Part shown: positions 1-64,000 of the stretch, in pieces | Layout of the letters: each line of letters begins with the position of its first letter | How positions within the stretch are numbered: position 1 is the stretch's first letter | Origin: an uncultured Planctomycetales bacterium | GTDB taxonomy: Bacteria > Omnitrophota > Gorgyraeia > Zapsychrales > Fredricksoniimonadaceae | NCBI GenBank assembly: GCA_964572155.1 | Contig: CAZNDZ010000001.1 | Location: 207,300 to 271,299, forward strand | DNA: 64,000 nucleotides | Direction: 5' to 3' | The notes under the pieces: model-generated | The model's database searches: none | Seen by the model: the letters and a program-made list of their open reading frames with translations, nothing else | What the model was told of the DNA's origin: nothing | Position numbers and translations under genes: made by a program

Positions 1-3000
1 GTTTTTCCGCTGAATTTTCCCCATTTTCTGAAGCGGGAGTACCAGCTGGAACATTATTTCCTGAGACATTTAACGAATTATTGCGTACGGCGCCACTCGA
101 CAAAGTACTGGACGAAACACCTTTAGAACCTCTAGAAACAGTGCTTAACACACTATCCCCAGCAGGCTCTTTGGATAGACCTCGAGCGCTTACACCTTCG
201 GCAGTCGCTGTAGATACAGCTCTTGCACTTAGGCTAGATGCAGAACTTCCTATATAAACTACACCATCTTGTTTGGTACCTGCGGCATTGACCGAAGTCA
301 ATCCTGTCTGAGCTTGTGTTAATGCTGCCACCATAATGTCCTTGGACATTACAGCTCTTGCTTCTGCTACGATGCTACCAGTTTGGACATTAAACGCTGG
401 CATTTCTGCCGCGCTTGCATCTCTTATAAACAATGCTGCAACTACTGTACCTACTACGCGTGCTGCATTTGCTACTTTACTGACTACTCTACTTCTGATG
501 CTGGTGGACGTAGCTTGCGCTAAGCCACTTTCTGCTGTTTTCACAGAAACTACTGTTTTTGCTGCAACTGCTTGTACTGCATTCGCTTGTAAGTTTTCCC
601 CGTTTACTGCAACGTGTGCCGAAGCGATTGAGGAAATCGCTGGCACAGAGCTACGACCCGGGTCATGGCCTTTATCTGTTTTTACTAAAGTATCCCAATT
701 ATGTCTTCCTTCTAAATCTGCTCGCGTAATGATGCGATATGTGGTTTCCCCATAGGCGTTCGTGCCTAGGCCAAATACCATTGGCGGGCTGCCAAATCCT
801 GAGCCAGCGGCTGGTATTGGGACGGTTAAAGGCGTTACAGGTGTCACAGGCGCGGCTGTTGGTGCTACAGGCATGGTGGTGCTGGTATTGGTTGTGCCTG
901 TAGTAGCAGCTTGTGTTGCTGGTGCTGCGGTTGTGGCCGTGACACTGGGTTGTGCATTTGTTGGCTGATATGTAAGTCCAAGCGGCGCTGCTGGGCCAGT
1001 TAAGGCTCTTGGAGTTGCAGAAACAGTTTGGGTTCTTGGCGTTGCCGTTTGTGTTGTTGAAGCAAAGGCTTCTCCTGATGCTCTATGTTGGCTTTCTGGA
1101 GTTGCATTAACTGGTGTTACCGATGGCATTGCTCCTGTGCTAGCCATTGGTGCAGCAGCGGCAGGGCCGACTGGTGTTGGCATGCTTGGTGCCACAGGGC
1201 TTGCTGGAGCTGTTGGCGTGCTGACGGGTGTGCCAACTGGACCTGGTAAAATTGGTGTCTTTAAAAATGCTGGTGTGCCACCGGTACTGTCATCGTCGCT
1301 GTTCGTGTTATTGCTATTGGGCGACGCAGCTTTTTCCTCATCGCTTGGTGCTTTTAAGGATGTACGCAATTCATTGAGCTTGGTTAAGATAACCTTGGCG
1401 ACGGTGAGTAAGAGTGTTGATTCTTTCTCACTTAATTGTTGGATGGAAGCTTGTGTCAAAATGCTTGTGACTAAGCTTTGTATGCCTAACGCGTCTAGTG
1501 CATCCACTGGGCTTACAGCGCCATTGCTGCCGGCGACGATGGCCTTCAGATCTTCTGGTGTTAAATTATTGATCGCGGCTACAGCAACGCTGAATGCTTT
1601 CTCAGATTTCTTTACGTATTGTTGGAAATTGCCTTCTCTATATATGGCTTGCGCATCTTGCCACTTTTGGCCAGCGGAATAGAGCGGTTGTAAGGCGCGG
1701 ACGATATTGTTTTTGCCTTGGGCCTTGGCGGCATTGTAAATGGCCATGACGTTTGGCATGATGTCGCTGGTCTTAACGGTTACATCCGATGTTTCAAGGC
1801 CAATGGTGTTTAAGAACGCGATGACTTGTTCTTTAGCAGCATTCGCAGCTTGTACGTCGACGGATGGGCGTTCATTGTAGTTTGCAATATTTGTTGGCAA
1901 GATGCCGCTAATCAAGCGGGCAGCTTCATTGAACTTATCACCGTAGGCGGTCAATTTATTTAAGCCTTGTGGTGTGCCTTGTAAATCTTGGTCTGCTGGG
2001 ACAACTAAAGCTCTGCGGCTTGCAATCTCACCGTCGTAAGCTTTGATCACGGCGATCAAGTCGCTATTAGTGCCTTGCTTATCGTCTAAGATAGCAATGG
2101 CATCTTGCCTCATACGTTCAGCTGCTTCGATGCTCGCTTCATGCGCACGCCTGAACCATTCTGCAGCGCTTAAGTAAACTTTCAATAATTCCTGCATGGT
2201 GTTGCCATACCAGCCGGCGGATTCTTTAAAGAAGATTGGCGCTAATAATTCTTTTTGCGCTGGTGTTGCGATCTTCATCCACTCATTGATGGCTTTAGTG
2301 GAGTTTTCGTTTCTAAAGAAGGTCAGGATCGCATGCTTATATGAATTGGAACGTTGCAATAATTGGCGATATTCCGTAACAGCCTTTAAGCGTTCGATGT
2401 CGTCGCTGGAACCCGCTAAAGCTTTCACATTGCCAAGATCTGTCAACAAGCTTGCAGGAATACCTGACAAACCTTCGATGTTGGCGATTTCTTTTAAGAT
2501 GTACTCTAAGGAACGACCCACTTCTTGGGCGTCATAGAGAATATATTTATTACCCGTGTCATTGGCGTTACGAATGTTACGGTTGACGCCGTGGGTTAAA
2601 TCTGTTGTTGGCCAGCGTTGGGCATTGACGACGACGACGTCTAAATTACCCTTGAAACTAAATTGTTTAGCGAACATTGGCAGGGCTACATAAACAACGC
2701 CTGCTTGTGTGCCTTCGACAGCTTCGGTGACTAAATCTTTATTGGTGCCATCTAAGTAAACAGCTTTGAGACCATTGCTACCTAAATATGCAGTTAAGTC
2801 TTCGCCGGCTTTAGGACCATCGACTAAAGCTAATAAACGTGTTGAACTGTTTTGGCCTTGTTGAATTTGCCCTGCCAATTCCTTGACCTTAGCAAATTGT
2901 TCGCTCTCTGGAACGGCGATTGGCTCGACGTGTTTAATATGATCTGCCACTTGTTCAAAGACATTGCTTTCTTGGCCGATCCTGACAATTTCACCAACAC

Positions 3001-6000
3001 CCGTCTTGACTTGCAATAACGCTTCTGCGCCAGACAAGGTTGCTGATACGCCTGTCACATTGCCTTCGAAAATTTCCATGACTGGGTTTTCATCGGTCAC
3101 GTGAGATGTAACGACGATGTCTTCGGCCTTTAATTGATCTTCTGGATGTGCGGCATTGTATTTTAATGTTTGGACAATTTGATATGGCAATTGGCCAAAG
3201 ATTTGATCGAACAATGGACGGCCGGTTCTGTCATTTGGAACCAATTGGCGCTTGCCTTGTGAGTTTGTGCCCACGGTTAAACGCTGACCGATATTTTCAA
3301 CCAACCCACGCAAGATGCTTTCAACCAAATGACGATCGCTCTTGGCAAACTTCTTATATAAAGCTTCACTGACTAAGAAATCATTCTCGCCGGTTAAGCT
3401 GTTTGGAACCAATTGTTGATTGTTCCAAACCATTTCTTCTTTATGATCTAAGCCTTCCTTTGTTGGGGCGAACTTAAATTGCACTTCGCCGTTCTTCAAT
3501 AAAGCCGCATAGATCTTTTTAACTTGGACATACAAATCTTTTAAGACAACATTGTCCCCAACGCTTTCTGGCGCGGAACGGATGAACGTGGTTTCAAGCA
3601 AGATAACGTCGTCGATTTCATCAACGATCGTGACGCCAGCTTGTTTAATGTTATTGATACCTGCTAAAACTTCTGGGTTATCCTTAAATTGATTTGGCAA
3701 ATGGCCGCGTGGCGTTAATGAGATAAGCTTTAACGTGTCATTGTCATTTAAGGCATTGGCGACATCGTCTTCTCTGGCCTTGATTTGATCTTTGATCTTA
3801 TCTAAGGCTGTGCCCTTTGGATGTTGTTCATTTTGACTTGCTTGGTGCGCCTTGATCAAGGCGTCCATATTGGCTAACTTGAAGTCTTTACCGATGCGTT
3901 GTCCGACTTGTTCGGCCAAGGCTTGGAAGGTGATGCTGCCTTGAGGCACAATTGGTTCTTGGAAGAACTTGGTTAAATCGTTTTCTTCACGCACTAAGAT
4001 TAACGCTGGGGCGCCTGCGGCCATATAGCTTAAGGCGGCCATGAACTTAGATAATGATTTACCTTGCGCGTTTGGTGCGATCGCGATGTTCATCTTCACA
4101 AGCTCGCGGGCAATCTTGACTTGGGCTTTAAATTTATCCGCATCGAAATTGCTTTCGGCACCTAAGATACTTTCAACCGTATCAACAACTTGATCAAAGG
4201 CAACTAAAACAGCCTTGGTGTCGACAGACATTGCATGATCGCCCATGTTGAAGTTGTTGCGGCCGTTGGTCTTGATGACATACATGCGGGCATCAGCAAC
4301 CTTGATATGTTGTTCTAAAATCAAATTGCTTTCAGATAATGAGACATGTGTTCTGGCATTTTCTTGCTTATCAATGCTGCTAGTACCAGCGCTGATGGTG
4401 ATCATCCAACGATTTAACTTATATTGGCCATTGTTGACAGCGTCTAAAGCTTCACCAAGGTTAGCAAATTGTTGCTTCAAATCTTTCAACGCGACGGCAT
4501 TTTGTAAATGGATTTGATAGATCAACGCTTCATATGGCTTTGATGTGTCGTTACGATCTTGCTTACTCAACGCGTTTACGATATTTCTCTTATTTGATAA
4601 TTCAGGAACCGTGACATTGTCAGCGATGTGCTTGAGCAAACGGGTCATGAACGCTCTTGCATCTTCTGTATCGATGTTTGGCAAGACAATGACAAATTCT
4701 TCGCCGCCATAGCGTGCGACAACGTCGCTGGTGCGGGTGCGGTATTGTAAGGCTTGGGCTACGGCTTTTAAGACATTGTCGCCTGTGCCATGACCAAAGA
4801 CGTCGTTGACAGCCTTGAAATTATCCACATCAACACCGACGATCACATCGCGTTCATTGCCTGCGTTACGCACTTGGGCATTGATGATACGATTGAATGC
4901 TTTTTGTAAACCACCGCGATTAGTCAAGCCCGTTAAATTGTCTCGGAAGTTTTGATTGTCTGCTTGAGCTTCATACAAAGCCTTTGCCGTAATCACGTTG
5001 CCTGGCACGCCAGTGATTTCATATAACGTTTCTACGTCTTGTTCGCTTAAATGTTCAATGCTTTGTTTTTCTGGTGTTAAGAAAATGTATTGTCCTGGGT
5101 TTCCAGATGCTTTGATCATACGAATATCTTCAGCGCTAATGACTTCTTCAATGACTTTATCCTTATAGTAGGATGACAGCATTGGGTAGTTGGCAATGGC
5201 TTCTTTAATCAAGCGCTTCTCGCTGCCCGTGCTATAAGCTAAAACAGCCGTGATATTGTTGTCCTTGGCATAGGTCAATGTATCTGTCACAAGCTTGCCG
5301 ATCATCGCTGAATCAGCGTCGCTGACAATGCGACCTTCTTGGTTCATGGCAGTCTTTGTAACACTCATCGCTTCAGAAAGATTTAAGATGACAGGTGCTG
5401 TTGGTGGCATAACATTTGGAGCTGGCATCATTGGTGTTTCAGGAACGATGGCAGGCTCGCCGTTACCAAAATCATCGCCGAAGCTGTTTGGTGTATCTTG
5501 TTGTTGATCCATCACAGGCACTTGATATTGATCATCACTTGTCGCGGCTTCTGGCATGGTGATTTCTTGAGCGACAGGTTGTGCCACCTTGATCGCTGCT
5601 GGCTTAGCACGTTCGATCATCAATAAGCTCTTCACATCAGCAAAGCCCTTACCTTCGTTTAAGGCAGCGACAATTTCTTGGGCTTCAGGTTGAGCAATCT
5701 TCCAGCGCATGAACCATTGAATGGATGCTTGTGTGGCTTCCGCTTTTTCAGCTGCGTTCATTGCAGCATCCATACGTTCTAAATGTAAGGCCCTGTAAGC
5801 ATTAAATGTTTGGGCATCGACCGCTAAGATTGAATTCTCAGATGCTTGTTTCGTTGTGCTTTCAAAACCAAGTTGTGCAACAACCGCTTGCACAATTGCT
5901 TCGGTTTGATTGGCAATGTCTGCTGGCATTTCTTTAACATCTTCGGAATCATTATCGCCAATTAAGACAACCCCGATGATTTGTTCTAAGACACGTTGAC

Positions 6001-9000
6001 GATCGGTATATTGTAATTTTTCTAAGCCCTTACCCATCGCAACCAACGATGCGACAATCGCTTGCTTATTATTCCAAGCCAATGGCGCAAATTGTTCTCT
6101 TAAATACGTTCTTAATTCAAACAAAGCCGTAAAATCAACATCTTGAGCAAAGTTATCTGCTTCGGTGAAATCTTTACCGAATAACTTCAAGGTGCGGTGA
6201 TTGTAAAATTCTTGAACCTTCATCGCCGCATCGGTCATCTTACCTAACTTGTATTCAACCCATGTCTTATCATCCGCCCATTTATCCGTGATACCACCTG
6301 ACGAGGTAACGACGGAAGAACCGACTTGGGCTTTTTCTTTGCGGACTGGTTGAGCGCGATTATTGTGGCGATCTAAGTTTGCTTGTGCGCGATCGAAAGT
6401 TGCTAAGACACGTGCGATAGATGCATTGTCTAAAATTTGAGCACGAACTTGTTCTCTTACCGTTTTAGCTGTTTGTGCAAAATCAGGACCAATTTTCATC
6501 AAAAGATTAAAATAGCTCTTATCCGAGATTGTAGGATCAGCTCTCTTAACTTCTGCACGTAAATTCTTAAATTCACGAGGAGCAATTTGTGCGTAATCTT
6601 TTTGTGGAGCTGCTTGCTTTTCTGATCGCAATCTAACGGATTCTGCTAATAATGTGTCGTTGTGAACGCTAGCTGCTTTTCTAGCTACGTTGACAATTGC
6701 AGGAAGAGTTTCAAGCGCGTGCTTCTTTGCATTTTCCATTAAGCTACCAAAGACCGGAGCTAATTGCGCTGGCTTAACTTTCCAGACATTGACATTAGGT
6801 TGAATTGTTCCCTTAAGAATATTTTCAAGTGATGCATTGATTTGTGCATTCTTGGTGAAGTTATATGCATCTACCACGACGATAGGTTGATTTCTAGCAT
6901 CTAAGGTAACCTTATAGTCAATGCTTTGAACACCAGCTTGGCTTTCTTCGCTAGATTCTGGCACAACGTAATTAGCTTCATATTGATTGGTCTTAGGAAC
7001 ATAGACTACATCAACGGCTTTATCATTGAACTTTAACTGCGTAATAGTCGTTTGGTTTAATTCCGCATATGGCGTTAACAATGGCATGATGTTGGCAATA
7101 TTGTTTGATCTAGCGCTTCTAATTTGCTCAACAATGATGTTTAATCTGCTGCTATCGTTGATGCCCATATTTCTAAAGATAACCTTTAACTTATCTAAGG
7201 ATGTGCTTCTTAAAACTTTTTCATCAATACCTTTGATGGTCACAACTTCTGGCATGATCATGGCTTGGTCAACGTTTAGTTTAGCTAAAGTCTTACCAAT
7301 GACTTCTTGATCAATTCCTTCTGCAGACTTGAGAACCTTATATAGTGACGCTAATTGTTCTGGCGTGAAGACTAAATTACCGGACACCTTGTTAAACATC
7401 TTACGATTCTTGACCACTATAGGATGATTTGTGTCTAACTTATAAGCAACAGGCTTAACATCGCCTGAGGTTGTGATTTCATAGGTTACTTTTTGAATAC
7501 CGGCTTTTCCTTCATCACCATCAACCGGCACATTATGTTCCGCAAAGTATGCTTTTTTGTTTACATCAAATGTTGCTGCTTCAACAACTCCATCTAATGT
7601 CACGCTCTTAATAAAATCATTGTTTTCTAAAGCAGGATATCCAGCCAAAACCGTACTAATAGCTTCTGGGCCCTTAGTGCGCACATTTTGAATTTGTTCG
7701 AAAATGTTATTTGCAATCCATAAATCCAAACCAGTTGCTAATATAGCCCTCTCTAATTGCTTTGGTGTGGCATTCTTAATGAATGCTACGTTAGTTACTT
7801 TTTCTCTATTAATTTCAGGAGCCATTGCTGAATCAACGTTCGCTTTTGGAGCCTTGAATGCATTGCTGATGATGCCGGCAAAAGTGACACGTTTTGTTTC
7901 CGAAATATCTGGCTTGACCGTAGCAGCATCTTCGATGCCTAATAAATTCTTCAACGCAGCCATGGCTTGGTTGGCGGTGGATTGTTCTGTATATGCTGGC
8001 AATGTAGTGACTAAAGCTCTGAATATTTCTTTACGTCGTTTTTCTGTGGCAGACTTAAATTCATTGTTAGTTTTTAATGAATCGGTCAGTTGTTTAATAG
8101 CCTTAACATTGGCCGTTAATTCGTCTTGATCAGAAATAATTCTTGCTACCTTTAATGTTAACGGAATAGCTATTTTGCTATCGATATCTGTGTCTGAGTA
8201 GACAACGCTGTTAGCGAAGATTTCTTGGCTTGCTTCTATTAATACAGCTTTAAGTAAGCTTGGGCGAGCGGCTAATTCAGAGAGAACTAATTTATTAAAT
8301 GCTTTTGTATTTTCTTTTGTTGGGTTACTGCGGGTTGCATCCCATAAATCCATCACTTCGTCTCTTTGACGAATTTCCTTGATGTGCTGTGTGATGATTT
8401 GCTTTTCATCATTCGAAAATTTCTTGCCCGTCATCATTTGTAACTTTTCAATGATGCCTTCTTCACGATATGTTACAAACACATTGTCTTTAGCAAATTG
8501 TTCGATTAATTTCTGATCGTTTAAGAGTTGTGCTGCCCATTTCTGGATGCCATTTTTTACTCTTAATTCAACAAGGGCTGGGAAGCTTGCTTCTGCTTTA
8601 AGTCTTTCAACAGGATTATTTATACCTGAAACCACTTTGATGGCTTTTTCAATCGCTTGACGATCATTTTCATTAACCTTCAAGATGGCTGGTACTGATG
8701 TTTGATCAATTACCTTGATTTCTGGTTTAAGTGCTCTTAAATCATTCATCGCTGTTTGCGCGAAGATCTTGCTGATTTCTTTGAGATCCTTTGTTGGAAC
8801 TTTTTCAACTAAATGCAACGAGGTCTTCATTGCGATTAATTCTTTGATTTCGTCTTTCTTATTTGTTGCCTTAAGCGCAGCGATCACTTGATCGTCTGTT
8901 GCTTTTGGCATAACACCTAATTTAATGCGAATATCAACATCATCGATAATTGCTTTATAAATACCCGTATCTTTTGCCAATGTTAAATATCGACCCAACA

Positions 9001-12000
9001 TATCTTTTTGTGCCTTAGCCGCGGCATTATGTTCTGCCAATGTCTTTGGTTGATTTGGCGTTGTATCTTCAAAGTTTGGTTTTGTATCAGCGAACTTAGG
9101 TTCAGTTGTCGTACGTTCTTTTGGTTCTTGCTTGTTGCGTACTCTGGCTGTCCATGCAGTAACAGCTAACATTAAACCTGCAACGGCGAGGGTAATAGGC
9201 AATGTGTGTTCTTTAATTGCAGCACCGATCTTGGCACGAACTGATTGGCTGCGTTCTTTAATTTCCGCTGCTCTGTCTAAAATACGTTGGCTTGCTTCTT
9301 TAGTAGCTAATAATGTTTTATCGCCTTGCTCGATGACTCCCTTAGATGATTCTTTGATTGCCTGAGCAACAGCTTCTGTTTTCTCAATAACGTTTCCAAT
9401 GAATGTTGGTTCTGGTTTAGAGATATCATACACGGCGACATTGGCATTCCCGCTTGCTGGCACAACTGCGGTTTTTCCATCTACAATTGTTTGTGAATTA
9501 CCTGCAAGACCTGCCGCCAAAGCAATAGCGCCGATCTGCAAGATTCTTTGTGTTCTGTTTTTATCGTCTGTACCAGGCTTTACAGCTGGTTGTTTAGCAT
9601 CAGCCATCATTTGAGCTTGAGGCTTTTCAACTTCAATCTTTTGACCTAATTTTTCTTCTAGAGCAGCAATGACCGCTTGTTTGCCTTCTTCTGTAATGGC
9701 ATTGCGATACAAGTTCAATCTGGTTCTATAGAACAGCTGATCTTTTTTATCTGGAGCGCTAACGCTTAAAACTTCAACATCATTTAATGTTAATGGACCT
9801 TGTGTTGTCGTTGCTTCAAGTTGAGCAGGGACTGTTTCTGCGATGCGATCAACAACAACTGGTTTGAATCTTTCAACTACTTCAACAGGAAACCCTTTAA
9901 GTATAGCCAAGTTAGTTAAAGCTCTTGCAGCAATTTCATGACTTATACGATTACGTTCTCCGAGATTCTTGATCTTTGTTAAATTGTTATAAATTAAGTT
10001 GGCCACATTATTTTTGGTGTCTTTATCCGCAGGGATCTTGCTTGCTTCACTATAAAGCTTATCGTTGCTAAATGCGTCTGCATGTTCAACGATCGCCATC
10101 ATGATTTCTTTAGTTCCCTTATCAGCGGAATTAAATGCTGACAGTAAACCTTGAACCACATTCTCTTGAATTGGTTTTCCACCATAACCAGAAGTAATTT
10201 GAATAGCTCTTGTTTCTTGAGCCTTAGGGAGTCTAAATGCATAAATTAAACCTGCAGCATGCTCCACATCTCGTTCAGTTACCATCGCATTATCTTTTGA
10301 AGATCTTAAAGGCGTTGTTAAATCAATGTCTTCCCAAGCAGCAAAAGCTGTATTTTCTTCGGTTGGTCTTGTCTTTAAGGTATTTAATATGTTTACTGAA
10401 TTAGGTGTTTTGCCTAAGCGTACTGCAACGTTATCTAAAAATTTGATTTGCTCTTCACGATTTGGTAATCGTGCCAAATTACTTTTAATTAATTTTCCTG
10501 TCGGTAAAGCTTCAATGTCCGCAACTGTAAACGTTTGTTCTTGGATAACTTTCTCATAGATACGGGCAACCTTACCACCCAATGCTTTTTCTGCAGCTTC
10601 CGGAGAGATAGCAATTTGTCTTTTTGCATTGCGTACCGTGAATGCATCTAAGCCATTGTCCAACCCAAATTTCTCTGCCAAGAATGTTACTTGTTCCTTG
10701 AAGCTTACCTTCTCGACAAACTTAATTCTTTGTTCGCTATTTGAAGCAGGAGTATTAATATTTACAACCCCCACAGATGAAGGAACAACTGCATTAAGGA
10801 CATTTTCTTCATCATTAGAATCATTTAACACCGCCGCCATCGCAGCATTGCTGGTTTGCATGATCTTGATATTTGGATATGCCGCTTTAACAATTTTATC
10901 AAATGCCGCTGGGCTGATTTCTGTGCCGTTGACGACAATGCTTTGAATCACTGGTTGCAACGTGCCCTTAACTTCATAATTAACGGCGGTGACGCCTAAT
11001 TCTTTTTGGGTTGGGGTTGGCGCCATCTTCATGATGGTTGCTTTGACTGTTTCTTCGCTTAAGAGCGCATCGCCTGCTTTTGCTTCATATGTCTTTGGAG
11101 TAAACGCCGTCGCAGATTGTGGTTGAACTGTTGTTTGGCGGATGGCTGCAACGACGGGTTTTAGACCGGCATCTTTTTGCATCTTTTGATTTAAAGCGTT
11201 TCGCTCTACGGCATCTTGATGATTCTTAACGAAGACTTGTTCAATCTCTTTCCATTTAGCGGCGTATTCTGGTTGGATTAAAGGCAATACAGCTTGCAAT
11301 TCTTTTACAGATCTCTTGTTTTCTTGATACGCACGAACACGTTCTTGCATCGTTGCAACATCAGCTAACCATGCTGGCAATTCACGTTCTATTAATTGTG
11401 TATCATTTGGATTGTATCCTTGTAATACTAAGAAATTGCGCGCAACGTCCATTAAATTAACATCTTGATCTTTCACTGACTTGCCTTGTGCGTCTACCAT
11501 TGGAACAACAGCTTTGGCTTGCAATTCTTTAATAGATTTTTTATTAGCTGCTTCATTTTGTGGATCTACAGCTTCAAAGCTATGAATCATTTCGTGGGCA
11601 AAGACAATCTGAACATTTTTTACATCTGGATTCTCTGCATTTACATGAGCAGCGAATAACGCCGCAGGTTTTTCAACAGTCCATTTGCCATCTGTCTCTT
11701 TGATCAGACCATTGTTAACAAGCAAGCTTGTGAAATTCTTTTCTTGGCGGGTTAATTCATGATTGCCGCGTTTGGCATCATTTAAATATGCAACAACTGT
11801 CTGCGTTGTTAAGTTTTCACCAGCAAAACCAACCGTTCCTGCTAATGCTGCAGGGACGATGTCGCCAGCTTCATATTCATTGCCTTGGCCTTCTTGATGT
11901 ACTTCCGCCCTGCTAAACATCTGTCTACCGATACGGTCATCGACGATAAACCCATAAATATTATCAGCGATACGATACGCTTGAATTGCTTTAGCACCCT

Positions 12001-15000
12001 CTGCAATTTGTTTCGCTGTCGCTTCAAAAGTCTTCTTATCCTTTGGAGGATCTGTAGAGATGGCTGATATTGTTTCTGCGTCGGCTAATTCTTGAACCTT
12101 TTTCCATATATCACTTTGCTTATGTAAAGCTGCTGCATACTCTGCTTTCACGTCAGCAAACGTATCTTTCATTTCATTCTCAAGAACCTTAGGATCACCA
12201 GTGACACTCGCAATTTGACCATCTTTATCAATATTAACTGTATTGACTGTGCCATTTGTCTTAATCTTAAATGTTCTGCTGCCATCTAATTCTTCCACCA
12301 CAGGATCAACGTTATTCTTTAAAACAGCTGCAGCCATACGTAACGTTTGTGTATCTTTTTCTGTTAAACGGCTATAGCGAACATTTTCTAACAATTTCGA
12401 CATCGCTGGATCATTAATATATTTCTGAGTAACTTGAACCAGAATATCACCCAACGCAGTTTTATGTTCCATCATGCCAACTGTCTTGCGCAACATTTCT
12501 TTAGCTAGCTTTAATTGCTCTGTTCTGTCCATATCAACGACTTTTCTGTCTTGATACATCCATGGCAATTTTAATGTGAAATCATACAATGGAGCTTGCT
12601 GATTATCTAACACCTTGATTTTAGCATCCAGCAATTCGTTGGCGTGATCAACAACATCTGCTGTTTCACTATCAGCATGGATGTCAATTAAGCTATCTGT
12701 TTCTGGCTTGTCTAATGCTTGTTCGACAACTGTTAAAGCACCTGTAGCTGCTTGATAACTTGCTGCAGCAATGTTGCGACTTCTTTCAAAAACTTTTGCA
12801 GCTTCTTTAGTAAATGTATTGAAACCTTCTTCATCGCCCAATTCCTTAGCACGGTAGGCATTCTGCAATTTACCTGAACCTTCAATGATATGCGTATAGA
12901 TTTCACCAAGCGCATAACCTTGAGTATTGTAAATACCGCGATTAAGACCTTTGTTCAAATCATTATGAATATCAACACGTGATGGACCAGCAATCATAGG
13001 AGCTACTTTAGCCATACGCGCAGCACGATCGAAAATGTGAGCAATTTCGTGATCAGGAACGCCTGCTTCTGCAACTTTCCAACCCATACCTAAAACATAC
13101 AACATTGCATTTGTACCTAATGACAAGGTTTTATTATCCGCCAAACCTGCAGAATTTTTCATCTCCATGGAAGGATCAAAAGCAACGCGCATGTTTTTGT
13201 TTTGTAACAACGCTTCTACTTGTTGTTTGGCTTCTGCAATAACCGCATCTTTTTGTTCTGGTTGAGCTTCGTCAGCAAGATAGAATTGTTGTTCGGCTTG
13301 TTCTCTAAAACCATTTTCTGTAACGTTTTGACCCATCAAGGTACGTATCATGCCTGCCAAACGATTATTGACACCGTTATTGTTCTTAAATTCTAGAACT
13401 GGCATGCTGCCTTTTTTATCTGCTGGGAGCGTCTTTAGGTGTTGGACTAATTCAGCAGCATTCTTTACATTCTCTACAGGTGCGCCATCTATTGTTACGA
13501 CTGAATCAATGCCATGGCGTGCAGTAACTTCCTTAATCTTAAAAATCAATTCGGCAAGTGGTTCTGGTGCAGCATTTTCATTGCCGCTTAATACATCACG
13601 ACGCTGATTGGCATAACGCAAATCATCTTCATATGTTTTGATTTTAGCGATCATTTCTTTCGAAGCGATCTTCATGCCTTGTTGAGCCACTGTTTTAGGA
13701 TCAAAGCCCAATGTTTGTAAATTTGATTGCCAAATGTTTGTATCGGGAATAACCACATCTCCTGCGGCATCTATGGTTGCGATCTGATCAATGAACTTAA
13801 CGGCTTTTAACTTGCCTGTATCACTGTAAACCCCGCCATTCTTAATAACGTCGCCGGCTTTGAAATCTTCAAATGCTGATGTAGCCACAACCACTTCTTT
13901 ATCTTGCCATGTATTGTTTTCTGTAGAAAATTCATAACGATGTTCTGTTGGCAAGCTCACTGTGACATTCTTACCTTCATAGGACACTACTGCTTTAGTA
14001 GCGTATTTAGCTTGCACAGCAACTTTTTGACCATTTGAATCATTTGAAACACGCGCCACTGCACCGTTAATTAAAATGGCCTTAATGTCTCCGTTCTTAG
14101 CTTTTACTTCCCAAATTTGTTCGTGATTGCTGTTATTATCTTTACGTTCTAATTTATCGGTGCTTTCAAATGCGACTAAATCATTACGTAAGCTTCTTCC
14201 AGGATTCACTAAGGTTGTTTTCTCATTCTTTAATTTCTTTGTTGCTTGATCAAAGCTCCACTCACGACGAATGACTAAGTCATCGCCACCGCGTTCTTTA
14301 TCGAAGAAAACGCGTAATTTAGCAGTTGTTTCTAAACGAGCCTTATCTGCTAAGCGCATCAATTGACCTTCCATCAATACCGCTTCGACAGCGTCATTCT
14401 CTATATTGTGTAACGTTAAATATTCTTCCTTGGTTCCTTGAACACTGCCAGGAGTAGCGCGGTACGTTGTCGTGTTGACAATTTCCTTATTGGTGTCTTT
14501 TTGGGTAATCGTTACTTCAGGACCAAACTTAACACCGTGATAATTAGCGTTGTAAATGGCTTGACGTGTGATTTCAAATGTTTGATTCGTGTTCGTATCA
14601 ACAACCTGTGATGTATACTGTCCAACATAATCAGCGCCTTCAGGTTTTACTGCAATCATGACTAAACGTTTCTCTGTGGAAGCCGTATTAACATCAAAAC
14701 CTTTATCTGCATTTGTACGCAACACATCTTGTTCGGTAATAATATGACTAAACACTGGTGTGTCGCTTCTATTCCATTCTTCAAGGCTATAAACTTTACC
14801 TGTTTCTTTATCCCACACGCTATTTTCTAAAGTAACTTGGCCATAATCACCAAACGACTGATTGCTATCGAATGTGACTTTGTTGGCACCGACAACAACA
14901 TAACGGTCCGTAGTTTTTTCAGTAATAGCTACAGGATTCTTGTCGACAATGAGTGCAGTACCATCGGAGCGATGAATCAAGGCTTGATTTTCTCTAACTC

Positions 15001-18000
15001 GTACTGTCTTTCCATCAACAATTTGTTCATGTTGGCCAGCAACATTTTCCGTGTTGTGTGCAATGGCTCTTTCTCTATTAACTTGTTCTGTTTGAGCAAC
15101 AGCTTTATTAACCGCGGCTTCAACAACAACATCCATACTTCCGCGGATAGCTAAATCTTCGGATCTTTCTTGAGCAATTATTTCTAATTGTTTGCGTAAT
15201 TCAATTTGCTTTTGCGCTACAGGAGCTTTTGATTGTTGAATCCTATCTAATCGTGCTTTTTGTGCATCACTTAAATGAATATCAGCGTCAAGCAAAAGTA
15301 AAACTTCCGTTTCTTTCGCATTGGTACGTTTATTAGCTCGATCAAAAATGCTATCTTTTACATAAGAACCGAAACGAGCCATCGTTTGTAATAAAGAGGA
15401 TTCTGCGCGAGCGCCAATAATAACATGTTTTGCTTGTATCACATTATCAACGACCACGGACTTTGCTTCTACAGAACCATCGACTTTCTCCACACGTACA
15501 TCTAATTTCATGTTACGACCAAATGTTGGGTTGACGCCTTCTGTCATAGATGTCAAAACTACCATTTGACCAATTTTCTCGCGTGCGGCTTTTGCAGCCA
15601 CAGCTTTAAGAGCTGTCTCGTACGACATCCCCCCATTAGCTTTACGATATTGATTAACATCCGCTTGCTTTATTTCAATGGTGCCGACTCTTTCTTTCAT
15701 TGTTGCACCCACTGCTTTACCAACACCATCTGTTGCGTTTTCTGGCTTATAAATAAAAATGTCGTCTGCTTTGATGCCCGCGCTTTCCAAGAAAGATTTT
15801 ATTTTGGCTTCGCCGCCATCTTTTTCTAGTCTATATCTATCAATCAAACTAGTTAACATTGAAGTATTGATCAATAGAGCCGTGTCGTTTTCGCCACGTT
15901 CATACGCTTCTTGATAACGTTTTGCTACATCTTTTAAAGCAGCTTCATATGCTAGATCAACATTGCCAGCCTTATCGCTTGGAAGCGCCATAACGCGTAC
16001 TTTATATTCAAAATCTTTAAACTTTGGAGCTTCATGTAATTGGTAGAATTCTGTGCCCATGTTGCGCATGGCTTGGGTTGATTCACCTGGAGAACCTGTT
16101 AACATAACTGTGCGACCACCGCTTGCGCGTACTAATTCCAATACATCCGCACCTGTAGACTTTACCGATTCTTTTCCGTCTACGTGACGTGCCCATAATT
16201 GCAAACCATTGTCATTAATTCTGCCGTTTTCTAAAATCTTTAATGAGCCTCCTGCTAATTCTGTGCCGGAAGCTTTTTCATTAGCATAGTGAGCCAAAAT
16301 TACTTTCGCTAAAGCATTGACGCCATCTTTATCAGAGAACAAACGATTAAGAGCTCGTTCACCGTTAGCAGTTATTTCGTACGGATCATAAACAAGCACT
16401 CTACCGTCGTCTTTTACTTCGAAACGAATTGTTTTGTTTTCAATGGCGCGATGCAACCACGCTGCAGCTTCAGCATATCGGGCAAAACTTTCAGGTTTTT
16501 CAACAGATTCAGCACCAAAATAAGTTTGGATGTCCTTTGCGCTTTCTTTCCACAACGCATCCATCATATCCTTAGATAATTCATGACTATCGGATAATGT
16601 TCTAATGCCTTGTTTCTTATTGGGCGTATTCTTCTGAAGATTTGCGGGACCGCTAGCTCTCATTAGTTTATCTAAATTACCCATAATGCGAACCAACGCG
16701 CCAAAAGTATCTCTTTCACGTTCTTTAATTTTTGCCCCGTCTACTACGCGTTCATCCCATTCTCTAACCTTTGCAACGCCCGCATCATGTGATCCACCAA
16801 TAATCATGGCTGGCGATGTATAAAATAAATGTGCTTCATCAGCAAATACAATTGCATTTTTAAATGGATTAACTTCCTTTGATCCACCCTCCACGGTCTT
16901 TCGAGCTAAGTCAACCATTTTGGCTTGGGTGTACGACATAACAATGACTTTGCTTGGGTCATTAATCTCAAATTTATCGCCAACGCTTTTAATGGTTGAA
17001 ACTTCAAAACCATCTCTATATTCATCTTTTTCATATTTTGACGTTAAGTTATCTTGGGTTACTAAAATAACCTGCTTGTCAGTGTTGCTTTTAATAATTG
17101 GCATTAATTGATCAACGATGTCTGTTTTACCACCACCCATGTTCAAAATTGCTGCCATCATGGCACTGTCTTTAGGTTTGCTACTTAGTGTAAAATCAAT
17201 GAGGCGTTCAACAACAGCGGTTTGCCCAGCATTGAACTCTAAACCTTTGAAATCTTTTGCGGGCTTAGCCAATGTCTCATGCCAATTCTTAAAGAATGTA
17301 TGCATGATCTCACCAGTGGTCTGTTTGCTGCCACTTTGTTTCGTTTCTAATTTTGTACGTACAGCTTTTACAAAACTTTGTTCTTCTTTGGTTTGAGGAG
17401 TAGGCTTTTCTGCAGCTGCTTGTGTAGATTCACCTTTGGATTTACGATACTCTTGCAACGCTCTTTCTACGATCTTTGTAACATCATAAGTAGGCGTATT
17501 TACAACTTGTAATGCTCTAAATTCTGCTTCTTCACGCAATTTTGTTTCAGCAATCGCTTGTTCTCTCGCTTCTTTCGTTGCTAATTTTGGAGCTTCAACG
17601 CCAAAACCTTGCATGTAAATATCTTCGGTTTTTACAACTTCACCTCTTGTATCACCGTGACCAGCTAACCCAATCGTCTTAGCAACAATGTCGGTGGTCA
17701 ATGTGTTTCTGGCATCTCTGGCTGTAAAACGTCCAATTAGTGCTTCAACTTCTGTTTTGGCTAATTTTTGTTGTTGACGCGCTTCTGTGGATTCTCTAAC
17801 GGGGGTGGCTACCAATGCATTATCGGCGGCGCCGATATTTACAACGCGCACATCAGATGGCAATTCTTTTGGAGGAGCGCGGGATTCAGAAACGCCTCTT
17901 TGAGCAGAAGCACCATACATTGCAGCCGCAATATCGTGAGGATCCTTGTTACTCTTTAAACCTTCTGGCGTTTGCTTCAAACCTAATAAATCCATTGTGC

Positions 18001-21000
18001 TAGCATCTAAGTTCTTTATAGATCCGTTTTCAGCTAATTCAATGCCTCTGGTCGCACGTAATTCGCGCATTTCGTGTAATGCAGCATTGCTGTCTTTAGC
18101 GACAATGATAACTTCACGAATACCATCAGGATGTGACAATACAACAAAAGCCCCATCTTTACCGAGCATTTGAGCTGCATCCGCATTTTTGTAATAACGA
18201 ATAACTGTTGTAGGATTGCCTTGCTTGTCATTTAACGTTCTAACAGATGTTGCTTCGCTTTGATTTGCTACATCAACAATTTCTGCAGCAGATGCGCGAC
18301 GTTGTGTGTCATCAGCCTTCTGAATGCTATTGTCTTTTGCGCCAATAGCAACTACGGCAACATCACCTCTTAAAACTTGTAATTGTCTAATCTGAAGATC
18401 TGTTTTTGAATCTTCTTTGGCTATCGCTTCTCTTAAAATTGCATCAACAGGTTGTGCGGCTTCAATCTTTAAGCCTGAAGCCTCTACTAAATGTAACGCC
18501 AAAGCTTTATTATAAAGTTGGCCTGCTGTTGCGCTGTTCCCTTCAACTTCAACCGCTTTACTAAAATGTTCATAAGCCTTTGTATAAAACTCTCCGGCTT
18601 CATTTTCTGGTCTTGCTGCACCTTCCCGAATAGCTAATTGACCTTCTAATGTATTCAAAGTGCTCTTTAATTGAGGTGATTCGAATAATGATATACCATC
18701 TAATTGTTTTTGAGCTACATCTAAATCTTGACGAATTTCTGCTGTCTCTCTACCGCCAGATCTTTCCATCATGGCAGAAGCGCGCATCAATCGTAAGCTG
18801 AGATTAGATTCATCACGGCTAAGGCCTTCTGTTGCTAAGCTAATGGCTTGTTCCAAATGCTTGCTATCTCTGACTCTGTGTTCTAATAAGGTTCTGATGG
18901 ATCGTTGATAATATGTAGAGCTTTCTTGGGCAGCCAAACGACTAATTGTTTCAATGTGGTTGGCGCCATTCTTTTTGGCAGTTTCAACCACAGCATCAAT
19001 ACTGATACGACCACCTTCGGCTGGGTTGTTGCTTAGAATTTTAATTTTAGCGATGTACGCCGCTGCATCTTTAGGTGCTATAGAAATTCTTTCTCCTAAG
19101 AATTTAATACCTGCTTCCGTGCTGCTTTCATTTCGTGCAGATTCAATTTGTGCTTGTTGAGTTAGAATATCAGCACGTTGGGTTACATTATTGATATCAT
19201 CCCTATTTTTTGATTCCGCTAAATTCTTATTAGCTGCTTCAAGAGCAACTACCGCTTCGGTTTGTAAACGTTCAATTTCTGTTTTATTAGTTGTTGCATT
19301 TTCCTTCTTTAAAGCTTCAATGTTTCTCGTTTTAGCTTGGGCTAAAAGTAAATTACCGCGAACCGCGTGCTCTGGAATTGCAATTAATTCTTTGGCAAAC
19401 TTGGCCATGTCTTCAAATTTATTCTGGCTGGCAGCATAACGAATTTGATTAACTATGCGTTCAACAGGAATTGCATTTTTAAATTGTTGAATATTCGTAT
19501 AACCAGCATTTAATTTACCGAGCGCCCCTAACTTACCTTGGTAGGCGTTCGCTGCTTGTTCCAAATAATTATCTTGGGCTCTGTAAGCTAACCCCACTTC
19601 AGTTGCGGCAACTGCTAGGGTTGGGCCTGTGACATTTGCAATATTTGGATTCTTATCTGCAACTTCAGCAGTAAATCCTCGAGATACTAAATCAGCTGCT
19701 TTTGCACCTTCAGCTAATGCTGCTAATGTTAAAGCGTCTCCACGAGCTTCTGTGCCGGTTATACTAGCAACTTTATCCATTAGTGTTTTATAAGCTGTAT
19801 CGCGAATGTCTTGTGCTTGTTTATTAATGTCTGCTTTTTTATCGCTTGTTGCAGTTGTAGCTGTCTTCTCTAATTCAGTAGCGCGAGATAATGAATTTGT
19901 ATAATTAAGAAATTCGGCTTCGGTGTTATTCTTCCCGGATAATGCCATCGCACGATTGATACTTGATTGAGCATCAATCGATCTTCCTTGAGACATAGCT
20001 AAACGCGCATCGGCAATTGCTGTTTGCGCTTCAGTTGCACCGGCAGGCTTTAACATCAAACTATAGAAGGCGATGGTTTGTGCTTTCTCTTGTATCTTTG
20101 CAGCAGCATAAGCATCAGCGCTGTATTCAATATCTAATGCATTTGTATAACCTTGTATTTTCGCTAACTCAACGCCTTCATCACGTAATCTTTTTTGTAA
20201 ATCTTTATCTTTGACCAAGACACTATGAGCAATATTTTCAGTTGCATCCAATTGCAATATGGTTATAGGTAATGCATGACCTTTAGTTGCAATGAAATTA
20301 TAAGCTTGTGCTTCATACTTAGATGCACCTTCCGTAAAAGCTTTTAGTGGCATTTGACCTAAAGGTAGCAGAACCCCTATCGTACGACCCATCTCCATAC
20401 CACCTGAAACATCTCTTGCTAACTTCTTCATCAAGTCGCCTGGCTCAATTGCTTGGCCAGTCATTAAATTAGTAGCGAAATGTTCTTGATATGCACTCTC
20501 TACAGTGCCTCCGTTTGCAATCACTCGGACAGGCACATCAATCATACTCCAAGCTGGCATCATTAAACCAAAATCAGTTGCTCCAACTACAGATAAACGT
20601 GGGACAATCATAGGATTCTGAGCAATGCGTTGTAACATGGACATGTCCCCAACCGGACTACTTGACCATTTTCCAGTTTGTGCCCAATTATTCATACCTT
20701 GTCGCATTAAACTCAAACTACTTAAACCTGCACCGGCAACAGCTCCATATAACATGTGATTTAGACGACGACTATCTAATACGTCGGCACCTTTTAACTT
20801 AGCGTCGGCAAATGAAATAGCAAATCCTGCAGTAGCGCCGAGACCCATGCCCGTTCCAACTTGTGCTGCTATTTGTGTTTTAGAAAGAATCGCTGGAGTT
20901 TTTTGACCGGCGGCATTAATAATTGTTGGATGTGAGAAAGCATACCTCAAAGCACCTGAACCGGCAATTGCTCCAATAGCGGCGCCACCTGCAGTATATT

Positions 21001-24000
21001 TTAGGAACGATTCAACGCCTTGCTCATCACTTCTGGCCCATGTGAGAGCCCCTACACCGCCACCAATAGCAGATCCAGCAACGATGGGTTGAGATAAGGT
21101 TGGAGATACGGCTTTATAAAAGGCTGAATCTTTTATTTTTGCAATCGCGGGAATTGAATTGCTTAGCTCTTTCGTAGCAATTGCTTCTTTAGTACCAAAT
21201 CTTGCGGCTGTTTGGCGGAATAAATTTGAACCAGCCCAGGTAGACGCGCCATTGACCAAATATCGACCTGTAAGTGTTCCTATTGCTAAATCACGCCCTA
21301 ACTTTGAGAACGTATACTCTCCGCCATCATTTATTAAACCGCCGCCGACAGAAATAGCACCATAACCCGCGCCATTTACCCATGGAGATACCCCTACATT
21401 TTTAGCGGCTGCTAATGCCTTAACAGTACCAAAACCTGCGCCTAATGCTAAGCCAACCCCTGCATCTTTTGCAAAATTTTGGGATGTAAAATAATCACTC
21501 CAGCTGCCGTTATAGTCAATGCCTCCGCGTAATGTATTGATAGCCGCCCCGCCTAAAGAAGATGGTATTGCAGAACCGATTGTTCTCAAAGTGCTTGCTG
21601 CCATCGAATCATTAACTAGAAATTTCGCAAATCTTGTATCATTGTTAAGGAGTTTTGTTGTGGCTATCCATCCATCAGCTCCGGCTACACCTCTAGCTGC
21701 AAAAGCCAACCCGCCTGAAAACACACCATTTGCTTTAGCAACATTGACCGCTGTTACCATGGCATCATCAAAACTTGCTCCGTTAGCGTACATATTAACG
21801 CCGCCGATGACGCCGCCTAAACCAAAACCTGCCACATTGCCTACAATAGCTGTCTTACCTAAATTAGAAATTGCATTAGCTGATGTTACTAATTTTCCTG
21901 TTCCAGAAATTTCACTAGCAACAGAGGCTTTTAAAATATCTTGTGCAGCTCCAGTTAACAAACGCGCTGAAATTCCGCCTTCAAGAGCATTTGCTAATGG
22001 CATTGCTTTGGCTGCATTTGCTGTCGCAGCAACTCCCTTTGTAACCATGCCGACACCACCTGCTAAAACTAATGCTGCATTCGCGCCACCTAGGATAGAA
22101 ATATTAGAAACATCAAGGGAATCACCTAATTGTTCTGATGCACCAAAATAATTACGTAATCTGTCTTTGAAGATTGTTTGACGTCCTTCGCCTTTATAAC
22201 CGTCTGTGAAGAATTGTGAGAATTGTGTGCGTTCTTTAAAGACATCGTGTGCTAAGACAGACCAATATTCGTTGTCTCCTGTTTTGATCGTCATTGGTGC
22301 TGTAATTGCTTTACCCGTCGTTAAATCAAAGGCTTGATTAGCTCTGCGAGTAAATTCACCTTCTTCTAAACTATCACTACCTTTGAAGTATTGACGTAAG
22401 AATGAGTCATCTTTAGCAACAACAAGAACTTTATGTTGTCCGGAATTAATGTCTGTACCTGTGATAACTTTGACGTCTTTACCACTATAATAACCAGATA
22501 AGTCATTATTGGCGGAACCGCTAGCATTGGTCACTGCAACATTTTGTAGAGCGAAGCTAACATTGCCGTATTTATCTTCATTCATACGGTACATAACGTG
22601 ATTTACTTTATCGCCGTCTTGAGCAGAGAATCCGTATACAGCATTGTTATAATCAACCTTTGTTGCTGTGCCAGCCGTTGAACTAAATGAGCCGTTTTCT
22701 TGATTAAACGCAACTAAAAGTTCGTTCTTTTTACCTTTATCATTAACTGAGCCGTCTCCCGTTAAAAGTGCATAATCTGGAGTAACTAAGCGCGCTTTAG
22801 CAACATAGTCTTTTTCGCTAACTTTAGGTTTTCCTTCTTCTTGTGGAATGCCTTTAGCATCAATAACAGCAAAGCTACTCTTCATTGCAGATTTTTCGTA
22901 TAAAATATTAACGCCAACTTTGCCGTCAGCCATTTTCGTTAACTCAACATCTTTAATGTTATGTATGCCATAGCCTTGTCCTGCTAAAGCTTTATATGCT
23001 TCTTCTTTTGTTAAACCAAATGTTTCAAACTTTTGTTTTAATACTTGTTCTACTTTGTTTTCTGGTTTTTGTGTTGACGTTGGATCTGTAGGTTTTGTAT
23101 TAATGGTAGACGTATCTGCCAAGCTTCCTATGAATCTAAAGCCCCAAGCACGACCACGAGTATCGGTATTTCCAGCAGCTTTCCACTCATCATCTGTTGT
23201 CAAGAAACCAAGCCCAACTGCTTTAGCGTCGTATACGCCACTTAAGCCGGTCATTAAACCTTGCGCATTTGTCGTCTGTGGAGTGAATGTTTCAATCTTT
23301 CCACTGGTTACATTGAAATCACCCGCTTTAGCTTCTGATAAATTAAAATTAGTGTCTATTAGCCCAGTAAATGCTCCCTTGCTATTTACATTTAATGGTT
23401 CAACAATATTCATGTTGGTCCATTTCTTACCATCTTGACCAGCAATAATTGTTTGACCATCAACCGTTAAATTGTTAACACGTGCAACAAGGCTTTCTGT
23501 ACCTAATAATTGGAGATGCCCGCCGATGACTTTGCTGCCAGTTGGTGTCATATATGTTGGCATATCAATCAGCATGACGAGTGCATCTGCTTCACCAGCT
23601 TTTCTTGCTAAATCAACATTTGACTTTACTGTCAAATCAACGCCTTTTGCTTCATCTTTAACCACTGTATCACGTTGAGAATTTAACGGGGCAGCTTCGG
23701 TTACATTACGACTGAGTGTAAATGCTTTTGTTTGGCTTAAATCATGGGTTAAGGATCCATCCCCAATTTTAAAGAATAATTTACTGGTGGTAGAATTTGA
23801 ATTTAATACAGCATTAGCAACATTTAACACTCCGGCTTCTTCAACCCCGTTAACATTCGTAGGCTTTTTAGCATTTCTAAGATCTTTAATTGATACGGTG
23901 CTATATACAGCTTCATCACCTATACCACCGCGAATACCTAATACATTGACATTTTTGGCTTTAAACTTAGGATTGGCTAAATTATTTTCAATAACACTTA

Positions 24001-27000
24001 ATGGATTTGCTTTAGCTTTTAATGGATTATTTTTATCCGATGGATTTGCTTCTAAATTTTGATCGATCGTAATCCCGTTTACGGCTGCTACAGCTTTGGA
24101 ATTTGATTTCTCTTCGCTGGGCTTCTTATTCGTAACGTTCTTATCTGAAACATCGCCTGTACCTAGAATCCAACTCTTAGAAACTAAGCCTGACCCATCA
24201 CGTTTAAAGCCATCTAATTTTGCATTGAGCGTCTTTCCATTCTTAGAATTAATTTGTTGTTCTGTACCGTATGCCTTTACACCACGCATCCAGGCGGGCA
24301 CGAAAACATCACCATTATCTTCCATAAACATATAACTATCAGGGCCACCATTAGCTTCAACAGTGAATTTACTTAAAGTAGTGTCATACGCTTTCTTTCT
24401 GTCTGTTTCAGTTGCATCAAATGACTTACTTAATACTAAGGTAGGTTTATAATCCAAATACTTGGCTATAATAAATGTCTTGATCGCACCGTTCTTAATG
24501 TCAAACTTATTTGGGATCTTGGTCAATGTTCCGTGATCAACAAACCATTTTCCGTCGATGATATCAACACCAATTTGAGGTCTACCTTCTTTGGCATTTG
24601 TCATTAACACAGAACCATCAGCGCGGGCAAGATTGTTATCAGAAAGGATACGGATATAGTGAGTGTCTTGAGCTAAACTATTGGTACCCTTTGACCAATC
24701 ATCTGTGAAACCTAAATAACCATCTGTTAATCCCGCCCCTGACATACGATTGTCTTCGTATTGTCCGGAATATTTGCCCAAAAATTCTGTGGCAACTTTT
24801 TTATCATTAACGCCATTGACTTGTACGGGTGTATACTCTCCATTTGCATTTAAGCTTCCATCTAACTTTACCAATGTGTTTGGATCGTTTTCATTCTTTT
24901 CAAGTGTACTTGCGCCACCAGTACCACCTTTTTGATCGGCGGCAATTTTCAAATAATATGAATTCTTTGTCAGGTTGATCATATCCCATCTTGAACCCAA
25001 CGTTTTCTTTCCATCTCTGGTAATAAAAGCTGCATTTGTTTCGTAGACATTCGATCGCTCGCCATCTTCCATAACTTTCTTAACATGCGGCATTAAAATT
25101 GCTGTTTGTACACCGTCTAAGTATACAGACCCTGCGATGTTCTTAACTTTTCCCGCAACTGTATTAAATCCTTCAATGGCGCTCCCTGCTTCTCGTTTAT
25201 CTCCCGTGGCTGTCAAAACTAATTCTTGCTCTACTTCTGATTGAATCTTGGTTTCTTGTTTTAACTTGGCTTCAAGACCTTGTGGACCGAAAACGGAAAC
25301 ATCATCGACCAATTTAGATTCTTTCTTAAATCCTTTTTCAAATCTAATTGTTGGTGCGGAACCAGAAATTAACGCAGGAAGAACATTCTCTTCTCCGCCT
25401 TTAGCAAACTGTTCTGACAATTGAGATTTCGAAACATCCGAACCATTTAAATTGTATCGATTAACACTGCCATCTTTACCAACAACCACGTATTGGTTGG
25501 TTGCTTTTGCGATAGCCCCATTGAAACTGTAGTCTGAATTTGTTCCTGTAAGAACATCCTCTTTACCTTGCGCATCTTTGTAACGAAATACGCCATGATT
25601 TGTAAAGACTCCATTCTCACCGATCACCATGCGTTGATTGTATGATTTGCCATTAACATCAAATGTGCCGCCGGCTGTTGCCGTAAACATTTCTGGTCGA
25701 CCATCTTTATTATCAACAAACGTACCCGTCGCATCGTTATAGATAAATCTCCAATTTCCCTTATCATCAACAGATGCATCGCCTTGACTAAAGCTTGCTA
25801 AACCTCGAGCACTCTTGCCTTCTAACAGCGCGCGCTCAGCAACAGATCCATCTGATCCTGCAGCCTTCGAAAGATTTTTACCGTACTCATCAGCTGGCAC
25901 TGCAGCTTCGGATAAATCCGTTTTATTTTGTTTATAGTTTACATCGCTCATCATCGCAATCACATCAGGCGTCTCTTTGATAAATCCATTTTTTCCATTC
26001 GACAATGTTAAAACTTGCCCACCAATAATTTCTCCACCAGTCCTTCTGTTTCCATTAATATTAACACCATCAATCCTTGCATATTGGGAACCAGAGAGAT
26101 TAGGCATGTACACACTTGTATCGCCAACGCCTTCACCACGAGAACGCACAACCGTTAAATCATTGTTCTTTTCAAAGCTTGGACTAAACGTTAACAAGCT
26201 ACTATAAACACGGCCTTTGTTTGGATCTTTGCCATTCTCAAGAGTACCTGTCAATGAGAACACGTTTGAATTCGTTTCGCTTTCGCCGGCGCCATAATTC
26301 ATTGTTTGACGCGTAGCATTAACGCCCTTCATGCTATTAACAAACTTCACGGAGTCTTCACTATATATAGCGCTTAAAACTTCTTGATTAATTCCTTCTA
26401 AGATTGATCCTTTGGATTTATTAATCGCTGCTACGATTGCAGGATCAAATTCACCGGCATCTTCTGTCATTGCGCTTAATTTATTTTTAACACCATAAAG
26501 CTTTTCACTAACGTCGGTCATCTTGCCATTAACTTTAAGGAAGCCAAATTGATTAAACGAATCCGTGCTTGCTTTATATGACCAGCCTTTTGACATCTGC
26601 CCATTTGCTTCATTCAAATCACTTTGAATCCAAGAAGCCTCACCGCCACCAAGCGAAACAACTTGCGTTGCGCCATTACGCGCTTTCTTAGGATCGTTTT
26701 GATCCCATTGACCACCGTAGGCGCCGTTGTTGGATGAATCATAAATCTTTAAGATGTCGCCGCTGATACCTGTGAGAGGATTCTTTGAATATGTATTTGT
26801 TAACTCTTGGGTGCCGATGATTTGACGGTCGATGATGTTGACGCCAGCTAAACCTAAATCACGTTGGAAACCTTCATTAATAGAACTGCCGCCTAAAACC
26901 ACTTGTCCTTTAGCATTTCTAATCGCTTCATTCGCATTGGTTGTAAACTTAGCTTTACTTTCTTCATCTTTTTCTGTTAAACCAAAACTTTGTCCATCAC

Positions 27001-30000
27001 CAAATGTTAAGTCAAACTTTCTATAATTCTTCCTTGTTATATCTGCCATAAATTCATTGAACACGAACTGGCCGTTATTTTTATTTTGAATGGCTTCTAA
27101 ACGGAATGAATCTTTACCACCAAAACCAGACATAACACATTTGCCATCCTTACAATCAGCGCTGCTGATCATATTGATATCTAAATACTTTGGCGCGGAA
27201 CCATTTGCTATCGCTTCTGGTGCAACATCGTTTTCTGTGAAGAAGTGAGCGTAACCTCTATAATTAAGGCCCCAATCGCTCATTGATTGAATTTTTGAAA
27301 ATGCTGTTTTCCATGCAGGGGCAGCAGAGGCATCGTCTTTTGATTCAGGTTCCTTAATAGCAAGGACTTGAGGAGCACTAAATTCATTGTCGCCATTCTC
27401 TGCGATTGTACCGCTCAACAATGTTGGATTTATTTTTACTCCTATTTGAACTAAGCCTGCCATAACTACGGGCTTATTAATTACTGCAGACATCGGAATT
27501 TCGACAGCAATGGCTTTGATGTTGTCATAAATGTTGCTGGCTAAAGAAGATGAAATGTGATCATTACTGATCAAGCCTGGTTGGAATAAACGTTGTTGCC
27601 ATAAAGCAATAACAAATGCGCGTCTGTCATATGGTTTGCCTTCTGCGGCAGCTTGTGCTTTCAAATCTTTTTCAATTTGATTAGCTTTTAAAACCCAGTC
27701 AACATTGATGCCCGTAATACCTGCCATTGTATCTGCGTAAGCAACGAAGTTTTTACCCGAGCCCCAATTGCCTGTGCTTTGAAGATTATTGAGGTAGGGT
27801 GTGCCCCAAATCATTTCTAACCCTGGGGCCATCAAACCTTGAACGCCTTTTTCTTTATTACCACCTAAATCATCAACAAATGAACTCCAGAAACCATTTT
27901 TGGAAGCGACTTGCTGTTGTTGTTCAGGCGTTAAGTAGTTGTTATTAAGGTAATAGTTAAGCCCTGCTGCAGCTGCAGAAGAAGCAAAGAAAAATAGTGT
28001 TCTAAATTTCGCTTGTTTCTCGCGGTAAGAATAGGATTTATCGTCCTTTCCTATAATAGCTGATTGCAATGCCGTAAAACCAATCGAGAAAGCTCCTTGA
28101 ACAAGGCCTGTCTTAACAGCTTGCCCAACATTGCTTTTCCAAAAATCGCCCTTATCTCCCTTAAATAAATAATCAGCACTGCCTGTTGCCATCCACTGAT
28201 CTGCAGAGGCATTGGCGGTGTAACTCATGAATTGTCCGAGCGATTGTGATGCCAATGAATCAGGCTTAATGCCTGCCACTTTATAAGCAAACAAACGACC
28301 CGCCATCATCCCTAATTGACCCGCCATACCTGGGATTTCGGCTTTAAACGCTTCATTAAAGGCTGTCCCTATAGATTCTGGTGTCCAATCCGTTACTTTA
28401 CTAAAACTTCCCGTATAGGTTCGCGCATACACACCACGTAATTCAGGTTTTATAATGACAACATTTCCATTTTCGTCTAATTTGATCCCATCAAAAATTG
28501 CTGATTCGCGCTCGTACACCATTTGTACGTATGCTTCCTTGGATATTGGCTTACTACCAACGGGATTCTTTGCGCCCTCGACATATTGATCCTGTGCTCT
28601 TAAAGTTGCATCGACATCTCTTTGCGCCATCAAATGCGCTTCTAAAGCAACGCCTGAACCTTCAGTGACCTCGCCTTTATCATTTAAAACATATCCGCCA
28701 GTGGCCTTGCTCTTCGCTTGTTCTGATGTCCCAAAACCAAACAACTTTCCAACTTGATATTTGCTAACACCATTTTCATCTGTTGTTGCTTGATCAAAAG
28801 CCGCGCTGCCAACTCTTAAAACAACATTAGATGCAAGTGAAGAAATCGCAGACACCAAGAAATCCTTCAAAATGCCCTTAGATGCGCTGCATTCTTTATC
28901 ACCACACATCTTCTTTGTAATAGCATTTGTAATCGCCAACTTAACAGCCCCTGTCGCACCACCTGCCACAAAACCAACAGCAAACTTTTGATAGAAATTT
29001 AATTTGGGAACAACCGCTGCATTCATGTTGCTACTACCAACCATTACAGGAGCTGCCTGAGTAACACCGCTCATGAAATCTGGCGTGACTGCTACATCCA
29101 AAGGAGCCAATGTACCCGCTTCAATAACACCACTAGACATCGGACCACCAACCACAACATCACCACCACCCTTTAAACCATCAATGAAATTACCCACCGC
29201 CTCTTTTAATTGATCCCACATTGAACCTATTGATGAGGTTGCGCTTGATGCAGCTGTATTAGTTGGAACTGTTGGCTCTGGGGTTAACCCCATGCTCAAG
29301 CCCATGCTTAATGCGGATGACAAAATAAACGCGCCACCTGCACTACATGTGCCGTTTTGAACGCAGATTGTTGCGATGGTTTGAGTGAAACTTGAAATGG
29401 CTAAACTTAAGGCAATGTTGCCGCTTCCGATCCCTGGGATAAAAGAACTAACGGCCGTAATCGCCAAGTTCATGAAAACCGTGCTGTCCTTAACAAACCC
29501 TGGTAATTCATTACTTCGATCACGCCATTTATCACCCCATGCAAAAGCTTGGAGGGCTTTTGGAATGTATTCGAAATCGAGACCTTCAATTGTCTTTGGA
29601 TCTGGCGCGTAGGCAACGCCATCTAACTTGGCTTCTAGTGTTGCACGGTCAAGGATTTGGCTTTGGCCTAAATCCATCACAGTCACTTTATCTGCAGTGA
29701 CTTTTTGGACTGTAACGAAATGTTCGCCTTTTAAGTGAGCAATGAAAGGTGTGTTTAATTTTAAGACATCTTCGCGAGCTGTTTTAACGCTGACATAATT
29801 TAATCCCAACGCATTGCCAACTTTGTTAATGGCAAAAAGGGTGCTCTTTAATTTTGGTTCGCCAACTTTGATCAAGTCGCTCATCAAATCGGTTGCGATA
29901 GTTAAGACCGCTAATTCTTCAACCGAGCGATTTTTGTTTTGGCTATCAGCAATGTCTTTTAAACTAAACGTTGCGCAGTTGATGGGATGAACTTTTTCGT

Positions 30001-30457
30001 CGTTGATCCAATTGACAATCGCTTTGATCTTTTCTTGATCGAATGCTGTCTTGGTTTCAAGCGCTAAGGCGTTTTTCTTTGAGGCATCTAGATTAATTAA
30101 AACATTAATGCCATCTTTGTTATTAGTATTATTAGATAATTGATTTAATAAATAGCGGACAGAGTTGCCAACTTGTGGCGCGGCTGTTTGTGGAGCATCC
30201 ATCCCTGGTTCGACAAAACGCACAACACCGGCGCGTTCGCCCCAGAGAACATTTGGATTATAATTAAACGCCCAGCTGACCTGGTCGGGAATAAAGACTG
30301 TTAAGACGAGAAGTGCGACGGAACGGATCCATAAATTAAAACGGCTTTGAGGAGCAGGTTCTTCAGGGACAAAAACAGCAACGTCCGAAATGGGCTGTAA
30401 ATTTTCGGAAACTTGCTTGCCTTGTTCTGGGTTTTTGTTTTCCCCGTCGTGAATCAT
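1..30457 (-). CDS. Giant multidomain membrane-anchored protein, partial (>=10,152 codons in window; C-terminus beyond window start)
   Basis: ATG at 30457 (minus) gives MIHDGENKNPEQGKQVSENLQPISDVAVFVPEEPAPQSRFNLWIRSVALLVLTVFIPDQVSWAFNYNPNVLWGERAGVV... Hand translation at 30457, ~29650, ~17270, ~16830, ~11590, ~5040, ~4100 and ~1260 all fall in the same register (upper codon position = 1 mod 3) with no stop. The ORF track shows no minus ORF >=65 aa anywhere in 1..30460. That is only possible if one minus frame stays open and lacks an in-window stop. No SD precedes the ATG; an alternative TTG sits at 30502 just after an in-frame TAA (30509-30511). Confidence 0.85.
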   Translation of the reverse strand, partial: MIHDGENKNPEQGKQVSENLQPISDVAVFVPEEPAPQSRFNLWIRSVALLVLTVFIPDQVSWAFNYNPNVLWGERAGVVRFVEPGMDAPQTAAPQVGNSVRYLLNQLSNNTNNKDGINVLINLDASKKNALALETKTAFDQEKIKAIVNWINDEKVHPINCATFSLKDIADSQNKNRSVEELAVLTIATDLMSDLIKVGEPKLKSTLFAINKVGNALGLNYVSVKTAREDVLKLNTPFIAHLKGEHFVTVQKVTADKVTVMDLGQSQILDRATLEAKLDGVAYAPDPKTIEGLDFEYIPKALQAFAWGDKWRDRSNELPGFVKDSTVFMNLAITAVSSFIPGIGSGNIALSLAISSFTQTIATICVQNGTCSAGGAFILSSALSMGLSMGLTPEPTVPTNTAASSATSSIGSMWDQLKEAVGNFIDGLKGGGDVVVGGPMSSGVIEAGTLAPLDVAVTPDFMSGVTQAAPVMVGSSNMNAAVVPKLNFYQKFAVGFVAGGATGAVKLAITNAITKKMCGDKECSASKGILKDFLVSAISSLASNVVLRVGSAAFDQATTDENGVSKYQVGKLFGFGTSEQAKSKATGGYVLNDKGEVTEGSGVALEAHLMAQRDVDATLRAQDQYVEGAKNPVGSKPISKEAYVQMVYERESAIFDGIKLDENGNVVIIKPELRGVYARTYTGSFSKVTDWTPESIGTAFNEAFKAEIPGMAGQLGMMAGRLFAYKVAGIKPDSLASQSLGQFMSYTANASADQWMATGSADYLFKGDKGDFWKSNVGQAVKTGLVQGAFSIGFTALQSAIIGKDDKSYSYREKQAKFRTLFFFASSAAAAGLNYYLNNNYLTPEQQQQVASKNGFWSSFVDDLGGNKEKGVQGLMAPGLEMIWGTPYLNNLQSTGNWGSGKNFVAYADTMAGITGINVDWVLKANQIEKDLKAQAAAEGKPYDRRAFVIALWQQRLFQPGLISNDHISSSLASNIYDNIKAIAVEIPMSAVINKPVVMAGLVQIGVKINPTLLSGTIAENGDNEFSAPQVLAIKEPESKDDASAAPAWKTAFSKIQSMSDWGLNYRGYAHFFTENDVAPEAIANGSAPKYLDINMISSADCKDGKCVMSGFGGKDSFRLEAIQNKNNGQFVFNEFMADITRKNYRKFDLTFGDGQSFGLTEKDEESKAKFTTNANEAIRNAKGQVVLGGSSINEGFQRDLGLAGVNIIDRQIIGTQELTNTYSKNPLTGISGDILKIYDSSNNGAYGGQWDQNDPKKARNGATQVVSLGGGEASWIQSDLNEANGQMSKGWSYKASTDSFNQFGFLKVNGKMTDVSEKLYGVKNKLSAMTEDAGEFDPAIVAAINKSKGSILEGINQEVLSAIYSEDSVKFVNSMKGVNATRQTMNYGAGESETNSNVFSLTGTLENGKDPNKGRVYSSLLTFSPSFEKNNDLTVVRSRGEGVGDTSVYMPNLSGSQYARIDGVNINGNRRTGGEIIGGQVLTLSNGKNGFIKETPDVIAMMSDVNYKQNKTDLSEAAVPADEYGKNLSKAAGSDGSVAERALLEGKSARGLASFSQGDASVDDKGNWRFIYNDATGTFVDNKDGRPEMFTATAGGTFDVNGKSYNQRMVIGENGVFTNHGVFRYKDAQGKEDVLTGTNSDYSFNGAIAKATNQYVVVGKDGSVNRYNLNGSDVSKSQLSEQFAKGGEENVLPALISGSAPTIRFEKGFKKESKLVDDVSVFGPQGLEAKLKQETKIQSEVEQELVLTATGDKREAGSAIEGFNTVAGKVKNIAGSVYLDGVQTAILMPHVKKVMEDGERSNVYETNAAFITRDGKKTLGSRWDMINLTKNSYYLKIAADQKGGTGGASTLEKNENDPNTLVKLDGSLNANGEYTPVQVNGVNDKKVATEFLGKYSGQYEDNRMSGAGLTDGYLGFTDDWSKGTNSLAQDTHYIRILSDNNLARADGSVLMTNAKEGRPQIGVDIIDGKWFVDHGTLTKIPNKFDIKNGAIKTFIIAKYLDYKPTLVLSKSFDATETDRKKAYDTTLSKFTVEANGGPDSYMFMEDNGDVFVPAWMRGVKAYGTEQQINSKNGKTLNAKLDGFKRDGSGLVSKSWILGTGDVSDKNVTNKKPSEEKSNSKAVAAVNGITIDQNLEANPSDKNNPLKAKANPLSVIENNLANPKFKAKNVNVLGIRGGIGDEAVYSTVSIKDLRNAKKPTNVNGVEEAGVLNVANAVLNSNSTTSKLFFKIGDGSLTHDLSQTKAFTLSRNVTEAAPLNSQRDTVVKDEAKGVDLTVKSNVDLARKAGEADALVMLIDMPTYMTPTGSKVIGGHLQLLGTESLVARVNNLTVDGQTIIAGQDGKKWTNMNIVEPLNVNSKGAFTGLIDTNFNLSEAKAGDFNVTSGKIETFTPQTTNAQGLMTGLSGVYDAKAVGLGFLTTDDEWKAAGNTDTRGRAWGFRFIGSLADTSTINTKPTDPTSTQKPENKVEQVLKQKFETFGLTKEEAYKALAGQGYGIHNIKDVELTKMADGKVGVNILYEKSAMKSSFAVIDAKGIPQEEGKPKVSEKDYVAKARLVTPDYALLTGDGSVNDKGKKNELLVAFNQENGSFSSTAGTATKVDYNNAVYGFSAQDGDKVNHVMYRMNEDKYGNVSFALQNVAVTNASGSANNDLSGYYSGKDVKVITGTDINSGQHKVLVVAKDDSFLRQYFKGSDSLEEGEFTRRANQAFDLTTGKAITAPMTIKTGDNEYWSVLAHDVFKERTQFSQFFTDGYKGEGRQTIFKDRLRNYFGASEQLGDSLDVSNISILGGANAALVLAGGVGMVTKGVAATANAAKAMPLANALEGGISARLLTGAAQDILKASVASEISGTGKLVTSANAISNLGKTAIVGNVAGFGLGGVIGGVNMYANGASFDDAMVTAVNVAKANGVFSGGLAFAARGVAGADGWIATTKLLNNDTRFAKFLVNDSMAASTLRTIGSAIPSSLGGAAINTLRGGIDYNGSWSDYFTSQNFAKDAGVGLALGAGFGTVKALAAAKNVGVSPWVNGAGYGAISVGGGLINDGGEYTFSKLGRDLAIGTLTGRYLVNGASTWAGSNLFRQTAARFGTKEAIATKELSNSIPAIAKIKDSAFYKAVSPTLSQPIVAGSAIGGGVGALTWARSDEQGVESFLKYTAGGAAIGAIAGSGALRYAFSHPTIINAAGQKTPAILSKTQIAAQVGTGMGLGATAGFAISFADAKLKGADVLDSRRLNHMLYGAVAGAGLSSLSLMRQGMNNWAQTGKWSSSPVGDMSMLQRIAQNPMIVPRLSVVGATDFGLMMPAWSMIDVPVRVIANGGTVESAYQEHFATNLMTGQAIEPGDLMKKLARDVSGGMEMGRTIGVLLPLGQMPLKAFTEGASKYEAQAYNFIATKGHALPITILQLDATENIAHSVLVKDKDLQKRLRDEGVELAKIQGYTNALDIEYSADAYAAAKIQEKAQTIAFYSLMLKPAGATEAQTAIADARLAMSQGRSIDAQSSINRAMALSGKNNTEAEFLNYTNSLSRATELEKTATTATSDKKADINKQAQDIRDTAYKTLMDKVASITGTEARGDALTLAALAEGAKAADLVSRGFTAEVADKNPNIANVTGPTLAVAATEVGLAYRAQDNYLEQAANAYQGKLGALGKLNAGYTNIQQFKNAIPVERIVNQIRYAASQNKFEDMAKFAKELIAIPEHAVRGNLLLAQAKTRNIEALKKENATTNKTEIERLQTEAVVALEAANKNLAESKNRDDINNVTQRADILTQQAQIESARNESSTEAGIKFLGERISIAPKDAAAYIAKIKILSNNPAEGGRISIDAVVETAKKNGANHIETISRLAAQESSTYYQRSIRTLLEHRVRDSKHLEQAISLATEGLSRDESNLSLRLMRASAMMERSGGRETAEIRQDLDVAQKQLDGISLFESPQLKSTLNTLEGQLAIREGAARPENEAGEFYTKAYEHFSKAVEVEGNSATAGQLYNKALALHLVEASGLKIEAAQPVDAILREAIAKEDSKTDLQIRQLQVLRGDVAVVAIGAKDNSIQKADDTQRRASAAEIVDVANQSEATSVRTLNDKQGNPTTVIRYYKNADAAQMLGKDGAFVVLSHPDGIREVIIVAKDSNAALHEMRELRATRGIELAENGSIKNLDASTMDLLGLKQTPEGLKSNKDPHDIAAAMYGASAQRGVSESRAPPKELPSDVRVVNIGAADNALVATPVRESTEARQQQKLAKTEVEALIGRFTARDARNTLTTDIVAKTIGLAGHGDTRGEVVKTEDIYMQGFGVEAPKLATKEAREQAIAETKLREEAEFRALQVVNTPTYDVTKIVERALQEYRKSKGESTQAAAEKPTPQTKEEQSFVKAVRTKLETKQSGSKQTTGEIMHTFFKNWHETLAKPAKDFKGLEFNAGQTAVVERLIDFTLSSKPKDSAMMAAILNMGGGKTDIVDQLMPIIKSNTDKQVILVTQDNLTSKYEKDEYRDGFEVSTIKSVGDKFEINDPSKVIVMSYTQAKMVDLARKTVEGGSKEVNPFKNAIVFADEAHLFYTSPAMIIGGSHDAGVAKVREWDERVVDGAKIKERERDTFGALVRIMGNLDKLMRASGPANLQKNTPNKKQGIRTLSDSHELSKDMMDALWKESAKDIQTYFGAESVEKPESFARYAEAAAWLHRAIENKTIRFEVKDDGRVLVYDPYEITANGERALNRLFSDKDGVNALAKVILAHYANEKASGTELAGGSLKILENGRINDNGLQLWARHVDGKESVKSTGADVLELVRASGGRTVMLTGSPGESTQAMRNMGTEFYQLHEAPKFKDFEYKVRVMALPSDKAGNVDLAYEAALKDVAKRYQEAYERGENDTALLINTSMLTSLIDRYRLEKDGGEAKIKSFLESAGIKADDIFIYKPENATDGVGKAVGATMKERVGTIEIKQADVNQYRKANGGMSYETALKAVAAKAAREKIGQMVVLTSMTEGVNPTFGRNMKLDVRVEKVDGSVEAKSVVVDNVIQAKHVIIGARAESSLLQTMARFGSYVKDSIFDRANKRTNAKETEVLLLLDADIHLSDAQKARLDRIQQSKAPVAQKQIELRKQLEIIAQERSEDLAIRGSMDVVVEAAVNKAVAQTEQVNRERAIAHNTENVAGQHEQIVDGKTVRVRENQALIHRSDGTALIVDKNPVAITEKTTDRYVVVGANKVTFDSNQSFGDYGQVTLENSVWDKETGKVYSLEEWNRSDTPVFSHIITEQDVLRTNADKGFDVNTASTEKRLVMIAVKPEGADYVGQYTSQVVDTNTNQTFEITRQAIYNANYHGVKFGPEVTITQKDTNKEIVNTTTYRATPGSVQGTKEEYLTLHNIENDAVEAVLMEGQLMRLADKARLETTAKLRVFFDKERGGDDLVIRREWSFDQATKKLKNEKTTLVNPGRSLRNDLVAFESTDKLERKDNNSNHEQIWEVKAKNGDIKAILINGAVARVSNDSNGQKVAVQAKYATKAVVSYEGKNVTVSLPTEHRYEFSTENNTWQDKEVVVATSAFEDFKAGDVIKNGGVYSDTGKLKAVKFIDQIATIDAAGDVVIPDTNIWQSNLQTLGFDPKTVAQQGMKIASKEMIAKIKTYEDDLRYANQRRDVLSGNENAAPEPLAELIFKIKEVTARHGIDSVVTIDGAPVENVKNAAELVQHLKTLPADKKGSMPVLEFKNNNGVNNRLAGMIRTLMGQNVTENGFREQAEQQFYLADEAQPEQKDAVIAEAKQQVEALLQNKNMRVAFDPSMEMKNSAGLADNKTLSLGTNAMLYVLGMGWKVAEAGVPDHEIAHIFDRAARMAKVAPMIAGPSRVDIHNDLNKGLNRGIYNTQGYALGEIYTHIIEGSGKLQNAYRAKELGDEEGFNTFTKEAAKVFERSRNIAAASYQAATGALTVVEQALDKPETDSLIDIHADSETADVVDHANELLDAKIKVLDNQQAPLYDFTLKLPWMYQDRKVVDMDRTEQLKLAKEMLRKTVGMMEHKTALGDILVQVTQKYINDPAMSKLLENVRYSRLTEKDTQTLRMAAAVLKNNVDPVVEELDGSRTFKIKTNGTVNTVNIDKDGQIASVTGDPKVLENEMKDTFADVKAEYAAALHKQSDIWKKVQELADAETISAISTDPPKDKKTFEATAKQIAEGAKAIQAYRIADNIYGFIVDDRIGRQMFSRAEVHQEGQGNEYEAGDIVPAALAGTVGFAGENLTTQTVVAYLNDAKRGNHELTRQEKNFTSLLVNNGLIKETDGKWTVEKPAALFAAHVNAENPDVKNVQIVFAHEMIHSFEAVDPQNEAANKKSIKELQAKAVVPMVDAQGKSVKDQDVNLMDVARNFLVLQGYNPNDTQLIERELPAWLADVATMQERVRAYQENKRSVKELQAVLPLIQPEYAAKWKEIEQVFVKNHQDAVERNALNQKMQKDAGLKPVVAAIRQTTVQPQSATAFTPKTYEAKAGDALLSEETVKATIMKMAPTPTQKELGVTAVNYEVKGTLQPVIQSIVVNGTEISPAAFDKIVKAAYPNIKIMQTSNAAMAAVLNDSNDEENVLNAVVPSSVGVVNINTPASNSEQRIKFVEKVSFKEQVTFLAEKFGLDNGLDAFTVRNAKRQIAISPEAAEKALGGKVARIYEKVIQEQTFTVADIEALPTGKLIKSNLARLPNREEQIKFLDNVAVRLGKTPNSVNILNTLKTRPTEENTAFAAWEDIDLTTPLRSSKDNAMVTERDVEHAAGLIYAFRLPKAQETRAIQITSGYGGKPIQENVVQGLLSAFNSADKGTKEIMMAIVEHADAFSNDKLYSEASKIPADKDTKNNVANLIYNNLTKIKNLGERNRISHEIAARALTNLAILKGFPVEVVERFKPVVVDRIAETVPAQLEATTTQGPLTLNDVEVLSVSAPDKKDQLFYRTRLNLYRNAITEEGKQAVIAALEEKLGQKIEVEKPQAQMMADAKQPAVKPGTDDKNRTQRILQIGAIALAAGLAGNSQTIVDGKTAVVPASGNANVAVYDISKPEPTFIGNVIEKTEAVAQAIKESSKGVIEQGDKTLLATKEASQRILDRAAEIKERSQSVRAKIGAAIKEHTLPITLAVAGLMLAVTAWTARVRNKQEPKERTTTEPKFADTKPNFEDTTPNQPKTLAEHNAAAKAQKDMLGRYLTLAKDTGIYKAIIDDVDIRIKLGVMPKATDDQVIAALKATNKKDEIKELIAMKTSLHLVEKVPTKDLKEISKIFAQTAMNDLRALKPEIKVIDQTSVPAILKVNENDRQAIEKAIKVVSGINNPVERLKAEASFPALVELRVKNGIQKWAAQLLNDQKLIEQFAKDNVFVTYREEGIIEKLQMMTGKKFSNDEKQIITQHIKEIRQRDEVMDLWDATRSNPTKENTKAFNKLVLSELAARPSLLKAVLIEASQEIFANSVVYSDTDIDSKIAIPLTLKVARIISDQDELTANVKAIKQLTDSLKTNNEFKSATEKRRKEIFRALVTTLPAYTEQSTANQAMAALKNLLGIEDAATVKPDISETKRVTFAGIISNAFKAPKANVDSAMAPEINREKVTNVAFIKNATPKQLERAILATGLDLWIANNIFEQIQNVRTKGPEAISTVLAGYPALENNDFIKSVTLDGVVEAATFDVNKKAYFAEHNVPVDGDEGKAGIQKVTYEITTSGDVKPVAYKLDTNHPIVVKNRKMFNKVSGNLVFTPEQLASLYKVLKSAEGIDQEVIGKTLAKLNVDQAMIMPEVVTIKGIDEKVLRSTSLDKLKVIFRNMGINDSSRLNIIVEQIRSARSNNIANIMPLLTPYAELNQTTITQLKFNDKAVDVVYVPKTNQYEANYVVPESSEESQAGVQSIDYKVTLDARNQPIVVVDAYNFTKNAQINASLENILKGTIQPNVNVWKVKPAQLAPVFGSLMENAKKHALETLPAIVNVARKAASVHNDTLLAESVRLRSEKQAAPQKDYAQIAPREFKNLRAEVKRADPTISDKSYFNLLMKIGPDFAQTAKTVREQVRAQILDNASIARVLATFDRAQANLDRHNNRAQPVRKEKAQVGSSVVTSSGGITDKWADDKTWVEYKLGKMTDAAMKVQEFYNHRTLKLFGKDFTEADNFAQDVDFTALFELRTYLREQFAPLAWNNKQAIVASLVAMGKGLEKLQYTDRQRVLEQIIGVVLIGDNDSEDVKEMPADIANQTEAIVQAVVAQLGFESTTKQASENSILAVDAQTFNAYRALHLERMDAAMNAAEKAEATQASIQWFMRWKIAQPEAQEIVAALNEGKGFADVKSLLMIERAKPAAIKVAQPVAQEITMPEAATSDDQYQVPVMDQQQDTPNSFGDDFGNGEPAIVPETPMMPAPNVMPPTAPVILNLSEAMSVTKTAMNQEGRIVSDADSAMIGKLVTDTLTYAKDNNITAVLAYSTGSEKRLIKEAIANYPMLSSYYKDKVIEEVISAEDIRMIKASGNPGQYIFLTPEKQSIEHLSEQDVETLYEITGVPGNVITAKALYEAQADNQNFRDNLTGLTNRGGLQKAFNRIINAQVRNAGNERDVIVGVDVDNFKAVNDVFGHGTGDNVLKAVAQALQYRTRTSDVVARYGGEEFVIVLPNIDTEDARAFMTRLLKHIADNVTVPELSNKRNIVNALSKQDRNDTSKPYEALIYQIHLQNAVALKDLKQQFANLGEALDAVNNGQYKLNRWMITISAGTSSIDKQENARTHVSLSESNLILEQHIKVADARMYVIKTNGRNNFNMGDHAMSVDTKAVLVAFDQVVDTVESILGAESNFDADKFKAQVKIARELVKMNIAIAPNAQGKSLSKFMAALSYMAAGAPALILVREENDLTKFFQEPIVPQGSITFQALAEQVGQRIGKDFKLANMDALIKAHQASQNEQHPKGTALDKIKDQIKAREDDVANALNDNDTLKLISLTPRGHLPNQFKDNPEVLAGINNIKQAGVTIVDEIDDVILLETTFIRSAPESVGDNVVLKDLYVQVKKIYAALLKNGEVQFKFAPTKEGLDHKEEMVWNNQQLVPNSLTGENDFLVSEALYKKFAKSDRHLVESILRGLVENIGQRLTVGTNSQGKRQLVPNDRTGRPLFDQIFGQLPYQIVQTLKYNAAHPEDQLKAEDIVVTSHVTDENPVMEIFEGNVTGVSATLSGAEALLQVKTGVGEIVRIGQESNVFEQVADHIKHVEPIAVPESEQFAKVKELAGQIQQGQNSSTRLLALVDGPKAGEDLTAYLGSNGLKAVYLDGTNKDLVTEAVEGTQAGVVYVALPMFAKQFSFKGNLDVVVVNAQRWPTTDLTHGVNRNIRNANDTGNKYILYDAQEVGRSLEYILKEIANIEGLSGIPASLLTDLGNVKALAGSSDDIERLKAVTEYRQLLQRSNSYKHAILTFFRNENSTKAINEWMKIATPAQKELLAPIFFKESAGWYGNTMQELLKVYLSAAEWFRRAHEASIEAAERMRQDAIAILDDKQGTNSDLIAVIKAYDGEIASRRALVVPADQDLQGTPQGLNKLTAYGDKFNEAARLISGILPTNIANYNERPSVDVQAANAAKEQVIAFLNTIGLETSDVTVKTSDIMPNVMAIYNAAKAQGKNNIVRALQPLYSAGQKWQDAQAIYREGNFQQYVKKSEKAFSVAVAAINNLTPEDLKAIVAGSNGAVSPVDALDALGIQSLVTSILTQASIQQLSEKESTLLLTVAKVILTKLNELRTSLKAPSDEEKAASPNSNNTNSDDDSTGGTPAFLKTPILPGPVGTPVSTPTAPASPVAPSMPTPVGPAAAAPMASTGAMPSVTPVNATPESQHRASGEAFASTTQTATPRTQTVSATPRALTGPAAPLGLTYQPTNAQPSVTATTAAPATQAATTGTTNTSTTMPVAPTAAPVTPVTPLTVPIPAAGSGFGSPPMVFGLGTNAYGETTYRIITRADLEGRHNWDTLVKTDKGHDPGRSSVPAISSIASAHVAVNGENLQANAVQAVAAKTVVSVKTAESGLAQATSTSIRSRVVSKVANAARVVGTVVAALFIRDASAAEMPAFNVQTGSIVAEARAVMSKDIMVAALTQAQTGLTSVNAAGTKQDGVVYIGSSASSLSARAVSTATAEGVSARGLSKEPAGDSVLSTVSRGSKGVSSSTLSSGAVRNNSLNVSGNNVPAGTPASENGENSAEK
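760..1320 (-). repeat. Pro/Thr/Ala/Val-rich low-complexity linker in the giant protein
   Basis: Minus-frame translation ...KTPILPGPVGTPVSTPTAPASPVAPSMPTPVGPAAAAPMASTGAMPSVTPVNATPES...TATTAAPATQAATTGTTNTSTTMPVAPTAAPVTPVTPLTVP... The plus ORFs 762..968 and 1137..1682 are its Gly/Ala/Val-rich antisense shadows. Confidence 0.7.
3600..4100 (-). other. RecA-fold-like P-loop NTPase segment (DnaB/KaiC/RadA-like Walker A 'APNAQGKS', Walker B 'TIVDEID') right after the GGDEF domain
   Basis: Verified translation ...ELVKMNIAIAPNAQGKSLSKFMAALSYMAAGAPALILVREEND... About 100 aa later comes ...QAGVTIVDEIDDVILLE... The pattern resembles DnaB 'AARPSMGKT...SLEMS'. The assignment is tentative. Confidence 0.3.
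4230..5010 (-). other. GGDEF diguanylate cyclase domain (GGEEF active site 4694-4708, RxxD I-site) inside the giant protein
   Basis: Verified translation: ...LTGLTNRGGLQKAFNRIINAQVRNAGNERDVIVGVDVDNFKAVNDVFGHGTGDNVLKAVAQALQYRTRTSDVVARYGGEEFVIVLPN... Every hallmark of the GGDEF fold is present in canonical order: LTGLxNR, DxDxFKxxND, GHxxGD, RxxD and GGEEF. Confidence 0.85.
11582..11596 (-). other. HExxH zinc-binding-type motif (VFAHEMIHSFE) in the giant protein
   Basis: Direct translation of the complement of 11561-11600: ...QIVFAHEMIHSFEAVDPQNEAANKK... The motif alone is weak evidence for a zincin-like metallopeptidase. Confidence 0.25.
15500..17300 (-). other. Superfamily-2 helicase-like ATPase module (Walker A GGGKT and DEAH box) embedded in the giant protein
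   Basis: Verified by direct translation: ...FNAGQTAVVERLIDFTLSSKPKDSAMMAAILNMGGGKTDIVDQLMP... (Walker A, complement of 17121-17140). About 93 aa downstream: ...AIVFADEAHLFYT... (DEAH, complement of 16829-16840). Downstream helicase-C-like strings (MLTGSPG, VVLTSMTEGVN, QTMARFG) are from mental translation only. Confidence 0.5.
20400..22200 (-). other. Gly/Ala-rich hydrophobic region (glycine-zipper-like) of the giant protein
   Basis: Translation ...GGANAALVLAGGVGMVTKGVAATANAAKAMPLANALEGG...GFGLGGVIGGVNMY...AIGGGVGALTWA...VAGAGLSSLSL... The plus ORF 21519..22151 (210 aa) is its antisense shadow. Confidence 0.35.
22200..28000 (-). other. ~1,900-aa Asn/Gly/Thr/Ser/Asp/Lys-rich region of the giant protein, predicted beta-rich and extracellular or adhesin-like
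   Basis: My own minus-frame translation is dominated by short polar and beta-branched runs (e.g. ...GSVNRYNLNGSDVSKSQLSEQF..., ...TGTDINSGQHKVLVVAKDDSF...). I saw no long exact repeats. Composition was judged by eye, not computed. Confidence 0.3.
29350..29530 (-). other. Cluster of additional hydrophobic (probable TM) segments after the peptidase domain
   Basis: Mental translation gives ...STVFMNLAITAVSSFIPGIGSGNIALSLAISSF... and ...GGAFILSSALSMGLSMGL... The plus ORF 29385..29612 is the antisense shadow. Boundaries are approximate. Confidence 0.35.
29640..30000 (-). other. C39-like (papain-fold, Peptidase_C39_2-type) cysteine peptidase domain in the giant protein
   Basis: Hand-translated ...EKVHPINCATFSLKDIADSQNKNRSVEELAVLTIATDLM...LNTPFIAHLKGEHFVTVQKVTADKVTVMDLGQSQ... 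This matches the NCGP[TA]SLxM...HxVVVxGxD...VxxxDP order of C39-like domains: Cys in INCATF, His in GEHFVTV, Asp in VMDLG. Confidence 0.45.
30286..30343 (-). other. N-terminal transmembrane anchor of the giant protein (LWIRSVALLVLTVFIPDQV) after a ~38-aa polar N-terminus
   Basis: Direct translation of 30241-30457: a hydrophobic 19-residue stretch flanked by R and D. No cleavable signal-peptidase motif, so a signal-anchor is likely. Confidence 0.6.
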
Positions 30458-30724
30458 AACTGAAATATAACATATTATATGAACATTGCCAGTTTTTGGC
30501 AAATTATTTTACAGATTTATTCTGTTTAGTATCAACGACTTACGTCCCTTTCAAAATATATTTTAAAATACTTTACAAAACGTGGATTTTATGCATAAAA
30601 AAGTATCTATTTTTAGATATTTTGTGTGTAAAAACATAAAAATAAGTAATAAGATTTTATAAAATCTCTAACTTAGCCTCTCTTTTCTAGATATTATTTA
30701 TTAAAATGCTCTTTAATGGCCAAA

Positions 30725-30747
30725 TTAATTTCCAGACTGGAAATTAA
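30725..30747. promoter_or_regulatory. 23-bp perfect palindrome TTAATTTCCAG-A-CTGGAAATTAA in the divergent intergenic region
   Basis: Read directly: 11-bp arms around a central A. The AATTAATTTCCA half-site recurs at 30765-30776. This could be an operator for the giant gene and/or the divergent ATPase gene. Confidence 0.4.
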
Positions 30748-30751
30748 ACGC

Positions 30752-30782
30752 CAGAATGGATATTAAATTAATTTCCATTCTG
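30752..30782. promoter_or_regulatory. Second inverted repeat CAGAATGGA-N13-TCCATTCTG that shares the TTAATTTCCA motif with the first palindrome
   Basis: Read directly: 9-bp arms with an AT-rich 13-nt loop. No downstream T-tract, so an operator or RNA structure is more likely than an intrinsic terminator. Confidence 0.3.
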
Positions 30783-30942
30783 AATATGTAACGCTCCCTT
30801 CTTAAGACCCCGTCCTGCGACTTTAAATTTGGTGCAGTAAACTCCATTTCTTAGTGTAAAAGGGAGGTAGCTGAACCAAAAAATTTTTGTGGTTTCCGAT
30901 TAAACTGTTTATGACTTTAAATAACACTTGTGCATTTTAGTC

Positions 30943-30970
30943 TTGACTTTTCTGCAGATGTATGCATAAT
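30943..30970 (+). promoter_or_regulatory. Sigma70-like promoter TTGACT-N16-CATAAT that would start a leaderless transcript at ATG 30978
   Basis: TTGACT at 30943-30948 and CATAAT at 30965-30970. No SD precedes either GTG 30930 or ATG 30978. Confidence 0.3.
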
Positions 30971-30977
30971 AGTCAGC

Positions 30978-32099
30978 ATGCAACGTTACCTATTTGATTT
31001 GATCAGAAACGATCTTGACAGAAAAATTGTCCTTTTAAGCGGCCCACGACAGGTTGGCAAGACAACCATGGCTAAATCATTTTATGTTAATTCTAGCGAG
31101 TACTTTAATATGGACAATGCGCAGGATCGTTTGTTGATCAAAAAAATGGCCTGGAGACGTGACGCTGATTTGATCATTTTCGATGAATTACATAAGATTA
31201 AGAAATGGAAAGGTTGGATTAAAGGAATATATGATTCACATGGCATTCGGCCAAGGCTTTTCGTTACTGGTTCCTCAAGGCTAGATATCCTTCGTAAAGG
31301 AGGAGATTCTTTGGCAGGCAGATTCTTTCATTTCAGGTTACACCCGATATCGATTGCAGAAGTAAAAAATCAGTATGATCCTGCTGAAGCTCTTGACCGC
31401 ATCATGAAATTCGGAGGCTTTCCAGAGCCATTCTTAAATGCAGATGAAATATATACAAAACGATGGCGAAAATCTCATATTGAAACCATCTTAAAAGAAG
31501 ATGTTTTAGATGTTTCCTCTGTTCATGATATTCGCGGGATTGAAACCTTAACCACCCTGCTAAGTAATTGTGTCGGCAGCTCTATATCTTACGAATCTTT
31601 ATCAAGAGACTTGGAAGTCTCTCCGCACACCATCAAACAGTGGATAAAGATTTTAGAGAGCTTATATATTATATTTGTAATTCATCCTTATTCGAATAAT
31701 ATCGCGCGTAGCTTACTAAAACAGCCCAAAGTTTATTTCTACGATACTGGAGCTATTAAAGATGATCCTGGGGCTAGATTTGAAAATGCAGTAGCGTGTG
31801 CTTTATTAAAACGGCTTCATTTTCTGGAAGATGCGCTTGGCGAGAAATGTGCTTTGAATTATTTAAAAGATAAAGAAAAAAGAGAGGTTGATTTCATCAT
31901 GGTGCGTAATAGTAAGCCCGAATCATTAATTGAGGCGAAACTCTCTGACACTAAAACATCTTCGATTAACCACTTTGCTCAGTTTTTTGATAAAGAGGTT
32001 TCAAAAATATTGCTCGTAAAAAATATTGAGCGAGAATTGTTTCTCGAAGGTGTTCATGTTAAACGTGCGGATGTGTGGTTAAGTAAATTGGAAGCTTAA
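30978..32099 (+). CDS. AAA+ superfamily ATPase of the COG1373 / DUF4143 family
   Basis: MQRYLFDLIRNDLDRKIVLLSGPRQVGKTTMAKSF... (Walker A) ...LIIFDELHKIKKWKGWIKGIYD... (Walker B), typical COG1373 architecture. The track ORF starts at GTG 30930. The internal ATG 30978 is preferred because the product begins with the family-typical MQRYL... and a promoter overlaps the extension. Confidence 0.75.
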   Translation: MQRYLFDLIRNDLDRKIVLLSGPRQVGKTTMAKSFYVNSSEYFNMDNAQDRLLIKKMAWRRDADLIIFDELHKIKKWKGWIKGIYDSHGIRPRLFVTGSSRLDILRKGGDSLAGRFFHFRLHPISIAEVKNQYDPAEALDRIMKFGGFPEPFLNADEIYTKRWRKSHIETILKEDVLDVSSVHDIRGIETLTTLLSNCVGSSISYESLSRDLEVSPHTIKQWIKILESLYIIFVIHPYSNNIARSLLKQPKVYFYDTGAIKDDPGARFENAVACALLKRLHFLEDALGEKCALNYLKDKEKREVDFIMVRNSKPESLIEAKLSDTKTSSINHFAQFFDKEVSKILLVKNIERELFLEGVHVKRADVWLSKLEA

Positions 32100-32103
32100 A
32101 TAC

Positions 32104-35100
32104 TTACTGCAAGAATTCTTTGAGATTAGACAGGGGGAGGATGTTGAGGATGATCGGGGTGAGGCCTGGGGCGCTTTGGGTCTTTTGTAGTGTTTCGGGA
32201 GAAAGATTAAATTTAATATCTTGTCCATTGCTAGTTAAGCCTATATCTAAGTCATTAAAATCAATACCGCCGTAGCTATCTTGTTCATTATCAATGACTT
32301 TCTGACTTAACATTGCTTTATCATCTGAAAGAAAGGCTGTTTTTACAAAAATATCTGGGAAACTTTCTTCAAGTTTTGCTCTTGCTCCATCCACAAGCCC
32401 ATCACCAGATATCACAAGTACTTTCTTATTCTGCTTTGCATAAACTTCTAAATCTTGTCCGAGCTTAATACCCGAATCCCTAAGCAAAGCAACATATTTC
32501 CTTTCAAGTGCTATTCTTTCTTGAACTAAAATCACATCTTCTGGTTTTGCTTTTGCCAAAATACTTTCTAATCTTGTAATATCTGCTCCATGGGCCTTAA
32601 TTGCTGCTTCTAATTCAGAAATTGTTCTGGACTTTCTAATCTCATCAAAAAACTTTATGTTCTCCAAAGGTACACCATTTTGTGCCACCCAAAAGGATGA
32701 CCTAACAATAAGTTGATTTAACTTTGTTCTTATTTCTTGTTCCTCGGGGTTTGATGGATGAACCATTTGAAATGTATTTCTACCAACAAATATCTTAGAA
32801 TCTCTCATAACAAGATTCTCCCAATCGCTCATCATTATTGCCCTAATTAATCTTACGGATTGCTTCTTAAGTTCTTCCTCGTTATCCCACTTTTGAGAAC
32901 TAGAAGCAAAGATTGAGTCAATAATCTTTTCGCTTTGTACCCATCGAGCCTTAGCTCTTTCGATATCAAAATCCTTAGAGTTAATCGTAGCTGTAACAAA
33001 GGCAACATTATAAATATCTGGAAATTGTTTTAACTGATCTAGAATTTCCTCAAAATTCTTCTCGGAAGCATTTGCTTCTTTAATTCCTCTTCGGTTCAAC
33101 ATGCGAATTAATTCACCTTTTGTTTCGCTTGTTGTCTTACCACTTGTTGCAATCGTTCTAATTGTATCTCTAACCTCTGGAGAAAACCCTCTGCCGCCAA
33201 CTAATACAATGCTTGGATTTTCCTTCTTCGCCACAACTTCCACCTTCTTTTCATCTTGAGCCTTACTAATACCTCCCGCTAATAATGAACTCGTAGCAAC
33301 TAACGCTTTTCTTCTACTAACTTTATTACTTAACATTGCTCGATCGTCAGAGAGATAGTGAGCCTCTACTACTGCATCGGGTAAATTACTTTCCAAGGCC
33401 GACTGAGTATCTGCAATAAGACCATCCCCAGTGAGAACCAAAACTTTCTTACCTTGTTTCGCGTAATTCTCTAGCTCTTTCGAAAGAATTTCTGAAAATT
33501 GTTTTCCTAATGCAAGATGCTCACGATGAATAGTTAATCTCTCGTCTACTAGAGCAACATCTGATGGACGAACTTTCATTAAAGCATCTTTAAGTCTTTG
33601 GATTTCCATCGCTCTTTTCTTAATAACACCTTCAAGCTCTGCGGAGTTTCTTGCTGCTGTTATCTCATCGAAGAATTTTATATACTCGAGTGGTACATTA
33701 TCTCTTGCTGTCCAAAATGTAGAACGTATAACGTGCTCTTGAATCTTGGCAACCTTATCTTTTGCTTCTGAGGTCGTAGGGATTACCAATTGAACTGCTT
33801 TGCGATCTTTAAAAATGGTTGAATCTCTCATTACTAAATTCTCCCACCCACTCATTACAAGCGCTCTAGCTGCTTTAATTGCATATTGCTTTAACTCGTC
33901 TTCATTGTCCCATTTTCTAGAACTAGAAGCAAAAATTGCATTTATAACTTGTTCACTTTGTGCCCATCTGGTTTTAGCTCTTTCGAGATCAAAATCTCTT
34001 GGATTTAATGCGGTGACCGTAAACGCTACCGTATCAATTTCTTTATATTTTCTTAAAAAACCTAACATTTCATTCATGTTCTTCTCAAAAGCATCAACTT
34101 CTTTTTTGCCTTTTCTTAATAATGCCGTGATTAACTGTGCCTTTGGATCTGTAGAAGCTTTTCCAGTTACAAGAGGAAGAATTGTATCTTTTACCTCTGG
34201 AGAGAACCCTCTTCCCCCAACCAAAACTATACTTGGGCTTTCTCTTTTGCCCACAATCTCCACCTTCGTCAGCATTGGCGTATTGCCATCTCGTTTTGAA
34301 ATAGCGACGATGGGTTTGCCTTCGATTCTTGCGTGGGTTCTGATGGCGTCCATGGCGGCGCGGTATTTAGTGGCGTTCTTTAAGGTGTCTGGGGATATGC
34401 GGACATAGAAAATTTTTCTGTTTTTAAATGCGTCGGGGTTGGCGCGTTTAAGCATGGTCCATGGATCTGCAATGCCATGTAAGACAGCTTCTGTGACAGC
34501 TGTGATCGTCAGCGGTAAGTTGATCATGCCTTTGCCTTGTTCTGTCAAAAGATTCTTGATGGCTGTGGCTGTGGCGTCTAAATTAGCCTCGCCTTGAGCA
34601 AGGGGTTCGGGAACTAAATTTTCATTTTCGCTTTGATAGATAATCACCACATTTGAGTCGGCGTCTTTCGATAAAACTTTTTGTAGATCATCCATGCCTA
34701 GTCGAATTTGAAGCAACTTCTTTTGCATTTTATCGGTGAACTTTAATAATTGAGCAACGCCTTCTTTATCTTTTAACTGAGCGCGTTGTATTGCCTCAAG
34801 CTCTGCCTTCTCATCATCGCTATATCCCTGCATGATAACGCTCTCGATTTTTTGCTCGTCAGAACCAGCAAGAGCTAACACAGTTCCCGCTACAGCGATT
34901 TGACCTGCTCGGCTTAAGAATTTTCTTCTGGTTTCACCCGACATCGCCTTGTCCAACGGAACCGAACCAGAAAAAGCTAAGTTAGCTTCCACAACAAATT
35001 GACGCTTGCCTACTTGCTCTGCGCTCATGGCTTTATTGGTGATGTTAACGGTTTTATCAATATTCCCAAACGACGCCCCGCCGGAGAAATACTTTCTTGG

Positions 35101-36162
35101 AATCGTCTTTTGGGTTAGTGGGTCTTGTTCTTCCTTAATATAGTTATAGGCACCGACTTTGAAGGCTTCGATGTATTGTTGATAGATTTTTTCATTGGTT
35201 TGGTCGTCGTTAAACTTGATGCCGGCGACCTTGTTTTGATTGGCGTAGGCTTGTGAAATGACGCTGTCTTTTAATTTCTTTTTATACCATGTGGCTAAAA
35301 TGAGTGAATTATAGACTTGGCGGACGGTGGCGAAATTCTTGCCTTCGTTGATTTCTCTTTGTAATAGTGGAAGAACTACTTCTCTGATGACATCGGAAGC
35401 GACAAGAGCGGGTCCTGTCACTGAACTATTGCTTTTGTCCTCGCGAAACCCATCCCCCCGTGGGGTAGCAGGAGATGAAGCCATTGATCCCCTTTCGCTG
35501 CGGGTAAAATCAACAGCTTCAGCGCCACCCGCGACGTTCTTTTTTGATGCAAGGTAGTCTTGCTCCATCATAACTTTAAGGGACGATTTGACGATATAAG
35601 CGCTGCCAGATGTTGGGTTTTCGTAGACTTCGGCTTCGCTTGGGACGATCCAGACTTTATTGAAGGTATTGATAGGTACCGTAGCTGTGCCAAAACGCTC
35701 TTTGGCTTGGGCATAGACTTTAGCCCAAAATTCTTTTCCAGTCTGACTTTCTGGATATATGATCGAAGCTGTAAGTTGTTTGAGTATATAGTCTTGCGCC
35801 AAAAGGTCGCGGCCCATTTCGGTTTGGCCGAAGCTTTGGGGCACGATGCGGTCCTTCTCATAAGGGCTTAAGTTAACCCATAAATCGCCATAAGGGGTTG
35901 TGACAGCGGCTAGGAAATATTTAACGAGCTTGGTGGCTTCTGGCTTGCTTACGGGGCTTTTTTGATCGCCTTGGTCTAAGACGAAATCAAAGCGGAATGG
36001 ATCATCGCGGTGAACCTTAATCCCGCGCAAGGTTGGCGCCACAAAAGACGGACTTACATTGACCATGGTCCCTGGTTTTGGCAACACCAAAGAATCTGCC
36101 TTCACAGGCTGGATAAAAGTCAATAAAAAACAAAAGATTAATATTGGGGCTATTCTCTTCAT
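32104..36162 (-). CDS. Secreted 1352-aa protein with a tandemly duplicated ~315-aa module of unknown function
   Basis: Signal peptide MKRIAPILIFCFLLTFIQPVKA|DS. Two paralogous units: aa ~638-950 (KRESPSIVLVGGRGFSPEVKDTI...KKVLVLTGDGLIADTQSALESNLPDAVVEAHYLSDDRAMLSNKV) and aa ~978-1290 (KKENPSIVLVGGRGFSPEVRDTI...KKVLVISGDGLVDGARAKLEESFPDIFVKTAFLSDDKAMLSQKV), ~45% identical by eye. The unit ends faintly resemble the TraB/GumN/Tiki family. Confidence 0.8.
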   Translation of the reverse strand: MKRIAPILIFCFLLTFIQPVKADSLVLPKPGTMVNVSPSFVAPTLRGIKVHRDDPFRFDFVLDQGDQKSPVSKPEATKLVKYFLAAVTTPYGDLWVNLSPYEKDRIVPQSFGQTEMGRDLLAQDYILKQLTASIIYPESQTGKEFWAKVYAQAKERFGTATVPINTFNKVWIVPSEAEVYENPTSGSAYIVKSSLKVMMEQDYLASKKNVAGGAEAVDFTRSERGSMASSPATPRGDGFREDKSNSSVTGPALVASDVIREVVLPLLQREINEGKNFATVRQVYNSLILATWYKKKLKDSVISQAYANQNKVAGIKFNDDQTNEKIYQQYIEAFKVGAYNYIKEEQDPLTQKTIPRKYFSGGASFGNIDKTVNITNKAMSAEQVGKRQFVVEANLAFSGSVPLDKAMSGETRRKFLSRAGQIAVAGTVLALAGSDEQKIESVIMQGYSDDEKAELEAIQRAQLKDKEGVAQLLKFTDKMQKKLLQIRLGMDDLQKVLSKDADSNVVIIYQSENENLVPEPLAQGEANLDATATAIKNLLTEQGKGMINLPLTITAVTEAVLHGIADPWTMLKRANPDAFKNRKIFYVRISPDTLKNATKYRAAMDAIRTHARIEGKPIVAISKRDGNTPMLTKVEIVGKRESPSIVLVGGRGFSPEVKDTILPLVTGKASTDPKAQLITALLRKGKKEVDAFEKNMNEMLGFLRKYKEIDTVAFTVTALNPRDFDLERAKTRWAQSEQVINAIFASSSRKWDNEDELKQYAIKAARALVMSGWENLVMRDSTIFKDRKAVQLVIPTTSEAKDKVAKIQEHVIRSTFWTARDNVPLEYIKFFDEITAARNSAELEGVIKKRAMEIQRLKDALMKVRPSDVALVDERLTIHREHLALGKQFSEILSKELENYAKQGKKVLVLTGDGLIADTQSALESNLPDAVVEAHYLSDDRAMLSNKVSRRKALVATSSLLAGGISKAQDEKKVEVVAKKENPSIVLVGGRGFSPEVRDTIRTIATSGKTTSETKGELIRMLNRRGIKEANASEKNFEEILDQLKQFPDIYNVAFVTATINSKDFDIERAKARWVQSEKIIDSIFASSSQKWDNEEELKKQSVRLIRAIMMSDWENLVMRDSKIFVGRNTFQMVHPSNPEEQEIRTKLNQLIVRSSFWVAQNGVPLENIKFFDEIRKSRTISELEAAIKAHGADITRLESILAKAKPEDVILVQERIALERKYVALLRDSGIKLGQDLEVYAKQNKKVLVISGDGLVDGARAKLEESFPDIFVKTAFLSDDKAMLSQKVIDNEQDSYGGIDFNDLDIGLTSNGQDIKFNLSPETLQKTQSAPGLTPIILNILPLSNLKEFLQ
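32292..33231 (-). repeat. Repeat unit 2 of the duplicated module (protein level)
   Basis: As above; collinear with unit 1. Confidence 0.6.
33310..34251 (-). repeat. Repeat unit 1 of the duplicated module (protein level)
   Basis: Coordinates derived by counting residues in the ORF translation. Confidence 0.6.
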
Positions 36163-36225
36163 ATGACAGGAGTGAGATTATCACTTCTGTCGTCGATTGG
36201 CAAGAGGAATTTATGGTAGCGCCTT

Positions 36226-37164
36226 TTAGTTGCCACCCAGCTTTTTAAGCGGGTTATTTTGGAAGAAGTCTAAGAAAACAGGTCCGGCAACCAAGATCCC
36301 AACCACTGGAAAGATAAACAAAAGTAATGGGATGAGCATTTTAAGTGGGGCTTTCATGGCCATTTGTTCGCCGCGGCGAAATCTTGCTTCGCGCATGTCT
36401 TCGGATAAGATGTTGAGCGCTTCACTGACTGATGTTCCCATGCGGTCAGCTTGGATGAGCGTACGCGCAAAAGTGGATAAATCTGGTAAATCATATTTGC
36501 GGGCCATGTCACGCAATGCGTCGCGGCGTGGTTTGCCGACATTGATCTCTTGGATCATGTTGCGCAATTCTTGGATGATCACCGTCGGCGCAGATTTTTC
36601 AATCACATATTTTAATGCCATCATAAAATCAAGACCTGCATTAACGCAAAGCCCTAAAAGATCGACGGTGTCAGGCAAATCGCGCACCATGGCATCGCGA
36701 ATTTTGCTAATCTTCGACTTGAGCCAAAAATCTGGCAGGAAATAACCAGCACCAATCGCGACAAAAATACCCATCATAAAACCTTCGTTGCTGGGCTCGA
36801 TAAAAATAAACACAACCCAAATCAACGCAAAGATCATAGCTTCTTTAAGCAAGATAAACTCTTCGGGACTAATCGGCACGCGTGCCATGCTTAAATCCTT
36901 CGCGATGCGTTGACCCAATGCTCCGACGACAAATGGCTTATTAAACACCGCAAAACGGGTGCTCATGTCTGAAATAACAAAGGCTAACCCTGTTTTCTTA
37001 GCTGTTCTGCTTTGTGGCGCGGCAATGCCTGTAACGGCAGGATCAGCCATGGGATCCATGTTTAGCGTCGGACGAAATACAATTTTAAACGGGATAAACA
37101 TGAGGCCTATGGCCATCACCGTCATGAACGCAAACAATAATCCAACAAATAATAAAGCTGACAT
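36226..37164 (-). CDS. tadC: Tad pilus inner-membrane platform protein (T2SS-F domain), TadC-like
   Basis: 312 aa with an N-terminal TM, a cytoplasmic T2SSF-like domain (...DLPDTVDLLGLCVNAGLDF...) and C-terminal TMs. It follows a TadB-like gene, in the usual tadA-tadB-tadC order. Confidence 0.7.
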   Translation of the reverse strand: MSALLFVGLLFAFMTVMAIGLMFIPFKIVFRPTLNMDPMADPAVTGIAAPQSRTAKKTGLAFVISDMSTRFAVFNKPFVVGALGQRIAKDLSMARVPISPEEFILLKEAMIFALIWVVFIFIEPSNEGFMMGIFVAIGAGYFLPDFWLKSKISKIRDAMVRDLPDTVDLLGLCVNAGLDFMMALKYVIEKSAPTVIIQELRNMIQEINVGKPRRDALRDMARKYDLPDLSTFARTLIQADRMGTSVSEALNILSEDMREARFRRGEQMAMKAPLKMLIPLLLFIFPVVGILVAGPVFLDFFQNNPLKKLGGN

Positions 37165-38027
37165 TAGAAGTCCTTAAATTTAGAAATTTTCCAAATGCTC
37201 AACGCGCCAAGTGTCCATAAGATGATACACGCAACCGTTAATTGTTGTCCCATCGGTGAATCACGCATAACATCAAAAAAATGAGGATTGCTTGACGAGA
37301 CAGCAAAATAGAATAAAACAGGCAAGCCTGTCATGACGACACCTTGGATTTTTCCTTGCACCGTCAATGTGGTTAAGCTTTGTTCAACCTTGCGTCGCTC
37401 GCGGGTGGAGGCAATGATGCGCGAGAAAATAAGCGCCAAGTTCCCCCCTGTTTCACGTGCTAACAAAACAGCGGTGACCACTTGCTGCATCGCTGGTGAC
37501 GGCATGCGCTTATAAAGACGGTTTAAGCTATCGTCCAAGGCAACCCCCATTTTATTTTCACCAAGGACAATACCAAATTCTTGACGCAGGGGATCAGGCA
37601 TTTCTTCGACGACAGACTCAATGGCTTGAATCAAACTCAGACCACCGCGGAACGAACTCGACATGATCATTAACGCATCCATCAATTGATTAGCAAACAT
37701 ACTCTTGCGTTTTGAAATCAAGTAACTTAAATGCACGCGAGGGATAAACACGCCTGCGACAATGCCGACGACAATACCGGCAAATTTCATGTCCGGTGGC
37801 GCAAAATAAACTGCCAAGCCGCCCAACAACAGCGGCACATAAATGATCATCTTCTGCGACTTTTTGATCTGATCTTCATTTAGAACAGCGTCGAACTTTA
37901 CAGCAAATTGTGCCTGACTTTTTTGATTCAAGGCAGCTGCGCGCTCCATCATGAAAGGGACAATGAAAATGACCACGATCATGACAGCCGCAAAAACAAG
38001 TATTAATCCGACGAACAAACTAAACAT
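37164..38027 (-). CDS. tadB: Tad pilus inner-membrane platform protein (T2SS-F domain), TadB-like
   Basis: 287 aa, TM-T2SSF-TM architecture (...MPDPLRQEFGIVLGENKMGVALDDSLNRL...). The stop overlaps the tadC start at 37164. Confidence 0.7.
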   Translation of the reverse strand: MFSLFVGLILVFAAVMIVVIFIVPFMMERAAALNQKSQAQFAVKFDAVLNEDQIKKSQKMIIYVPLLLGGLAVYFAPPDMKFAGIVVGIVAGVFIPRVHLSYLISKRKSMFANQLMDALMIMSSSFRGGLSLIQAIESVVEEMPDPLRQEFGIVLGENKMGVALDDSLNRLYKRMPSPAMQQVVTAVLLARETGGNLALIFSRIIASTRERRKVEQSLTTLTVQGKIQGVVMTGLPVLFYFAVSSSNPHFFDVMRDSPMGQQLTVACIILWTLGALSIWKISKFKDF

Positions 38028-38039
38028 CTTTATTTACCT

Positions 38040-38375
38040 TTATCTATTTGAACAAAATGCTGTCTGACATTCTGTTTTAACATCATCTTCACAAGCATAA
38101 TTGCCAGGTGTGCACGATTGAACTTTTCCTTGATAACAGGTGGCGTCATACCAAATGCCATTATTCGCATCAAGCTGTGAATAATCACATTCGACCGTAT
38201 TGCCATTATAGCGTCGACCCATCCCAAACGCATCGCCGCTTTTCTTCCAACTACCGCCAAACGCGCGGATCACATACGGCGAGATCACAATCATCCCACC
38301 TATGACGATTATAACCAATGCCATGTATTCCACAATAGATGCTGCTGTTTTTTTACGTAACATGATTATGGACAT
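38040..38375 (-). CDS. Flp/TadE-type pilin-like protein with a 7-Cys C-terminal domain
   Basis: Class-III signal-peptide-like N-terminus KKTAASIVEYMALVIIVIGGMIV, then ...VECDYSQLDANNGIWYDATCYQGKVQSCTPGNYACEDDVKTECQTAFCSNR. Confidence 0.6.
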   Translation of the reverse strand: MSIIMLRKKTAASIVEYMALVIIVIGGMIVISPYVIRAFGGSWKKSGDAFGMGRRYNGNTVECDYSQLDANNGIWYDATCYQGKVQSCTPGNYACEDDVKTECQTAFCSNR

Positions 38376-41300
38376 TTCTCAAAGTGAACACCTAACCCAC
38401 CGCTGTTATTGTCCCTGCCATACCGTGCGCAGACAGACGTTGTAACCCCCTTGGGTAATAAATTAAACATAACGTGATCATAACAGGCGCGCCCAGCACC
38501 ATTGAGCGGAGGCTCTCCGCTGATCATAAATGCGCCTTGCAATAGTGGCTTTGTTAAATTCGATGTTTCAACACCCCACACTGAACTTAATTGAGTGAAG
38601 GTGTCTGGATTAGCACTTAAACCTATCTTGTTCCAACTATTCGCGCCACCCGTACAAGGGATGGATGGATTTTGCGCATCTTCTGTCCCTGGCTTTCTAA
38701 AGCTGACCTTCCAAATGGGCATCTTGTTGGCAAAACTTGCCGTATCATGGTCTTCATCCCAGCGCACCACATTCACGCGAGCCATGCCGTCATAATTACG
38801 CAAGAAATAACAACGCGTCATCCCTAAGAATCCTTTTCTCTTGGTGCCAATTGATGGCAATGTCCCCGGCGCTGAAGCAGACACTTGCACCACATGCCAA
38901 TACCCTTCCGTCCTGCCCTTGCCAACCGGAGGATCCGGATCACGCCAGCCATAGATGATAGAATTTGGAATACTGTTTATCTGCGCTGCATTTTGTGCTG
39001 TGCGCGCCGCCACTAAGGCTTGTGCAGGGCCATCAATAAATGTCTTTAGATCGTCGGTAAATTCTTCAACAGCTTCTGTTGCGGAGCTCACATTGGCCAA
39101 AATTGGGCTCAAATAATTATAACGATTCCTGAATTTCTCCTGCTGTCCGCCAGGTCCTGTCATGGCAGCCATGGTATTATCTAACCATGTCTGATATTGT
39201 CCTTTATTATTAACACCCGCAGTACAGACATCATACGGACCTGTGTAATTTCCATACACCGAACGCGGCAATGTTGTTGCTTGATCACATTCAGGGCTTG
39301 GTGGACGATTTGGATTCGTTGCGCAGTATTGCGCAAACGTTTGTTCACCCGCATAACTAGCTTGACTATCTTGCAGCCATTGAGAATACGCGACCGGCGT
39401 GCTGCAATCATCGGGCATCGGCACAATCGCCGACGCTGGTAAATTTTGACAGCTAGCTATTGGGCCATTGGCACAAATTTGACTAATCGTATTGCTACCA
39501 TACTCCGTGATCTTGCTTTGTAGCCATGTGACATACGTATTTCCTAAACATACATTGGCATTTGTAAAACTTGGCTCGCCAGTGGTATTGGCTAATACAG
39601 TGCACGCCGTTGGTTTTGTTGGAGCGCCACAATATTGTGCCCGCGTTTGACCAAAATACGTAATGCTTTGATTAAGCCAATTAATATACTCAGAGTTAAC
39701 TGCGCACCCATCATAAATATCTGGCTTAGCGGGCGATGGCGCTGTTAATGCAAAACTATCGCAATCTGGCGACGGGGGTGCTGTTGGATTGCCGGCACAA
39801 TAACCTGGACCAGCAGCTTTTAATGTATCAATACGAGCTAAACACCCTCTATATTGATCTGATGCTTGGGCTTTGGCCAACGTTGCATTAACCGCTGTCT
39901 GACAAGTGTCAAACGTTTGCGCTTGGATGGCTTTATCATAATCTGTTTTACATGTTTGGAATTTAGCAACCAATGTCCCCGAATTTTTAATCCCTTCAAT
40001 CTTATCTTGGCATCGTTTAAAATAATAATGCGCTCCTGCTTGTGAATCGTAGTCGGAATACCATTTCAAGCATTGAACCACTGTCGGTAACGTGCCCCAC
40101 ACATTGCCTGCTGCAATGGTGTTTTGTTCAAGCGTTGATAAGCCCCCTTGATTGGTTGGCACACACCATGCTGTGTCACTGGAATGATCCTTATCTAACC
40201 AAGGGCGTAAGTGTGTTTCCCCCCATGTTTTAAGTCGGCGATGAAGCGTATATAATGCACCGCCGTCAGCACCATCACTATATCCATTGCCACACACAGC
40301 ATCATTGTTGCCATCACAAACCGGACCAACCCAATCTTTACCGCTTAATTGAGGAGGATTGGGCGTCTCATCATAAAATGTTTCTAGGCTCGTTGATAGG
40401 ACTGCTGGATCCGTCGCTAAAACTGCTTTGCCCCATGCATAAAATAACTTTAAATGATCGATTGTATCGTCGAGTAAATCTTCTGGCCACAAACCGCTGG
40501 TAGATTCCGCAGCTGTACAGCAATCATCCCCGTTATTCACTCCCGCGCAATTATACTTGTCACATTCTTCATAAGGCCAATCTGGCGTGCGGCAAAATGC
40601 TTCCTTGCCGGGCTTCCAGTTCAAACCATCTTCCGGCGCTGTTGTATTAGCACACATGTTTGCAGGTGCAAAAAATTTCGGATCTGAATCCACCGCATCA
40701 GAAATAAGCGCGCTTGGTGCGGTTGCGGCAATATCTGCATCGCTTGGTTTATGACGAATGTCTTGCATATCCCACAATGCTTTAAATAATCCTGTGTTAT
40801 TGGGAGAAGCAGGATTAGTGGTAAAGACATTAGGATACCCGCCAACACGCGCTTCTTCATCAATCCCTAACTTCGATAAGAATGAATCAAATTTTGTATA
40901 ATCTGGTCGTGTTGGGTCATAGGACAAGGGATATGTGCTGCCAAAAGCCCAAACATTGCCATTGTTACAAATTGCGGGAACTTGTGCCCGATCAGGACAA
41001 ATGTTGGCGGCTGGTCTTAAACTCTTGCCCGATTCTGGATCTGTCAATGGCTGACAACAAGGGTTATATCGAGGATCTTTAGATTTTACATCTGGCGCTG
41101 GATTGGAAATCTTTGGTAAAAGGGTGGTCAAGCCACTGGTGAATACACTTAAATCAACGGTTCCACGCTTAGATCTTAAGGCGCGTAATTGCTCCGTGTT
41201 ATAAAATGCATACCGAGAAATAGTATCTTCAGATTTACCGCGATCCACATTAAAACCATGTCGGCCATTACTATTGGAATCAAAATAATCCGTAACCTGC

Positions 41301-41842
41301 GCGGGATCTGTCACCGCATTTTGCAGCGCCCCTTGCAGGGCATTTGATAAAAATGTCTCCGTCGTCGAAAGCCCCGCATCTTTCTGCAATTGATTCCAAT
41401 ACCGCGTCAATCCCGGCTGAACCACCGCCACTTGCAACACCAAGCTTGCTGCGGATAAAGCTATCGATGCGGTTCCAACCGTGATCCCTAAACCAGGCAC
41501 CACTTGACTTAATGCAGCTTGACATGGTGTACAAAAAGTAACAATAATAATTACTAACAACAATGACAACAATGCCCCAAAAATACTGTTGTGTTTACAT
41601 TTCTGAAATGCACCGCCCAACTGCGTGCGCATTTGCATTTCACCGTAGCTCGCATAATTCGACGCCAACGATGACGCCGATGTTGTTGCTGCCACTGTCG
41701 TCACATTCTTAATCTGGGAAATACGACCCCAATTAAGCGTGATCGCAAATAAAATGATCGCAATTGAGCTCATGATGATTAACAATACTGAAGCTTGTCC
41801 GTTTTTCTTATGCATGCATCCTCTAATATTTAACCGCGGCAT
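38366..41842 (-). CDS. Giant (1158 aa) TadG/TadE-family pilin-like protein with a Cys-rich ~50-aa repeat array; putative pilus tip adhesin
   Basis: N-terminus ...MHKKNGQASVLLIIMSSIAIILFAITL (TadE/G-like; the real start may be M10 at 41815). The protein has more than 60 Cys. Repeats: CLKWYSDYDSQAGAHYYFKRCQ, CAVNSEYINWLNQSITYFGQTRAQYCG, CLGNTYVTWLQSKITEYGSNTISQIC, CSTPVAYSQWLQDSQASYAGEQTFAQYC, CTAGVNNKGQYQTWLDNTMAAMTG. Confidence 0.6.
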   Translation of the reverse strand: MPRLNIRGCMHKKNGQASVLLIIMSSIAIILFAITLNWGRISQIKNVTTVAATTSASSLASNYASYGEMQMRTQLGGAFQKCKHNSIFGALLSLLLVIIIVTFCTPCQAALSQVVPGLGITVGTASIALSAASLVLQVAVVQPGLTRYWNQLQKDAGLSTTETFLSNALQGALQNAVTDPAQVTDYFDSNSNGRHGFNVDRGKSEDTISRYAFYNTEQLRALRSKRGTVDLSVFTSGLTTLLPKISNPAPDVKSKDPRYNPCCQPLTDPESGKSLRPAANICPDRAQVPAICNNGNVWAFGSTYPLSYDPTRPDYTKFDSFLSKLGIDEEARVGGYPNVFTTNPASPNNTGLFKALWDMQDIRHKPSDADIAATAPSALISDAVDSDPKFFAPANMCANTTAPEDGLNWKPGKEAFCRTPDWPYEECDKYNCAGVNNGDDCCTAAESTSGLWPEDLLDDTIDHLKLFYAWGKAVLATDPAVLSTSLETFYDETPNPPQLSGKDWVGPVCDGNNDAVCGNGYSDGADGGALYTLHRRLKTWGETHLRPWLDKDHSSDTAWCVPTNQGGLSTLEQNTIAAGNVWGTLPTVVQCLKWYSDYDSQAGAHYYFKRCQDKIEGIKNSGTLVAKFQTCKTDYDKAIQAQTFDTCQTAVNATLAKAQASDQYRGCLARIDTLKAAGPGYCAGNPTAPPSPDCDSFALTAPSPAKPDIYDGCAVNSEYINWLNQSITYFGQTRAQYCGAPTKPTACTVLANTTGEPSFTNANVCLGNTYVTWLQSKITEYGSNTISQICANGPIASCQNLPASAIVPMPDDCSTPVAYSQWLQDSQASYAGEQTFAQYCATNPNRPPSPECDQATTLPRSVYGNYTGPYDVCTAGVNNKGQYQTWLDNTMAAMTGPGGQQEKFRNRYNYLSPILANVSSATEAVEEFTDDLKTFIDGPAQALVAARTAQNAAQINSIPNSIIYGWRDPDPPVGKGRTEGYWHVVQVSASAPGTLPSIGTKRKGFLGMTRCYFLRNYDGMARVNVVRWDEDHDTASFANKMPIWKVSFRKPGTEDAQNPSIPCTGGANSWNKIGLSANPDTFTQLSSVWGVETSNLTKPLLQGAFMISGEPPLNGAGRACYDHVMFNLLPKGVTTSVCARYGRDNNSGGLGVHFEKCP
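39150..40075 (-). repeat. Array of about 5 Cys-bounded 'C..Y..WL......(Y/F)G......(Y)C' repeats (aa ~591-896) in the 1158-aa protein
   Basis: Residue positions counted in the ORF translation: aa 591-612, 713-739, 765-790, 813-840, 872-896. The period is ~50 aa. Confidence 0.55.
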
Positions 41843-42050
41843 TCACGCGCTTTGTTCGATAAAATTCTGGTTGTAACTGCTGACGTACGTCTGTCCCATT
41901 TGTCATCGTGCTCTCATTTTCATAACGGCGTTCCGCTAAATCCATCCCCGCCCAGCGAAAAATCCGAATCATCCCTAAAGCTAATAAACAAATGGCAATC
42001 ATCACAAAGGTCATCTCAATCGTTGATTGGGCCCTTACCTTTCGGGTCAT
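41823..42050 (-). CDS. TadE-like small pilin-like protein (75 aa)
   Basis: KVRAQSTIEMTFVMIAICLLALGMI class-III SP-like N-terminus. Sits between the two large pilin-like genes and overlaps both ends. Confidence 0.5.
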   Translation of the reverse strand: MTRKVRAQSTIEMTFVMIAICLLALGMIRIFRWAGMDLAERRYENESTMTNGTDVRQQLQPEFYRTKRVNAAVKY

Positions 42051-43402
42051 GGTAATTTTCCTTTAGTGTCCGTCAGCCACGCATGCCCTGTTTTGTCTAA
42101 AACGCGTGTACGTATATACAGCATTTTAGAATCTGTGTCGAAACAGGTTAACTTAATATTATCTCCTGAGAAACACGATGACCCTCCCAATATACCCCCG
42201 CCGCCACATGCTTCCACAGGATTTTCTGTATTGTCAGGTAAGGTTGCCCTGGGCACGCCATTAACACAAAAACGTTGTGTGTCTCTGGTTAACTGAAACA
42301 TGCGTTGAACCAGTTCCACTTGATTTTTAACACCCGTGCTGCGCGCATATTGTCCGTCCTCAGGATTATAAAGTTTTCCTTCTTTAACTTCAAAGTATGT
42401 GCCAGGTTTTGTTTGCGTTAAAATGGACATTTCCCGCTGCAAGCCTGGGGTTCTGCCATTGATATACTCAACACTGCCATCATAATCCCCTTCTTGATTG
42501 TCCATGACCGTTGCTGATGATGCAATGCCATTGGCATCCACGTTATACGCGTAAATCTGTTCATCTTGCCCGTCATTGTCTAAATCAAATGAGGTATTTG
42601 TGCTATTGCCCACATCCACATTTAAATCAATAGCCCTAACTGCTTTCCAGTGCCATGCCATATCCGCACGGGCTAATTTGCCATTGGCAGCAGCCACTTG
42701 AGGATCGTCAGTAAAAATGTCATTGCGGTTTAGGTCATACGCTTCTTTATCTGTTAAAACACCTTGGTCTGCATTGGTCGACTGATTATAAAATAGCGGA
42801 CAGCCGTGCCACGTTTCAACAACTGGATTAACAAGCGGATCGCTGGTTGTTCTTAAACACTGAAATTCCCAACCCTTGTATCGTGTGATGCTAGTGTCGT
42901 CTGGATTGGTTGGCGTGATCGCAACGGGGGTTCCTGAATATGAACGTTGAAATCCCGCCGGCGGATCAAATGTTTTTGGCACCAGCGCCGCCGTGGTTAA
43001 AGGAATATGCACACCATTAACATAAAGATCGGTGGTTGGAAAATTACGTGCGTCAGATAATTCTGAACCTTCGAGGGGGTAATACAATAAATTGGTTAAC
43101 ATGCCGCTGCCCATGGTAAAAAGTTGCGTGCGGTCACTGTTGCCATAGCGGCTAATATCTGGTGAAAGTCTGTCTTCTAAATAAATCACACTACTATTCA
43201 TGCGACCAACGGTTCTGGTCAAAGAGTCATTATACGATTGCAAGAGCGCCATGCGCATGGCTTTTAATTGCACATTTTGTTGCTGGCTTGCAGACACACT
43301 GTTGCGGACAATGCCGCCGATCAAAAACACTAAGACAGCACCGAATACAGCTAATTCCGTCGCTGCTTGTGCTTTTTTATGCTTATTGAGAAACAAAAAC
43401 AT
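42047..43402 (-). CDS. TadG/TadE-like large pilin-like protein (~451-463 aa)
   Basis: ...MFLFLNKHKKAQAATELAVFGAVLVFLIGGIV... N-terminus. The track start is 43438; the internal ATG 43402 is preferred because it reduces overlap with the upstream pilin gene. The remainder is hydrophilic and Asp/Asn-rich. Confidence 0.55.
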   Translation of the reverse strand: MFLFLNKHKKAQAATELAVFGAVLVFLIGGIVRNSVSASQQQNVQLKAMRMALLQSYNDSLTRTVGRMNSSVIYLEDRLSPDISRYGNSDRTQLFTMGSGMLTNLLYYPLEGSELSDARNFPTTDLYVNGVHIPLTTAALVPKTFDPPAGFQRSYSGTPVAITPTNPDDTSITRYKGWEFQCLRTTSDPLVNPVVETWHGCPLFYNQSTNADQGVLTDKEAYDLNRNDIFTDDPQVAAANGKLARADMAWHWKAVRAIDLNVDVGNSTNTSFDLDNDGQDEQIYAYNVDANGIASSATVMDNQEGDYDGSVEYINGRTPGLQREMSILTQTKPGTYFEVKEGKLYNPEDGQYARSTGVKNQVELVQRMFQLTRDTQRFCVNGVPRATLPDNTENPVEACGGGGILGGSSCFSGDNIKLTCFDTDSKMLYIRTRVLDKTGHAWLTDTKGKLP

Positions 43403-43709
43403 TCCCACTCTTGCTCTCCGAGGATGACGATGAATCAATGCGATTCGTAAAATATTCTGTCTGCCCTGTTTGTGGATTTAACAACGGAACCGCCTGGACC
43501 ATGGTTTGAGATTGCGCCTGTGATGAATACCTGACGACGGAATTAACTTTCGATGGATCATACTGATCACCAAAATCATCGACGCTTTGCTTCCACCGCC
43601 CCTGAAATCCGCGCTTGATATACGTATTCATGGCCAGAAGCGCGAAAATAACAATCATCGCCAACACAATAAACTCAACCATCGATTGTCCATTATGTTT
43701 AAGTTTCAT
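43383..43709 (-). CDS. Flp-family pilin-like protein 8 (108 aa)
   Basis: MKLKHNGQSMVEFIVLAMIVIFALLAM: G/xxxxEF motif plus a hydrophobic helix. Confidence 0.6.
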   Translation of the reverse strand: MKLKHNGQSMVEFIVLAMIVIFALLAMNTYIKRGFQGRWKQSVDDFGDQYDPSKVNSVVRYSSQAQSQTMVQAVPLLNPQTGQTEYFTNRIDSSSSSESKSGNVFVSQ

Positions 43710-43712
43710 AAC

Positions 43713-44033
43713 TTAATTAATCCCTGCGTTTGTGACTGTATTTGTAAATGTTTGTGACGTTTCACTAACAATGGTTTGTATCCCCGCCGCTGTTTCATAA
43801 ATTTCTTTATTACTGCCCATTGAAACCATGGAATTTGACGTATCTAAATGCGATGATCCCGCACTATAATCTTGCTCAGAATTTTCTTGTGCTGCTAATT
43901 GGTCTGCCGTTGCCTTAATAATGCTTTGCGTTCCACGTTTAAAAGAGGGCGCCATAAAATACACCGCTGTCATCACCACGCCGACGATGATAATATATTC
44001 AACCAAAGATTGTCCCTGCGCATTATATTTCAT
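43713..44033 (-). CDS. Flp-family pilin-like protein 7 (106 aa)
   Basis: MKYNAQGQSLVEYIIIVGVVMTAVYF. Confidence 0.6.
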   Translation of the reverse strand: MKYNAQGQSLVEYIIIVGVVMTAVYFMAPSFKRGTQSIIKATADQLAAQENSEQDYSAGSSHLDTSNSMVSMGSNKEIYETAAGIQTIVSETSQTFTNTVTNAGIN

Positions 44034-44440
44034 TTAGCAGCCTCTGCTGGTGGCAACTGCGCACTGTCCGACCCTATTTGAGTGCTTTGTGCAAAATATT
44101 TTCCCCATCGCCCGTTTTCATCAAGAACCTTTTTATCCACACTATCGCGTCGCACCTCTGCTTCTGACTGGCCATAATATGGCTCATACTCATACGCTAT
44201 TTTTTGCGTTGCTGGATCAACCTTGGCTGCTCCTAAACAATCAACGCCACCGGCCGTTGCCTGCGTGCAGGCTTGGGTCGCCATATCAACCATATAAATT
44301 TTTCCATCACGATGCCTTGCTTGAAGGCCGCGCTGCACATAAAGTGTCATGGCTGAAATGCCTGCCACCACTACAAAAAACAAAAGCACGTATTCGCTGG
44401 TAACCATCTGCCCTTTGCGTGCGTGCTTGAGTTTCATCAT
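44030..44440 (-). CDS. Flp-family pilin-like protein 6 (136 aa)
   Basis: MMKLKHARKGQMVTSEYVLLFFVVVAGISAM; the C-terminal part contains 3 Cys. Confidence 0.55.
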   Translation of the reverse strand: MMKLKHARKGQMVTSEYVLLFFVVVAGISAMTLYVQRGLQARHRDGKIYMVDMATQACTQATAGGVDCLGAAKVDPATQKIAYEYEPYYGQSEAEVRRDSVDKKVLDENGRWGKYFAQSTQIGSDSAQLPPAEAAK

Positions 44441-44543
44441 ATCATCTCTAAATTTGCTTGAATATTATAAGCCCTAAAGGGGGGATATCGCTATCCCCCC
44501 TTATAAGACTTAAGACACCTCTTAACAAAAACACCTTAAGAGA

Positions 44544-44876
44544 CTATTCCCACTTCTCTCTGGAGGTATTAATGATTTGCGATGTTTCTGTTGTTAGATT
44601 GCTTTCAGTACCATTAATTACCGTCTTTGAAACACCTTGACCAGCGGCGCCACCAAATGTTTCGATGGTGTTGCTGTGCGTTGATGTTATTTTAACGGCC
44701 TTGGTATTGTCTGGTGAATATTGATCACCGATATCATCCGCAGATGACTTGACCTTACCTTGGATACCACGTTTGAGGTATGTTTGCACCGCGAGCAATG
44801 CGCCGATGATGATGATGATCAAAATCGCGTATTCAAGCGTGCTTTGAGCTTTCTTATTATTAAAGTGTTTAAACAT
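44544..44876 (-). CDS. Flp-family pilin-like protein 5 (110 aa)
   Basis: MFKHFNNKKAQSTLEYAILIIIIIGALLAV. A strong SD (AAGGAGGAG) precedes the ATG. Confidence 0.65.
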   Translation of the reverse strand: MFKHFNNKKAQSTLEYAILIIIIIGALLAVQTYLKRGIQGKVKSSADDIGDQYSPDNTKAVKITSTHSNTIETFGGAAGQGVSKTVINGTESNLTTETSQIINTSREKWE

Positions 44877-44893
44877 TACAACTCCTCCTTGTA

Positions 44894-45262
44894 TTAGAGC
44901 CCAGTTGGCATGTCGCCTGTACCAGCTGTAACATTATTTGAATATGTGGTTGATTGTTCACCTTGTTTTAAACGAGAATTTGCACTATCAGCTGCAACAA
45001 CACCTTCATCTAATATCTTTTTCTCTGTAGAATCTTTTTGAACAGAATAATTAGATTGTTGGTAATAAGGTTCATATTGCACTGATTTTCCTAATTGGCC
45101 TGTTGAATTAGCCATATAGGTACTGGCGTCACGCACACGGGCTTGCAATGCACGTTGTGCATATTGTTGCATCGCCACGATACCTGCCACAACCAAGGCG
45201 ATTAACAACGCATATTCTGCGGTGTTTTGAGCTTTCTTATTCTTTAATAAATGCTTAAACAT
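44894..45262 (-). CDS. Flp-family pilin-like protein 4 (122 aa)
   Basis: MFKHLLKNKKAQNTAEYALLIALVVAGIVAM; SD AAGGAGGAAATA upstream. Confidence 0.65.
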   Translation of the reverse strand: MFKHLLKNKKAQNTAEYALLIALVVAGIVAMQQYAQRALQARVRDASTYMANSTGQLGKSVQYEPYYQQSNYSVQKDSTEKKILDEGVVAADSANSRLKQGEQSTTYSNNVTAGTGDMPTGL

Positions 45263-45285
45263 ATATTTCCTCCTTATATGGGAAA

Positions 45286-45588
45286 TTAACCTTCACAATT
45301 ATTAGTTGCTGGATTGAATCTTTGATTTCCAGTACACAAACCTTGATTGGCTTGATTGCCAAAAATATTTGTATTAACTGTTGTTGTTGTAAATGTATCT
45401 TGTGCCGTAACCAATTTACCTGCCATGCTGTTAGCTTGTTGGGTTACTTGATCCATAGACGCATTCATTCTTTGCTTGAATGGGCTCGCATCTGAAACTA
45501 AGAAGGCGATTAAGATGACAATCACCCCTGTGACCAAGACGATATATTCTACCGTGCTCTGGCCTTTTTGACGATTTCTTAAAAACAT
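45286..45588 (-). CDS. Flp-family pilin-like protein 3 (100 aa)
   Basis: MFLRNRQKGQSTVEYIVLVTGVIVILIAFLV; SD AGGAGGAACA upstream; 2 Cys near the C-terminus. Confidence 0.65.
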   Translation of the reverse strand: MFLRNRQKGQSTVEYIVLVTGVIVILIAFLVSDASPFKQRMNASMDQVTQQANSMAGKLVTAQDTFTTTTVNTNIFGNQANQGLCTGNQRFNPATNNCEG

Positions 45589-45621
45589 ATGTTCCTCCTG
45601 AAAGTAAGTGGGTTGCTTTGT

Positions 45622-45813
45622 TTAAGGCGTGTTGGCCAAACGCGCTGCCGCGTTGGTCATGCTCACGCTTAATGTGTCCATCGTATTCGTCATCCGACGC
45701 TGAAACAGTGAACCATTCGTTGCCATATAGGCAATTGCCACCATCACAACAGCCGTGACGAGGATAATATACTCGACAGTACTTTGAGCTTTATCCTTTG
45801 ATGGCTTAAACAT
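45622..45813 (-). CDS. flp: Flp pilin (63 aa), candidate major pilin
   Basis: MFKPSKDKAQSTVEYIILVTAVVMVAIAYMA: canonical Flp size and motif. Strong SD AAAGGAGAGGGG upstream. Confidence 0.7.
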   Translation of the reverse strand: MFKPSKDKAQSTVEYIILVTAVVMVAIAYMATNGSLFQRRMTNTMDTLSVSMTNAAARLANTP

Positions 45814-45845
45814 GTGCTCCCCTCTCCTTTTAAGTTTATTAAATA

Positions 45846-45995
45846 TTAATTGGCGAATTCTTGTGTGACAGCTTTTTGGGTCGCTTGCGCGGAACGAAAT
45901 ACATAGGTACTCATCGCTGCAACAGCAGCGGTGATAACAGCCACGACAATGGCATATTCGATCAGGTTTTGTCCACTGGACTTGTGTAGTTGCAT
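45846..45995 (-). CDS. flp: Flp pilin (~49 aa from the internal ATG; 68 aa if from the track start 46052), candidate major pilin
   Basis: MQLHKSSGQNLIEYAIVVAVITAAVAAMSTYVF... An AAAGG lies ~11 nt upstream of ATG 45995. First gene of the pilin run. Confidence 0.6.
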   Translation of the reverse strand: MQLHKSSGQNLIEYAIVVAVITAAVAAMSTYVFRSAQATQKAVTQEFAN

Positions 45996-46120
45996 CGTCG
46001 TGTGACCTTTGTATTTGTTAATGCTGTCCTGGCCCTTAGTTTGTCCCAACAACTCAAACTAATCAAGAACTCTTGGTCGCGGGCCTTCATTTATATTAAA
46101 TCCCCATAGGGGATAGAATT

Positions 46121-46133
46121 CATACCAATGGTA
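46121..46133. promoter_or_regulatory. 13-bp palindrome ATACCA-A-TGGTAT in the leader/promoter region of the pilin gene run
   Basis: Read directly. Lies in the 46053-46159 AT-rich spacer upstream of the first flp gene; a possible operator. Confidence 0.25.
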
Positions 46134-46159
46134 TAGTATGGCATATTATATATAGAGCG

Positions 46160-47641
46160 TCAACCTAGACGCGCCCATATTTTTCGGCCATGTTGGTCAA
46201 TAATATCTAAATTATTTAAAAGCCTGCATGAATGCTCAATCGAATCAAAATCTTTATAACCTTCTGTTCTATCTATGGTTACAACATTTAAACGGGCATT
46301 AAATTGCCTGCGTGTGCGAAGCGCGTTGGCACTATCATCAAATACGCCGAAAAGATGTGCCGCATAGTCTGTTTTTAAGTTGTTTAAAGTCGCATTATCA
46401 GCTTTTTTATCTTCTGGCGCGCTATCTAACGTAAAGGTATGCACATAGCTTAAAACGATGTCTTGATCTGAAGTTGCATTTGCAATATTAGTAATCAAGA
46501 CCCGTTCTGGTTTTCCTTCACTGGACAAAATTACAAAGCCGCGATAGGACTCATCTGCCAAAATAATGTCACGGCTTACAAATTTGACAGGTTGATGCAA
46601 AACATAGGTGTTGACCATTTGGATTGGACTTAAATCACCCGCCATCAAAGAAGCCATGTCTTTATTGGCGACATCTATACCTATAATAAATTGACGCTTT
46701 ACATGCGCAATTGGCGCAAAATCAATCAATACATCTTGATTGGAATCAACAAGCGCAATGCGACTGATTTGCTTTGACGGGTCATTGCTCATAGCTCTTA
46801 AAAAATCGTAAACAGCAGCGTCGAGAAAATCACTTTTAATGTTTTTAATAATCAGTGGTCGGATATTATTAAGCAACGTATCTGCCATCCGCAGCGTCGC
46901 GGTCTCTATTGGCGTTAGTCGCAGGGGCTCACAAAAATTGCGAGCAATATCGTGATGACGCGCATCAATGAAAAAATGACTGTCGTCGCCAAGTTCCACT
47001 TTAAGACAAGCCACGCCAATTTGCCGATACGCCGCTTCCTTGGCAAGGGTTGCTGCATCAACGTTTTCTAAATCGTCGACGGATTTCACACTACCCCATG
47101 GACTTGGAAATAAATCGTTGAACGCTGCTTGGATAAAGAAATCTTTAGCTGTTGCAACATCCGCCCCATCTTCAAGCGGTGGTAAGGTATTGATCGTCGG
47201 TAAATCTGCTTCTCGCGGCGGATCTTGAAATAGTGGGATCATTGGTTCGACACGTAAAGTTAACGGCTCGTCCTGTTGTGCGTCTTCTTTGATGTCGTCT
47301 TGTGAAGACATGATAGGCAAATCTTCAGACGCCATTAATGGCGTCTCTACGGATAATTGTGGAACCGTGGGAATGTTGGCAATGATGGCGGGGGGCAAAC
47401 TGGCAATCAATTGCGCTTTTTTATCGTCGGGGATCTGAAATTTATTTTTAAACTTTCGACCACGCGGACTTACAATGTTAGCTTCTTTAAGCACTTCGTG
47501 CACGGAAGACTTGGATACAACCCGACCAAATTGTTTATCAACTAATTCAACCAACTCTCGACAAGAAAGATTGGCAGATTGTTTTTTCTGGTCCAAGATA
47601 AAAGCAACCACGTCATCCGTTAATTTATACGTTACACCCAT
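46160..47641 (-). CDS. Hypothetical 493-aa protein with an N-terminal HTH-like segment, embedded in the Tad locus
   Basis: MGVTYKLTDDVVAFILDQKKQSANLSCRELVELVDKQFGRVVSKSSVHEVLKEANIV (helix-turn-helix-like), a Pro/Asp-rich linker, then a ~330-aa domain I could not assign. Confidence 0.5.
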   Translation of the reverse strand: MGVTYKLTDDVVAFILDQKKQSANLSCRELVELVDKQFGRVVSKSSVHEVLKEANIVSPRGRKFKNKFQIPDDKKAQLIASLPPAIIANIPTVPQLSVETPLMASEDLPIMSSQDDIKEDAQQDEPLTLRVEPMIPLFQDPPREADLPTINTLPPLEDGADVATAKDFFIQAAFNDLFPSPWGSVKSVDDLENVDAATLAKEAAYRQIGVACLKVELGDDSHFFIDARHHDIARNFCEPLRLTPIETATLRMADTLLNNIRPLIIKNIKSDFLDAAVYDFLRAMSNDPSKQISRIALVDSNQDVLIDFAPIAHVKRQFIIGIDVANKDMASLMAGDLSPIQMVNTYVLHQPVKFVSRDIILADESYRGFVILSSEGKPERVLITNIANATSDQDIVLSYVHTFTLDSAPEDKKADNATLNNLKTDYAAHLFGVFDDSANALRTRRQFNARLNVVTIDRTEGYKDFDSIEHSCRLLNNLDIIDQHGRKIWARLG

Positions 47642-47644
47642 ATA

Positions 47645-47986
47645 TTATGTGATCGTCAGTTCATCCCCTTGTTGAGTTTGCGTCTGATCAATTTTACCAG
47701 CAGGTAATTCAATCGCGCAACAAGAATTAAAGAACAGGGGAGACAAATGATATGGCTTTAATTGACGGCACAAACCAACAACACGATTTTTCTGATCTAG
47801 AAAAATAACATCGATTGCAAAACGCATAAAAAACATGTGCACCGACGAGCAAGGCGTGATCTGTAGGCCTTCTCCATCTGGCAAATAGTTTTCCCCAAGC
47901 AAACCCTTCATGCGTAGTTTGGCTGTGTCCGCAACTCTCAGGCGTGTCGCTAAGATGCTGTTGCGGGTTTTGTTGGTTAGCGTCAT
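47645..47986 (-). CDS. DUF192 (COG1430) family protein, frequently associated with tad loci
   Basis: ...RLRVADTAKLRMKGLLGENYLPDGEGLQITPCSSVHMFFMRFAIDVIFLDQKNRVVGL...CCAIELPAG matches the DUF192 pattern (A...RxxGLMgr...gmlf...vhmf.m.f.lDiifld). Confidence 0.55.
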   Translation of the reverse strand: MTLTNKTRNSILATRLRVADTAKLRMKGLLGENYLPDGEGLQITPCSSVHMFFMRFAIDVIFLDQKNRVVGLCRQLKPYHLSPLFFNSCCAIELPAGKIDQTQTQQGDELTIT

Positions 47987-47988
47987 GT

Positions 47989-50175
47989 TTATGGATTAAA
48001 AATATTCTTAGAAAGTGGGATGCCGCGTGTTTGGAAGTCTTCGAAAATTTTTGGCACATACCCTGTGGGCGTATATTCACCAACAACAACCCCTTCGGCA
48101 TTGATGCCGCGTTGACGGAAGATGAAAATGTCTTTCATTTCAGGAAGGCCGTCGACCATGTTACCTGTAAGCTCCGTGATCGCGGTGATCTTACGCGTCC
48201 CGTCGGAGAAACGGTTAATTTGAATGACAATATTGATCGCAGATGCCGCCATTTCATAGATCGCGCGCAATGGCAATTCAATCCCTGAGAGCAGCACCAT
48301 GGAGGTCACACGAGACATAACGTCGCGTGGTGTGTTGGCGTGAAGCGTTGTCAACGAACCATCGTGACCTGTGTTCATCGCCTGCAACATGTCTAAAACT
48401 TCCGGTCCACGACACTCACCGATAATAATGCGGTCTGGGCGCATACGTAACGTGTTAATAAATAACTCACGGATGGTGATCTTACCACGACCTTCAATGT
48501 TCGCTGGTCTTGCTTCAAGGCGCGCCCAATGTGATTTGGTTAAACGCAATTCCGCCGCGTCTTCGATTGTAATGATGCGTTCATTATCAGGAATAAATTG
48601 TGAAACAATGTTGAGCAGCGTTGTCTTACCAGCGCCGGTACCACCAGAGACAATAATATTCTTACGCCCAATAACGCACGCATTCATAAACTCACCCATG
48701 GCAGGCGTCAGCGAATGAAAACGATTAAGCAAATCATCGATCGTATATTTTTCTTGAGAGAATTTACGAATGGTGATCATGGGGCCGCCCAACGACAACG
48801 GCGGAATGATGGCATTGATACGGCTTCCATCAGGCAAACGCGCATCCACCATCGGCGTTGATTCATCAACCCGACGACCTAAAGGTGCTAAAATACGATC
48901 AATCGTTGCACGCACCTGATCGTTGGAAATAAAACGCTTATTCGTGAGCAGCAATTTACCTTTTTTCTCAACAAAGATTTCATCCTTATTGTTAACCATG
49001 ATGTCATTGATATCGACATCCGCTAAGAAATCTTCCAATGGCCCCAAACCTAAGGCCTCGTTGACAATTTCACGCACAAGTTTAGAACGTTCTTCTTGAG
49101 ATGAAATAAAACTACCCGATGCATCGGTCATCAAATCGGTTACAATAACTTCGGCTGCCTTGCGAATATTTGCAGCTTGCGCAGGATCTGAGAGCGCTTC
49201 CGGCGATATCTTTTGCAAATTCATGCGCTCAACCAACTTTTGATGGATTAAGCGCTTTAATTTAATAACTTCGTCTTCTTCTTTTTTAAAATAAGTCCCG
49301 CCACCAGAGCCCTGCTTAATACCAAATTTTTCCCAGAACTCGGCATCTTTCTTATTCTTAGGGTCTGCCGAGCGAACCTTAACAACGTCGGAGACCTGCA
49401 CAAAGATGTCTTCATCTTGTAATTTATCCGCCATGCCAAAAAACAGCTCGGAGACTTTTGCCTTTGGACTGTCTAAAACACATGGAATACCGCGATTAAG
49501 CGCTGAACCAACGGTTTTACCGTCGGATGGGATTAACGCAAAAATATCGCAAGGCAATGCTGTTTTCACTTCTTGCCATGCAACACCCCCGCGACTTTCA
49601 GCACGATTTAATATGATTTTAATCATACGCAGCGGATAATGCAGTGCTTGCAACATCTCAAGCGTTGACTTGGCTTGATACACCGCCAAGACATCCGGCG
49701 TGGTTGGCAAGAAAATCAAACTAGATTGATCAAGAACGCTAATCAAGACTTCATTAAATGTGCCGCCGCCATCGACGATGATATATTCATATTGTAACAT
49801 GGCGCGTTTTAAAAATATGCGCACATTGTCGCCTGTCACCAAACCTGCTTGCCGTAAATGATTAATGCCAGATAAGAAATCAACGCCGCTAACATGCTTA
49901 ACCACAAAACGACGCATAAAATCTGGGTTGTCATCTTTGGCCACTTCAGCGAGCAAGTCTGCTAAACAAAATGGTGCGGAAATATTTAAGGAACGGGCAA
50001 GATCTTGACCCGCTTGTAAATTCATATCAAGCAACAATACTTTCTTAGCCTTCATGGCAAGCGCGGCAGCAATGTTTGCGCTAATAAAGGTCTTACCGAC
50101 CCCGCCCTTATTGGAAAATATGGTTATGATTTTACAAGACATACTTCTCTTTGGATCATTTTGCCTGGTAGACAA
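47989..50175 (-). CDS. cpaF: Fused Tad secretion ATPases: N-terminal CpaE/TadZ-like ParA/MinD ATPase plus C-terminal CpaF/TadA VirB11-family ATPase (728 aa)
   Basis: N-part: KIITIFSNKGGVGKTFISANIAAALAMKAKKVLLLDMNLQ (deviant Walker A) ...YIIVDGG... C-part: ...IIVSGGTGAGKTTLLNIVSQFIPDNERIITIEDAAELRL...PDRIIIGECRG...NTGHDGSLTTLHAN... (CpaF/TadA Walker A and B, Asp and His boxes). One ORF, no internal stop. Confidence 0.8.
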   Translation of the reverse strand: MSTRQNDPKRSMSCKIITIFSNKGGVGKTFISANIAAALAMKAKKVLLLDMNLQAGQDLARSLNISAPFCLADLLAEVAKDDNPDFMRRFVVKHVSGVDFLSGINHLRQAGLVTGDNVRIFLKRAMLQYEYIIVDGGGTFNEVLISVLDQSSLIFLPTTPDVLAVYQAKSTLEMLQALHYPLRMIKIILNRAESRGGVAWQEVKTALPCDIFALIPSDGKTVGSALNRGIPCVLDSPKAKVSELFFGMADKLQDEDIFVQVSDVVKVRSADPKNKKDAEFWEKFGIKQGSGGGTYFKKEEDEVIKLKRLIHQKLVERMNLQKISPEALSDPAQAANIRKAAEVIVTDLMTDASGSFISSQEERSKLVREIVNEALGLGPLEDFLADVDINDIMVNNKDEIFVEKKGKLLLTNKRFISNDQVRATIDRILAPLGRRVDESTPMVDARLPDGSRINAIIPPLSLGGPMITIRKFSQEKYTIDDLLNRFHSLTPAMGEFMNACVIGRKNIIVSGGTGAGKTTLLNIVSQFIPDNERIITIEDAAELRLTKSHWARLEARPANIEGRGKITIRELFINTLRMRPDRIIIGECRGPEVLDMLQAMNTGHDGSLTTLHANTPRDVMSRVTSMVLLSGIELPLRAIYEMAASAINIVIQINRFSDGTRKITAITELTGNMVDGLPEMKDIFIFRQRGINAEGVVVGEYTPTGYVPKIFEDFQTRGIPLSKNIFNP

Positions 50176-51910
50176 TAGGAATGGTTACATTTAAATCCGA
50201 CGCTTGCATGTCTTTTGAAAATGGAGCGTAAGGCGCCGCGATTTTGGCAGCATTTAACGCATCGTCGTCGAAAGCTTGATGCCCCGAAGACTGCACCACG
50301 TTAGCTGCAATCAATGTCCCATCTTTTTGAATATTTAGTCTTAATTTAACTGTGCCCTGCCATTTATTTTTCAATGCTTCCAGTGGATATGAAATATTTT
50401 GCGATATCTTCACTTGAATATCTTGCATATATTTCTGAACGGTCGCAATCGGCTCTTGAACAGCTACTTCTTTTTTAATCTGCTCTTCTAAGATCGCCTT
50501 GGGCTTCTGCGCCGGCATTTCAACGCGTTTAACCTTTGCTGGCACAACAGCTGGCTCATCTTGTGCTGGCATGGTTGTAACATTACCCATATTAGGATTT
50601 GGATCAACCGGCTCACGCTTATAATTATTTATTTTCTCTGCTTCATCAACAAAATCATTTAATTCCTTCGTTGGTATTACAAATTGATCCTTGGCATATT
50701 TTTTATTATGCACAATAACTGGCGTTAAGGTGATCACAAGTTCCTTGGCTTCATCTGGTGCTTGCTTAGAAGAGCTTCTAAACATCATCCCAACAACGGG
50801 AATCTTTCCTATAAATGGAACGCTTTTCTTTTGATCACTGTCTGTATAACGAATCAACCCCGCCATAACCACCGTTTGTTTATCATCCAACATCAATTGC
50901 GTTGTAGCGTTGCGTGTTTTATAAGCGACACCGTTTGTCGATGTTGCGGCAACAGGAAATGTTGTATCAATGTCGCTGACTTGCAAGTTCATCAACACAT
51001 CGATCTTGCCTTCTTTAATTGTTGGTGTAACTGTAACGGTTAAACCATATTGCTTGAAGGTGACATTGGTTTGTGTGCTGGTCGATGACGCAGATGTTGT
51101 GGTCGACTGGATTGGTACTTCCCCGCCAACATTAATGGTGGCTTCTTTACCGCTGGTTACCAACATGCGTGGGCGTGATAATGTGCGCGCTTTACCTTGA
51201 GACACTAAAAGATTAATGGTGTTGATGATGCTGGTGGTGCGATTAAATTGCCCTAACTTAAACCAGTTGGGAGACCCACCGGTTGTTGGGTTGCCTGATT
51301 CCGCATAAGTTAATGTTGTGCCGCCGCCGCTATTTGTCCAATCAAATCCTAACTTCTTATCAAGTGTTGAGGATAATTCCGTGATCTGCATATCAATCTG
51401 AATTAATTCCTGCGCTTCATCTTCCTTGCACAAATTAATCACTTGTTCAGAAAATGGTTCGAGCACTTTATCTAAACGGGATTTTTGATCTTTATTAACG
51501 TTGCCCGAAAGAACCACTTTGCCTTCCACATAATTAGCATCATAAACAATTGTTGTAATACCAGCATCTTTCAATAGCGTTTCAATGCGTGCTTTAATCC
51601 TTGCTAAGTCATCATTAGCGACGTTGACGGAATAAACCTTCTTGCCACCTTTATCCCAAACAAAAAGGATCGTGTGCCCCATGCGCCTTGCCACAACAGA
51701 AACTTCATTATCATTGGCGTCAGCAATGTCAGCAATGTCAGGATCAGTTACAGAAACGCGAGTTAAACCATCGACCTTAACGTTCTGAACGTCGCCTAGG
51801 ATCATGTTAATATTATGGTCTTCTTGGGCAATGGACATTGTCGCTTGTGACCCTATGAAAAGAAGTCCCAGCGCAACGAAAGATAATTTAATACGGGAGA
51901 TGCGCATCAA
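50156..51910 (-). CDS. cpaC: Tad secretin (CpaC/RcpA) with a C-terminal TonB-C-like domain extension
   Basis: Signal peptide MMRISRIKLSFVALGLLFIGSQATMSIAQ. Secretin C-domain ...VPFIGKIPVVGMMFRSSSKQAPDEAKELVITLTPVIV. The last ~110 aa (...ISYPLEALKNKWQGTVKLRLNIQKDGTLIAANVVQSSGHQAFDDDALNAAKIAAPYAPF...) match the TonB_C signature YP..A...eGtV.v.f.I..dG.v....V..SSG...LD.aA..Av...p..P. Confidence 0.75.
   Translation of the reverse strand: MMRISRIKLSFVALGLLFIGSQATMSIAQEDHNINMILGDVQNVKVDGLTRVSVTDPDIADIADANDNEVSVVARRMGHTILFVWDKGGKKVYSVNVANDDLARIKARIETLLKDAGITTIVYDANYVEGKVVLSGNVNKDQKSRLDKVLEPFSEQVINLCKEDEAQELIQIDMQITELSSTLDKKLGFDWTNSGGGTTLTYAESGNPTTGGSPNWFKLGQFNRTTSIINTINLLVSQGKARTLSRPRMLVTSGKEATINVGGEVPIQSTTTSASSTSTQTNVTFKQYGLTVTVTPTIKEGKIDVLMNLQVSDIDTTFPVAATSTNGVAYKTRNATTQLMLDDKQTVVMAGLIRYTDSDQKKSVPFIGKIPVVGMMFRSSSKQAPDEAKELVITLTPVIVHNKKYAKDQFVIPTKELNDFVDEAEKINNYKREPVDPNPNMGNVTTMPAQDEPAVVPAKVKRVEMPAQKPKAILEEQIKKEVAVQEPIATVQKYMQDIQVKISQNISYPLEALKNKWQGTVKLRLNIQKDGTLIAANVVQSSGHQAFDDDALNAAKIAAPYAPFSKDMQASDLNVTIPIVYQAK
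50159..50500 (-). other. TonB-C-like domain fused to the secretin C-terminus
   Basis: See above; coordinates derived from residue positions ~470-584. Confidence 0.5.
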
Positions 51911-52785
51911 AGCTCCTTGCCGCCTCTAAAGATTTGTATATCTGGTTTAGCGGGCTTGTCGTCGTCTTGATTAATGATGCCTTTTAAATCGTCCGGTAAA
52001 TCAATGTCTGCGCCTTGATTTTGCAAGACATAATCTGCCAATGTTTTCCATGTGGTTGTCTTGACCATTTGGCGTTCGGTTTCTTGAGGAGAACGCAATG
52101 CAAATTCAAGCGTACCATTCTTATCCGCAAAAATTAAATAACCTGCTTCTTGAGGATCAACCGCTAAGGTCACCTTGATCGCCGGAGAATTTTGTTGTTC
52201 TTCATAACGTGTGCCTGTTTCATCTAAATTGGTGTTAACCGCCAAGACTTCTAGGCCTTGAAAGACCATGGCCGTAATGGTTTTTTGTTTGCGTTCGCCA
52301 TCTTTGCCTAATCGGCCTTCAGGAACATTGAGCCTTGCGATGATGTCAACCATATCCCCTGGATTAAGCAAACCACCGACGGCTGCCAAAGAATCGATCT
52401 TAACGGTAACCGCGCGCTTGCCTTGTGGCGTCTTTAACGCTAAAGAAGGTTTGGATTTCTTAACAGGTTGTCCACCTGCATTAGCTGCTTGTTGTTGCTG
52501 TAATTTCGTTTGAAGCTCAGCAATTTGCTTTTGAACCACTTGGGCTTGTTCAGTGCGCACTGCTTGGATTTGTTGCTGTAAAATCGCCGCGCGTTGATCT
52601 GCTTGCGCTTGCATTTCAGCAACTATTTTCTTTTGCTTAGCTTCATATTCTTCCCGACGCTCAATATCGTGGCGCTCAATGGTGCTGTTGACAGCAAAAC
52701 CAATCACGGCTGTTGCCGCGATACCCAAGACCACCGCGACGATCAGCAATAGAATTTGTTTTTTATTATTATCCATAGTGCGCAA
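51907..52785 (-). CDS. cpaB: Flp pilus assembly protein CpaB/RcpC (TM anchor, Q-rich coiled coil, SAF/RcpC domain)
   Basis: MRTMDNNKKQILLLIVAVVLGIAATAVIGF; a coiled coil with a QQQQ run; ...RAVTVKIDSLAAVGGLLNPGDMVDIIARL... Overlaps the secretin start (ATGA). Confidence 0.7.
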   Translation of the reverse strand: MRTMDNNKKQILLLIVAVVLGIAATAVIGFAVNSTIERHDIERREEYEAKQKKIVAEMQAQADQRAAILQQQIQAVRTEQAQVVQKQIAELQTKLQQQQAANAGGQPVKKSKPSLALKTPQGKRAVTVKIDSLAAVGGLLNPGDMVDIIARLNVPEGRLGKDGERKQKTITAMVFQGLEVLAVNTNLDETGTRYEEQQNSPAIKVTLAVDPQEAGYLIFADKNGTLEFALRSPQETERQMVKTTTWKTLADYVLQNQGADIDLPDDLKGIINQDDDKPAKPDIQIFRGGKEL

Positions 52786-52805
52786 AACCTCCTAATCCCG
52801 TTGGC

Positions 52806-53735
52806 TTATTTGCCGCCGCCAATGAGATTTTGATTAACCCTAACCTTAATTTTTTCTGCTAAATTATTGATGTGTTCTAAAACCGCCTGTTGTTGCTTGC
52901 GTGTGGTCAATGCTGCGATCAAATCTGCCTTGATTTCAGCAAATTGTTTTGTCTCGCCGCCTTTTTTCTCGTCGACATGGACAATATAATAATTGTTGTC
53001 CGCGCCTTTAAAAACACCGCTAGTACCACCGGCATCTAAATTCGCTATGGCAGATTGCATCGCCGCTGTTGGGGCTTTGGTAAAAGTCTTTAACGCGCCA
53101 CCATCCGCTGCAGTTTTACCCTTGGATTGCGCCTTGGCGATATCAGCAAAATTGCCACCTTGTAAAATAGAAACCAAAACATTCTTCGCGGTAGCTTCAT
53201 CCGCTAATACAATCTCGCGCACCTTCCATTGGATAGGCATGACAAAATCGGCTTTATTATCATTGTAATATTTTTGTGCTTCTGCTTCTGTGACGGTCAC
53301 ATCTTTGGTTAAACGATTCGCTAATTCTTGAACTAACATGGTGCGACGAAAATCTTCAACAGCTTCGGAAATATCTTTGCTTTGACCAATGCCGCTATCC
53401 TCTGCGTCTTTTACCAACAATTGTTGGCGAATGAGTTCGTTGAGAACTTGTTCCTTAACACCTGGTTTGCTTGGATCAAAGGTTGGTAAACTTTCTTTGA
53501 GCAATCGAATACGCTGATTAAACTCTTCGGTCGTTAATGTCCAGCCGCCAACCTTTGCGATGACATCATCGGAGAGGGGCTTATTATCGTCAGAAACAAC
53601 ATCCGGCGTGGAAGCCTTAGTGGTTTGCGTTGATGCTACAGGAGCCTTTGTCTCTGGTTTTTTAGGATTAATGATGTCGCAACCTGTTACAGCAAAAGCA
53701 ATAACAACAACTAAAAAACCGCAAAAACGATTCAT
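52806..53735 (-). CDS. Parvulin-type peptidyl-prolyl cis-trans isomerase lipoprotein (PpiC/PrsA/SurA-like)
   Basis: Lipobox MNRFCGFLVVVIAFAVTGC. SurA-N-like helical part, then a parvulin domain (...GGNFADIAKAQSKG...GGALKTFTK...GVFKGADNNYYIVHVDEKK...). Confidence 0.7.
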   Translation of the reverse strand: MNRFCGFLVVVIAFAVTGCDIINPKKPETKAPVASTQTTKASTPDVVSDDNKPLSDDVIAKVGGWTLTTEEFNQRIRLLKESLPTFDPSKPGVKEQVLNELIRQQLLVKDAEDSGIGQSKDISEAVEDFRRTMLVQELANRLTKDVTVTEAEAQKYYNDNKADFVMPIQWKVREIVLADEATAKNVLVSILQGGNFADIAKAQSKGKTAADGGALKTFTKAPTAAMQSAIANLDAGGTSGVFKGADNNYYIVHVDEKKGGETKQFAEIKADLIAALTTRKQQQAVLEHINNLAEKIKVRVNQNLIGGGK

Positions 53736-53815
53736 ACAGCCTCCCGTTTATATTTGGACTTCATTAAGTATATCCCTCAAGGATATAAAATGCAAATTTG
53801 AATTGAATTAAATTT

Positions 53816-54799
53816 TTATGCTACCAAAGCTTCAACTGCTTGCTTTTCCGAAATTAGCTCTTGAAGCGTTGCTTGAATTTTTTCTTTAGCAAAGGCATTG
53901 TGTTCTAAACCTTGCACAATTTCCCAATCTTGGCCATTGCTACGCAACGGATACCCAAACATAATCCCTTGTGGAACGCCATAGCTGCCATCTGATGAAA
54001 CAGCTGCAGAGAAAAATTCGCCTGCAGGGGTTGGCGTGATGATCCCGCGCACGGTATCAATGACCGCATTGGCTGCCGACGCTGCAGATGACAGGCCACG
54101 CGCTTTGATGATGGCTGCGCCGCGTTTCTGAACGGTTTCAATAAAGGTTGTTTTAAGCCAGTTTTCGTCGGTGATCGCCGCTGTCGCTGGTTTACCGTTG
54201 ACGGTGGCATGATAAAAGTCGGGATATTGCGTCGCTGAGTGATTCCCCCAAATGCCGACATTTTTAACAGCGGTTGTGGCCACTGCAGATTTTTGAGCCA
54301 ATTGTGTTGTGGCACGATTTTGATCAAGCATGGTCATGGCAAAAAAGTTTTTTGCTGGGATGTTTTTAGCCGTGCTCTTTGCAATCCATGCATTGGTATT
54401 ACAAGGATTCCCGACGACCAAAACCTTGCACGTTGGCTTTGCGCTATTCGATAAGGCCTTGCCTTGTTCGATAAAAACGCCGCCATTGATTTTCAACAAA
54501 TCGCCGCGCTCCATGCCTTCTTTGCGTGGGACGCTACCAACTAACAGCGCCCAATCAATGTCTTTGAAGGCAACATTAGGATCCGACGACATGGTGACTG
54601 ATTTTAACAATGGAAATGCGCAATCATCGAGTTCCATGATAACGCCGCCTAAAGCTGGCAGGGCTTTTTCAAGCTCGAGCAAACTTAATTCAACTTCTGT
54701 ATCACGCCCAAACATCTCACCGGAGGCGATGCGAAATAACAAGGCATAACCAATTTGACCTGCAGCACCCGTGATTGCGACTTTAACTTTTTTTGCCAT
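53816..54799 (-). CDS. mdh: Malate dehydrogenase (NAD), LDH-like type 2 MDH
   Basis: [31 protein letters not shown] (GxGxxG), ...[14 protein letters not shown]..., 327 aa. Confidence 0.85.
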
Positions 54800-55601
54800 A
54801 TTTTTTCTCCTCGATTAACGACGGTAATTTTGTTCGCGCTTCTTGTATTTTTTCAAGCGTGATATCCGCTGTGATGATCACTTCTTTGTCCAAACTGCCT
54901 TGCGCGATGATCTCGCCCCACGGGGAAATGATCATGCTATGCCCATACGCTGGCATACCTTGCCCATCTAATCCCACTTGATTGGGCGCCAAGACATACG
55001 ATAAATTTTCAATGGCCCGCGCTTGAAGCAATGCTTGCCAATGCGCCTGACCTGTCGCTTTCATAAAACACGACGGAACAACCAACACATTAGCACCCTG
55101 ACGGGCATAATGTTGATATAAATCAGCAAACCTTAGGTCGTAACAAATGGACATTCCAACCGAAAAGTCCTCGACCTTTGCCATCACTTTTTTTGTTCCC
55201 GCCTTAAAACAATCGGCCTCACGTACGATCTTATCACCCAGCCTCGCATCAAATAAATGAATTTTGCGATATTTTGCTGCAACCTTGCCCTGTGCATTAA
55301 TAAGCACAGAGGTGTTGTACATTTTTTTAGGGTCTGTGGTTTTTTCTAGGATGGATCCAAGCAGGATGTTTGCTTGATATTTTTTGGCAAGTAAAATGAA
55401 TGGCGCTGTTGAGGGCCCAGGTATTTTCTCTGCTACGTGAAATTTTTCAGGATGCCGTGGATCACCGCGCCAATGAAAAATTTCTGGCAATAAAACAAAT
55501 TTGCTGCCCTTGGCTAATGCCTTAGTGACAAACCCTACCGCTCTTGTAATATTTTCTTGTTTGTCCGCCGTGGCATTGAATTGGATTAGGGCAACGCGCA
55601 T
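54783..55601 (-). CDS. Carbon-nitrogen hydrolase (nitrilase superfamily)
   Basis: [18 protein letters not shown]... with the Glu (VLLPEIF), Lys (YRKIHLFD) and Cys ([13 protein letters not shown]) catalytic-triad contexts. The track start 55637 is reduced to the internal ATG ~55601 to abut the upstream gene. The 3' end overlaps the mdh start by 17 nt. Confidence 0.8.
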
Positions 55602-56236
55602 TATTTTTTTAACATCGCACCATATTCTTGGTAGCACGTTGTATAAAAACTTTGACTTTTAAGATTGTTGCGCCATGCGTTGAGTTTAGGATATGCGGCT
55701 AATGAGACGCCCGCGAGTTCCGAAGGCTCTAGCAATGAAAATAAGACAATATCAGCCAACGTCAACTTATCATTGACGATATAAGCGTGCGCCGCTAATT
55801 GTTGTTCAATGACGGGGAAATACATCTCTAAGAATTTAACAGCGTCATCAACGGACTGTTGGTTGACGGGACGATTCATGCGTGGGGCGAAAATACGTCC
55901 AAAAGCAATGCTGGATAAATGAACGCCAATATGGGTCGAGATAAAATCAATCCACTGATCAACAACCGCACGCGCTTTTAAATCTTTAGGATAAATTGGA
56001 GAATTTGCTTTTTCGGCTAAGTATTTACAACAGGCATTGCTTTCAAACAAATGAAAGCCGTTATCATCAATGGCGGGAACTTTGCCAACCGGATTGATTT
56101 TCAAAAACCATTCTTGCTTTTGTTCACCTTCACGCAAATTAACCAAATGCCACTTATGTTCCAACCCTAAATAGGTGGCGGTAAGTCTAACTTTGATTGC
56201 AGGTGATGATAAATCTGATCCATAGATGGTTAGCAT
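55601..56236 (-). CDS. Glutathione S-transferase family protein
   Basis: 211 aa; thioredoxin-like N-domain (MLTIYGSDLSSPAIKVRL...VPAIDDNGFHLFESNAC) and a helical GST_C domain. Confidence 0.7.
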   Translation of the reverse strand: MLTIYGSDLSSPAIKVRLTATYLGLEHKWHLVNLREGEQKQEWFLKINPVGKVPAIDDNGFHLFESNACCKYLAEKANSPIYPKDLKARAVVDQWIDFISTHIGVHLSSIAFGRIFAPRMNRPVNQQSVDDAVKFLEMYFPVIEQQLAAHAYIVNDKLTLADIVLFSLLEPSELAGVSLAAYPKLNAWRNNLKSQSFYTTCYQEYGAMLKK

Positions 56237-56287
56237 AATATTTCCTTGACGGTTTAATAAAGTTTACTATAATAACAAATCTTTCTA

Positions 56288-56361
56288 GACCCCATCGTCT
56301 AGCCTGGTCAGGACACGAGCTTTTCAAGCTCGGTGCGCGGGTTCAAATCCCGCTGGGGTCA
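56288..56361 (+). tRNA. tRNA-Glu (anticodon UUC)
   Basis: Cloverleaf by hand: acceptor GACCCCA/TGGGGTC, anticodon stem CGAGC/GCTCG with loop TTTTCAA (U33, anticodon TTC, A37), T-arm GCGGG-TTCAAAT-CCCGC, discriminator A. No encoded CCA. Confidence 0.8.
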
Positions 56362-56375
56362 CTTTCAACTTCCTC

Positions 56376-58838
56376 TTAAATTGCGTCTTCTTCTTTCCCG
56401 ACCACATGTGCAATCGCAATAACCTTGTCACCCTTTGCCAAGTTGATCAATTTAACGCCAATCGCACTACGACCTGTTTCACGAATTTCCGACGGAGATG
56501 AACGTACGACCATGCCTTGTTTGGTCACGGCCATGATTTCATCGTCATCATTGGTTGCCATAACCCCAACAACAGGGCCGTTCTTATCGGTCAATTTCAC
56601 ATTGATGATGCCTTTGCCGGCGCGTGATTGCGTGCGGTAATCAGCAAAATCAGAACGCTTGGCATATCCGAGTTCACAGACGGTAAGCAACTTCGCGCCG
56701 GTCTTATCAACGTCGGGGGCAAAGACCAACATGCCAACCACGTAATCGCCCTTGTCTAAATTAATACCATTAACGCCCTTGGCAGAACGACCCATGTCAC
56801 GCAATTGTTTTTCTGGGAAGCGTACCGCAATGCCTTGGTGGGTTGCGAGCAATACATCTTCTTTGCCGTTGCTTAAACCAACACCAATTAATGCATCGCC
56901 TTTTTCTAAACCAATACCAACGATGCCGCCTTTGCGTGGATTACCAAACGCAGAGAGCATGGTCTTTTTAACAAGGCCCATCTTGGTTGCAAAAACTAAG
57001 TATTGATCATCGCGGAATTCTTTAACAGCAACGATCGCGCTAATTTCTTCCTCGGGTTTAAACGATAGTAAGTTTACAATCGCCTTGCCCTTGGCTGTGC
57101 GTGATGCGGCAGGGATTTCATAAACCTTAAGCCAGCGCACCGTCCCGTTATTTGAGAAGATGAGTAAGAAGTCTTTGGACGACGCCACAAACATGCGCTC
57201 CACAAAGTCTTCTTCGCCGGTGGTCATCGCCGTGACCCCTTTGCCACCGCGTTTTTGCGAACGGTAGCTATCAACGCTTAAGCGTTTGATATAGCCTTTG
57301 TTACTGATCGTGATCGCCATGTCTTCGTCGGCAATTAAATCTTCAATTTCAATGTCTTCGGCCTTGCCTGTGATTTCTGTGCGGCGAGGATCGGCATATT
57401 TTTTCTTAATCATCAACAATTCTTCTTTGATGATACCATCGACACGCTTGTCGGAATTGATAATCGAGCGATAATTATCGATGTCTTTGAGCAATTGTTG
57501 ATATTCCGCTTCGATCTTATCGCGTTCCAATGCTGCCAAGCGTTGCAGTTGCATTTCCAAAATGGCTTGGGCTTGCACGTCGGATAAATCAAATTTGCGG
57601 ATGAGCGCTTCTTTAGCTTCCTGGGTGGTCTTAGCTGCACGGATGGTCTTGATGATTTCATCCAAATGCTTAAAGGCGATTTTCAAACCTTCTAAGATGT
57701 GCGCACGACGCAAGGCTTTGTCTAAATCAAATTGGGTTCTGCGACGGATAATCAAACGGCGATGGGCAATGTAGTAGCTCATCAATTGTTTTAAATTAAG
57801 TACCTTGGGGCTTTTGTTGACGAGCGCCAAGTTGATGATCCCAAAAATCACTTCCATTTGGGTGTGCTTGTATAAGTAATTTAAAACAATGTTTGGATCA
57901 ACTTCACGACGCAATTCGATCACAACGCGGATACCATCCTTGTCGCTCTCATCGCGAATGTCTGTAATCCCGTCGATTTGTTTATTTTGAACTTGATCGG
58001 CGATGGCTAAAATCAAGTTGGCTTTATTAACTTGGTAGGGCAACTCATTGATGATGATGGCTTCTTTGTTGCTCTTTTGTTGTTCGATCGATGTTCTAGC
58101 ACGGATGATGATTTTGCCACGACCCGTGTTATACGCATTAACAATACCTTCTTTACCACAAATGATGCCCGCTGTTGGAAAATCTGGCCCTTTAACATGC
58201 TTCATCAAATCTTTGATGGTTGATTCAGGATTATCGAGCAAGGTAACAATACCGTCGACAACTTCACCTAAATTATGAGGCGCCATATTGGTCGCCATCC
58301 CAACCGCAATACCCGATGACCCATTAACCAATAAATTAGGGATCATCCCTGGTAAAATATCTGGCTCTTCAAGTGATCCGTCGAAGTTTGGTGAAAATTC
58401 CACAGTTTCTTTTTCAATGTCATTGAGCATTTCTTCGGCAACAGCTGCCATGCGAGCTTCCGTATAACGCATCGCCGCCGCTGTATCACCGTCGATAGAA
58501 CCAAAGTTACCTTGGCCGTCAATCAAAGGATAACGCAAGGAGAAATCTTGCACCATGCGCACCATGGTGTAATACACGGCTGAATCACCGTGGGGATGGT
58601 ATTTACCCAACACTTCCCCAACGATACGCGCGCTTTTCTTATAGGGTTTATTGTGCTCAAGATTAAGTTCCCGCATCGCATATAAAATACGACGGTGAAC
58701 GGGCTTTAAACCATCACGCACATCCGGCAAAGCACGGCCAACAATGACCGACATCGAGTACGAAAGGTACGACTTCTTCATTTCCTCTTCGATATATACC
58801 GGAACAATCTTTTCTTTTTTATTTAAATCGCGAGACAT
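56376..58838 (-). CDS. gyrA: DNA gyrase subunit A
   Basis: 820 aa; ...[29 protein letters not shown]...[11 protein letters not shown]... (active-site Tyr region); C-terminal beta-pinwheel repeats. Confidence 0.95.
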
Positions 58839-58849
58839 TGCTACTCCTT

Positions 58850-61276
<2,427 letters not shown>

Positions 61277-61552
61277 TTAACTGATTTTGCCCACTTTAAA
61301 ATAAATTTTGGACACGCTGGGGAAACTTGTTTGAACGTGTTTTAAATATTCATTATTTTCTAATTCCATCTTTACCCGACGGTGTGCAGAATCAACATGA
61401 ACGGTCAGTGTCCCCTCTTTAAGGGATACGGCGCTTGTCTTTCTGTCGCCACCATAATGACGTTGCCACCACACACCAACTTCTGATGCGGCTTGATTCC
61501 CGCGGGATAATGGTGCAATAACTTGTGGAATGATATCTTTAATACTATTCAT
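61277..61552 (-). CDS. DUF721 family protein (DciA-like), in the conserved dnaN-gyrB interval
   Basis: 91 aa between dnaN and gyrB. The position and size fit DUF721/DciA (helicase-loader-associated) proteins. Assignment by synteny and size rather than by a strong motif. Confidence 0.45.
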   Translation of the reverse strand: MNSIKDIIPQVIAPLSRGNQAASEVGVWWQRHYGGDRKTSAVSLKEGTLTVHVDSAHRRVKMELENNEYLKHVQTSFPSVSKIYFKVGKIS

Positions 61553-61580
61553 TTGGCAACCATTAATTTTAAAATTATTT

Positions 61581-62675
61581 TTACAGGCGCATCGGCAATG
61601 CTAAATATAAGTAGTCTTTGAGACGGAAAACACATGGTTTATCCGGTCCTAAGAATTCTAAGAAAATATGTTCATCGTTTAAATTCTTTAACGCATCGAT
61701 GAAAAATTGTGGATTAAATCCGACGATGAGCTCACCTTGGCCATATTCAACCGCGACTTCTTCCCGTGATTCTCCAAGATCTGGGGTTATCTTTGAAATC
61801 ACCAGCTTTTCTTTAAAGACTTCAAACTTGATCGCTTGAAAATCTGGGGTAGATAATAAATTTGCCCGACGGATGGCGGCTAATAAATCTTGTGTTTTAA
61901 CTTTAACTTTATGTTGTACTTCTTTAGGAATAACTTGTTTATAATTTGGAAATTCCCCTTCAATGATGCGAGTGGCAATTAAATTCCCGTCGATATTAAA
62001 CAAAACTTGATTACTAGATCCAATGATCGAACAATTACCTGTATCTTTTAAATTGCGATTAATTTCTGCAATTGCTTTAATTGGGATGATCATGCTGGCA
62101 TCTTTTGATGCAGGTTGTAAAAGTTTTTTCTCCATCTTAGCGAGCCTGCGGCCATCGGTTGCAACCATACGGGCTGTATCGCCACTCACTTCTAATAATA
62201 TCCCATTTAACACATACCGTGATTCTTCAAAAGAAACCGCAAAACTCGTTAAACGGATCATTTCCTTCAAATCGCTTTGTTTAATTAAAATCGCATCTTT
62301 GTCTTTAAATTCTGGGAATTTTGGAAATTCTTCTTTAGGTAAGCCATTTAACTTAAAACGGCAGTTTGCACCTTCAATTTCTATCTGATTATTCTTCCTT
62401 GCATAAACAATCACTTCCCCATTTGGTAATTCTCTAACAATATCGCTAAACTTTTTAGCTGGAATGGTTATCGCGCCTTGTTCATAGGTATGCACAGGTA
62501 ATTCACAGGATATACCTATGTCTAAATCAGTAGTATTAAGTTTTAGAATCTCACCCTTTGCTTCCAATAACATATTAGATAGGATTGGAAGTGTGGCTTT
62601 GGATGAAACAATGTTGCTGACAACTTGAATCCCACCTAATAATGCGTCTTTATTCAGCTTAAATTTCATATTCAC
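61581..62675 (-). CDS. dnaN: DNA polymerase III beta sliding clamp
   Basis: 364 aa, MKFKLNKDALLGGIQVVSNIVSSKATLPILSNMLLEA..., three-domain clamp length, end ...LALPMRL. Confidence 0.95.
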   Translation of the reverse strand: MNMKFKLNKDALLGGIQVVSNIVSSKATLPILSNMLLEAKGEILKLNTTDLDIGISCELPVHTYEQGAITIPAKKFSDIVRELPNGEVIVYARKNNQIEIEGANCRFKLNGLPKEEFPKFPEFKDKDAILIKQSDLKEMIRLTSFAVSFEESRYVLNGILLEVSGDTARMVATDGRRLAKMEKKLLQPASKDASMIIPIKAIAEINRNLKDTGNCSIIGSSNQVLFNIDGNLIATRIIEGEFPNYKQVIPKEVQHKVKVKTQDLLAAIRRANLLSTPDFQAIKFEVFKEKLVISKITPDLGESREEVAVEYGQGELIVGFNPQFFIDALKNLNDEHIFLEFLGPDKPCVFRLKDYLYLALPMRL

Positions 62676-62726
62676 ATCCTTGTCTGCTTTTTACTCTTTT
62701 TAACATTTTCAAGATAGAAGTCATTG

Positions 62727-62735
62727 TAGTAATTG
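62727..62735 (-). promoter_or_regulatory. Perfect DnaA box (TTATCCACA on the minus strand)
   Basis: Plus-strand TGTGGATAA read directly in the dnaA-dnaN spacer. Confidence 0.6.
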
Positions 62736-62799
62736 TTGTGGATAAATTGAACTACGCATAAAACTCATTTATTTTCAACATGTTACAGTTATTAACACC

Positions 62800-62808
62800 T
62801 GTGGATAA
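62800..62808 (-). promoter_or_regulatory. Perfect DnaA box (TTATCCACA on the minus strand)
   Basis: Plus-strand TGTGGATAA read directly, 64 bp from the first box, in the dnaA-dnaN spacer. Confidence 0.6.
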
Positions 62809-62838
62809 CCCTTGAATAAGCTTAAAAGTTGTGCACAG

Positions 62839-64000
62839 CTATTCTAATAGCACAAAACACAAATCATCAATCATTTTCTTCAACTCTTGGCTTTTGGTGG
62901 CTTCTAAATCGATTTTCTTAAATGCATGTAAAATCGTGGTGTGATCTTTACCCCCAAACGCAGCGCCAATTTCTGGTAATGAATGATGTGTTAATTTACG
63001 TGATAAATACATAGCCAATTGTCGCGGCAAGATAATATTTTTATGGCGATTCTTGGTTTTTAAGTCCGCAACCTGTATTTTAAAATAGGAAGCCACTTGC
63101 CGTTGTACCATATCCACACTAATGGTTTTAACGGTTTCCTTAACCATATCTTTTAAAACACTTTTAGCCACTTGTAAAGTAATTGGTTTATCATCTAATA
63201 AGGCATAGGCCACCACGCGGATCATGGCCCCTTCCAGTTCACGGATGTTGGTTTTAATTTCAGAAGCAATAAATGAAACCACATCATCGGGAACAACAAC
63301 AGACTCGAGTTCTAATTTTTTTCTAAGAATGGCCACGCGTGTTTCATAATCTGGTGGCTGAATATCGGTAATCAATCCCCATGCAAAACGGGACACCAAG
63401 CGTTCTTCCAAATTTGCAATTTCTTTAGGCGGCCTGTCAGAACAAATGATGATTTGTTTGCGATGATCGTGCAATACGTTAAAGGTATGAAAGAATTCTT
63501 CTTGGGTGGATTCTTTGCCGGCGATAAAATGAATGTCGTCGATCAATAAGACGTCGATGGTACGATACTTTTGACGAAACGCCTCAGCACTGCGATGGCG
63601 GATGGCATTGATTAATTCATTGGTAAATTGTTCGGATGAAACATAACAAATTTTTAAATGCGGCTGTTTCTGACTAATTTCTTGAGTGATCGCCTGCATC
63701 AAATGCGTTTTACCTAAACCAACGGGACCATAAATAAAAAGAGGGTTATAAGATTTTGCTGGTGATTCTGCAACCGCTTGAGCTGCAGCAAAAGCAAAAC
63801 GGTTTGATGGCCCTACAACAAAATGTTCAAATGAAAAACGCGGATTTAAATGCGCTTGTTTTGAAGGCCCGTCAAAATGTTGCTCGAGGCGATTTAATTT
63901 TTCTTGAACAGGTTTTTTGAGGAGCTCGGCATTGACTTCAAAGTTAACAACGGTCTCCCCATACCCTAAAGATTTAATGCTCTGCTCAATGGTTGTTAGG
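62839..64000 (-). CDS. dnaA: Chromosomal replication initiator DnaA (5' end outside the window)
   Basis: Translation continues past 64000 with no stop: ...PLFIYGPVGLGKTHLMQAITQEI... (Walker A), ...LLIDDIHFIAGKESTQEEFFHTFN... (Walker B / sensor), ...KSQELKKMIDDLCFVLLE (domain IV). Confidence 0.95.
   Translation of the reverse strand, partial: LTTIEQSIKSLGYGETVVNFEVNAELLKKPVQEKLNRLEQHFDGPSKQAHLNPRFSFEHFVVGPSNRFAFAAAQAVAESPAKSYNPLFIYGPVGLGKTHLMQAITQEISQKQPHLKICYVSSEQFTNELINAIRHRSAEAFRQKYRTIDVLLIDDIHFIAGKESTQEEFFHTFNVLHDHRKQIIICSDRPPKEIANLEERLVSRFAWGLITDIQPPDYETRVAILRKKLELESVVVPDDVVSFIASEIKTNIRELEGAMIRVVAYALLDDKPITLQVAKSVLKDMVKETVKTISVDMVQRQVASYFKIQVADLKTKNRHKNIILPRQLAMYLSRKLTHHSLPEIGAAFGGKDHTTILHAFKKIDLEATKSQELKKMIDDLCFVLLE

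Follow-up and report, generated by a model that had tools for sequence, protein, structure and literature searches.

A giant, non-repetitive Omnitrophota gene of at least 10,152 codons near a Tad-type locus

A reading frame that stays open for more than 30 kb in a bacterial genome raises two questions: is it one gene, and what could a protein of that size do in the cell? We addressed them for a frame lying at one end of a 64,000-nt window, the term used here for the whole stretch of DNA that was analyzed and to which all coordinates refer. Few predicted proteins in biology are as large as the giant proteins of Omnitrophota, for none of which, to our knowledge, has a function been demonstrated. 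The gene described here is a clean, non-repetitive case located by the replication origin and a Tad-like locus, and it shows the conserved core of the family.

A single coding gene that runs off the window

A preliminary description of this DNA had proposed a single giant gene cut by the window. In agreement with this proposal, a six-frame stop scan found no stop on the minus strand from position 30508 to position 1 in the register with upper codon position = 1 mod 3, and hence none in 1..30457. The bounding stop lies upstream at 30509-30511, which leaves a stop-to-edge gap of 30,511 nt (10,169 sense codons), compared with 4,074 nt for the runner-up in all six frames. From the ATG at 30457 to position 2 (2..30457, minus strand), the ORF comprises exactly 10,152 codons with one base to spare. 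The only alternative start is a TTG at 30502, and homologue alignments begin at residue 1 of the product of the ATG. The ORF exits at the window start without a stop, so that, as had also been pointed out, its C-terminal end is missing. The remaining two frames of the minus strand contain 683 and 1,012 stops per 10,151 codons, which excludes chance as the source of the stop-free run (P ~1e-300). Codon frequencies in the giant frame correlate with those of 15 neighbour genes (r = 0.91; the out-of-frame values are 0.24 and 0.04). When one 300-codon segment was sampled per 500 codons, plus the 3′ end, the codon log-odds were positive and the highest of the six frames in every one, the lowest value, 0.14 bit per codon, being that of the final, low-complexity 300 codons. 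A reassigned stop codon was considered and rejected: the frame is open under the standard bacterial code with all three stops counted, and the neighbour genes terminate normally.

Given that chimerism occurs in metagenome assemblies, we weighed whether the ORF might be a join of unrelated sequences that happen to remain in frame. GC content does rise in window 1-2000, because of a Pro/Thr/Ala-rich linker encoded there. Two assemblies from other sequencing runs reproduce the 5′ part of the gene: the Logan assembly SRR10036058 is 100% identical to window 30108-42844, and SRR30545106 shows 1 mismatch in 21,122 nt over 20978-42099, its contig ending inside the giant ORF, of which 4,777 aa are called. 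This independent cover reaches at most the first 14.3 kb of the gene. Internal parts of the protein are nonetheless matched at 81-95% identity by short fragments from other samples (P0018 and P0027), and a homologue of 7,198 aa (P0032) is collinear with it at aa 38-545, 2952-3373, 5757-5896 and 8757-9446; collinear islands are shared with the relatives L002 and L007 too. No tandem or dispersed DNA repeats able to cause misassembly were found, and a self-BLAST of the protein revealed no internal repeat at E <= 1e-3. With 0 stops in 10,169 codons, beyond chance, and a codon usage that is even along the ORF and the same as that of the host genes, a chimeric origin is very improbable. Taken together, these results show that the ORF is a single, intact and truly coding gene of at least 10,152 codons, with a non-repetitive product.

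Domains and conserved islands of the visible protein

Over the visible 10,152 aa, Pfam recognizes C39 and GGDEF only, and searches against PDB sequences return diguanylate cyclases only. Near the N terminus, a hydrophobic helix (aa 40-60) leads into the motif QVSWAFNYN (aa 59-67; together 30257..30340, minus strand, as are all features of the protein given below), whose columns are invariant in 16 homologues. The peptidase C39-like domain that follows (aa ~150-290; 29588..30010) matches PF03412 with E = 1.6e-9 and 38 bits against a cut-off of 22, and its putative catalytic residues Cys161, His246 and Asp262 are invariant in 16 homologues, the invariant positions in our alignment A1 being N160/C161, E245-V250 and D262. 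The C39 domains of bacteriocin and RTX ABC exporters have the same Pfam fold and conserved Cys/His/Asp triad; unlike them, the domain of the giant protein is not fused to an ABC transporter and is placed after an N-terminal hydrophobic helix. Next comes a hydrophobic stretch free of charged residues, 69 aa long (aa 325-393; 29279..29485), with room for two to three membrane helices, in which Cys365 and Cys371 are conserved.

The middle of the protein consists of conserved islands. The first (aa 1347-2444; 23126..26419), found by tblastn with 24% identity to the related locus L008 and 26% to L002, has no match in Pfam or PDB sequence searches. A Gly/Ala-rich hydrophobic island (aa 2783-3523; 19889..22111), with about four candidate membrane helices by hydropathy, is conserved from aa ~2900 onward, where L007 is 44% identical, P0032 29% and six more loci 25-30%. 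Another island (aa 5757-6021; 12395..13189) contains an HExxH motif, HEIAH at aa 5803-5807, that is kept in P0032 and L002, and a second such motif, HEMIH, lies at aa 6288-6292 (11582-11596), where a Reprolysin_2 Pfam match stays below threshold (E = 0.08). From these motifs we infer a possible metallopeptidase role for the HExxH island. Two hydrophobic helices follow (aa 6972-6992 and 7084-7104; 9146..9544), the latter being the top transmembrane (TM) candidate by hydropathy of the whole visible protein.

The most readily recognized domain is a GGDEF diguanylate cyclase at aa 8505-8735 (4253..4945; PF00990, E = 2e-31), which matches 47 PDB diguanylate cyclases with E values down to 1e-17. Both its GGEEF motif (8584-8588) and its RxxD I-site (RTSD, 8575-8578) are intact, so that the domain, which contains an insertion of ~55 aa, looks catalytically competent as judged from its sequence. 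Further on, aa 8750-9540 correspond to a divergent SecA-like ATPase according to both a family profile and an AlphaFold model, with a predicted two-RecA module at aa ~8770-9540 (1838..4150). Its Walker A (AQGKS, 8797-8801), Walker B (DEIDD, 8946-8950) and arginine motifs, among which a motif VI-like NRNIR at 9292-9296, are conserved across the family, and Foldseek aligns the module over 830-920 columns to SecA chains that are 700-810 residues long. The two-RecA DEAD motor with Walker A (GK[ST]), Walker B (DE) and arginine motifs is common to SecA and SecA2, and SecA is the best match for the module by both sequence profile and fold, yet identity is just 10-16%. SecA is moreover a soluble protein of about 900 aa, whereas the module sits inside a giant, predicted membrane protein and has AK..F.G in place of the GRGTD of SecA motif V. 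As the module fails the curated Pfam SecA_DEAD score, we treat aa ~8770-9540 as SecA-like rather than as a SecA orthologue; Pfam domains are just as sparse in the homologues of this region, and a canonical secA is absent from the 85 loci that were fetched. The visible protein closes with a low-complexity linker rich in Pro, Thr and Ala (aa 9720-9890; 788..1300) and, up to the window edge, a Ser/Ala/Val-rich tail.

A second candidate P-loop NTPase lies at aa 4400-5060 (15278..17260), with GGGKT at 4441-4445 and DEAH at 4540-4543, and these two motifs had by eye raised the suspicion of a second SecA-like module. No search supported it. The region does not match the verified SecA-like module by BLASTP, has no Pfam match even at E <= 10, aligns to the SecA-like profile with a probability of 0.3% (hhalign) and yields noise only in a PDB phmmer search. 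A local hmmsearch gave a hit at the expected place that is not significant (E = 0.07), a single-sequence AlphaFold model was unusable (pLDDT 38), and no homologue of aa 4301-5100 was found at E <= 1e-5.

A phylum-wide family and its Tad-type neighbourhood

The GyrB of this organism is 84% identical to its best match, from a named Omnitrophota metagenome-assembled genome (MAG), and the organism-named matches listed among the best 120 are all Candidatus Omnitrophota or Omnitrophica, except one labelled “Elusimicrobia” at 70%. Moreover, the N-terminal module (predicted TM helix, QVSWAFNYN and C39) occurs in at least 77 species genomes, nearly all titled Omnitrophota, the 77 related loci having been recovered with QVSWAFNYN as the search pattern. 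Both lines of evidence bear out the earlier suggestion of an Omnitrophota-like organism and confirm, at the level of sequence matches, that the host is an Omnitrophota bacterium. Among the related loci, 43 of 45 keep the giant ORF open for more than 10 kb, as far as the end of the locus, and it stops early, at 116 to 2,265 aa, in 4 of 77; in L002, a relative from JGI, the N-terminal module forms a separate ORF of 1,251 aa, followed by one of at least 4,628 aa. No locus related to aa 8760-10152 was found in the genome_contigs or metagenome_contigs collections. These data show that the gene belongs to a phylum-wide giant-protein family sharing the N-terminal module, including the hydrophobic cluster after C39.

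Proteins of this type have been described. West-Roberts 2023 (bioRxiv 10.1101/2023.11.21.568195) reported Omnitrophota giants with C39, TM helices, a divergent SecA-like domain and GGDEF, encoded downstream of gspD/E/F, rcpC and small class III signal-peptide genes in loci headed by a conserved Rotamase_2 PPIase. Nielsen & Lui 2026 (bioRxiv 10.64898/2026.06.07.730766), whose clustering covered 5,761 proteins with lengths of 10,000 aa or more, found C39 and SecA_DEAD architecture clusters and T2SS/Tad genes flanking 13 of 14 giants; pilZ genes have also been reported 3′ of Omnitrophota giant genes (West-Roberts 2023/Nielsen & Lui 2026). The protein described here has in common with these giants an ORF of more than 10,000 aa, an N-terminal C39 by a signal or TM segment, few recognizable domains, GGDEF, the divergent SecA-like ATPase and possibly several TM helices, for which there are hydropathy candidates here, with the difference that here the SecA-like ATPase escapes Pfam and needs a family profile or a structure model to be seen. 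By contrast, the glycosyl transferase, methyltransferase, glycosyl hydrolase, NUDIX and HEAT domains that define the “Archaeovorin” subtype of West-Roberts 2023 have no Pfam match (E <= 0.1) anywhere in the 10,152 aa within the window, and the dockerin and TSP3 repeats of their “Dockerin” subtype are likewise absent from the visible protein, according to Pfam and to the lack of internal repeats. The preliminary description had called such proteins extremely rare in bacteria, which holds in general but not within Omnitrophota, where they are common: besides the 5,761 proteins just mentioned, of 116 Velamenicoccia species in Seymour 2023 (PMC10066038), 77 have giant ORFs of more than 20 kb. The gene is thus an example of an already described oddity and opens no new category.

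Upstream of the giant gene, which lies ~33 kb from dnaA/oriC, the minus strand carries a Tad-type locus with the gene content of the published loci. At its head stands a SurA-like PPIase (Rotamase_2; 52806..53735), followed by a pilus/secretion core (47989..52785) made up of RcpC/CpaB, a gspD-like secretin bearing a C-terminal TonB_C domain, and a gspE-like ATPase that fuses a ParA-like (CpaE/TadZ) to a T2SSE (CpaF/TadA) part. Eight tandem small genes of 63-136 aa (43383..46052) have N-termini of the Flp/TadE class III prepilin type, consisting of K[AG]Q[SN]x[VL]EY and then a hydrophobic helix, with Pfam Class_IIIsignal, Flp_Fap and TadE matches below the cut-offs. A protein of 1,158 aa with 39 Cys and an N-terminal hydrophobic helix (38366..41842) is kept upstream in most related loci and is possibly a TadG-like pilus-associated protein. 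Two T2SSF genes (PF00482; 36226..38027), encoding TadB/TadC-like (gspF) platform proteins, are co-oriented with the giant gene, and 51 of 57 related loci have homologues of them, with 46-67% identity, immediately 5′ of the giant gene. Here, a 1,352-aa protein that carries a signal peptide and contains an internal duplication (32104..36162, minus strand) intervenes between TadC and the giant gene, a position that it occupies in only 2 of the 77 related loci.

RcpC/CpaB, an RcpA/CpaC-type secretin, CpaF/TadA, TadB/TadC and Flp/TadE-like prepilins are the shared equipment of Tad pili (Caulobacter Cpa, Aggregatibacter Tad and those of Bdellovibrio-like predators). Unlike those known systems, the locus described here has the CpaE-CpaF fusion, TonB_C on the secretin and eight pilin-like paralogues, and in most relatives it is followed by a giant gene; no prepilin peptidase was seen in the window, where the other Tad components were found. 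Between the giant gene and the Tad operon lie an opposite-strand AAA_14/DUF4143 gene and an intergenic region of 470 nt, which makes their co-transcription unlikely here. At the end of this AT-rich region, 17 nt 5′ of the ATG, we noted a sigma-70-like promoter sequence (TTGCCA-17-TATAAT; 30474..30502, minus strand), putative as a promoter, since it is a consensus match of 11/12 only.

Predicted topology and proposed function

A crude Kyte-Doolittle scan finds about 10 uncharged hydrophobic segments in the visible protein, grouped in three clusters (aa 40-800, 2780-3220 and 6970-7100) that leave long TM-free blocks at aa ~3220-6970 and from 7105 to past 9700. Since the SecA-like ATPase and GGDEF need nucleotides, the TM-free blocks that hold them should face the cytoplasm, so that the identifiable domains are probably cytoplasmic and about two thirds of the visible protein would lie inside the cell. 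The segment at aa ~800-2780 would then be the sole candidate for a large exported block, and of all blocks that could be extracytoplasmic, the island at aa 1347-2444, which lies between the hydrophobic segments at 783-803 and 2783-2806, is the largest. Helices overlooked by the scan would shift these assignments.

Based on this topology and on the neighbourhood, we propose, with a probability of roughly 0.7, that the whole is best explained as a membrane-anchored, largely cytoplasmic giant protein working with the Tad locus. In this model, the hydrophobic segments of the three clusters would anchor the protein in the inner membrane. The SecA-like motor would help to thread polypeptide through that membrane, whether extracytoplasmic segments of the giant itself or partner proteins. 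Local synthesis of c-di-GMP would fall to the GGDEF domain, and processing of the giant protein, or of a partner, to C39. The assembly may act with the adjacent Tad pilus and secretin at contact with host or prey cells, a role modelled on the proposal for Velamenicoccus archaeovorus. The giant ORF of strain LiM of that species is put at 39,678 aa in a passage of Seymour 2023 that cites Kizina et al., and its peptides are enriched in attached cells (Seymour 2023). Compared by description rather than by sequence, LiM shares with our case an Omnitrophota host and, as far as the hydropathy candidates here hold, multiple TM helices, and its Tad locus is at 12-30 kb of the chromosome (Seymour 2023), against ~11-28 kb from dnaA here. 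A TM-only class of giants has similarly been read as membrane-anchored, with the polypeptide bulk on the cytoplasmic face (Nielsen & Lui 2026).

The preliminary description had mentioned a role in attack or attachment, which stands as a proposal from the literature, made for V. archaeovorus and by West-Roberts 2023. Under it, the protein would be mainly an extracellular coat or weapon, such as an adhesin or a cell-wall-degrading “archaeovorin”, and the adjoining Tad pilus and secretin, the signal-anchor-like N-terminal helix and the ~2,000-aa TM-free block at aa 800-2780, which could be exported, are all consistent with it; the C-terminal part beyond the window could also carry adhesin or enzyme domains. 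Yet the visible 10,152 residues have no Pfam match to a glycosyl hydrolase or transferase, a lectin, dockerin, discoidin, HEAT or TPR domain or an Ig-like repeat, Pfam and PDB sequence searches together detect no adhesin or carbohydrate-active domain there, and the protein shows no internal repetition. The domains needing ATP or GTP sit in TM-free blocks totalling about two thirds of the visible protein, which suggests that much of it is cytoplasmic and bears on the coat or weapon hypothesis; we consider a mainly extracellular protein improbable. Non-ribosomal peptide or polyketide megasynthases (NRPS/PKS) and repetitive adhesins of the RTX/Bap/LapA type make up most bacterial proteins of more than 5,000 aa outside Omnitrophota. 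Membership in one of these classes is nevertheless refuted for the visible 10,152 aa, in which self-BLAST finds no repeat and from whose Pfam matches condensation, adenylation, KS, AT, carrier, RTX, cadherin and Big domains are all missing, and for the whole protein it is extremely improbable.

It is also conceivable, if somewhat doubtful, that the giant product is a polyprotein, which its own C39, perhaps together with the HExxH module, would cut into several smaller proteins, each functional, an idea also raised by West-Roberts 2023. The invariance of the C39 triad in 16 homologues is consistent with this scenario, and the split ORF in L002 together with the early stops in 4 of 77 loci suggests that modules can function as separate chains. 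However, errors in the sequencing or assembly of MAGs may account for the split ORFs, cleavage sites are not identifiable from sequence, and the C39 of ABC exporters cleaves short double-glycine leaders, not polyproteins. Cleavage of this kind would in any case be compatible with the membrane-anchored, largely cytoplasmic protein that we favour. A bolder version of that preferred explanation, which we offer as a tentative and rather unlikely one, is a mostly cytoplasmic, membrane-tethered mega-platform, not a surface weapon, in which a SecA-like motor, possibly two, and GGDEF would couple threading to c-di-GMP signalling. If true, the cargo of this ATP-driven threading would be the ~2,000-aa exported segment or Tad substrates, and a single polypeptide would constitute an autonomous secretion and signalling machine serving the neighbouring Tad pilus.

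A coding frame of at least 10,152 codons

The preliminary description had proposed that a single uninterrupted ORF of at least 10,152 codons runs off the window, and a six-frame stop scan bears this out. Read on the minus strand in the register where the upper codon position equals 1 mod 3, the sequence from 30508 to position 1 contains zero stops, and its first ATG (30457) gives the same count of 10,152 codons to the window edge. The frame is closed upstream by a stop at 30509-30511, with a TTG at 30502 as the sole alternative start candidate, and the runner-up among stop-free stretches in all six frames of the window measures 4,074 nt. The two other minus-strand frames hold 683 and 1,012 stops per 10,151 codons, making a chance open frame of this length practically impossible. 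Codon frequencies of the giant gene agree with those of 15 neighbouring genes in frame (r = 0.91) and not out of frame (r = 0.24 and 0.04), and r stays at 0.76-0.90 in every 1,000-codon block, with the exception of the final 152 low-complexity codons. Codon log-odds, sampled in one 300-codon window per 500 codons and at the 3′ end, were positive and the highest of the six frames in each window. We conclude that the frame is coding along its whole length and that the earlier reading is correct in outline. At its visible end the protein passes from a Pro/Thr/Ala-rich linker into a Ser/Ala/Val-rich tail, and this composition accounts for the rise in GC at the window's left edge.

Assembly support checked out as well. 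The 5′ region of the gene is reproduced in two independent Logan assemblies from other sequencing runs: SRR10036058, with 100% identity to window 30108-42844, and SRR30545106, which matches window 20978-42099 with 1 mismatch per 21,122 nt and on whose contig the giant ORF is called as 4,777 aa reaching the contig end. In addition, two short protein fragments from other samples (P0018 and P0027) are 81-95% identical to internal parts of the giant protein. The gene harbors no tandem or dispersed DNA repeats, and self-BLAST found no internal repeats in the protein. A chimeric assembly is thus a very unlikely source of the giant ORF.

Domains and predicted topology of the giant protein

Pfam scanning of overlapping 1,200-aa tiles across the 10,152 residues, numbered from the ATG, identified two domains only, Peptidase_C39 (profile match at aa ~203-282, E = 1.6e-9) and GGDEF (aa 8505-8621, E = 2e-31), and PDB sequence searches returned diguanylate cyclases only. 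The GGDEF domain displays the active-site motif GGEEF (aa 8584-8588), an RxxD I-site (RTSD, aa 8575-8578) five residues upstream and the usual metal-binding motifs, together with a ~55-aa insertion before its last third; judged by these motifs, it looks catalytically competent. Sixteen proteins are clearly related to the first 1,200 aa (E 3e-147 to 2e-14), most of them "partial" C39 proteins from Omnitrophota MAGs. Their alignment shows an invariant QVSWAFNYN after the N-terminal hydrophobic helix, invariant C39 residues Cys161, His246 (EHFVTV) and Asp262, and further invariant positions at WG 307-308, Cys365 and Cys371.

Between the C39 and GGDEF domains, aa 4400-5060 form a candidate NTPase with GGGKT (4441-4445) and DEAH (4540-4543), for which BLASTP, Pfam, hhalign, a PDB sequence search, a local hmmsearch and single-sequence AlphaFold gave no support beyond the motifs. 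An island conserved in two relatives contains an HExxH motif (HEIAH, aa 5803-5807), which both of them keep, and a second HExxH is found at aa 6288-6292. We also noted a Gly/Ala-rich hydrophobic island at aa 2783-3523 (window 19889-22111), conserved from ~aa 2900 in locus L007, protein P0032 and six more loci, while the sequence between islands is not conserved. It matches nothing in Pfam or PDB and might form a membrane pore or serve in oligomerisation.

A hydropathy scan of the visible 10,152 aa placed the uncharged hydrophobic segments in three clusters (aa 40-60, 325-393 and 783-803; 2783-3217; 6972-6992 and 7084-7104). Long blocks free of such segments include aa ~3220-6970 and the region from 7105 past 9700. 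The GGDEF domain, the SecA-like module (a divergent two-RecA ATPase region at aa ~8770-9540, window 1838-4150, minus strand) and the P-loop candidate sit in these blocks. Given that the first two, and the P-loop candidate if real, need cytoplasmic nucleotides, our inference is that some two thirds of the visible sequence would face the cytoplasm, tethered by the three putative membrane-helix clusters; aa ~800-2780 would then be the leading candidate for export. Exported segments of the giant itself, or partner proteins, may be moved across the membrane by the SecA-like motor, as suggested for other giants (West-Roberts 2023, bioRxiv 10.1101/2023.11.21.568195), and the GGDEF domain may supply c-di-GMP locally. 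A "TM-only" class of giants has been read as membrane-anchored, with the polypeptide bulk on the cytoplasmic face (Nielsen & Lui 2026, bioRxiv 10.64898/2026.06.07.730766).

Relatives and published Omnitrophota giants

Searching species-representative genomes with the N-terminal alignment yielded 77 loci. Almost all bear Candidatus Omnitrophota/Omnitrophica titles, including Ca. Zapsychrus, Ca. Aceula and Ca. Omnitrophus; there are also some MAGs that carry a loose "uncultured Planctomycetales" label and single loci named Caldithrix and Elusimicrobia. GyrB gives a comparable picture: among its best 120 matches, the organism-named ones are Candidatus Omnitrophota/Omnitrophica (at most 84% identity), with an Elusimicrobia-labelled MAG (70%) as the sole exception. 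An identical GyrB is found in NCBI and Logan, encoded by a contig of 1.34 Mb. The closest of the 77 loci is 59% identical over aa 1-588. Among the 45 loci in which at least 9 kb follow the ORF start, 43 have no stop before the fetched sequence ends (~3,700 aa or more). In L002 (JGI 3300009777, Ga0105164_10000021, 10001-23756), the N-terminal C39 module is an ORF of its own (1,251 aa), followed after 285 nt and in a different frame by a second ORF (4,628 aa or more); this arrangement is due to a genuine gene split or to an error that shifts the frame. Early stops were also seen in four loci other than L002 (L015, L044, L059 and L077).

Conservation drops sharply past ~aa 400, and what remains are collinear islands: P0032 (7,198 aa) matches, in order, aa 38-545, 2952-3373, 5757-5896 and 8757-9446; L002 matches aa 31-1027, 1902-2439 and 5757-6021; and L007 is 44% identical over aa 2900-3523. 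Since the related protein P0019 runs >2,600 aa past the SecA-like module, the giant gene may extend far beyond 10,152 codons. In the 4,551-aa relative P0021, a DUF3179 domain lies downstream of this module (residues 3601-3781, E = 1.4e-27), indicating that domain content downstream of the motor varies between family members.

Omnitrophota giants with an N-terminal C39 near signal peptides, numerous TM helices, GGDEF, and divergent SecA DEAD and preprotein-binding domains have been reported (West-Roberts 2023). Giant ORFs >20 kb occur in 77/116 Velamenicoccia species, and peptides of a 39,678-aa ORF are cited as enriched in attached V. archaeovorus cells (Seymour 2023, PMC10066038). The catalogue of Nielsen & Lui 2026 counts 916 proteins reaching 10,000 aa or more in their own genomes, or 5,761 once NCBI MAGs are added, and contains C39 and SecA_DEAD architecture clusters. 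The window's gene shares the general features of this family, with TM helices that are putative; by Pfam, its visible part differs from the definitions of the "Archaeovorin" (GT, MT, GH, NUDIX, HEAT content) and "Dockerin" subtypes. It belongs to a class already described in some detail, and its interest is as a clean example of these unsolved proteins rather than as a discovery.

The Tad-like locus and the origin-proximal neighbourhood

A Tad-like pilus/secretion locus, complete within the window but for a prepilin peptidase, directly precedes the giant gene, and all flanking genes but one share its orientation. From the right end, a minus-strand ORF open to the window edge is followed by dnaN (together 61581-64000), gyrB and gyrA, then by genes for a GST, a nitrilase-family hydrolase, a malate/lactate dehydrogenase, a SurA-like Rotamase_2 PPIase and RcpC/CpaB. 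The identical Logan contigs show the open ORF to be dnaA, followed by yidC-jag-parA-parB in opposite orientation, and this order places the window next to the replication origin, with ~33 kb between dnaA and the giant-gene start. Despite this, cumulative GC skew does not switch within the window. The gyrA and GST genes flank a tRNA-Glu(TTC) gene (56288-56362, plus strand) that runs against every gene around it.

The locus continues on the minus strand with a secretin (50156-51910), a CpaE-CpaF ATPase (47989-50175), a DUF192 protein, a 493-aa protein, eight tandem small genes with Flp/TadE-type class III prepilin N-termini (43383-46052), a 463-aa protein, a Cys-rich 1,158-aa protein (38366-41842), both with N-terminal helices similar to those of the prepilin-like genes, two T2SSF (TadB/TadC-like) genes and a 1,352-aa protein with a signal peptide (32104-36162). 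On its upstream side this neighbourhood is that of the published giant genes, which are preceded by a secretion locus of >10 genes (gspD/E/F, rcpC, Rotamase_2 PPIase and many small class III signal peptide genes); pilZ genes follow the published genes downstream (West-Roberts 2023). T2SS/Tad genes flank 13/14 of the largest giants (Nielsen & Lui 2026), and the V. archaeovorus LiM Tad locus lies at chromosome 12-30 kb (Seymour 2023). Among our related loci with enough upstream sequence, TadB/TadC homologues (46-67% identity) are directly upstream in 51/57, usually together with a homologue of the 1,158-aa protein. This conserved position after Tad genes points to a joint role of the giant protein and the Tad system, possibly in host or prey cell contact.

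Several components are unusual. The secretin combines Secretin and T2SS-T3SS_pil_N domains with a C-terminal TonB_C; such a fusion is uncommon and could connect the outer-membrane channel with peptidoglycan or the inner membrane. The 728-aa ATPase fuses a ParA/MinD-like (CpaE/TadZ-type) to a T2SSE (CpaF/TadA-type) domain, normally two proteins. The eight prepilin-like genes, an unusually large set for a Tad locus, are paralogous (63-136 aa) and all begin with K[AG]Q[SN]x[VL]EY and a hydrophobic helix; their Pfam Class_IIIsignal, Flp_Fap and TadE matches all fall under the cut-offs. The 1,158-aa protein contains 39 Cys, often in repeated "C..NP...PSP.C" contexts, against seven in the giant protein, all within its first 1,500 residues; this suggests that the 1,158-aa protein is exported and rich in disulfides, as a pilus-tip or TadG-like component.

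Directly before the giant gene, a 470-nt AT-rich spacer contains a near-consensus sigma-70-like match (TTGCCA-17-TATAAT, 30474-30502, minus strand) ending 17 nt before the ATG, with no Shine-Dalgarno obvious by eye between TATAAT and ATG; the mRNA leader might be very short. Between TadC and the giant gene lie the gene for the 1,352-aa protein, internally duplicated (~aa 640-960 and 975-1290), and an AAA_14/DUF4143 ATPase gene on the opposite strand (30978-32099, plus). The 1,352-aa protein, which alone was counted, is upstream in just 2/77 related loci, so that the two genes look like a lineage-specific insertion.

Follow-up and report, generated by a model that had tools for sequence, protein, structure and literature searches.

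A Tad/Flp pilus locus and an Archaeovorin-like giant gene near the replication origin of a Candidatus Omnitrophota bacterium

What is a gene of more than 10,169 codons doing next to a pilus locus, close to an origin of replication? An earlier note on the 64,000-nt stretch of DNA analysed here (the window) had described an "attachment island" consisting of a giant membrane protein, a repeat-bearing secreted protein (taken here to be the 1352-aa protein in Table 1) and a Tad pilus. All three components are present. They do lie head-to-tail, as had been claimed, but the giant gene is separated from the 1352-aa gene by one on the opposite strand, which encodes an AAA_14/DUF4143 ATPase. We consider it quite probable that the window represents an origin-proximal, vertically inherited Omnitrophota gene block that combines housekeeping genes, a peptidyl-prolyl isomerase (PPIase), a Tad/Flp pilus locus and an Archaeovorin-type giant gene. 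Omnitrophota are an uncultured, probably predatory phylum, across which Tad-type pilus genes and a giant gene have been described since 2022. The architecture, down to C39, GGDEF and SecA-DEAD-like domains, a preceding secretion/pilus locus that includes a PPIase, and closeness to the origin, is on record in West-Roberts et al. 2023, Seymour et al. 2023 and Nielsen & Lui 2026. The block runs in the order dnaA-dnaN-dciA-gyrB-gyrA, three housekeeping genes, the periplasmic PPIase, the Tad/Flp locus and the giant gene, all transcribed along the replication fork.

Gene content and genomic setting

The Omnitrophota affiliation, offered earlier as a hypothesis to be checked with gyrB, is upheld. The top GyrB matches that carry an organism name (84-70% identity) are all Candidatus Omnitrophota/Omnitrophica bar one "Elusimicrobia" entry that looks mislabelled, and the N-terminal module of the giant protein occurs in 77 genome loci whose titles are almost all Omnitrophota. 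Judged from these two proteins, the source organism is a member of Candidatus Omnitrophota. It is known from metagenome assemblies only, which does not fit the description of the locus as experimentally tractable. The source contig of 1.34 Mb would fit a small genome, though it is no proof of that. The claim of proximity to the origin also holds, with the dnaA-dnaN-DciA-gyrB-gyrA cluster and two perfect DnaA boxes in the window. The giant ORF, the 1352-aa gene and the Tad locus are co-oriented and lie 10-32 kb from dnaA/dnaN and the DnaA boxes. GC skew is negative throughout the window; in a contig from the same organism (L001), the sign of the skew flips around dnaA, where there are clusters of DnaA boxes. 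The three housekeeping genes between gyrA and the Tad locus have the same order in relatives.

Table 1. Coordinates of genes, domains and sites in the window
Feature	Coordinates	Strand	Evidence or remark
Giant ORF, Archaeovorin-like giant membrane protein	2-30508	-	Stop-free frame; homologous N-termini in relatives
GGDEF diguanylate cyclase domain	4595-4945	-	Pfam, PDB matches, motifs
SF2-type ATPase module (DEAH module)	15359-17239	-	ResIII match, motifs
C39-type (double-glycine) cysteine peptidase domain	29558-30016	-	Pfam Peptidase_C39, AlphaFold2, Foldseek
N-terminal hydrophobic signal-anchor LWIRSVALLVLTVFIPDQVSWAF	30266-30334	-	Hydropathy scan
Sigma-70-like promoter match TTGCCA-17-TATAAT	30474-30502	-	Consensus scan, 11/12 positions
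AAA_14/DUF4143 ATPase gene	30930-32099	+	Pfam E=7e-25 and 2.5e-26
1352-aa secreted protein	32104-36162	-	Signal peptide, N-domain, repeats, C-terminal tail
Tad/Flp (type IVc) pilus locus, 16.6 kb	36226-52785	-	
TadC	36226-37164	-	Pfam T2SSF; inner-membrane platform pair with TadB
TadB	37164-38027	-	Pfam T2SSF; inner-membrane platform pair with TadC
Eighth Flp-like pilin gene	38040-38375	-	Pilin-type hydrophobic N-terminus
1158-aa pilin-like protein	38366-41842	-	Pilin-type hydrophobic N-terminus
463-aa pilin-like protein	42047-43438	-	Pilin-type hydrophobic N-terminus
Seven tandem Flp-like pilin genes	43383-46017	-	Weak Pfam Class_IIIsignal matches, motif scan
493-aa protein inside Tad locus	46160-47641	-	
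DUF192 protein inside Tad locus	47645-47986	-	
TadZ/CpaE-like ParA ATPase and TadA/CpaF secretion ATPase fusion, 728 aa	47989-50175	-	Pfam
Secretin (CpaC/RcpA type, T2SS-T3SS_pil_N domain) fused to TonB_C	50156-51910	-	Pfam
RcpC/CpaB	51907-52785	-	Pfam RcpC E=1e-25; NCBIfam pilus_cpaB 101 bits vs cut-off 71
PpiC/SurA-like PPIase (Rotamase_2)	52806-53735	-	Present beside locus in L082, L083
Malate/lactate dehydrogenase, carbon-nitrogen hydrolase, glutathione S-transferase	53816-56236	-	Housekeeping, between gyrA and Tad locus
gyrA, gyrB, DciA-like gene, dnaN, dnaA (cut by window edge)	56376-64000	-	
Two perfect DnaA boxes in dnaA-dnaN spacer	62737-62745 and 62800-62808		

The Tad locus encodes a pilus machine. 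The TadC/TadB pair matches Pfam T2SSF (E=1e-18 and 1e-15). The TadZ-TadA fusion, also found in the related locus L082, matches T2SSE (E=2e-56) and CbiA/ParA, and its top NCBIfam model is the TadA-family ATPase TIGR03819 (E=2e-95, under the cut-off). The secretin-TonB_C fusion, shared with L082 and L083, matches Secretin (3e-39), TonB_C (7e-18) and pil_N (3e-11). The seven tandem pilins carry a class III signal, [KR]x[GA]Q|[SNM]xxEY in a motif scan, and have homologues in related loci. The eighth pilin and the 1158-aa and 463-aa proteins have no Pfam match and are probably large minor pilins of the TadE/G-like kind; their order is kept in 34 of the 46 loci with at least 9 kb of upstream DNA. 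There is no gene for an A24-family prepilin peptidase within the window, and none for TadD in the Tad locus.

The 1352-aa protein has a Sec-type signal peptide (MKRIAPILIFCFLLTFIQPVKA|DS), a conserved N-domain of ~360 aa that ends in YFSGG, a tandemly duplicated unit of ~340-385 aa (aa 564-948 and 916-1289) and a conserved C-terminal tail of ~70 aa. In a self-comparison, the two copies are 45-58% identical (E down to 3e-74), and each terminates in DD[RK]AML; Tandem Repeats Finder does not pick up this repeat. The protein has no Pfam, NCBIfam or PDB match. Its family is large, unannotated and found in Omnitrophota. Members have an N-domain terminating in GG and are enriched in a DxAM motif, and the family is the sole possibly new item of the locus. 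The proposal that it forms a third component of the island does not stand, with a homologue at the TadC/giant junction in just two of 77 relatives (L032 and, in part, L004) and family members otherwise scattered in genomes. By this distribution, the gene is a lineage-specific insertion. Homologues of the AAA_14/DUF4143 gene lie at or beside the same junction in related loci L009, L018, L019, L022, L048 and L067.

The giant open reading frame

The stop-free frame runs on the minus strand from 30508 past position 2 and is open at the left window edge. The gene is cut by that edge, so its length is a lower bound and the locus cannot be called compact, as it had been. ATG 30457 is the probable start. 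Directly upstream of it lies the promoter match, which comes from a consensus scan alone and does not imply function. Together with the opposite-strand AAA_14 gene, this promoter-like site suggests that the giant gene has a transcription unit of its own here, apart from the Tad operon. The signal-anchor is the most conserved stretch of the giant family, with invariant columns F55...Q59, W62, F64, Y66 and N67 in alignment A1, and AlphaFold2 models it as a helix.

What functions does the giant protein encode? Pfam tiling across the ORF recovers three domains only: C39, ResIII and GGDEF. The C39 peptidase domain (E=6e-9 to 8e-11) has Cys, His and Asp residues that are invariant across the family (C161, H246 and D262 in A1 numbering; ORF residues 178, 263 and 279). 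Its AlphaFold2 model has a core pLDDT of 80-96, and Foldseek matches it to PCAT1, the ComA peptidase domain (TM 0.69), LahT150 (0.68) and the HlyB C39-like domain. The GGDEF domain (Pfam E=1e-29 to 1.5e-32; E=1e-17 against diguanylate cyclases in the PDB) has a GGEEF active-site motif and an RxxD inhibitory site (RTSD) at canonical spacing, and by these features looks real and intact. The DEAH module is, on its motifs, an SF2/ResIII-type ATPase lobe rather than a lone tetrapeptide. Reading the sequence identifies motif I (LNMGGGKT) 95 residues upstream of DEAH (motif II), then TGSPG and degenerate stretches resembling motifs V/VI. ResIII scores E=3e-5 (24.4 bits vs a cut-off of 22.5) on an isolated 201-aa segment, covering 16817-17239, and is seen on short segments only, being missed when 1000-aa and 5000-aa pieces are scanned. 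Helicase_C has no match in the module, and BLASTP finds no significant similarity to E. coli SecA. Both domains are as real as the earlier note had supposed, but they are not undescribed: GGDEF and SecA-DEAD domains have been reported in Omnitrophota giants (West-Roberts et al. 2023).

Within the available 10,169 residues, Pfam does not detect the glycosyl hydrolase, glycosyltransferase, methyltransferase, NUDIX or SecA_DEAD domains by which published Archaeovorins are defined, and self-comparison finds no internal repeats except one weak pair (aa 7555-7923). A hydropathy scan indicates about eight crude TM-like segments besides the N-terminal anchor. The same crude scan gives a single strong TM candidate in the stretch that separates the ATPase from the GGDEF domain; this fits badly with placing both in the cytoplasm.

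Conservation in relatives and competing explanations

The arrangement recurs in relatives. Among the 58 related Omnitrophota loci whose upstream DNA extends far enough, 51 have TadB-TadC immediately before a homologous giant ORF. Hence, at the level of gene order, the giant-gene/Tad pairing is more than a coincidence of one genome, and the comparison of synteny that the earlier note had called for favours it. At the start of the homologous ORFs are a membrane anchor and a domain of the C39 peptidase type, and TadB/TadC of the related loci are 45-66% identical. The giant ORF comes after TadC across the phylum, the recurring order being pilins, 463-aa protein, 1158-aa protein, small pilin, TadB, TadC and then the C39-giant. 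The order from dnaA to the Tad ATPase is common to OY759724.1 (GyrB 71% identical) and JACQCF010000010.1 (81%), and in both of these the distance from gyrB to the start of the giant gene is 26-30 kb.

Could the giant ORF be spurious, the product of a chimeric assembly or of decayed DNA that no longer codes? Protein search does not return the exact protein, and 97% of the available length has no recognisable domain. Nevertheless, this explanation is effectively refuted. A 30.5-kb stretch without a stop codon is impossible by chance; there is no repetitive sequence to mislead an assembler; the neighbouring genes are identical in an independent assembly; and strand and GC skew are uniform through the region. 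Moreover, of the 77 homologous ORFs from other genomes, 73 likewise remain open where the examined sequence ends (>3,700 aa in every case with a complete 10 kb of downstream DNA). It is also improbable, in our view, that the giant gene and the Tad locus are neighbours without a functional link, both simply residing near the origin, in a part of small, strand-biased genomes that rearranges slowly. Synteny in the block is generally high, since unrelated housekeeping genes, among them mdh and one of the nitrilase family, are likewise collinear from dnaA in distant relatives, and in the window insertions and a promoter-like site part the giant gene from TadC. On the other hand, the junction is kept in those 51 of 58 loci despite N-terminal modules that are only 31-61% identical, and the absence of TadC there in the other seven indicates that rearrangement at this point does occur. 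Secretion or pilus genes were found independently beside 13 of the 14 longest giants (Nielsen & Lui 2026).

It is possible, but doubtful, that most of the giant protein lies outside the cell. It would then coat the surface, act as an adhesin or degrade cell walls, with the upstream Tad/T2SS-like machine helping to export or display it, as in the "attachment island" and the published predation model. The conserved adjacency to a secretin/pilus machine would fit, and the N-terminal anchor and peptidase look like an export or processing module. Indeed, most annotated domains of Omnitrophota giants are predicted to be extracellular (West-Roberts et al. 2023), and Seymour et al. 2023 cite a three-fold rise of giant-ORF peptides in attached Velamenicoccus archaeovorus cells. 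The GGDEF cyclase and the SF2 ATPase need cytoplasmic GTP and ATP, however, so these parts cannot work outside the cell. Adhesin, dockerin, glycoside hydrolase and repeat domains are not detectable in the available ORF, and about half of long Omnitrophota proteins have been classed as membrane-anchored with their bulk in the cytoplasm (Nielsen & Lui 2026).

How might an inherited, origin-proximal block of pilus and giant genes work? The link to attachment and predation comes from V. archaeovorus proteomics as cited in Seymour et al. 2023, and the "attachment and attack" of the earlier note is an inference borrowed from that organism rather than from the present sequence. The pilus would make contact with other cells, and the giant protein would be threaded into the inner membrane beside the Tad platform. 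Its C39 domain would face the periplasm, by the positive-inside rule only, and could process the giant protein or secreted partners. The ATP- and GTP-using modules would face the cytoplasm, and c-di-GMP from the GGDEF domain may act in feedback, either on the activity of the pilus or on the giant protein; PilZ genes are reported in the literature downstream of such giants. The 1352-aa protein and the AAA_14 ATPase would be later insertions at the TadC/giant junction, outside the machine.

Comparison with known systems

Which known systems does the locus resemble? Canonical Tad/Flp (Cpa) type IVc pili occur in Aggregatibacter and Caulobacter. Shared with these are CpaB/RcpC, the CpaC/RcpA secretin with pil_N, the CpaE/TadZ ParA-like ATPase, CpaF/TadA, TadB/TadC and Flp-like pilins with a conserved glutamate-tyrosine past the cleavage site. 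In contrast to them, TadZ and TadA are fused here, the secretin has a TonB_C domain, the pilins number eight paralogues whose cleavage context ([GA]Q|S) looks archaeal, proteins of 463 and 1158 aa are the candidates for minor pilins, and the operon lacks prepilin peptidase and TadD genes and ends in the giant gene. The C39 domain has the fold (TM 0.63-0.71 for isolated domains in Foldseek) and Cys/His/Asp triad of those of PCAT1, ComA and LahT. Whereas the latter are fused to ABC transporters and face the cytoplasm, the domain here probably faces the periplasm and has a TM helix of its own as anchor, at the N-terminus of the giant. In the Pseudomonas LapA/LapG/LapD system, a periplasmic cysteine protease releases a giant adhesin under c-di-GMP control. 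The analogy lies in the combination of a very large envelope protein, an envelope cysteine protease and c-di-GMP signalling; there is no sequence relationship, the protease and cyclase are domains of the giant itself, and export is not by type I secretion.

Candidatus Velamenicoccus archaeovorus LiM, in the same phylum, has a Tad complex and a 39,678-aa giant ORF (Kizina et al. 2022, as described in Seymour et al. 2023, PMC10066038). Compared by description, it shares a Tad complex within the first 30 kb of its chromosome record (12,382-29,832 of CP019384.1) and a giant multi-TM ORF; the system has been proposed to serve in contacting and attacking a larger host cell. The glycosyl hydrolase, glycosyltransferase and peptidase domains listed there for its giant do not turn up in the 10,169 residues available here, a lower bound for the present protein. 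Giant ORFs of >20 kb occur in 77 of 116 Velamenicoccia genomes (Seymour et al. 2023), and Nielsen & Lui 2026 describe a 24-protein cluster with a C39 architecture. The Archaeovorins (West-Roberts et al. 2023, bioRxiv 10.1101/2023.11.21.568195) differ in that their ATPase is a divergent SecA_DEAD rather than ResIII, their class-defining enzyme domains are not seen in the available part of the present giant, their genes lie about 100 kb from the dnaA origin in complete genomes rather than 32 kb, and here two genes are inserted at the TadC/giant junction. Like the present protein, Archaeovorins have an N-terminal C39 domain by the signal/anchor, a GGDEF domain and a DEAD/DEAH-type P-loop ATPase. 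Their genes are likewise near the dnaA origin, co-oriented with replication and preceded by a conserved secretion/pilus locus of >10 genes, with a secretin (gspD), GspE/F-type genes, rcpC, small class III signal genes and a Rotamase_2 PPIase. The Tad and giant-gene block is a real and expected example of the system described in papers since 2022.

Lineage and gene content of the window

The source organism, not culturable to our knowledge, belongs to the Omnitrophota, as the earlier note had supposed. All GyrB matches at 84–70% identity that carry an organism name are labeled Candidatus Omnitrophota or Omnitrophica, bar one labeled “Elusimicrobia”, and none places the organism in a well-studied, free-living lineage. 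Likewise, a search with residues 1–1,183 of the giant ORF returned 16 proteins, nearly all of which come from Omnitrophota, are partial and contain a C39 domain.

In a six-frame scan, one minus-strand frame stays free of stop codons from position 30508 as far as the window's left edge, a length of 10,169 codons. The other sizeable genes are on the minus strand as well, with the exception of the AAA_14/DUF4143 gene and tRNA-Glu, and this tRNA was the sole match in an Rfam search of the window. The gene map built from Pfam and NCBIfam matches is given in the table, read from right to left.

Features of the window, with their positions, strands and the basis of the assignment
Feature	Position	Strand	Basis
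dnaA (cut by window edge), dnaN, DciA-like gene, gyrB, gyrA	right end	(-)	Pfam/NCBIfam
tRNA-Glu	left of gyrA	(+)	Rfam
Glutathione S-transferase (GST), carbon-nitrogen hydrolase, malate/lactate dehydrogenase	between gyrA and PpiC/SurA-like gene	(-)
PpiC/SurA-like isomerase (Rotamase_2)	between malate/lactate dehydrogenase and RcpC/CpaB	(-)
Gene order dnaA to Tad	53816-64000	(-)	comparison with relatives
RcpC/CpaB	after isomerase	(-)	above NCBIfam CpaB cut-off (101 bits vs 71)
Secretin with pilus N-terminal domain, fused to TonB_C	after RcpC/CpaB; both fusions, 47989-51910	(-)	Secretin 3e-39, T2SS-T3SS_pil_N 3e-11 (Pfam)
ParA-like TadZ/CpaE + TadA/CpaF ATPase fusion, 728 aa	after secretin; both fusions, 47989-51910	(-)
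DUF192, then 493-aa protein	after TadZ/TadA fusion	(-)
Seven tandem small genes, then 463-aa protein, 1158-aa protein and one further small gene	left of 493-aa gene; small genes 38040-38375, 43383-46017	(-)	motif scan (small genes)
TadB, TadC	left of eighth small gene	(-)	T2SSF, E = 1e-15 and 1e-18
1352-aa protein	32104-36162	(-)
AAA_14/DUF4143 ATPase	30930-32099	(+)
Sigma-70-type consensus match, 11/12	30474-30502	(-)	consensus scan
Giant ORF	2-30508 (probable start, ATG 30457)	(-)	six-frame scan
Peptidase_C39	near N-terminus of giant		Pfam
ResIII (SF2 ATPase N-lobe)	~residues 4424-4564 of giant; region 15359-17239	(-)	Pfam, short queries
GGDEF	residues 8522-8638 of giant		Pfam
D-x-A-M motifs of giant	residues 2914-8757; nt ~4230-21770	(-)	motif count
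DnaA-box 9-mers in coding DNA	4821-4829, 44133-44141	(+)	perfect match

Which parts of a Tad pilus does the locus encode? A CpaF/TadA-type secretion ATPase is present (Pfam T2SSE, E=1.7e-56), and its best NCBIfam model is the TadA family TIGR03819 (E=2e-95), at a score of 320 bits that lies below the equivalog cut-off of 373. It is fused to a TadZ/CpaE ParA-like ATPase, whose CbiA/AAA_31/ParA domain occupies residues 14–218 of the fusion protein. The secretin is of the RcpA/CpaC type, and the platform pair TadB/TadC consists of adjacent T2SSF proteins. Both fusions are kept in relatives, TadZ/CpaE to TadA/CpaF in locus L082 and secretin to TonB_C in loci L082 and L083. The eight small genes encode proteins of ~100–136 aa, for which Pfam gives weak Class_IIIsignal matches only. 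Each of them has an N-terminal [KR]x[GA]Q[SNM]xxE[YF] motif followed by a hydrophobic helix, and this combination marks all eight as Flp-type prepilins. Their cleavage context, [GA]Q/S..EY (slash at the cleavage point), fits the Class III signal peptide model PF04021, an archaeal-type model. The 463-aa protein has a pilin-type signal in common with them, and the hydrophobic N-terminus of the 1158-aa protein is similarly pilin-like. No ORF within the 64-kb window matches an A24 prepilin peptidase (TadV/CpaA); the gene may sit elsewhere in the genome.

The giant ORF and its junction with the Tad genes

When the 10,169 residues of the giant ORF are tiled in 240-aa pieces for Pfam, only three solid domains appear: Peptidase_C39, ResIII and GGDEF. 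The GGDEF domain matches solved diguanylate cyclases in the PDB (E=1e-17). It has a GGEEF active site at ORF residue 8601 and, as judged against PleD, a canonically spaced RxxD site. A crude hydropathy plot gives the N-terminal anchor and ~7 further TM-like segments, and there are no internal repeats in the ORF apart from one weak pair at residues 7555–7923. The sigma-70-type match is immediately 5′ of the giant's ATG. This suggests a separate promoter for the giant gene here, where insertions part it from the Tad operon.

The ATPase needs more discussion, because its DEAH sequence (residue 4557) might be a chance tetrapeptide. Pfam searches with 5000-aa and 1000-aa pieces, a PDB sequence search and a strict Walker A pattern all gave no match in the region. 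The chance reading is overturned by a P-loop, LNMGGGKT, that can be seen by eye 95 residues upstream of DEAH, with TGSPG farther on, and by the isolated DEAH segment, which scores above the Pfam gathering threshold for ResIII. The ResIII cut-off is passed with queries of 200–240 aa only, and domain maps of giant proteins that were built from long queries, published ones included, may be incomplete. Could the ATPase be SecA? By eye, the order of its motifs is collinear with SecA NBD1-PPXD. However, E. coli SecA gives no significant BLASTP alignment, and Pfam SecA_DEAD has no match in the giant's available residues. No Helicase_C lobe was detected, with degenerate motif V/VI-like strings seen by eye only, and a metagenome scan with the ATPase region found no relatives.

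An alignment of the giant's N-terminal module in 16 sequences defines a conserved unit of ~390 aa, made up of an anchor (FIPDQVSWAFNYNP) and the peptidase, in which Cys161, His246 and Asp262 (alignment numbering; ORF residues 178, 263 and 279) are invariant. The core of the AlphaFold2 model of the C39 module has pLDDT values of 80–96, and Foldseek matches it to PCAT1, ComA, LahT and the C39-like domain of HlyB. As modeled, the C39 domain is papain-like in fold, with a Cys/His/Asp triad as in family C39. A scan with this alignment over one genome per GTDB species found 77 loci, almost all of them titled Omnitrophota, and the best of these species representatives shares 61% identity over the N-terminal module.

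Searches of these loci by tblastn with the window's proteins show a recurring gene order: pilins, the 463-aa protein, the 1158-aa protein, a small pilin, TadB, TadC and then the C39 ORF. TadB-TadC is directly upstream of the C39 ORF in 51 of the 58 loci whose upstream DNA extends for 2.5 kb or more, with a median gap of ~1 kb, so the pairing of Tad and giant genes that the earlier note described does recur in the neighborhoods of other giants. The C39 ORF is still open where the available sequence ends in 73 of 77 cases, and exceeds 3,700 aa where the full 10 kb downstream is present. A counterpart of the 1352-aa gene is found at the junction in L032 only, and partly in L004, among the 77 loci. 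Six other loci (L009, L018, L019, L022, L048 and L067) have an AAA_14 gene at the junction or close to it. By this comparison, the 1352-aa gene and the AAA_14 gene of the window are predicted insertions at the junction. AAA_14/DUF4143 genes occur near the junction in either orientation, and in L083 one (21415–22442) directly follows the secretin gene; perhaps their recurrence marks a mobile or defense-type insertion hotspot.

A secreted protein family and its candidate processing sites

A Sec signal peptide is clearly present in the 1352-aa protein, together with two tandem repeats of ~340–385 aa, which are 45–58% identical in a chunk-wise self-comparison. It was therefore rightly called a repeat-bearing secreted protein. 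Its N-terminal ~400–420 residues consist of the signal peptide and an N-domain of ~360 aa, whose family in the Omnitrophota is very large (7,082 cluster representatives at 50% identity, E<=1e-3). There is no Pfam or NCBIfam model for this family, and the PDB offers no match to the N-domain as modeled by AlphaFold2 (pTM 0.61). A word-indexed search with the N-domain gave 1,517 matches; where the organism is given, these are Omnitrophota, bar one Minisyncoccia label. Genomes have several paralogues each. Over 70 columns of the N-domain alignment are invariant, and the domain closes with [RK][KRQ][YFW]F[STAG]GG in 256 of 262 sampled members. The cargo that follows the GG is enzymatic and differs widely from member to member; it includes HAD, methyltransferase, glycosyltransferase, NUDIX, kinase, HEAT and sugar-nucleotide enzyme domains. 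A common C-terminal tail of ~70 aa, with the motif GGID[LF]...IKFH.DPAML.QLQNAPGF.PVIINI, is found in 166 of the 262 members.

Is this family part of the Tad/giant system? Two observations argue against a tie to these loci, and against an exporter dedicated to the family. In 80 metagenomic loci with family members, the 8 kb around the gene never include Tad, C39-giant or further homologues of the window's genes, and no neighboring Pfam family occurs in more than 4 of 96 neighbors. The family is dispersed in genomes without conserved neighbors.

A second motif is found in both the family and the giant. D-x-A-M occurs 531 times in the variable parts of 235 family members versus 18.5 expected, and 10 times in the giant versus 1.4 expected (~30-fold and 7-fold enrichment, respectively). 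In the family members checked, it lies between Pfam domains, and it ends each repeat of the 1352-aa protein. Of the copies in the giant, two coincide with the starts of its pair of weak repeats, and another two lie on either side of the GGDEF domain. The motif is unlikely to characterize giant proteins at large: over the N-terminal ~3,700 residues, 77 giant homologues have 30 copies versus 28 expected, so that among the giants the enrichment is seen in this one only. Internal ribosome-binding or start sites do not account for it either; its codons differ from copy to copy, and no Shine-Dalgarno-like sequence precedes it. D-x-A-M may be a candidate mark of processing sites. In addition, a leader-like domain that ends in an invariant GG, as [YF]F[ST]GG, and is encoded beside a double-glycine peptidase suggests processing and is a candidate substrate. 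A broader reading is that the giant and the secreted N-domain family are modular “polyproteins”, cut at GG or D-x-A-M, with the giant's membrane-anchored and probably periplasm-facing C39 domain as the processing enzyme. We consider this quite improbable. If true, the giant gene would be a maturation hub for a large arsenal of secreted enzymes and not only an adhesin. The GG/D-x-A-M lead can be checked in existing V. archaeovorus proteomics data.

Origin-side position, proposed working and published systems

The earlier note had placed the locus next to the replication origin. GC skew is negative throughout the window, and the dnaA-dnaN spacer has two perfect DnaA boxes. A 12.5-kb Logan contig, with a GyrB 100% identical to that of the window, reaches past dnaA. 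On this contig, the sign of the skew flips around dnaA, and DnaA boxes (11 matches versus 3.25 expected) cluster in the yidC-dnaA and dnaA-dnaN spacers. The Tad locus is ~10 kb, and the giant gene ~32 kb, from the dnaA-dnaN spacer, and both are co-directional with fork movement. The placement next to the origin is therefore correct. Two more perfect DnaA-box 9-mers are found in coding DNA, the first in the GGDEF part of the giant, the second within a pilin gene; these may be due to chance (0.56 expected window-wide).

The note had also described the locus as an island. A horizontally acquired island is hard to reconcile with the same chromosomal position in distant relatives and with unremarkable GC content and skew. 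The origin side was compared with two relatives, OY759724.1 (GyrB 71% identical) and JACQCF010000010.1 (81%). Both have dnaA-dnaN-DciA-gyrB-gyrA, CN_hydrolase, MDH, Rotamase_2, RcpC and Secretin+TonB_C in this order; only JACQCF010000010.1 has the GST between gyrA and CN_hydrolase, and in OY759724.1 the TadZ/TadA fusion comes next. The start of the giant gene is 26–30 kb from gyrB in both. The order dnaA-dnaN-dciA-gyrB-gyrA-(GST)-nitrilase-mdh-ppiC-Tad is unusually stable for 71–81% GyrB identity, and nearly all genes are leading-strand. Since relatives have both the same junction and the same origin-side order, the Tad/giant pairing and its origin-side location are conserved across the phylum and do not make up an island of this genome.

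Two points in the published pattern are thereby sharpened. Across the phylum, the giant is the gene directly after TadC, and it starts with the anchor and a C39 domain whose catalytic triad is invariant. The order from dnaA to the Tad ATPase is kept in genomes with only 71% GyrB identity. Together, these points speak for the giant protein and the pilus being parts of one apparatus, and for selection on the origin-near position and orientation of the giant gene. A plausible reason is that a transcription unit of >30 kb is kept co-directional with replication.

How might the apparatus work? The Tad machine would build Flp pili through the secretin, whose TonB_C extension may tie the machine to the cell wall, by analogy with TonB C-terminal domains elsewhere. 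An inner-membrane anchor would hold the giant protein next to the TadB/TadC platform. The protein's peptidase would face the periplasm, by the positive-inside rule, and its ATPase and cyclase the cytoplasm, because they need ATP and GTP; for those parts, the picture of the whole protein as an adhesin would fail. The GGDEF domain would produce c-di-GMP, which may plausibly regulate the pilus or the giant itself. Involvement in attaching to larger cells, or in attacking them, would be borrowed from V. archaeovorus.

Much of this system has already been described. Omnitrophota giants have been reported from a search for genes >90 kb (the ORF here has at least 10,169 codons), with an N-terminal C39 domain near signal peptides, numerous TM segments, GGDEF domains, and divergent SecA DEAD and SecA preprotein-binding domains (West-Roberts 2023, bioRxiv 10.1101/2023.11.21.568195). 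The belief that the GGDEF and DEAH modules were undescribed was therefore wrong. Archaeovorin-type giants also carry glycosyltransferase, methyltransferase, glycosyl hydrolase, peptidase and NUDIX domains (West-Roberts 2023). The 240-aa Pfam tiles of the 10,169 residues here yield only C39, ResIII and GGDEF; the C-terminal part beyond the window may contain the domains of this list. Upstream of the published giants is a conserved secretion locus of >10 genes, with gspD/E/F homologues, rcpC, small class III signal genes and a Rotamase_2 isomerase, and downstream are pilZ and carbohydrate uptake genes; the dnaA origin is ~100 kb away, and the genes of the replichore are almost all on one strand (West-Roberts 2023). 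Tad complexes and giant ORFs >20 kb have been described as recurrent “symbiosis” traits, and the Tad complex of V. archaeovorus is at 12–30 kb of its genome record (Seymour 2023, PMC10066038). Secretion or pilus genes adjoin 13 of the 14 longest giants, with TonB_C content among the flanking genes, and 24 proteins form a cluster with a C39 architecture (Nielsen & Lui 2026).

The window matches the Archaeovorin-type giants of West-Roberts 2023 in its Omnitrophota genome and in an N-terminal C39 domain beside the anchor, and the secretion/pilus locus with its Rotamase_2 PPIase is likewise upstream of the giant. The original observation is correct and its reading largely so, the remainder of that reading being an accurate restatement of the Omnitrophota literature. 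The system is already in the literature, and the locus is one more, fairly divergent, example of the published pattern that leaves the current picture unchanged.

Follow-up and report, generated by a model that had tools for sequence, protein, structure and literature searches.

The C-terminal part of a giant protein encoded by an Omnitrophota bacterium very probably carries an enzymatic cassette, in which a linker of about 25 residues joins a canonical GGDEF-type diguanylate cyclase domain to the highly divergent SecA-like ATPase behind it; the protein itself would be membrane-associated and of the kind described by West-Roberts et al. (2023, bioRxiv 10.1101/2023.11.21.568195). Its gene lies in a 64,000-nucleotide stretch of DNA, hereafter the window, from whose first letter all positions are counted. 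The giant proteins of Omnitrophota rank with the largest known proteins and are experimentally almost unexplored. The two enzyme modules recognized here are compact and well defined (about 240 residues for the GGDEF domain and about 670 for the SecA-like module), and each could be expressed and assayed alone. The idea itself is already present in the 2023 preprint, which covers GGDEF domains, SecA-like domains and downstream PilZ genes (10.1101/2023.11.21.568195), and the opinion voiced in the original prediction, that no precedent had been described, is thus not upheld. What we add is a residue-level confirmation of the GGDEF domain, a confident predicted structure for the SecA-like module, and the observation that the adjacency of the two is absent in those distant relatives that could be examined.

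Extent and N-terminal organization of the giant ORF

A six-frame scan combined with a listing of start codons uncovered a minus-strand frame without stops that runs from position 30508 to position 2 of the window and comprises 10,169 codons. The probable start is the ATG at 30457, which corresponds to an ORF of at least 10,152 codons; the left window edge cuts this ORF, and its C-terminus lies beyond that edge. Its features outside the enzymatic cassette are as follows:

2..30457 (-), giant ORF (scan for stop-free stretches in six frames and start-codon listing)
30275..30340 (-), N-terminal hydrophobic anchor or signal-anchor, aa 57-78, FNLWIRSVALLVLTVFIPDQVS (hydropathy scan, re-translation)
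29612..29848 (-), Peptidase C39-like domain, aa 221-299 (Pfam PF03412, E=5.6e-9, 36.4 bits with the cutoff at 22)
9146..9205 (-), highest-scoring internal hydrophobic segment, aa 7102-7121, TLPITLAVAGLMLAVTAWTA, with RVRNK directly behind it (Kyte-Doolittle)
2..1348 (-), Ala/Thr/Ser/Pro-rich low-complexity region, aa 9720-10169, ending at the window edge (sequence, composition)

The motif of the N-terminal anchor recurs in a relative, P0018. Across the 10,169 residues, the matches to Pfam at E<=0.01 are confined to the C39 and GGDEF domains, which does not bear out an earlier description of the protein as adhesin-like. The internal hydrophobic segment reaches a score of 1.79 in the Kyte-Doolittle scan (19-residue window) and is a candidate transmembrane helix, situated about 1,400 residues ahead of the GGDEF domain; the membrane topology, drawn from this simple hydropathy scan, is tentative both for the number of N-terminal passes and for the side faced by the long central region. 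Between this segment and the GGDEF domain (aa 7122-8520) we found neither a Pfam family nor sequence relatives in the PDB. Searches for DNA beyond the left edge gave no match, either with exact 60-mers among the GTDB species representatives or, for flanking DNA, with peptide patterns in the JGI metagenomes. A hand-made degenerate pattern for DLTHxVNRN picked up 42 loci in the metagenome scan, none of which (0/42) encodes a relative by tblastn, and these appear to be chance matches.

The GGDEF domain and its conserved residues

The domain and its surroundings are resolved into the following elements:

4949..5371 (-), small unassigned segment behind a Pro-rich linker; its last part is a helix (aa ~8503-8520) running into the GGDEF domain (sequence)
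4244..4948 (-), GGDEF diguanylate cyclase domain, aa 8521-8755 (Pfam, phmmer against the PDB, alignment, AlphaFold, Foldseek)
4823..4831 (-), DVD (re-translation)
4724..4735 (-), RxxD inhibitory site, RTSD, aa 8592-8595 (re-translation)
4694..4708 (-), GGEEF active-site motif, aa 8601-8605 (re-translation; columns invariant in the 70-sequence alignment)
4412..4594 (-), insertion of about 60 residues inside the domain, aa 8639-8699 (MAFFT alignment)

The Pfam GGDEF model, by which the original prediction had proposed to check the domain, matches aa 8522-8638 with E=5.1e-30 (PF00990, 104.8 bits against a cutoff of 23.8), and phmmer searches of the PDB recovered 47 diguanylate cyclase chains (best 4urs, E=1.8e-20), with the C-terminal helix of the domain re-aligning to these structures past an insertion. 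An alignment of 70 GGDEF sequences (A3) has 21 invariant columns, every one of which is kept in the giant-protein domain, and of the columns conserved in at least 85% of 60 relatives every one is kept save for a single Ala to Arg change. The ligands of metal, guanine and phosphate are present as D8560, K8565, N8568, D8577, R8599, K8746 and R8750, which we take to correspond to D327, K332, N335, D344, R366, K442 and R446 of PleD. RTSD is followed by VVARY and then GGEEF, a spacing of 5 residues, and the R and D of the RxxD site are kept in 98% of the 60 relatives in the MAFFT alignment; an RxxD site five residues ahead of GG[DE]EF is usual in the GGDEF family, though not obligatory. The AlphaFold model of the core has pLDDT values of 85-98, and Foldseek retrieved GGDEF structures in all of the top 50 positions (50/50), with 4urg_B as the best (TMt 0.88) and TMt of 0.84-0.88 for 4urs/4urg; besides these, 3ign, WspR, PleD and DgcB are among the matches. 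Judged from these residues and the model, the domain is apparently a complete, working enzyme.

The original prediction of a full GGDEF domain with intact GGEEF, metal-site and RxxD residues thus agrees with Pfam, the alignments, the model and the fold matches. The translation behind it is reproduced as well, with re-translation confirming the coordinates of GGEEF, RTSD, DVD, Walker A and DEID, and its placement about 8,500 residues into the giant protein is correct. That the domain lies far from either end holds for the N-terminus; the C-terminus falls outside the window, at least 1,400 residues past the GGDEF domain. The range that had been singled out, 3600-5010, translates into aa 8499-8969 and takes in the GGDEF domain together with the first ATPase lobe from Walker A to Walker B.

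The insertion of about 60 residues comes behind the strand that follows helix 3 and ahead of the ITISAG strand; it is found in none of the 60 aligned relatives (0/60), and was modeled by AlphaFold as helical at low confidence (pLDDT 50-68). It could hinder dimerization or substrate access. The alignment points to a further insertion of about 12 residues in the domain. The small segment ahead of the domain has neither a Pfam match nor a sequence match in the PDB, and in the AlphaFold model helix 64-81 of the modeled piece immediately precedes the GGDEF core. The closest relatives of the GGDEF segment are 40-50% identical over the core and are all ordinary proteins of 200-640 residues; the top database match scores high only through its two GGDEF domains. 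In the protein databases we found no near-identical copy of the GGDEF segment, and none of its best matches is a giant protein.

A divergent SecA-like ATPase module

The ATPase located behind the GGDEF domain is predicted, from a family profile and a structural model, to be a divergent SecA-like enzyme:

2159..4168 (-), predicted divergent SecA-like ATPase, aa 8781-9450 (profile against the PDB, AlphaFold, Foldseek)
4055..4078 (-), Walker A, APNAQGKS, aa 8811-8818, with GKS at 8816-8818 (re-translation)
3611..3622 (-), Walker B or DExD box, DEID, aa 8963-8966 (re-translation; DE-x-D kept across relatives)

The order of elements in the module is a first RecA-like lobe, an inserted beta-rich domain, a second RecA-like lobe and long helices. 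The Walker A pattern N-x-x-GK[ST] is kept across 11 relatives of the module, Walker A, Walker B and an NRNxR motif are common to 11-14 of them, and the motif-VI arginines are present. When the family profile (A1) was compared with the PDB, the best match was SecA2 (4uaq, E=1.7e-5), spanning stretches of both lobes and followed by the helicase lobes of Cas3, UvrB and Mfd. The AlphaFold model of the module (pLDDT 84.2, pTM 0.82) retrieved SecA or SecA2 in all of the top 24 Foldseek matches to the PDB (24/24; E from 8e-16 to 7e-10 over 610-814 columns), the best being 6itc_A (E=8.4e-16, TMq 0.55, 672 columns); the SF2 enzymes UvrB, XPD and DinG come below these. Only the A1 profile and the AlphaFold model led to the SecA assignment, which single-sequence Pfam and phmmer searches did not give. 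The Pfam models SecA_DEAD (PF07517) and SecA preprotein-binding did not match aa 8751-9600 even at E<=10, a word-indexed homology search with aa 8751-9450 gave no match, and the single ATPase sequence had no Pfam family and just a marginal UvrB match in the PDB by phmmer (E=0.6). An exhaustive HMMER search with the ATPase region yielded 19 matches among 1.84 billion representatives. The relative P0004 showed a generic DEAD match only, below threshold (E=0.004).

A P-loop of RecA-like fold had been proposed for this region, with a likeness to DnaB or KaiC. An NTPase built of RecA-like lobes does follow the GGDEF domain, but the likeness to DnaB or KaiC has to be abandoned in view of the SecA and SecA2 structures that fill the top 24 fold matches. 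No RecA, DnaB or KaiC structure occurs in the top 50 fold matches or the 27 profile matches, and a DnaB/KaiC-type ATPase was accordingly rejected.

Gene neighborhood and host

Upstream of the giant gene and on the same strand is a Tad/Flp pilus-type locus, in agreement with the original prediction of an adjoining Tad pilus locus:

36226..53735 (-), Tad/Flp pilus-type locus (Pfam scans; pilin ORFs with class-III signal motifs)
52806-53735 (-), PpiC rotamase (Pfam)
51907-52785 (-), RcpC/CpaB (Pfam)
50156-51910 (-), secretin, with TonB_C (Pfam)
47989-50175 (-), CpaE-CpaF fusion (Pfam)
43383-46052 (-), Flp-type pilins (ORFs bearing class-III signal motifs)
38366-41842, large unknown protein within the locus
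36226-38027 (-), TadB/TadC, two T2SSF domains (Pfam)
32104-36162, large unknown protein just below the locus

The window contains no secY, secE or secG, and no LapD- or LapG-like gene was seen in it. The nearest relatives of the GyrA protein, at 83-93% identity, come from metagenome-assembled genomes of Candidatus Omnitrophota, some records of which are labeled 'uncultured Planctomycetales', and on this basis the host is placed in Omnitrophota. Four contigs of close relatives (CAZABZ010000001.1, JACQCF010000010.1, JABDGZ010000001.1 and JAYTXU010000002.1) run, according to their recorded ranges, well past the retrieved loci on the side of the giant gene.

Relationship to the described giant proteins of Omnitrophota

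West-Roberts et al. (2023, bioRxiv 10.1101/2023.11.21.568195), whose 46 long proteins were delimited by a threshold of 30,000 residues, reported giant proteins of Omnitrophota with a C39 (or S8) peptidase at the N-terminus, close to a signal or anchor sequence, and with divergent SecA DEAD domains, from which the scaffold and wing domains were said to be missing, and noted GGDEF diguanylate cyclase domains 'in many Archaeovorin sequences'. They distinguished an Archaeovorin type with HEAT, glycosyltransferase and TPR domains from a Dockerin type with dockerin domains, and described a T2SS/T4P-like (Tad-like) locus with rcpC, homologues of gspD/E/F and Rotamase_2 upstream of the giant genes, with small PilZ genes directly downstream of most of them (10.1101/2023.11.21.568195). 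Related work includes that of Seymour et al. 2023 (PMC10066038) and a 2026 survey of complete genomes with 916 long proteins (10.64898/2026.06.07.730766).

The protein studied here resembles these giants in its Omnitrophota host and its single ORF, which exceeds 10,000 codons up to the window edge, in the N-terminal C39 domain (aa 221-299) behind an anchor (aa 57-78), in the divergent SecA-like domain late in the protein and past a membrane segment (here the candidate at aa 7102-7121), and in the possession of a GGDEF domain. The upstream gene order of rotamase, rcpC, secretin, a T2SS-E/F-type locus and pilins with class-III signals is likewise shared. It differs in that Pfam detects no HEAT, glycosyltransferase, TPR or dockerin domain in the 10,169 residues within the window, in the close juxtaposition of GGDEF and SecA-like domains, which is not described in the preprint, and in the SecA-like model, which runs on into long helices past the second lobe. 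It is a further example of the kind already described and not a new kind.

Linkage of the GGDEF and SecA-like domains, and alternative explanations

The GGDEF domain and the SecA-like module are contained in one unbroken ORF, with no stop in the linker between them. Upstream sequence is available for 8 relatives of the SecA-like module, and none of them (0/8) has a detectable GGDEF domain (phmmer, and Pfam in six long relatives); hence the pairing is not a conserved unit. One stretch in P0022 looks GGDEF-like by eye, but with hhalign it reached just E=0.008 and a probability of 5%. The block of GGDEF and SecA-like domains has a GC3 of 0.42-0.49, the same as in gyrA, gyrB, cpaF and tadBC, and the preceding approximately 7,000 codons have a GC3 of 0.24-0.34, a pattern consistent with core-gene-like constraint on the cassette.

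Based on the predicted cassette we propose the following scenario. Both domains need cytoplasmic nucleotides, and the block should for this reason face the cytoplasm, probably lying behind the segment at aa 7102-7121. As GGDEF domains are active only as dimers, c-di-GMP synthesis would need the pairing of two copies of the giant protein, perhaps via the helix leading into the domain. The amount of c-di-GMP made would then reflect how far the giant protein has clustered or assembled, with feedback through the I-site setting an upper limit. The signal would likely be read by small PilZ proteins, whose genes are reported to follow most giant genes of Omnitrophota and would here lie outside the window, and possibly by the neighboring Tad machine. 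The SecA-like motor would most likely act on the giant protein itself or on its partners, in export or insertion, as proposed by West-Roberts et al. If the GGDEF domain is active, it would furnish direct evidence that a giant protein has a role in c-di-GMP signaling, beyond adhesion or cell-wall digestion, and would offer a handle on how such a protein is coupled to the adjacent Tad pilus in an ultra-small and probably predatory or parasitic bacterium.

The GGDEF domain might instead serve as a nucleotide sensor, whose RxxD site binds c-di-GMP or whose active site binds GTP, and which signals to the SecA-like motor or the giant protein, in the way that PopA, PelD and the GTP-sensing GGDEF domains of GGDEF-EAL proteins work as sensors. 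The two unusual insertions, the intact I-site, an ATPase to regulate only about 25 residues away, and the demands of forming a catalytic dimer in a membrane-anchored protein of more than 10,000 residues would all suit such a role. However, in GGDEF domains of the receptor type, as in PopA and PelD, the GG[DE]EF loop is usually degenerate or ligands of metal or guanine are missing, whereas the retention here of 21 of the 21 invariant columns, among them GGEEF, D8560, N8568, D8577, K8746 and R8750, is hard to explain without catalysis, and we regard a sensor as having a small but real chance of being correct. A cyclase of the 'Hypr' type, which makes cGAMP or another mixed cyclic dinucleotide, would have the same fold and motifs, and a Geobacter GGDEF structure (6d9m) is indeed among the fold matches. 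Hypr GGDEF domains reportedly have Ser in place of the guanine-selecting Asp (D344 in PleD; Hallberg et al. 2016). The giant protein has Asp at the selectivity position (D8577 in GHGTGD), a column that is invariantly Asp in canonical relatives, and altered product specificity is thereby rendered very improbable.

It could also be argued that the long ORF is an artefact of assembly or annotation that brings together a GGDEF domain and an ATPase from separate, ordinary genes, given that giant ORFs in metagenomes are sometimes chimeric and that a near-identical GGDEF segment is missing from the protein databases. Such an origin is scarcely credible: 10,169 stop-free codons are impossible by chance, the frame passes from GGDEF to ATPase through a linker of only about 25 residues, and Logan contigs that were assembled independently carry the flanking genes in an unchanged order, one such contig, at 55,967 bp, being long enough that it should reach the GGDEF region. 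Moreover, another dataset contains a fragment, P0005, with 95% identity over aa 8839-8990, and relatives such as P0018 (7,198 residues) are single proteins that share the SecA-like module as well as the N-terminus.

The proposed cyclase-ATPase cassette can be extended to a single regulatory unit, in which c-di-GMP, whether synthesized or merely bound by the GGDEF domain, gates the ATPase for export or assembly of the giant protein or, conversely, the motor gates c-di-GMP output. This extension, which we consider unlikely, starts from the linker of about 25 residues and from a codon-usage signature shared by both modules, unlike the rest of the gene. If true, a second messenger made by the same polypeptide would coordinate the deployment of the giant protein and the Tad pilus, and this would amount to a cis-acting, c-di-GMP-coupled self-export system with no characterized counterpart.

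Comparison with other known systems

The canonical diguanylate cyclases used for comparison were the Thermotoga maritima GGDEF protein (4urg/4urs), WspR (3bre, 3i5a-c), PleD (1w25, 2v0n) and DgcB (6ttr). The giant-protein domain shares with them the Pfam family, the fold, the GGEEF loop, the metal, guanine and phosphate ligands, the RxxD site at the same 5-residue spacing and the lead-in helix. It differs from them in its insertions of about 60 and about 12 residues and in its location, about 8,500 residues deep in a giant protein, where the others follow a receiver, PAS, GAF or membrane sensor domain.

In the case of SecA and SecA2, the predicted structure aligns throughout its length, over approximately 670 columns, with SecA of at least five species, with E down to 8e-16, and the succession of lobe 1, inserted beta-rich domain, return to lobe 1, lobe 2 and long helices is shared, as are Walker A GK[ST] and Walker B DExD. 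The sequence identity is, however, just 9-15%, the Pfam SecA models are silent and the profile match is weak (E=1.7e-5). Motif V of SecA is GRGTD, whereas at the column of its arginine (placed by eye) most relatives of the module have Lys or other residues. Furthermore, SecA is a free motor of the cytosol, whereas the module is built into a giant protein.

In Pseudomonas fluorescens, the LapA/LapD/LapG proteins together with the cyclase GcbC place a giant adhesin under the control of c-di-GMP in trans. Common to that system and the one proposed here is the local production of c-di-GMP tied to a very large surface-associated protein; there the cyclase, receptor, protease and adhesin are separate, whereas here the cyclase domain lies within the giant polypeptide. 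The structure of the GcbC GGDEF domain (5euh) is among the fold matches of the GGDEF model.

The GGDEF domain of the giant protein

The giant ORF runs on the minus strand for 10,169 codons without a stop in our six-frame scan, from window position 30508 to 2 and on past the left edge, with its first plausible start an ATG at 30457, which is codon 18. The region 3600-5010 encodes aa 8499-8969 of the frame, and its translation includes ...RDNLTGLTNR...VDVDNFKAVNDVFGHGTGD...RTSDVVARYGGEEFVIVLPN...ITISAGTS...VADARMYVIKTNGRN. Re-translation places the signature motifs of the GGDEF domain as follows:

4823-4831, minus strand: DVD
4724-4735, minus strand: RTSD (I-site)
4694-4708, minus strand: GGEEF

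The GGEEF and D-x-D motifs are thereby present in translation, and the Pfam model PF00990 (GGDEF) recovers the domain with 104.8 bits (E=5.1e-30; cutoff 23.8). The proposed location about 8,500 aa into the protein is correct from the frame coordinates; the domain does lie far from the N-terminus, as stated, whereas the other end of the protein is beyond the window. A phmmer search of all PDB sequences matched 47 chains of diguanylate cyclases, led by the Thermotoga GGDEF domain 4urs (E=1.8e-20), with the final helix aligning again past an insertion.

All 21 invariant columns of an alignment of 70 GGDEF sequences are kept by the giant protein, as are all but one of the columns at least 85% conserved in 60 of its nearest relatives, the exception being Ala to Arg at aa 8741. 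In PleD numbering, we take D8560 to be PleD D327 (metal), K8565 to be K332, N8568 and D8577 to be N335 and D344 (guanine), R8592/D8595 to be R359/D362 (I-site, separated from GGEEF by the same 5 residues), R8599 to be R366, E8603/E8604 to be E370/E371, and K8746 and R8750 to be K442 and R446. A Ser at the position of PleD D344 marks the cGAMP-making 'Hypr' variants of the GGDEF domain; the Asp found here (D8577) argues against such an assignment.

The 60-relative alignment shows two insertions that no relative shares, namely one of ~60 aa (aa 8639-8699) between the strand past helix 3 and the ITISAG strand, and another of ~12 aa (aa 8717-8728). In an AlphaFold model of aa 8440-8790 the GGDEF core has a pLDDT of 85-98, the ~60-aa insertion is modelled as helical (pLDDT 50-68) and a lead-in helix (aa about 8503-8520) comes directly before the domain. 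The top 50 PDB fold matches of this model in Foldseek are GGDEF structures only, including 4urs and 4urg (TMt 0.84-0.88), WspR, PleD, DgcB, DgcZ and GcbC. With its catalytic and I-site residues all kept and its modelled fold matching GGDEF structures, the domain looks catalytically competent by all available sequence and fold criteria, as had been predicted.

A SecA-like ATPase module adjoins the GGDEF domain

The GGDEF domain is followed, after about 25 aa, by an ATPase module with two readily located motifs in the re-translation:

4055-4078, minus strand: Walker A, APNAQGKS, from aa 8811
3611-3622, minus strand: DEID box, from aa 8963

By eye we take these to resemble SecA (...GEGKT..., ...DEVDSILIDEA...) rather than DnaB/KaiC. 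As a single sequence the module matched no Pfam family even at E<=10, gave as its sole result against PDB sequences a marginal match to the second lobe of UvrB (phmmer, E=0.6), and found no relatives by word-indexed protein search. HMMER, run exhaustively over 1.84 billion cluster representatives, recovered just 19 relatives, most of them fragments of very long proteins (1,509-7,198 aa, 24-39% identity), and a few short fragments reaching 58-95% identity. Their alignment conserves N-x-x-GK[ST], S-x-x-x-RG-[HF]-LP, DE-x-D, EN-P...G-[VL]-SAT...GAE...KTG, F-x-G-x-x-D and L-[TS]-[HQ]-x-x-NR-N-x-R, which agree with the motifs of two-lobe ATPases of the SF2 type.

When the profile of this alignment was compared with PDB, M. 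tuberculosis SecA2 (4uaq) ranked first (E=1.7e-5), aligning over parts of each lobe, followed by Cas3, Thermus SecA, DDX42, UvrB and Mfd. A confident AlphaFold model built from the same alignment (mean pLDDT 84.2, pTM 0.82) has SecA or SecA2 as all 24 of its top PDB fold matches in Foldseek, the best being 6itc_A, a substrate-engaged SecA-SecY complex (E=8.4e-16, TMq 0.55, 672 columns); UvrB, XPD and DinG rank next, and RecA, DnaB and KaiC are absent from the top 50. The original prediction of a RecA-fold-like P-loop therefore stands in the broad sense, but its DnaB/KaiC-like identity is ruled out by the SecA/SecA2 matches. The modelled order, comprising a first lobe, a beta-rich insert (~residues 225-360), the first lobe again at the SAT motif, a second lobe and then long helices (547-661), would, together with full-length alignments, parallel the NBD1-PPXD-NBD1-NBD2-scaffold order of SecA. 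As Pfam SecA models give no score, the module is named SecA-like rather than a member of the SecA family.

Relationship to published giant proteins and distinctive features

West-Roberts et al. (2023, bioRxiv 10.1101/2023.11.21.568195) have described giant proteins of Omnitrophota that have numerous transmembrane segments and, past C-terminal membrane anchors, SecA DEAD and preprotein-binding domains of divergent sequence; the secretion/pilus locus upstream of them includes gspD/E/F, rcpC, a gene for a Rotamase_2 isomerase and small genes with class-III signals. They also report GGDEF domains for many Archaeovorin sequences, C39 peptidases at the N-terminus and PilZ genes downstream. The linkage of giant ORFs to Tad loci in this phylum has also been reported (Seymour et al. 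2023, PMC10066038). In a 2026 survey of 916 long proteins the C39-only and SecA_DEAD-only architectures form the two largest clusters, and a mostly cytoplasmic, membrane-anchored topology is discussed for nearly half of the proteins. The present protein resembles those of West-Roberts et al. in the upstream pilus-type locus, in a hydrophobic segment (aa 7102-7121, hydropathy scan) with the SecA-like module later in the chain, and in a C39 domain (aa 221-299) that comes after an anchor (aa 57-78):

29612-29848, minus strand: Peptidase C39-like domain of the giant protein, just past the N-terminal anchor

Because the window matches the published picture point by point, the claim of no described precedent is incorrect; the observation behind it is confirmed, and its interpretation is supported in part. 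The protein does not fit either named class, since Pfam detects in it none of the HEAT, glycosyltransferase, TPR and dockerin domains.

As judged from their sequences, the GGDEF domain is not a conserved partner of the SecA-like module in the set of distant relatives compared, because phmmer finds it upstream of the module in none of the eight with enough upstream sequence, and its own nearest relatives are proteins of ordinary length, 200-640 aa (40-50% core identity, none giant). Pfam likewise detects no GGDEF domain in the six module relatives scanned. One distant relative of the module, P0022, has at aa about 380-480 what looks like a degenerate GGDEF/nucleotidyl-cyclase core (...ALIDINGLKRLN...GSGDESVVTLP...), which precedes the SecA-like module of this protein by about 650-850 aa (hhalign comparison with the GGDEF alignment: E=0.008, probability 5%). 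Another, P0018 (7,198 aa), combines the N-terminal motif of the giant protein (...VPEQVSWAFNYNP.VLWG...) with the SecA-like module, and has a second, separate helicase-like P-loop (...GGLGKTF...MIDEAHSLF...) some 2,400 aa N-terminal to the latter.

Codon usage breaks sharply at two points within the single ORF, close to window positions 5750 and 1250 (minus strand). From aa about 1000 to 8250 GC3 lies between 0.24 and 0.34; it rises to 0.42-0.49 for aa about 8250-9750, which hold the GGDEF domain and the SecA-like module, and drops to 0.32 in the low-complexity tail rich in Ala, Thr, Ser and Pro. Since the 0.42-0.49 range matches gyrA (0.485), gyrB (0.449), cpaEF (0.447) and tadB/C (0.50), we infer that the enzymatic cassette is under core-gene-like constraint while the long middle of the protein drifts. 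This break, the tight GGDEF-SecA-like junction, which is missing in distant relatives, and the presence of intact catalytic and I-site residues in a giant protein are the features worth follow-up.

Functional implications

A single polypeptide carries an intact cyclase domain, complete with feedback site, next to a SecA-like motor that looks intact as well. The block would be cytoplasmic, because each domain depends on GTP or ATP from the cytoplasm. Synthesis of c-di-GMP would require two GGDEF domains and therefore the pairing of two giant proteins, possibly via the lead-in helix, by analogy to WspR and DgcB, which pair via a helix. The I-site would limit c-di-GMP output, and the signal may be read by PilZ proteins, which have been reported downstream in relatives, and perhaps by the Tad machine. 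In line with the proposal of West-Roberts et al. (bioRxiv 10.1101/2023.11.21.568195), the motor may act in exporting or inserting the giant protein or partner proteins. Functional coupling of the two domains is possible, and their adjacency is the one observation that speaks for it.

Genomic neighborhood

The remaining ORFs, scanned with Pfam and supplemented by a small-ORF listing, gave the following neighbors:

56376-63702, minus strand: dnaA, dnaN, gyrB, gyrA
minus strand: GST; carbon-nitrogen hydrolase; malate/lactate dehydrogenase (Pfam)
minus strand: PpiC-type rotamase (Pfam)
minus strand: RcpC/CpaB (Pfam)
50156-51910, minus strand: secretin with TonB_C tail (Pfam)
47989-50175, minus strand: CpaE-CpaF fusion (Pfam)
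minus strand: DUF192; 493-aa HTH protein (Pfam)
43383-46052, minus strand: seven or eight tandem Flp-type pilins, 63-136 aa (small-ORF listing)
minus strand: 463-aa protein, function not assigned
38366-41842, minus strand: 1,158-aa protein
minus strand: two T2SS-F (TadB/C) proteins (Pfam)
32104-36162, minus strand: 1,352-aa protein
30930-32099, plus strand: AAA_14/DUF4143 ATPase (Pfam)

In a genome of about 1.34 Mb, the giant gene and the Tad locus lie near what is probably the replication origin, as dnaA, dnaN, gyrB and gyrA are about 26-33 kb from the giant gene start. The nearest GyrA relatives among GTDB species representatives are from Candidatus Omnitrophota MAGs (83-93% identity), and some of these records carry the label 'uncultured Planctomycetales'. 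In every pilin ORF a hydrophobic helix comes after the class-III signal motif (...KGQS[TL]VEY...). The 1,352-aa and 1,158-aa proteins match no Pfam family at E<=0.001; the latter is Cys-rich with a hydrophobic segment at its start. In the Tad/T2SS-type secretin ORF, TonB_C (PF03544, E=7e-18) lies C-terminal to the Secretin domain in an unusual fusion, and a ParA/MinD-like (CpaE/TadZ-type) domain is joined to a T2SS-E (CpaF-type) ATPase in a single 728-aa ORF, which recurs as one gene call of 717 aa on an independently assembled metagenome (Logan) contig. The AAA_14/DUF4143 gene is the sole plus-strand gene of the window, between the giant gene start and the gene for the 1,352-aa protein, and this placement is repeated on a Logan contig of another sample.

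Follow-up and report, generated by a model that had tools for sequence, protein, structure and literature searches.

A highly divergent SF2 ATPase module, probably of the SecA-like type, within a giant protein of an Omnitrophota bacterium

Introduction

The giant proteins of the Omnitrophota, which are ultra-small, predatory or symbiotic bacteria, are among the longest known. How they are made, inserted or exported is an open question, and the SecA-like motors embedded in them are the main published clue to it. West-Roberts et al. (2023, bioRxiv 10.1101/2023.11.21.568195) reported divergent SecA DEAD domains in the majority of giant proteins of the Omnitrophota. According to these authors, the SecA-like modules, which combine DEAD and preprotein-binding domains and also occur in some actinobacterial giants, form a long-branch clade apart from housekeeping SecA and are devoid of the scaffold and wing domains. 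In the same study, a C39 peptidase near the N-terminus and T2SS-like genes nearby were described for the Omnitrophota giants, and GGDEF domains were found to be common to Omnitrophota and actinobacterial giants. Additionally, the two largest architecture groups among the long proteins of Omnitrophota are, according to a 2026 preprint, those of C39 and PF07517 (SecA_DEAD); its authors argue that many of these proteins are membrane-anchored with their bulk in the cytoplasm.

The present analysis concerns a window of 64,000 nucleotides (positions 207,300 to 271,299 of contig CAZNDZ010000001.1), whose minus strand encodes a giant protein in which a DEAH-box motor ATPase had been predicted. The original prediction held that motor ATPases are not expected in the middle of such a protein, a view that the above study of Omnitrophota giants has made outdated. 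SecA-like modules in Omnitrophota giants are known; what is new is a copy too divergent for standard domain searches.

Results

The giant open reading frame and its domains

On the minus strand of the window, a single frame is open from position 30508 to position 2, i.e. for 10,169 codons without a stop. The likely start codon is an ATG at 30457, from which the partial open reading frame (2..30457 (-)) encodes more than 10,152 aa, its 3' end and the C-terminus of the protein lying beyond the start of the window. Residue numbers used here refer to the stop-to-stop translation, counted from 30508. When the entire giant protein was compared with Pfam, an N-terminal Peptidase_C39 and a GGDEF domain were the only matches. 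The C39-like domain (PF03412, E 5.5e-9) comprises aa 221-299 (29612..29848 (-)) and is a possible processing enzyme for the giant protein or for other substrates. The GGDEF diguanylate-cyclase domain (PF00990, E 3.9e-30) comprises aa ~8522-8638 (4595..4945 (-)), and its intact GGEEF active site is located at 4694-4708, roughly 8,600 residues along the giant protein. Neither a second copy of the ATPase module within the giant protein nor tandem DNA repeats in the giant gene were found.

Some further features of the gene can be observed. A candidate catalytic Cys (HPINCATF) and a candidate catalytic His (AHLKGEHF) are present in the C39-like domain. The GC content is 0.44-0.49 in the 3' part of the giant gene (window 1-6000), compared with ~0.39-0.40 in the middle of the gene, and the last ~170 visible residues of the protein are rich in Ala (17%), Ser (17%) and Val (13%).

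Motifs and parts of the ATPase module

The two strings on which the original prediction was based were both recovered: the Walker A NMGGGKTDIV at residues 4456-4465 (window 17143-17114 (-)) and the DEAH string IVFADEAHLF at residues 4553-4562 (window 16852-16823 (-)). Their spacing, previously given as ~93 aa, is 97 aa from start to start and 96 aa from Lys4461 to Asp4557. The giant protein contains one G.GK[ST] and one hhh.DE.[HD] string in all, both in the module. When the protein was shuffled 2,000 times, 0.05% of the shuffles gave such a pair at a distance of 60-200 aa; chance can therefore be discounted, and the observation is real. The module extends over residues 4427-5072 (about 650 aa; 15293..17230 (-)), most of which is covered by the interval 15500-17300 proposed earlier.

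Besides the two initial strings, motifs III, V and VI as well as Q-like and Ia-like motifs are present and are kept among the relatives of the module. Upstream of the P-loop, the Q-motif-like sequence EFNAGQ (17222..17239 (-)) corresponds to E[FY]xxGQ or REYQ in the relatives. Motif I, NMGGGKT (17123..17143 (-)), forms a strand, P-loop and helix in the structural model, and G-K-[ST] is found in all six family sequences that truly cover the site (GGGKT, SGGKT, SDGKS, GGGKS). It is followed by a motif Ia-like strand ILVTQDN (17048..17068 (-)) and by motif II or Walker B, VFADEAH (16829..16849 (-)), whose Asp-Glu pair is present in 8/8 family sequences truly covering the motif and includes the only invariant column of the family alignment (Asp157 in query numbering). 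The predicted catalytic residues are K4461 and D4557/E4558. Immediately downstream, the strand TSPAMIIGG (16793..16819 (-)), which leaves lobe 1, resembles the SecA sequence RTPLIISG that leads into the preprotein-binding domain.

An insert of ~220 aa (aa 4574-4795; 16124..16789 (-)), seen in the secondary structure of the model, separates motif II from motif III. It contains a long helical pair, a beta-hairpin IRFEVKDDGRVLVYDP, and NRLFSDKDGVNAL, and its topological site is that of the preprotein-binding domain (PPXD) of SecA and of the Arch domain of XPD. In the alignment of 12 sequences, a conserved pattern RxFSDxxxxNA can be observed in the insert, and a TSPAL-like strand after motif II; these two, the Q-like motif and motifs I, II, III, V and VI are retained in their conserved forms wherever a sequence extends over the site. 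Motif III, MLTGSPGES (16079..16105 (-)), has the form [TS][GA][ST]xG in the relatives, and the RecA-like lobe 2 (NBD2-like, with a beta-hairpin insertion; 15293..16054 (-)) contains motif V, VVLTSMTEGVN (15530..15562 (-); TSxxEG in relatives), and motif VI, IIGARAESSLLQTMARFG (15368..15421 (-); Q..[AG]R in relatives). Of the two canonical Arg residues, the latter (QTMARFGS) retains one. There is no Cys in the module, all eight Cys of the giant protein being located before aa 1125.

Relatives of the module

An exhaustive phmmer search against 1.84 billion cluster representatives yielded 11 relatives of the module in all. The best one is a 4,901-aa protein from a JGI metagenome contig, which is 51% identical across the module and is part of an orthologous giant gene. 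The ortholog is 45% identical to the giant protein and collinear with it across aa 291-8234; the identity amounts to 51% in the module and 46% in the rest of the protein, so that the module is not better conserved than its surroundings. Two other relatives (P0006 and probably P0008) are located on a second frameshifted contig, on which collinearity with the giant protein, at ~24% identity, extends over the module and a further ~1,700 residues downstream of it. The remaining relatives are fragments.

The contigs in question (JGI 3300056623, L001, and ENA ERZ25039529, L094) have their giant genes broken into many same-strand open reading frames by frameshifts, and the gene calls (4,901, 5,461, 715 and 2,007 aa) consequently under-represent the true gene length. 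The split of the ortholog into 4,901 aa and 5,461 aa was considered as a natural domain boundary and rejected because of the frameshifts revealed by tblastn; the homology runs across the "junction" and also into the small upstream open reading frames.

The domain search suggested together with the original prediction was largely silent on the module. At E=10, none of the helicase, ResIII, SNF2 or SecA models of Pfam matched it, and neither did HA2, OB_NTP_bind, WH or Helicase_C. The ResIII model was reached solely by relatives: with 28.4 bits, P0010, a 149-aa fragment of the N-lobe, exceeded the cutoff of 22.5, and P0007 gave a weak match. SecA_DEAD (PF07517) and SecA_PP_bind (PF01043) matched neither the query nor nine relatives, and Pfam found nothing in aa 4001-7000, so that the scaffold, two-helix finger and wing (PF07516) of SecA were not detected. 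NCBIfam gave no match to the module, and the sequences of the PDB gave only noise, with either the single sequence or the family profile as the query. A word-indexed protein search returned 0 matches for the sequence and for the alignment, though relatives exist; scans of genome contigs and metagenome contigs retrieved no relatives of the module, and tblastn of plasmids and phages no match to it.

Predicted fold and structural neighbours

The AlphaFold model from the single sequence was unusable (pLDDT 38), whereas AlphaFold2 with the family alignment reached a pLDDT of 71.9 and a pTM of 0.63. In the latter model, lobe 1 is a RecA-like alpha/beta domain whose strands bear motifs I, Ia, II and III; the insert between motifs II and III consists of the long helical pair, the beta-hairpin and further helices; and a second RecA-like lobe with a beta-hairpin insertion carries motifs V and VI. 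The module almost certainly has an SF2 ATPase fold.

In a Foldseek search against the PDB, the first seven ranks went to SecA, and SecA or SecA2 made up 12 of the 20 best matches. The best E value was 2.4e-8 and the top query TM-score was 0.38, obtained with SecY-bound Bacillus subtilis SecA. XPD/Rad3 (1.9e-7) and DinG (3e-6) followed. These two families likewise have an insert between motifs II and III. The fold comparison figures were 13.9 for Hjm, 13.0 for the SecA motor domains (312 residues aligned), 12.9 for Hel308 and 12.7 for DinG. Taken together, the structural comparisons make the SF2 fold secure and SecA the best, but not the exclusive, assignment. A motor ATPase of SF2 type inside the giant protein, as originally predicted, is thus borne out by the motifs, their conservation, the two-RecA-lobe model and the shuffle test. 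The more specific labels fared differently: the SF2 type holds, DEAH/RHA, SNF2 and classical ResIII do not, and SecA with its large insert is the best Foldseek neighbour.

Sequence comparison with SecA

A SecA profile was generated from 11 diverse secA/secA2 genes, taken from plasmid and chromid records and from Escherichia coli K-12. With E. coli SecA alone, hhalign of the module family gave nothing; with the 11-SecA profile, it gave one long collinear alignment (P 0.2), in which GGGKT is paired with GEGKT, ILVTQDN with VVTVNDY, FADEAH with VDEVDS, TSPAMIIGG with RTPLIISG, and the module hairpin RFEVKDDGRVLVYD with SecA DYIVKDGEVIIVD. An unbiased block scan combined with a collinear-chain dynamic programme placed nine of the 11 conserved blocks on homologous SecA elements. 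The Ia-like strand was paired with SecA VVTVNDYLA by both hhalign and the block chain, motif III was chained to GMTGTADTE, and the strand following motif VI was placed on SRFYLSMED. The score of the chain was not above that of column-permuted controls (z 1.5, 23/300), and the chain is therefore not counted as statistical support.

On the SecA profile, the top position of the TSPAMIIGG block was E. coli 219 ARTPLIISGPA, which is suggestive only, and that of motif V was 500 VTIATNMAGRGT, the Arg of the SecA GRG being absent from the module. The insert hairpin fell on SecA 323-338 DVDYIVKDGEVIIVDE by both BLASTP and hhalign, without statistical significance. Reciprocal HMM searches between the module family and SecA were negative. 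The sequence thus hints at SecA without proving it.

Comparison with described modules and SF2 families

The locus resembles the Omnitrophota giants of West-Roberts et al. in its phylum, in the giant multi-TM open reading frame, in the N-terminal C39 domain, in the GGDEF domain and in the T2SS-like genes nearby. The module itself resembles theirs in being an embedded DEAD-type motor that has an insert where SecA has the PPXD and in which no scaffold or wing can be detected. Unlike the published modules, which were found by Pfam SecA_DEAD and SecA_PP_bind, it is missed by both models at E=10, has DEAH instead of DEVD, has only about 11 detectable relatives, and lies more than 1,000 aa away from, instead of adjacent to, hydrophobic segments. 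The 30,000-aa class of these authors is longer than the more than 10,169 aa seen here, where the open reading frame runs off the window.

With canonical SecA and SecA2 (e.g. PDB 3dl8_A, 1m6n, 3bxz and 6sxh), the module shares the two RecA lobes and the insert between motifs II and III, together with collinear look-alikes of the SecA sequences VVTVNDYLA, DExx...TPLIISG, DYIVKDGEVIIVD, GMTGTA, ATNMAGRGTD, ES..Q..GR and FYLSxED. It differs in a structure-based identity of ~12% with no significant sequence similarity, in the lack of a detected HSD, HWD and C-terminal linker, and in the partial loss of the arginines of motifs V and VI. Moreover, SecA is free-standing, whereas the module is preceded by 4,400 aa of a protein that exceeds 10,000 aa in length. 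Unlike XPD/Rad3/DinG, which rank behind SecA in Foldseek and whose 4Fe-4S domain has four Cys in lobe 1, the module has no cysteines, no 4Fe-4S domain and no nucleic-acid context. The Ski2-like Hjm/Hel308 and ResIII-type (HsdR) proteins align only at the generic RecA lobes (about 260-270 residues) and have no insert at the module's insert site, and their winged-helix/ratchet or nuclease domains are absent from the module. The C-terminal winged-helix, ratchet (HA2) and OB domains of DEAH/RHA helicases are likewise not found by Pfam.

Topology

A Kyte-Doolittle scan of the giant protein revealed a hydrophobic N-terminal anchor before the C39 domain (aa 57-77), a hydrophobic cluster from aa ~340 to ~1030, Gly-rich hydrophobic segments at aa 2800-3330, and a single clean hydrophobic helix at aa 7103-7121 (9146..9202 (-); 1.79, no charged residue). 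The last of these is also hydrophobic in the ortholog, despite a diverged sequence, and no other TM candidate lies between the ATPase module and the GGDEF domain. No hydrophobic segment was detected by the scan in aa 3332-7097, a stretch of 3,766 aa that contains the module.

The original prediction had proposed that a large part of the protein is cytoplasmic, or that the protein might be a processed polyprotein. A largely cytoplasmic location is plausible, as the presumed dependence of the module on ATP argues for a cytoplasmic location of aa 3332-7097 and the intact GGEEF cyclase for that of the region after aa 7121, but it falls short of proof, since exactly one conserved hydrophobic helix lies between the two modules. 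If this helix crosses the membrane a single time, the ATPase and the cyclase would be on opposite sides, with one of them outside the cytoplasm. The ATPase and the cyclase flanking one hydrophobic helix are an odd arrangement and a concrete topology problem.

Genomic neighbourhood

A Tad/Flp (T2SS-like) pilus locus is located upstream of the giant gene (36226..52785 (-)). It contains two TadB/C-like genes, eight Flp-type pilin paralogs, a ParA/TadZ-CpaF fusion, a secretin-TonB_C fusion and RcpC. No gene related to nucleic acids was noted in the neighbourhood of the module. The open reading frames 32104-36162, 38366-41842 and 42047-43438 (-), of 1,352, 1,158 and 463 aa, lie within or beside the Tad locus and had no Pfam match. 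A cluster of dnaA, dnaN, gyrB and gyrA (window 56376-63702 (-); the listed dnaA open reading frame is N-terminally short, 287 aa) places the giant gene no more than ~30 kb from the region of the probable replication origin. With the GyrB of Omnitrophota MAGs, the GyrB encoded here shares ~70% identity, and the window accordingly belongs to an Omnitrophota chromosome, close to the origin.

Within the Tad locus, eight tandem open reading frames (63-136 aa; window 43383-46052 (-)) each open with the Flp signature K[GA]Q[ST]xxEY, after which comes a hydrophobic stretch; so many Flp pilin paralogs in a Tad locus are unusual. The two fusions join a ParA/MinD-like (TadZ-like) part to a T2SSE/CpaF ATPase (window 47989-50175 (-)) and a secretin to a TonB C-terminal domain (window 50156-51910 (-)). 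Between the pilin and ATPase genes, a 493-aa open reading frame (window 46160-47641 (-)) has no more than a weak match to HTH_32 (homeodomain-like, transposase-type). A divergent AAA_14/DUF4143 ATPase gene (window 30930-32099 (+)) is located directly upstream of the start of the giant gene.

Discussion

We consider it fairly probable that the module is a hyper-divergent SecA-like DEAD motor of the kind known from Omnitrophota giants. The motifs, their conservation, the fold, the position of the insert, the taxon and the architecture of the protein are the observations on which this reading is built, and descent of the module from SecA appears quite likely. The module would be a functional-looking SF2 motor, with two RecA-like lobes and motifs Q, I, Ia, II, III, V and VI, and the ~220-residue domain between motifs II and III would be arranged as in the SecA DEAD motor, where the preprotein-binding domain occupies this place. 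Situated most likely on the cytoplasmic side of the membrane, it would bind and hydrolyse ATP at the lobe interface, and lobe closure may lead to the gripping and moving of a polypeptide. By analogy and from the literature, we tentatively suggest that it might serve in handling or exporting the giant polypeptide, which would be its substrate.

The closest competitor to a SecA-like motor is a helicase or translocase of DNA or RNA (ResIII, Ski2/Hjm or XPD/DinG-like), whose kinship with SecA is limited to the SF2 fold. We regard this as unlikely, given that the absence of Cys from the module excludes an Fe-S domain of the XPD/DinG type, that the accessory domains HA2, OB, WH and Helicase_C are not found by Pfam, that the Foldseek matches are led by SecA structures, that the protein is a membrane-associated giant of a class reported with SecA-like modules, and that its neighbourhood has no relation to nucleic acids. 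A degenerate pseudo-ATPase, in which the SF2 fold serves as a nucleotide sensor or structural scaffold devoid of motor activity, would account for motif V (TSMTEG) having no Arg at the GRG position, for the one of two Arg in motif VI (QTMARFGS), for the extreme divergence (11 relatives among 1.84 billion representatives), and for a module no better conserved towards the ortholog than the remaining protein (51% versus 46%). However, the Walker A Lys and Ser/Thr, the Walker B Asp-Glu, motif III, and the Gln and one Arg of motif VI are kept in relatives that share no more than 22-30% identity with the query. Retention of catalytic-motif residues across such distant relatives is the pattern expected under selection on catalysis, and a pseudo-ATPase is accordingly improbable.

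That the Walker-A-like and DEAH-like strings arose by chance in a non-P-loop fold, the outcome that would have overturned the original prediction, has a practically negligible probability. The query itself has no direct database match, but chance co-occurrence was rejected on the basis of the conserved remaining SF2 motifs, the two-RecA-lobe fold and the 0.05% shuffle rate. It would be rather surprising, finally, if the module represented a previously unrecognised, non-SecA lineage of SF2 (about a dozen sequences, all in giant open reading frames), acting in cis as an unfoldase or translocase that feeds segments of its own polypeptide of more than 10,000 aa, or C39-processed fragments of it, to the Tad/T2SS-like machinery encoded next to it. 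The single conserved TM helix would then part an extracytoplasmic from a cytoplasmic region, an arrangement not foreseen by the standard topology rules.

If the module is a SecA-like motor, its divergence past the reach of Pfam implies that domain censuses such as "most encode SecA DEAD domains" are probably undercounts, and that structure-based annotation is needed. With about 650 aa and clear catalytic residues, the module is compact enough to be expressed for tests with peptides, membranes or nucleic acids.

A SecA-like region was also observed outside the Omnitrophota, in a 3,473-aa hypothetical protein encoded by plasmid pJCM18538 of Mycolicibacterium arabiense (NZ_AP022592.1 188139-198560). 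This region is 25% identical to residues 17-597 of E. coli SecA, which is in line with the remark of West-Roberts et al. (bioRxiv 10.1101/2023.11.21.568195) on Actinobacteria.
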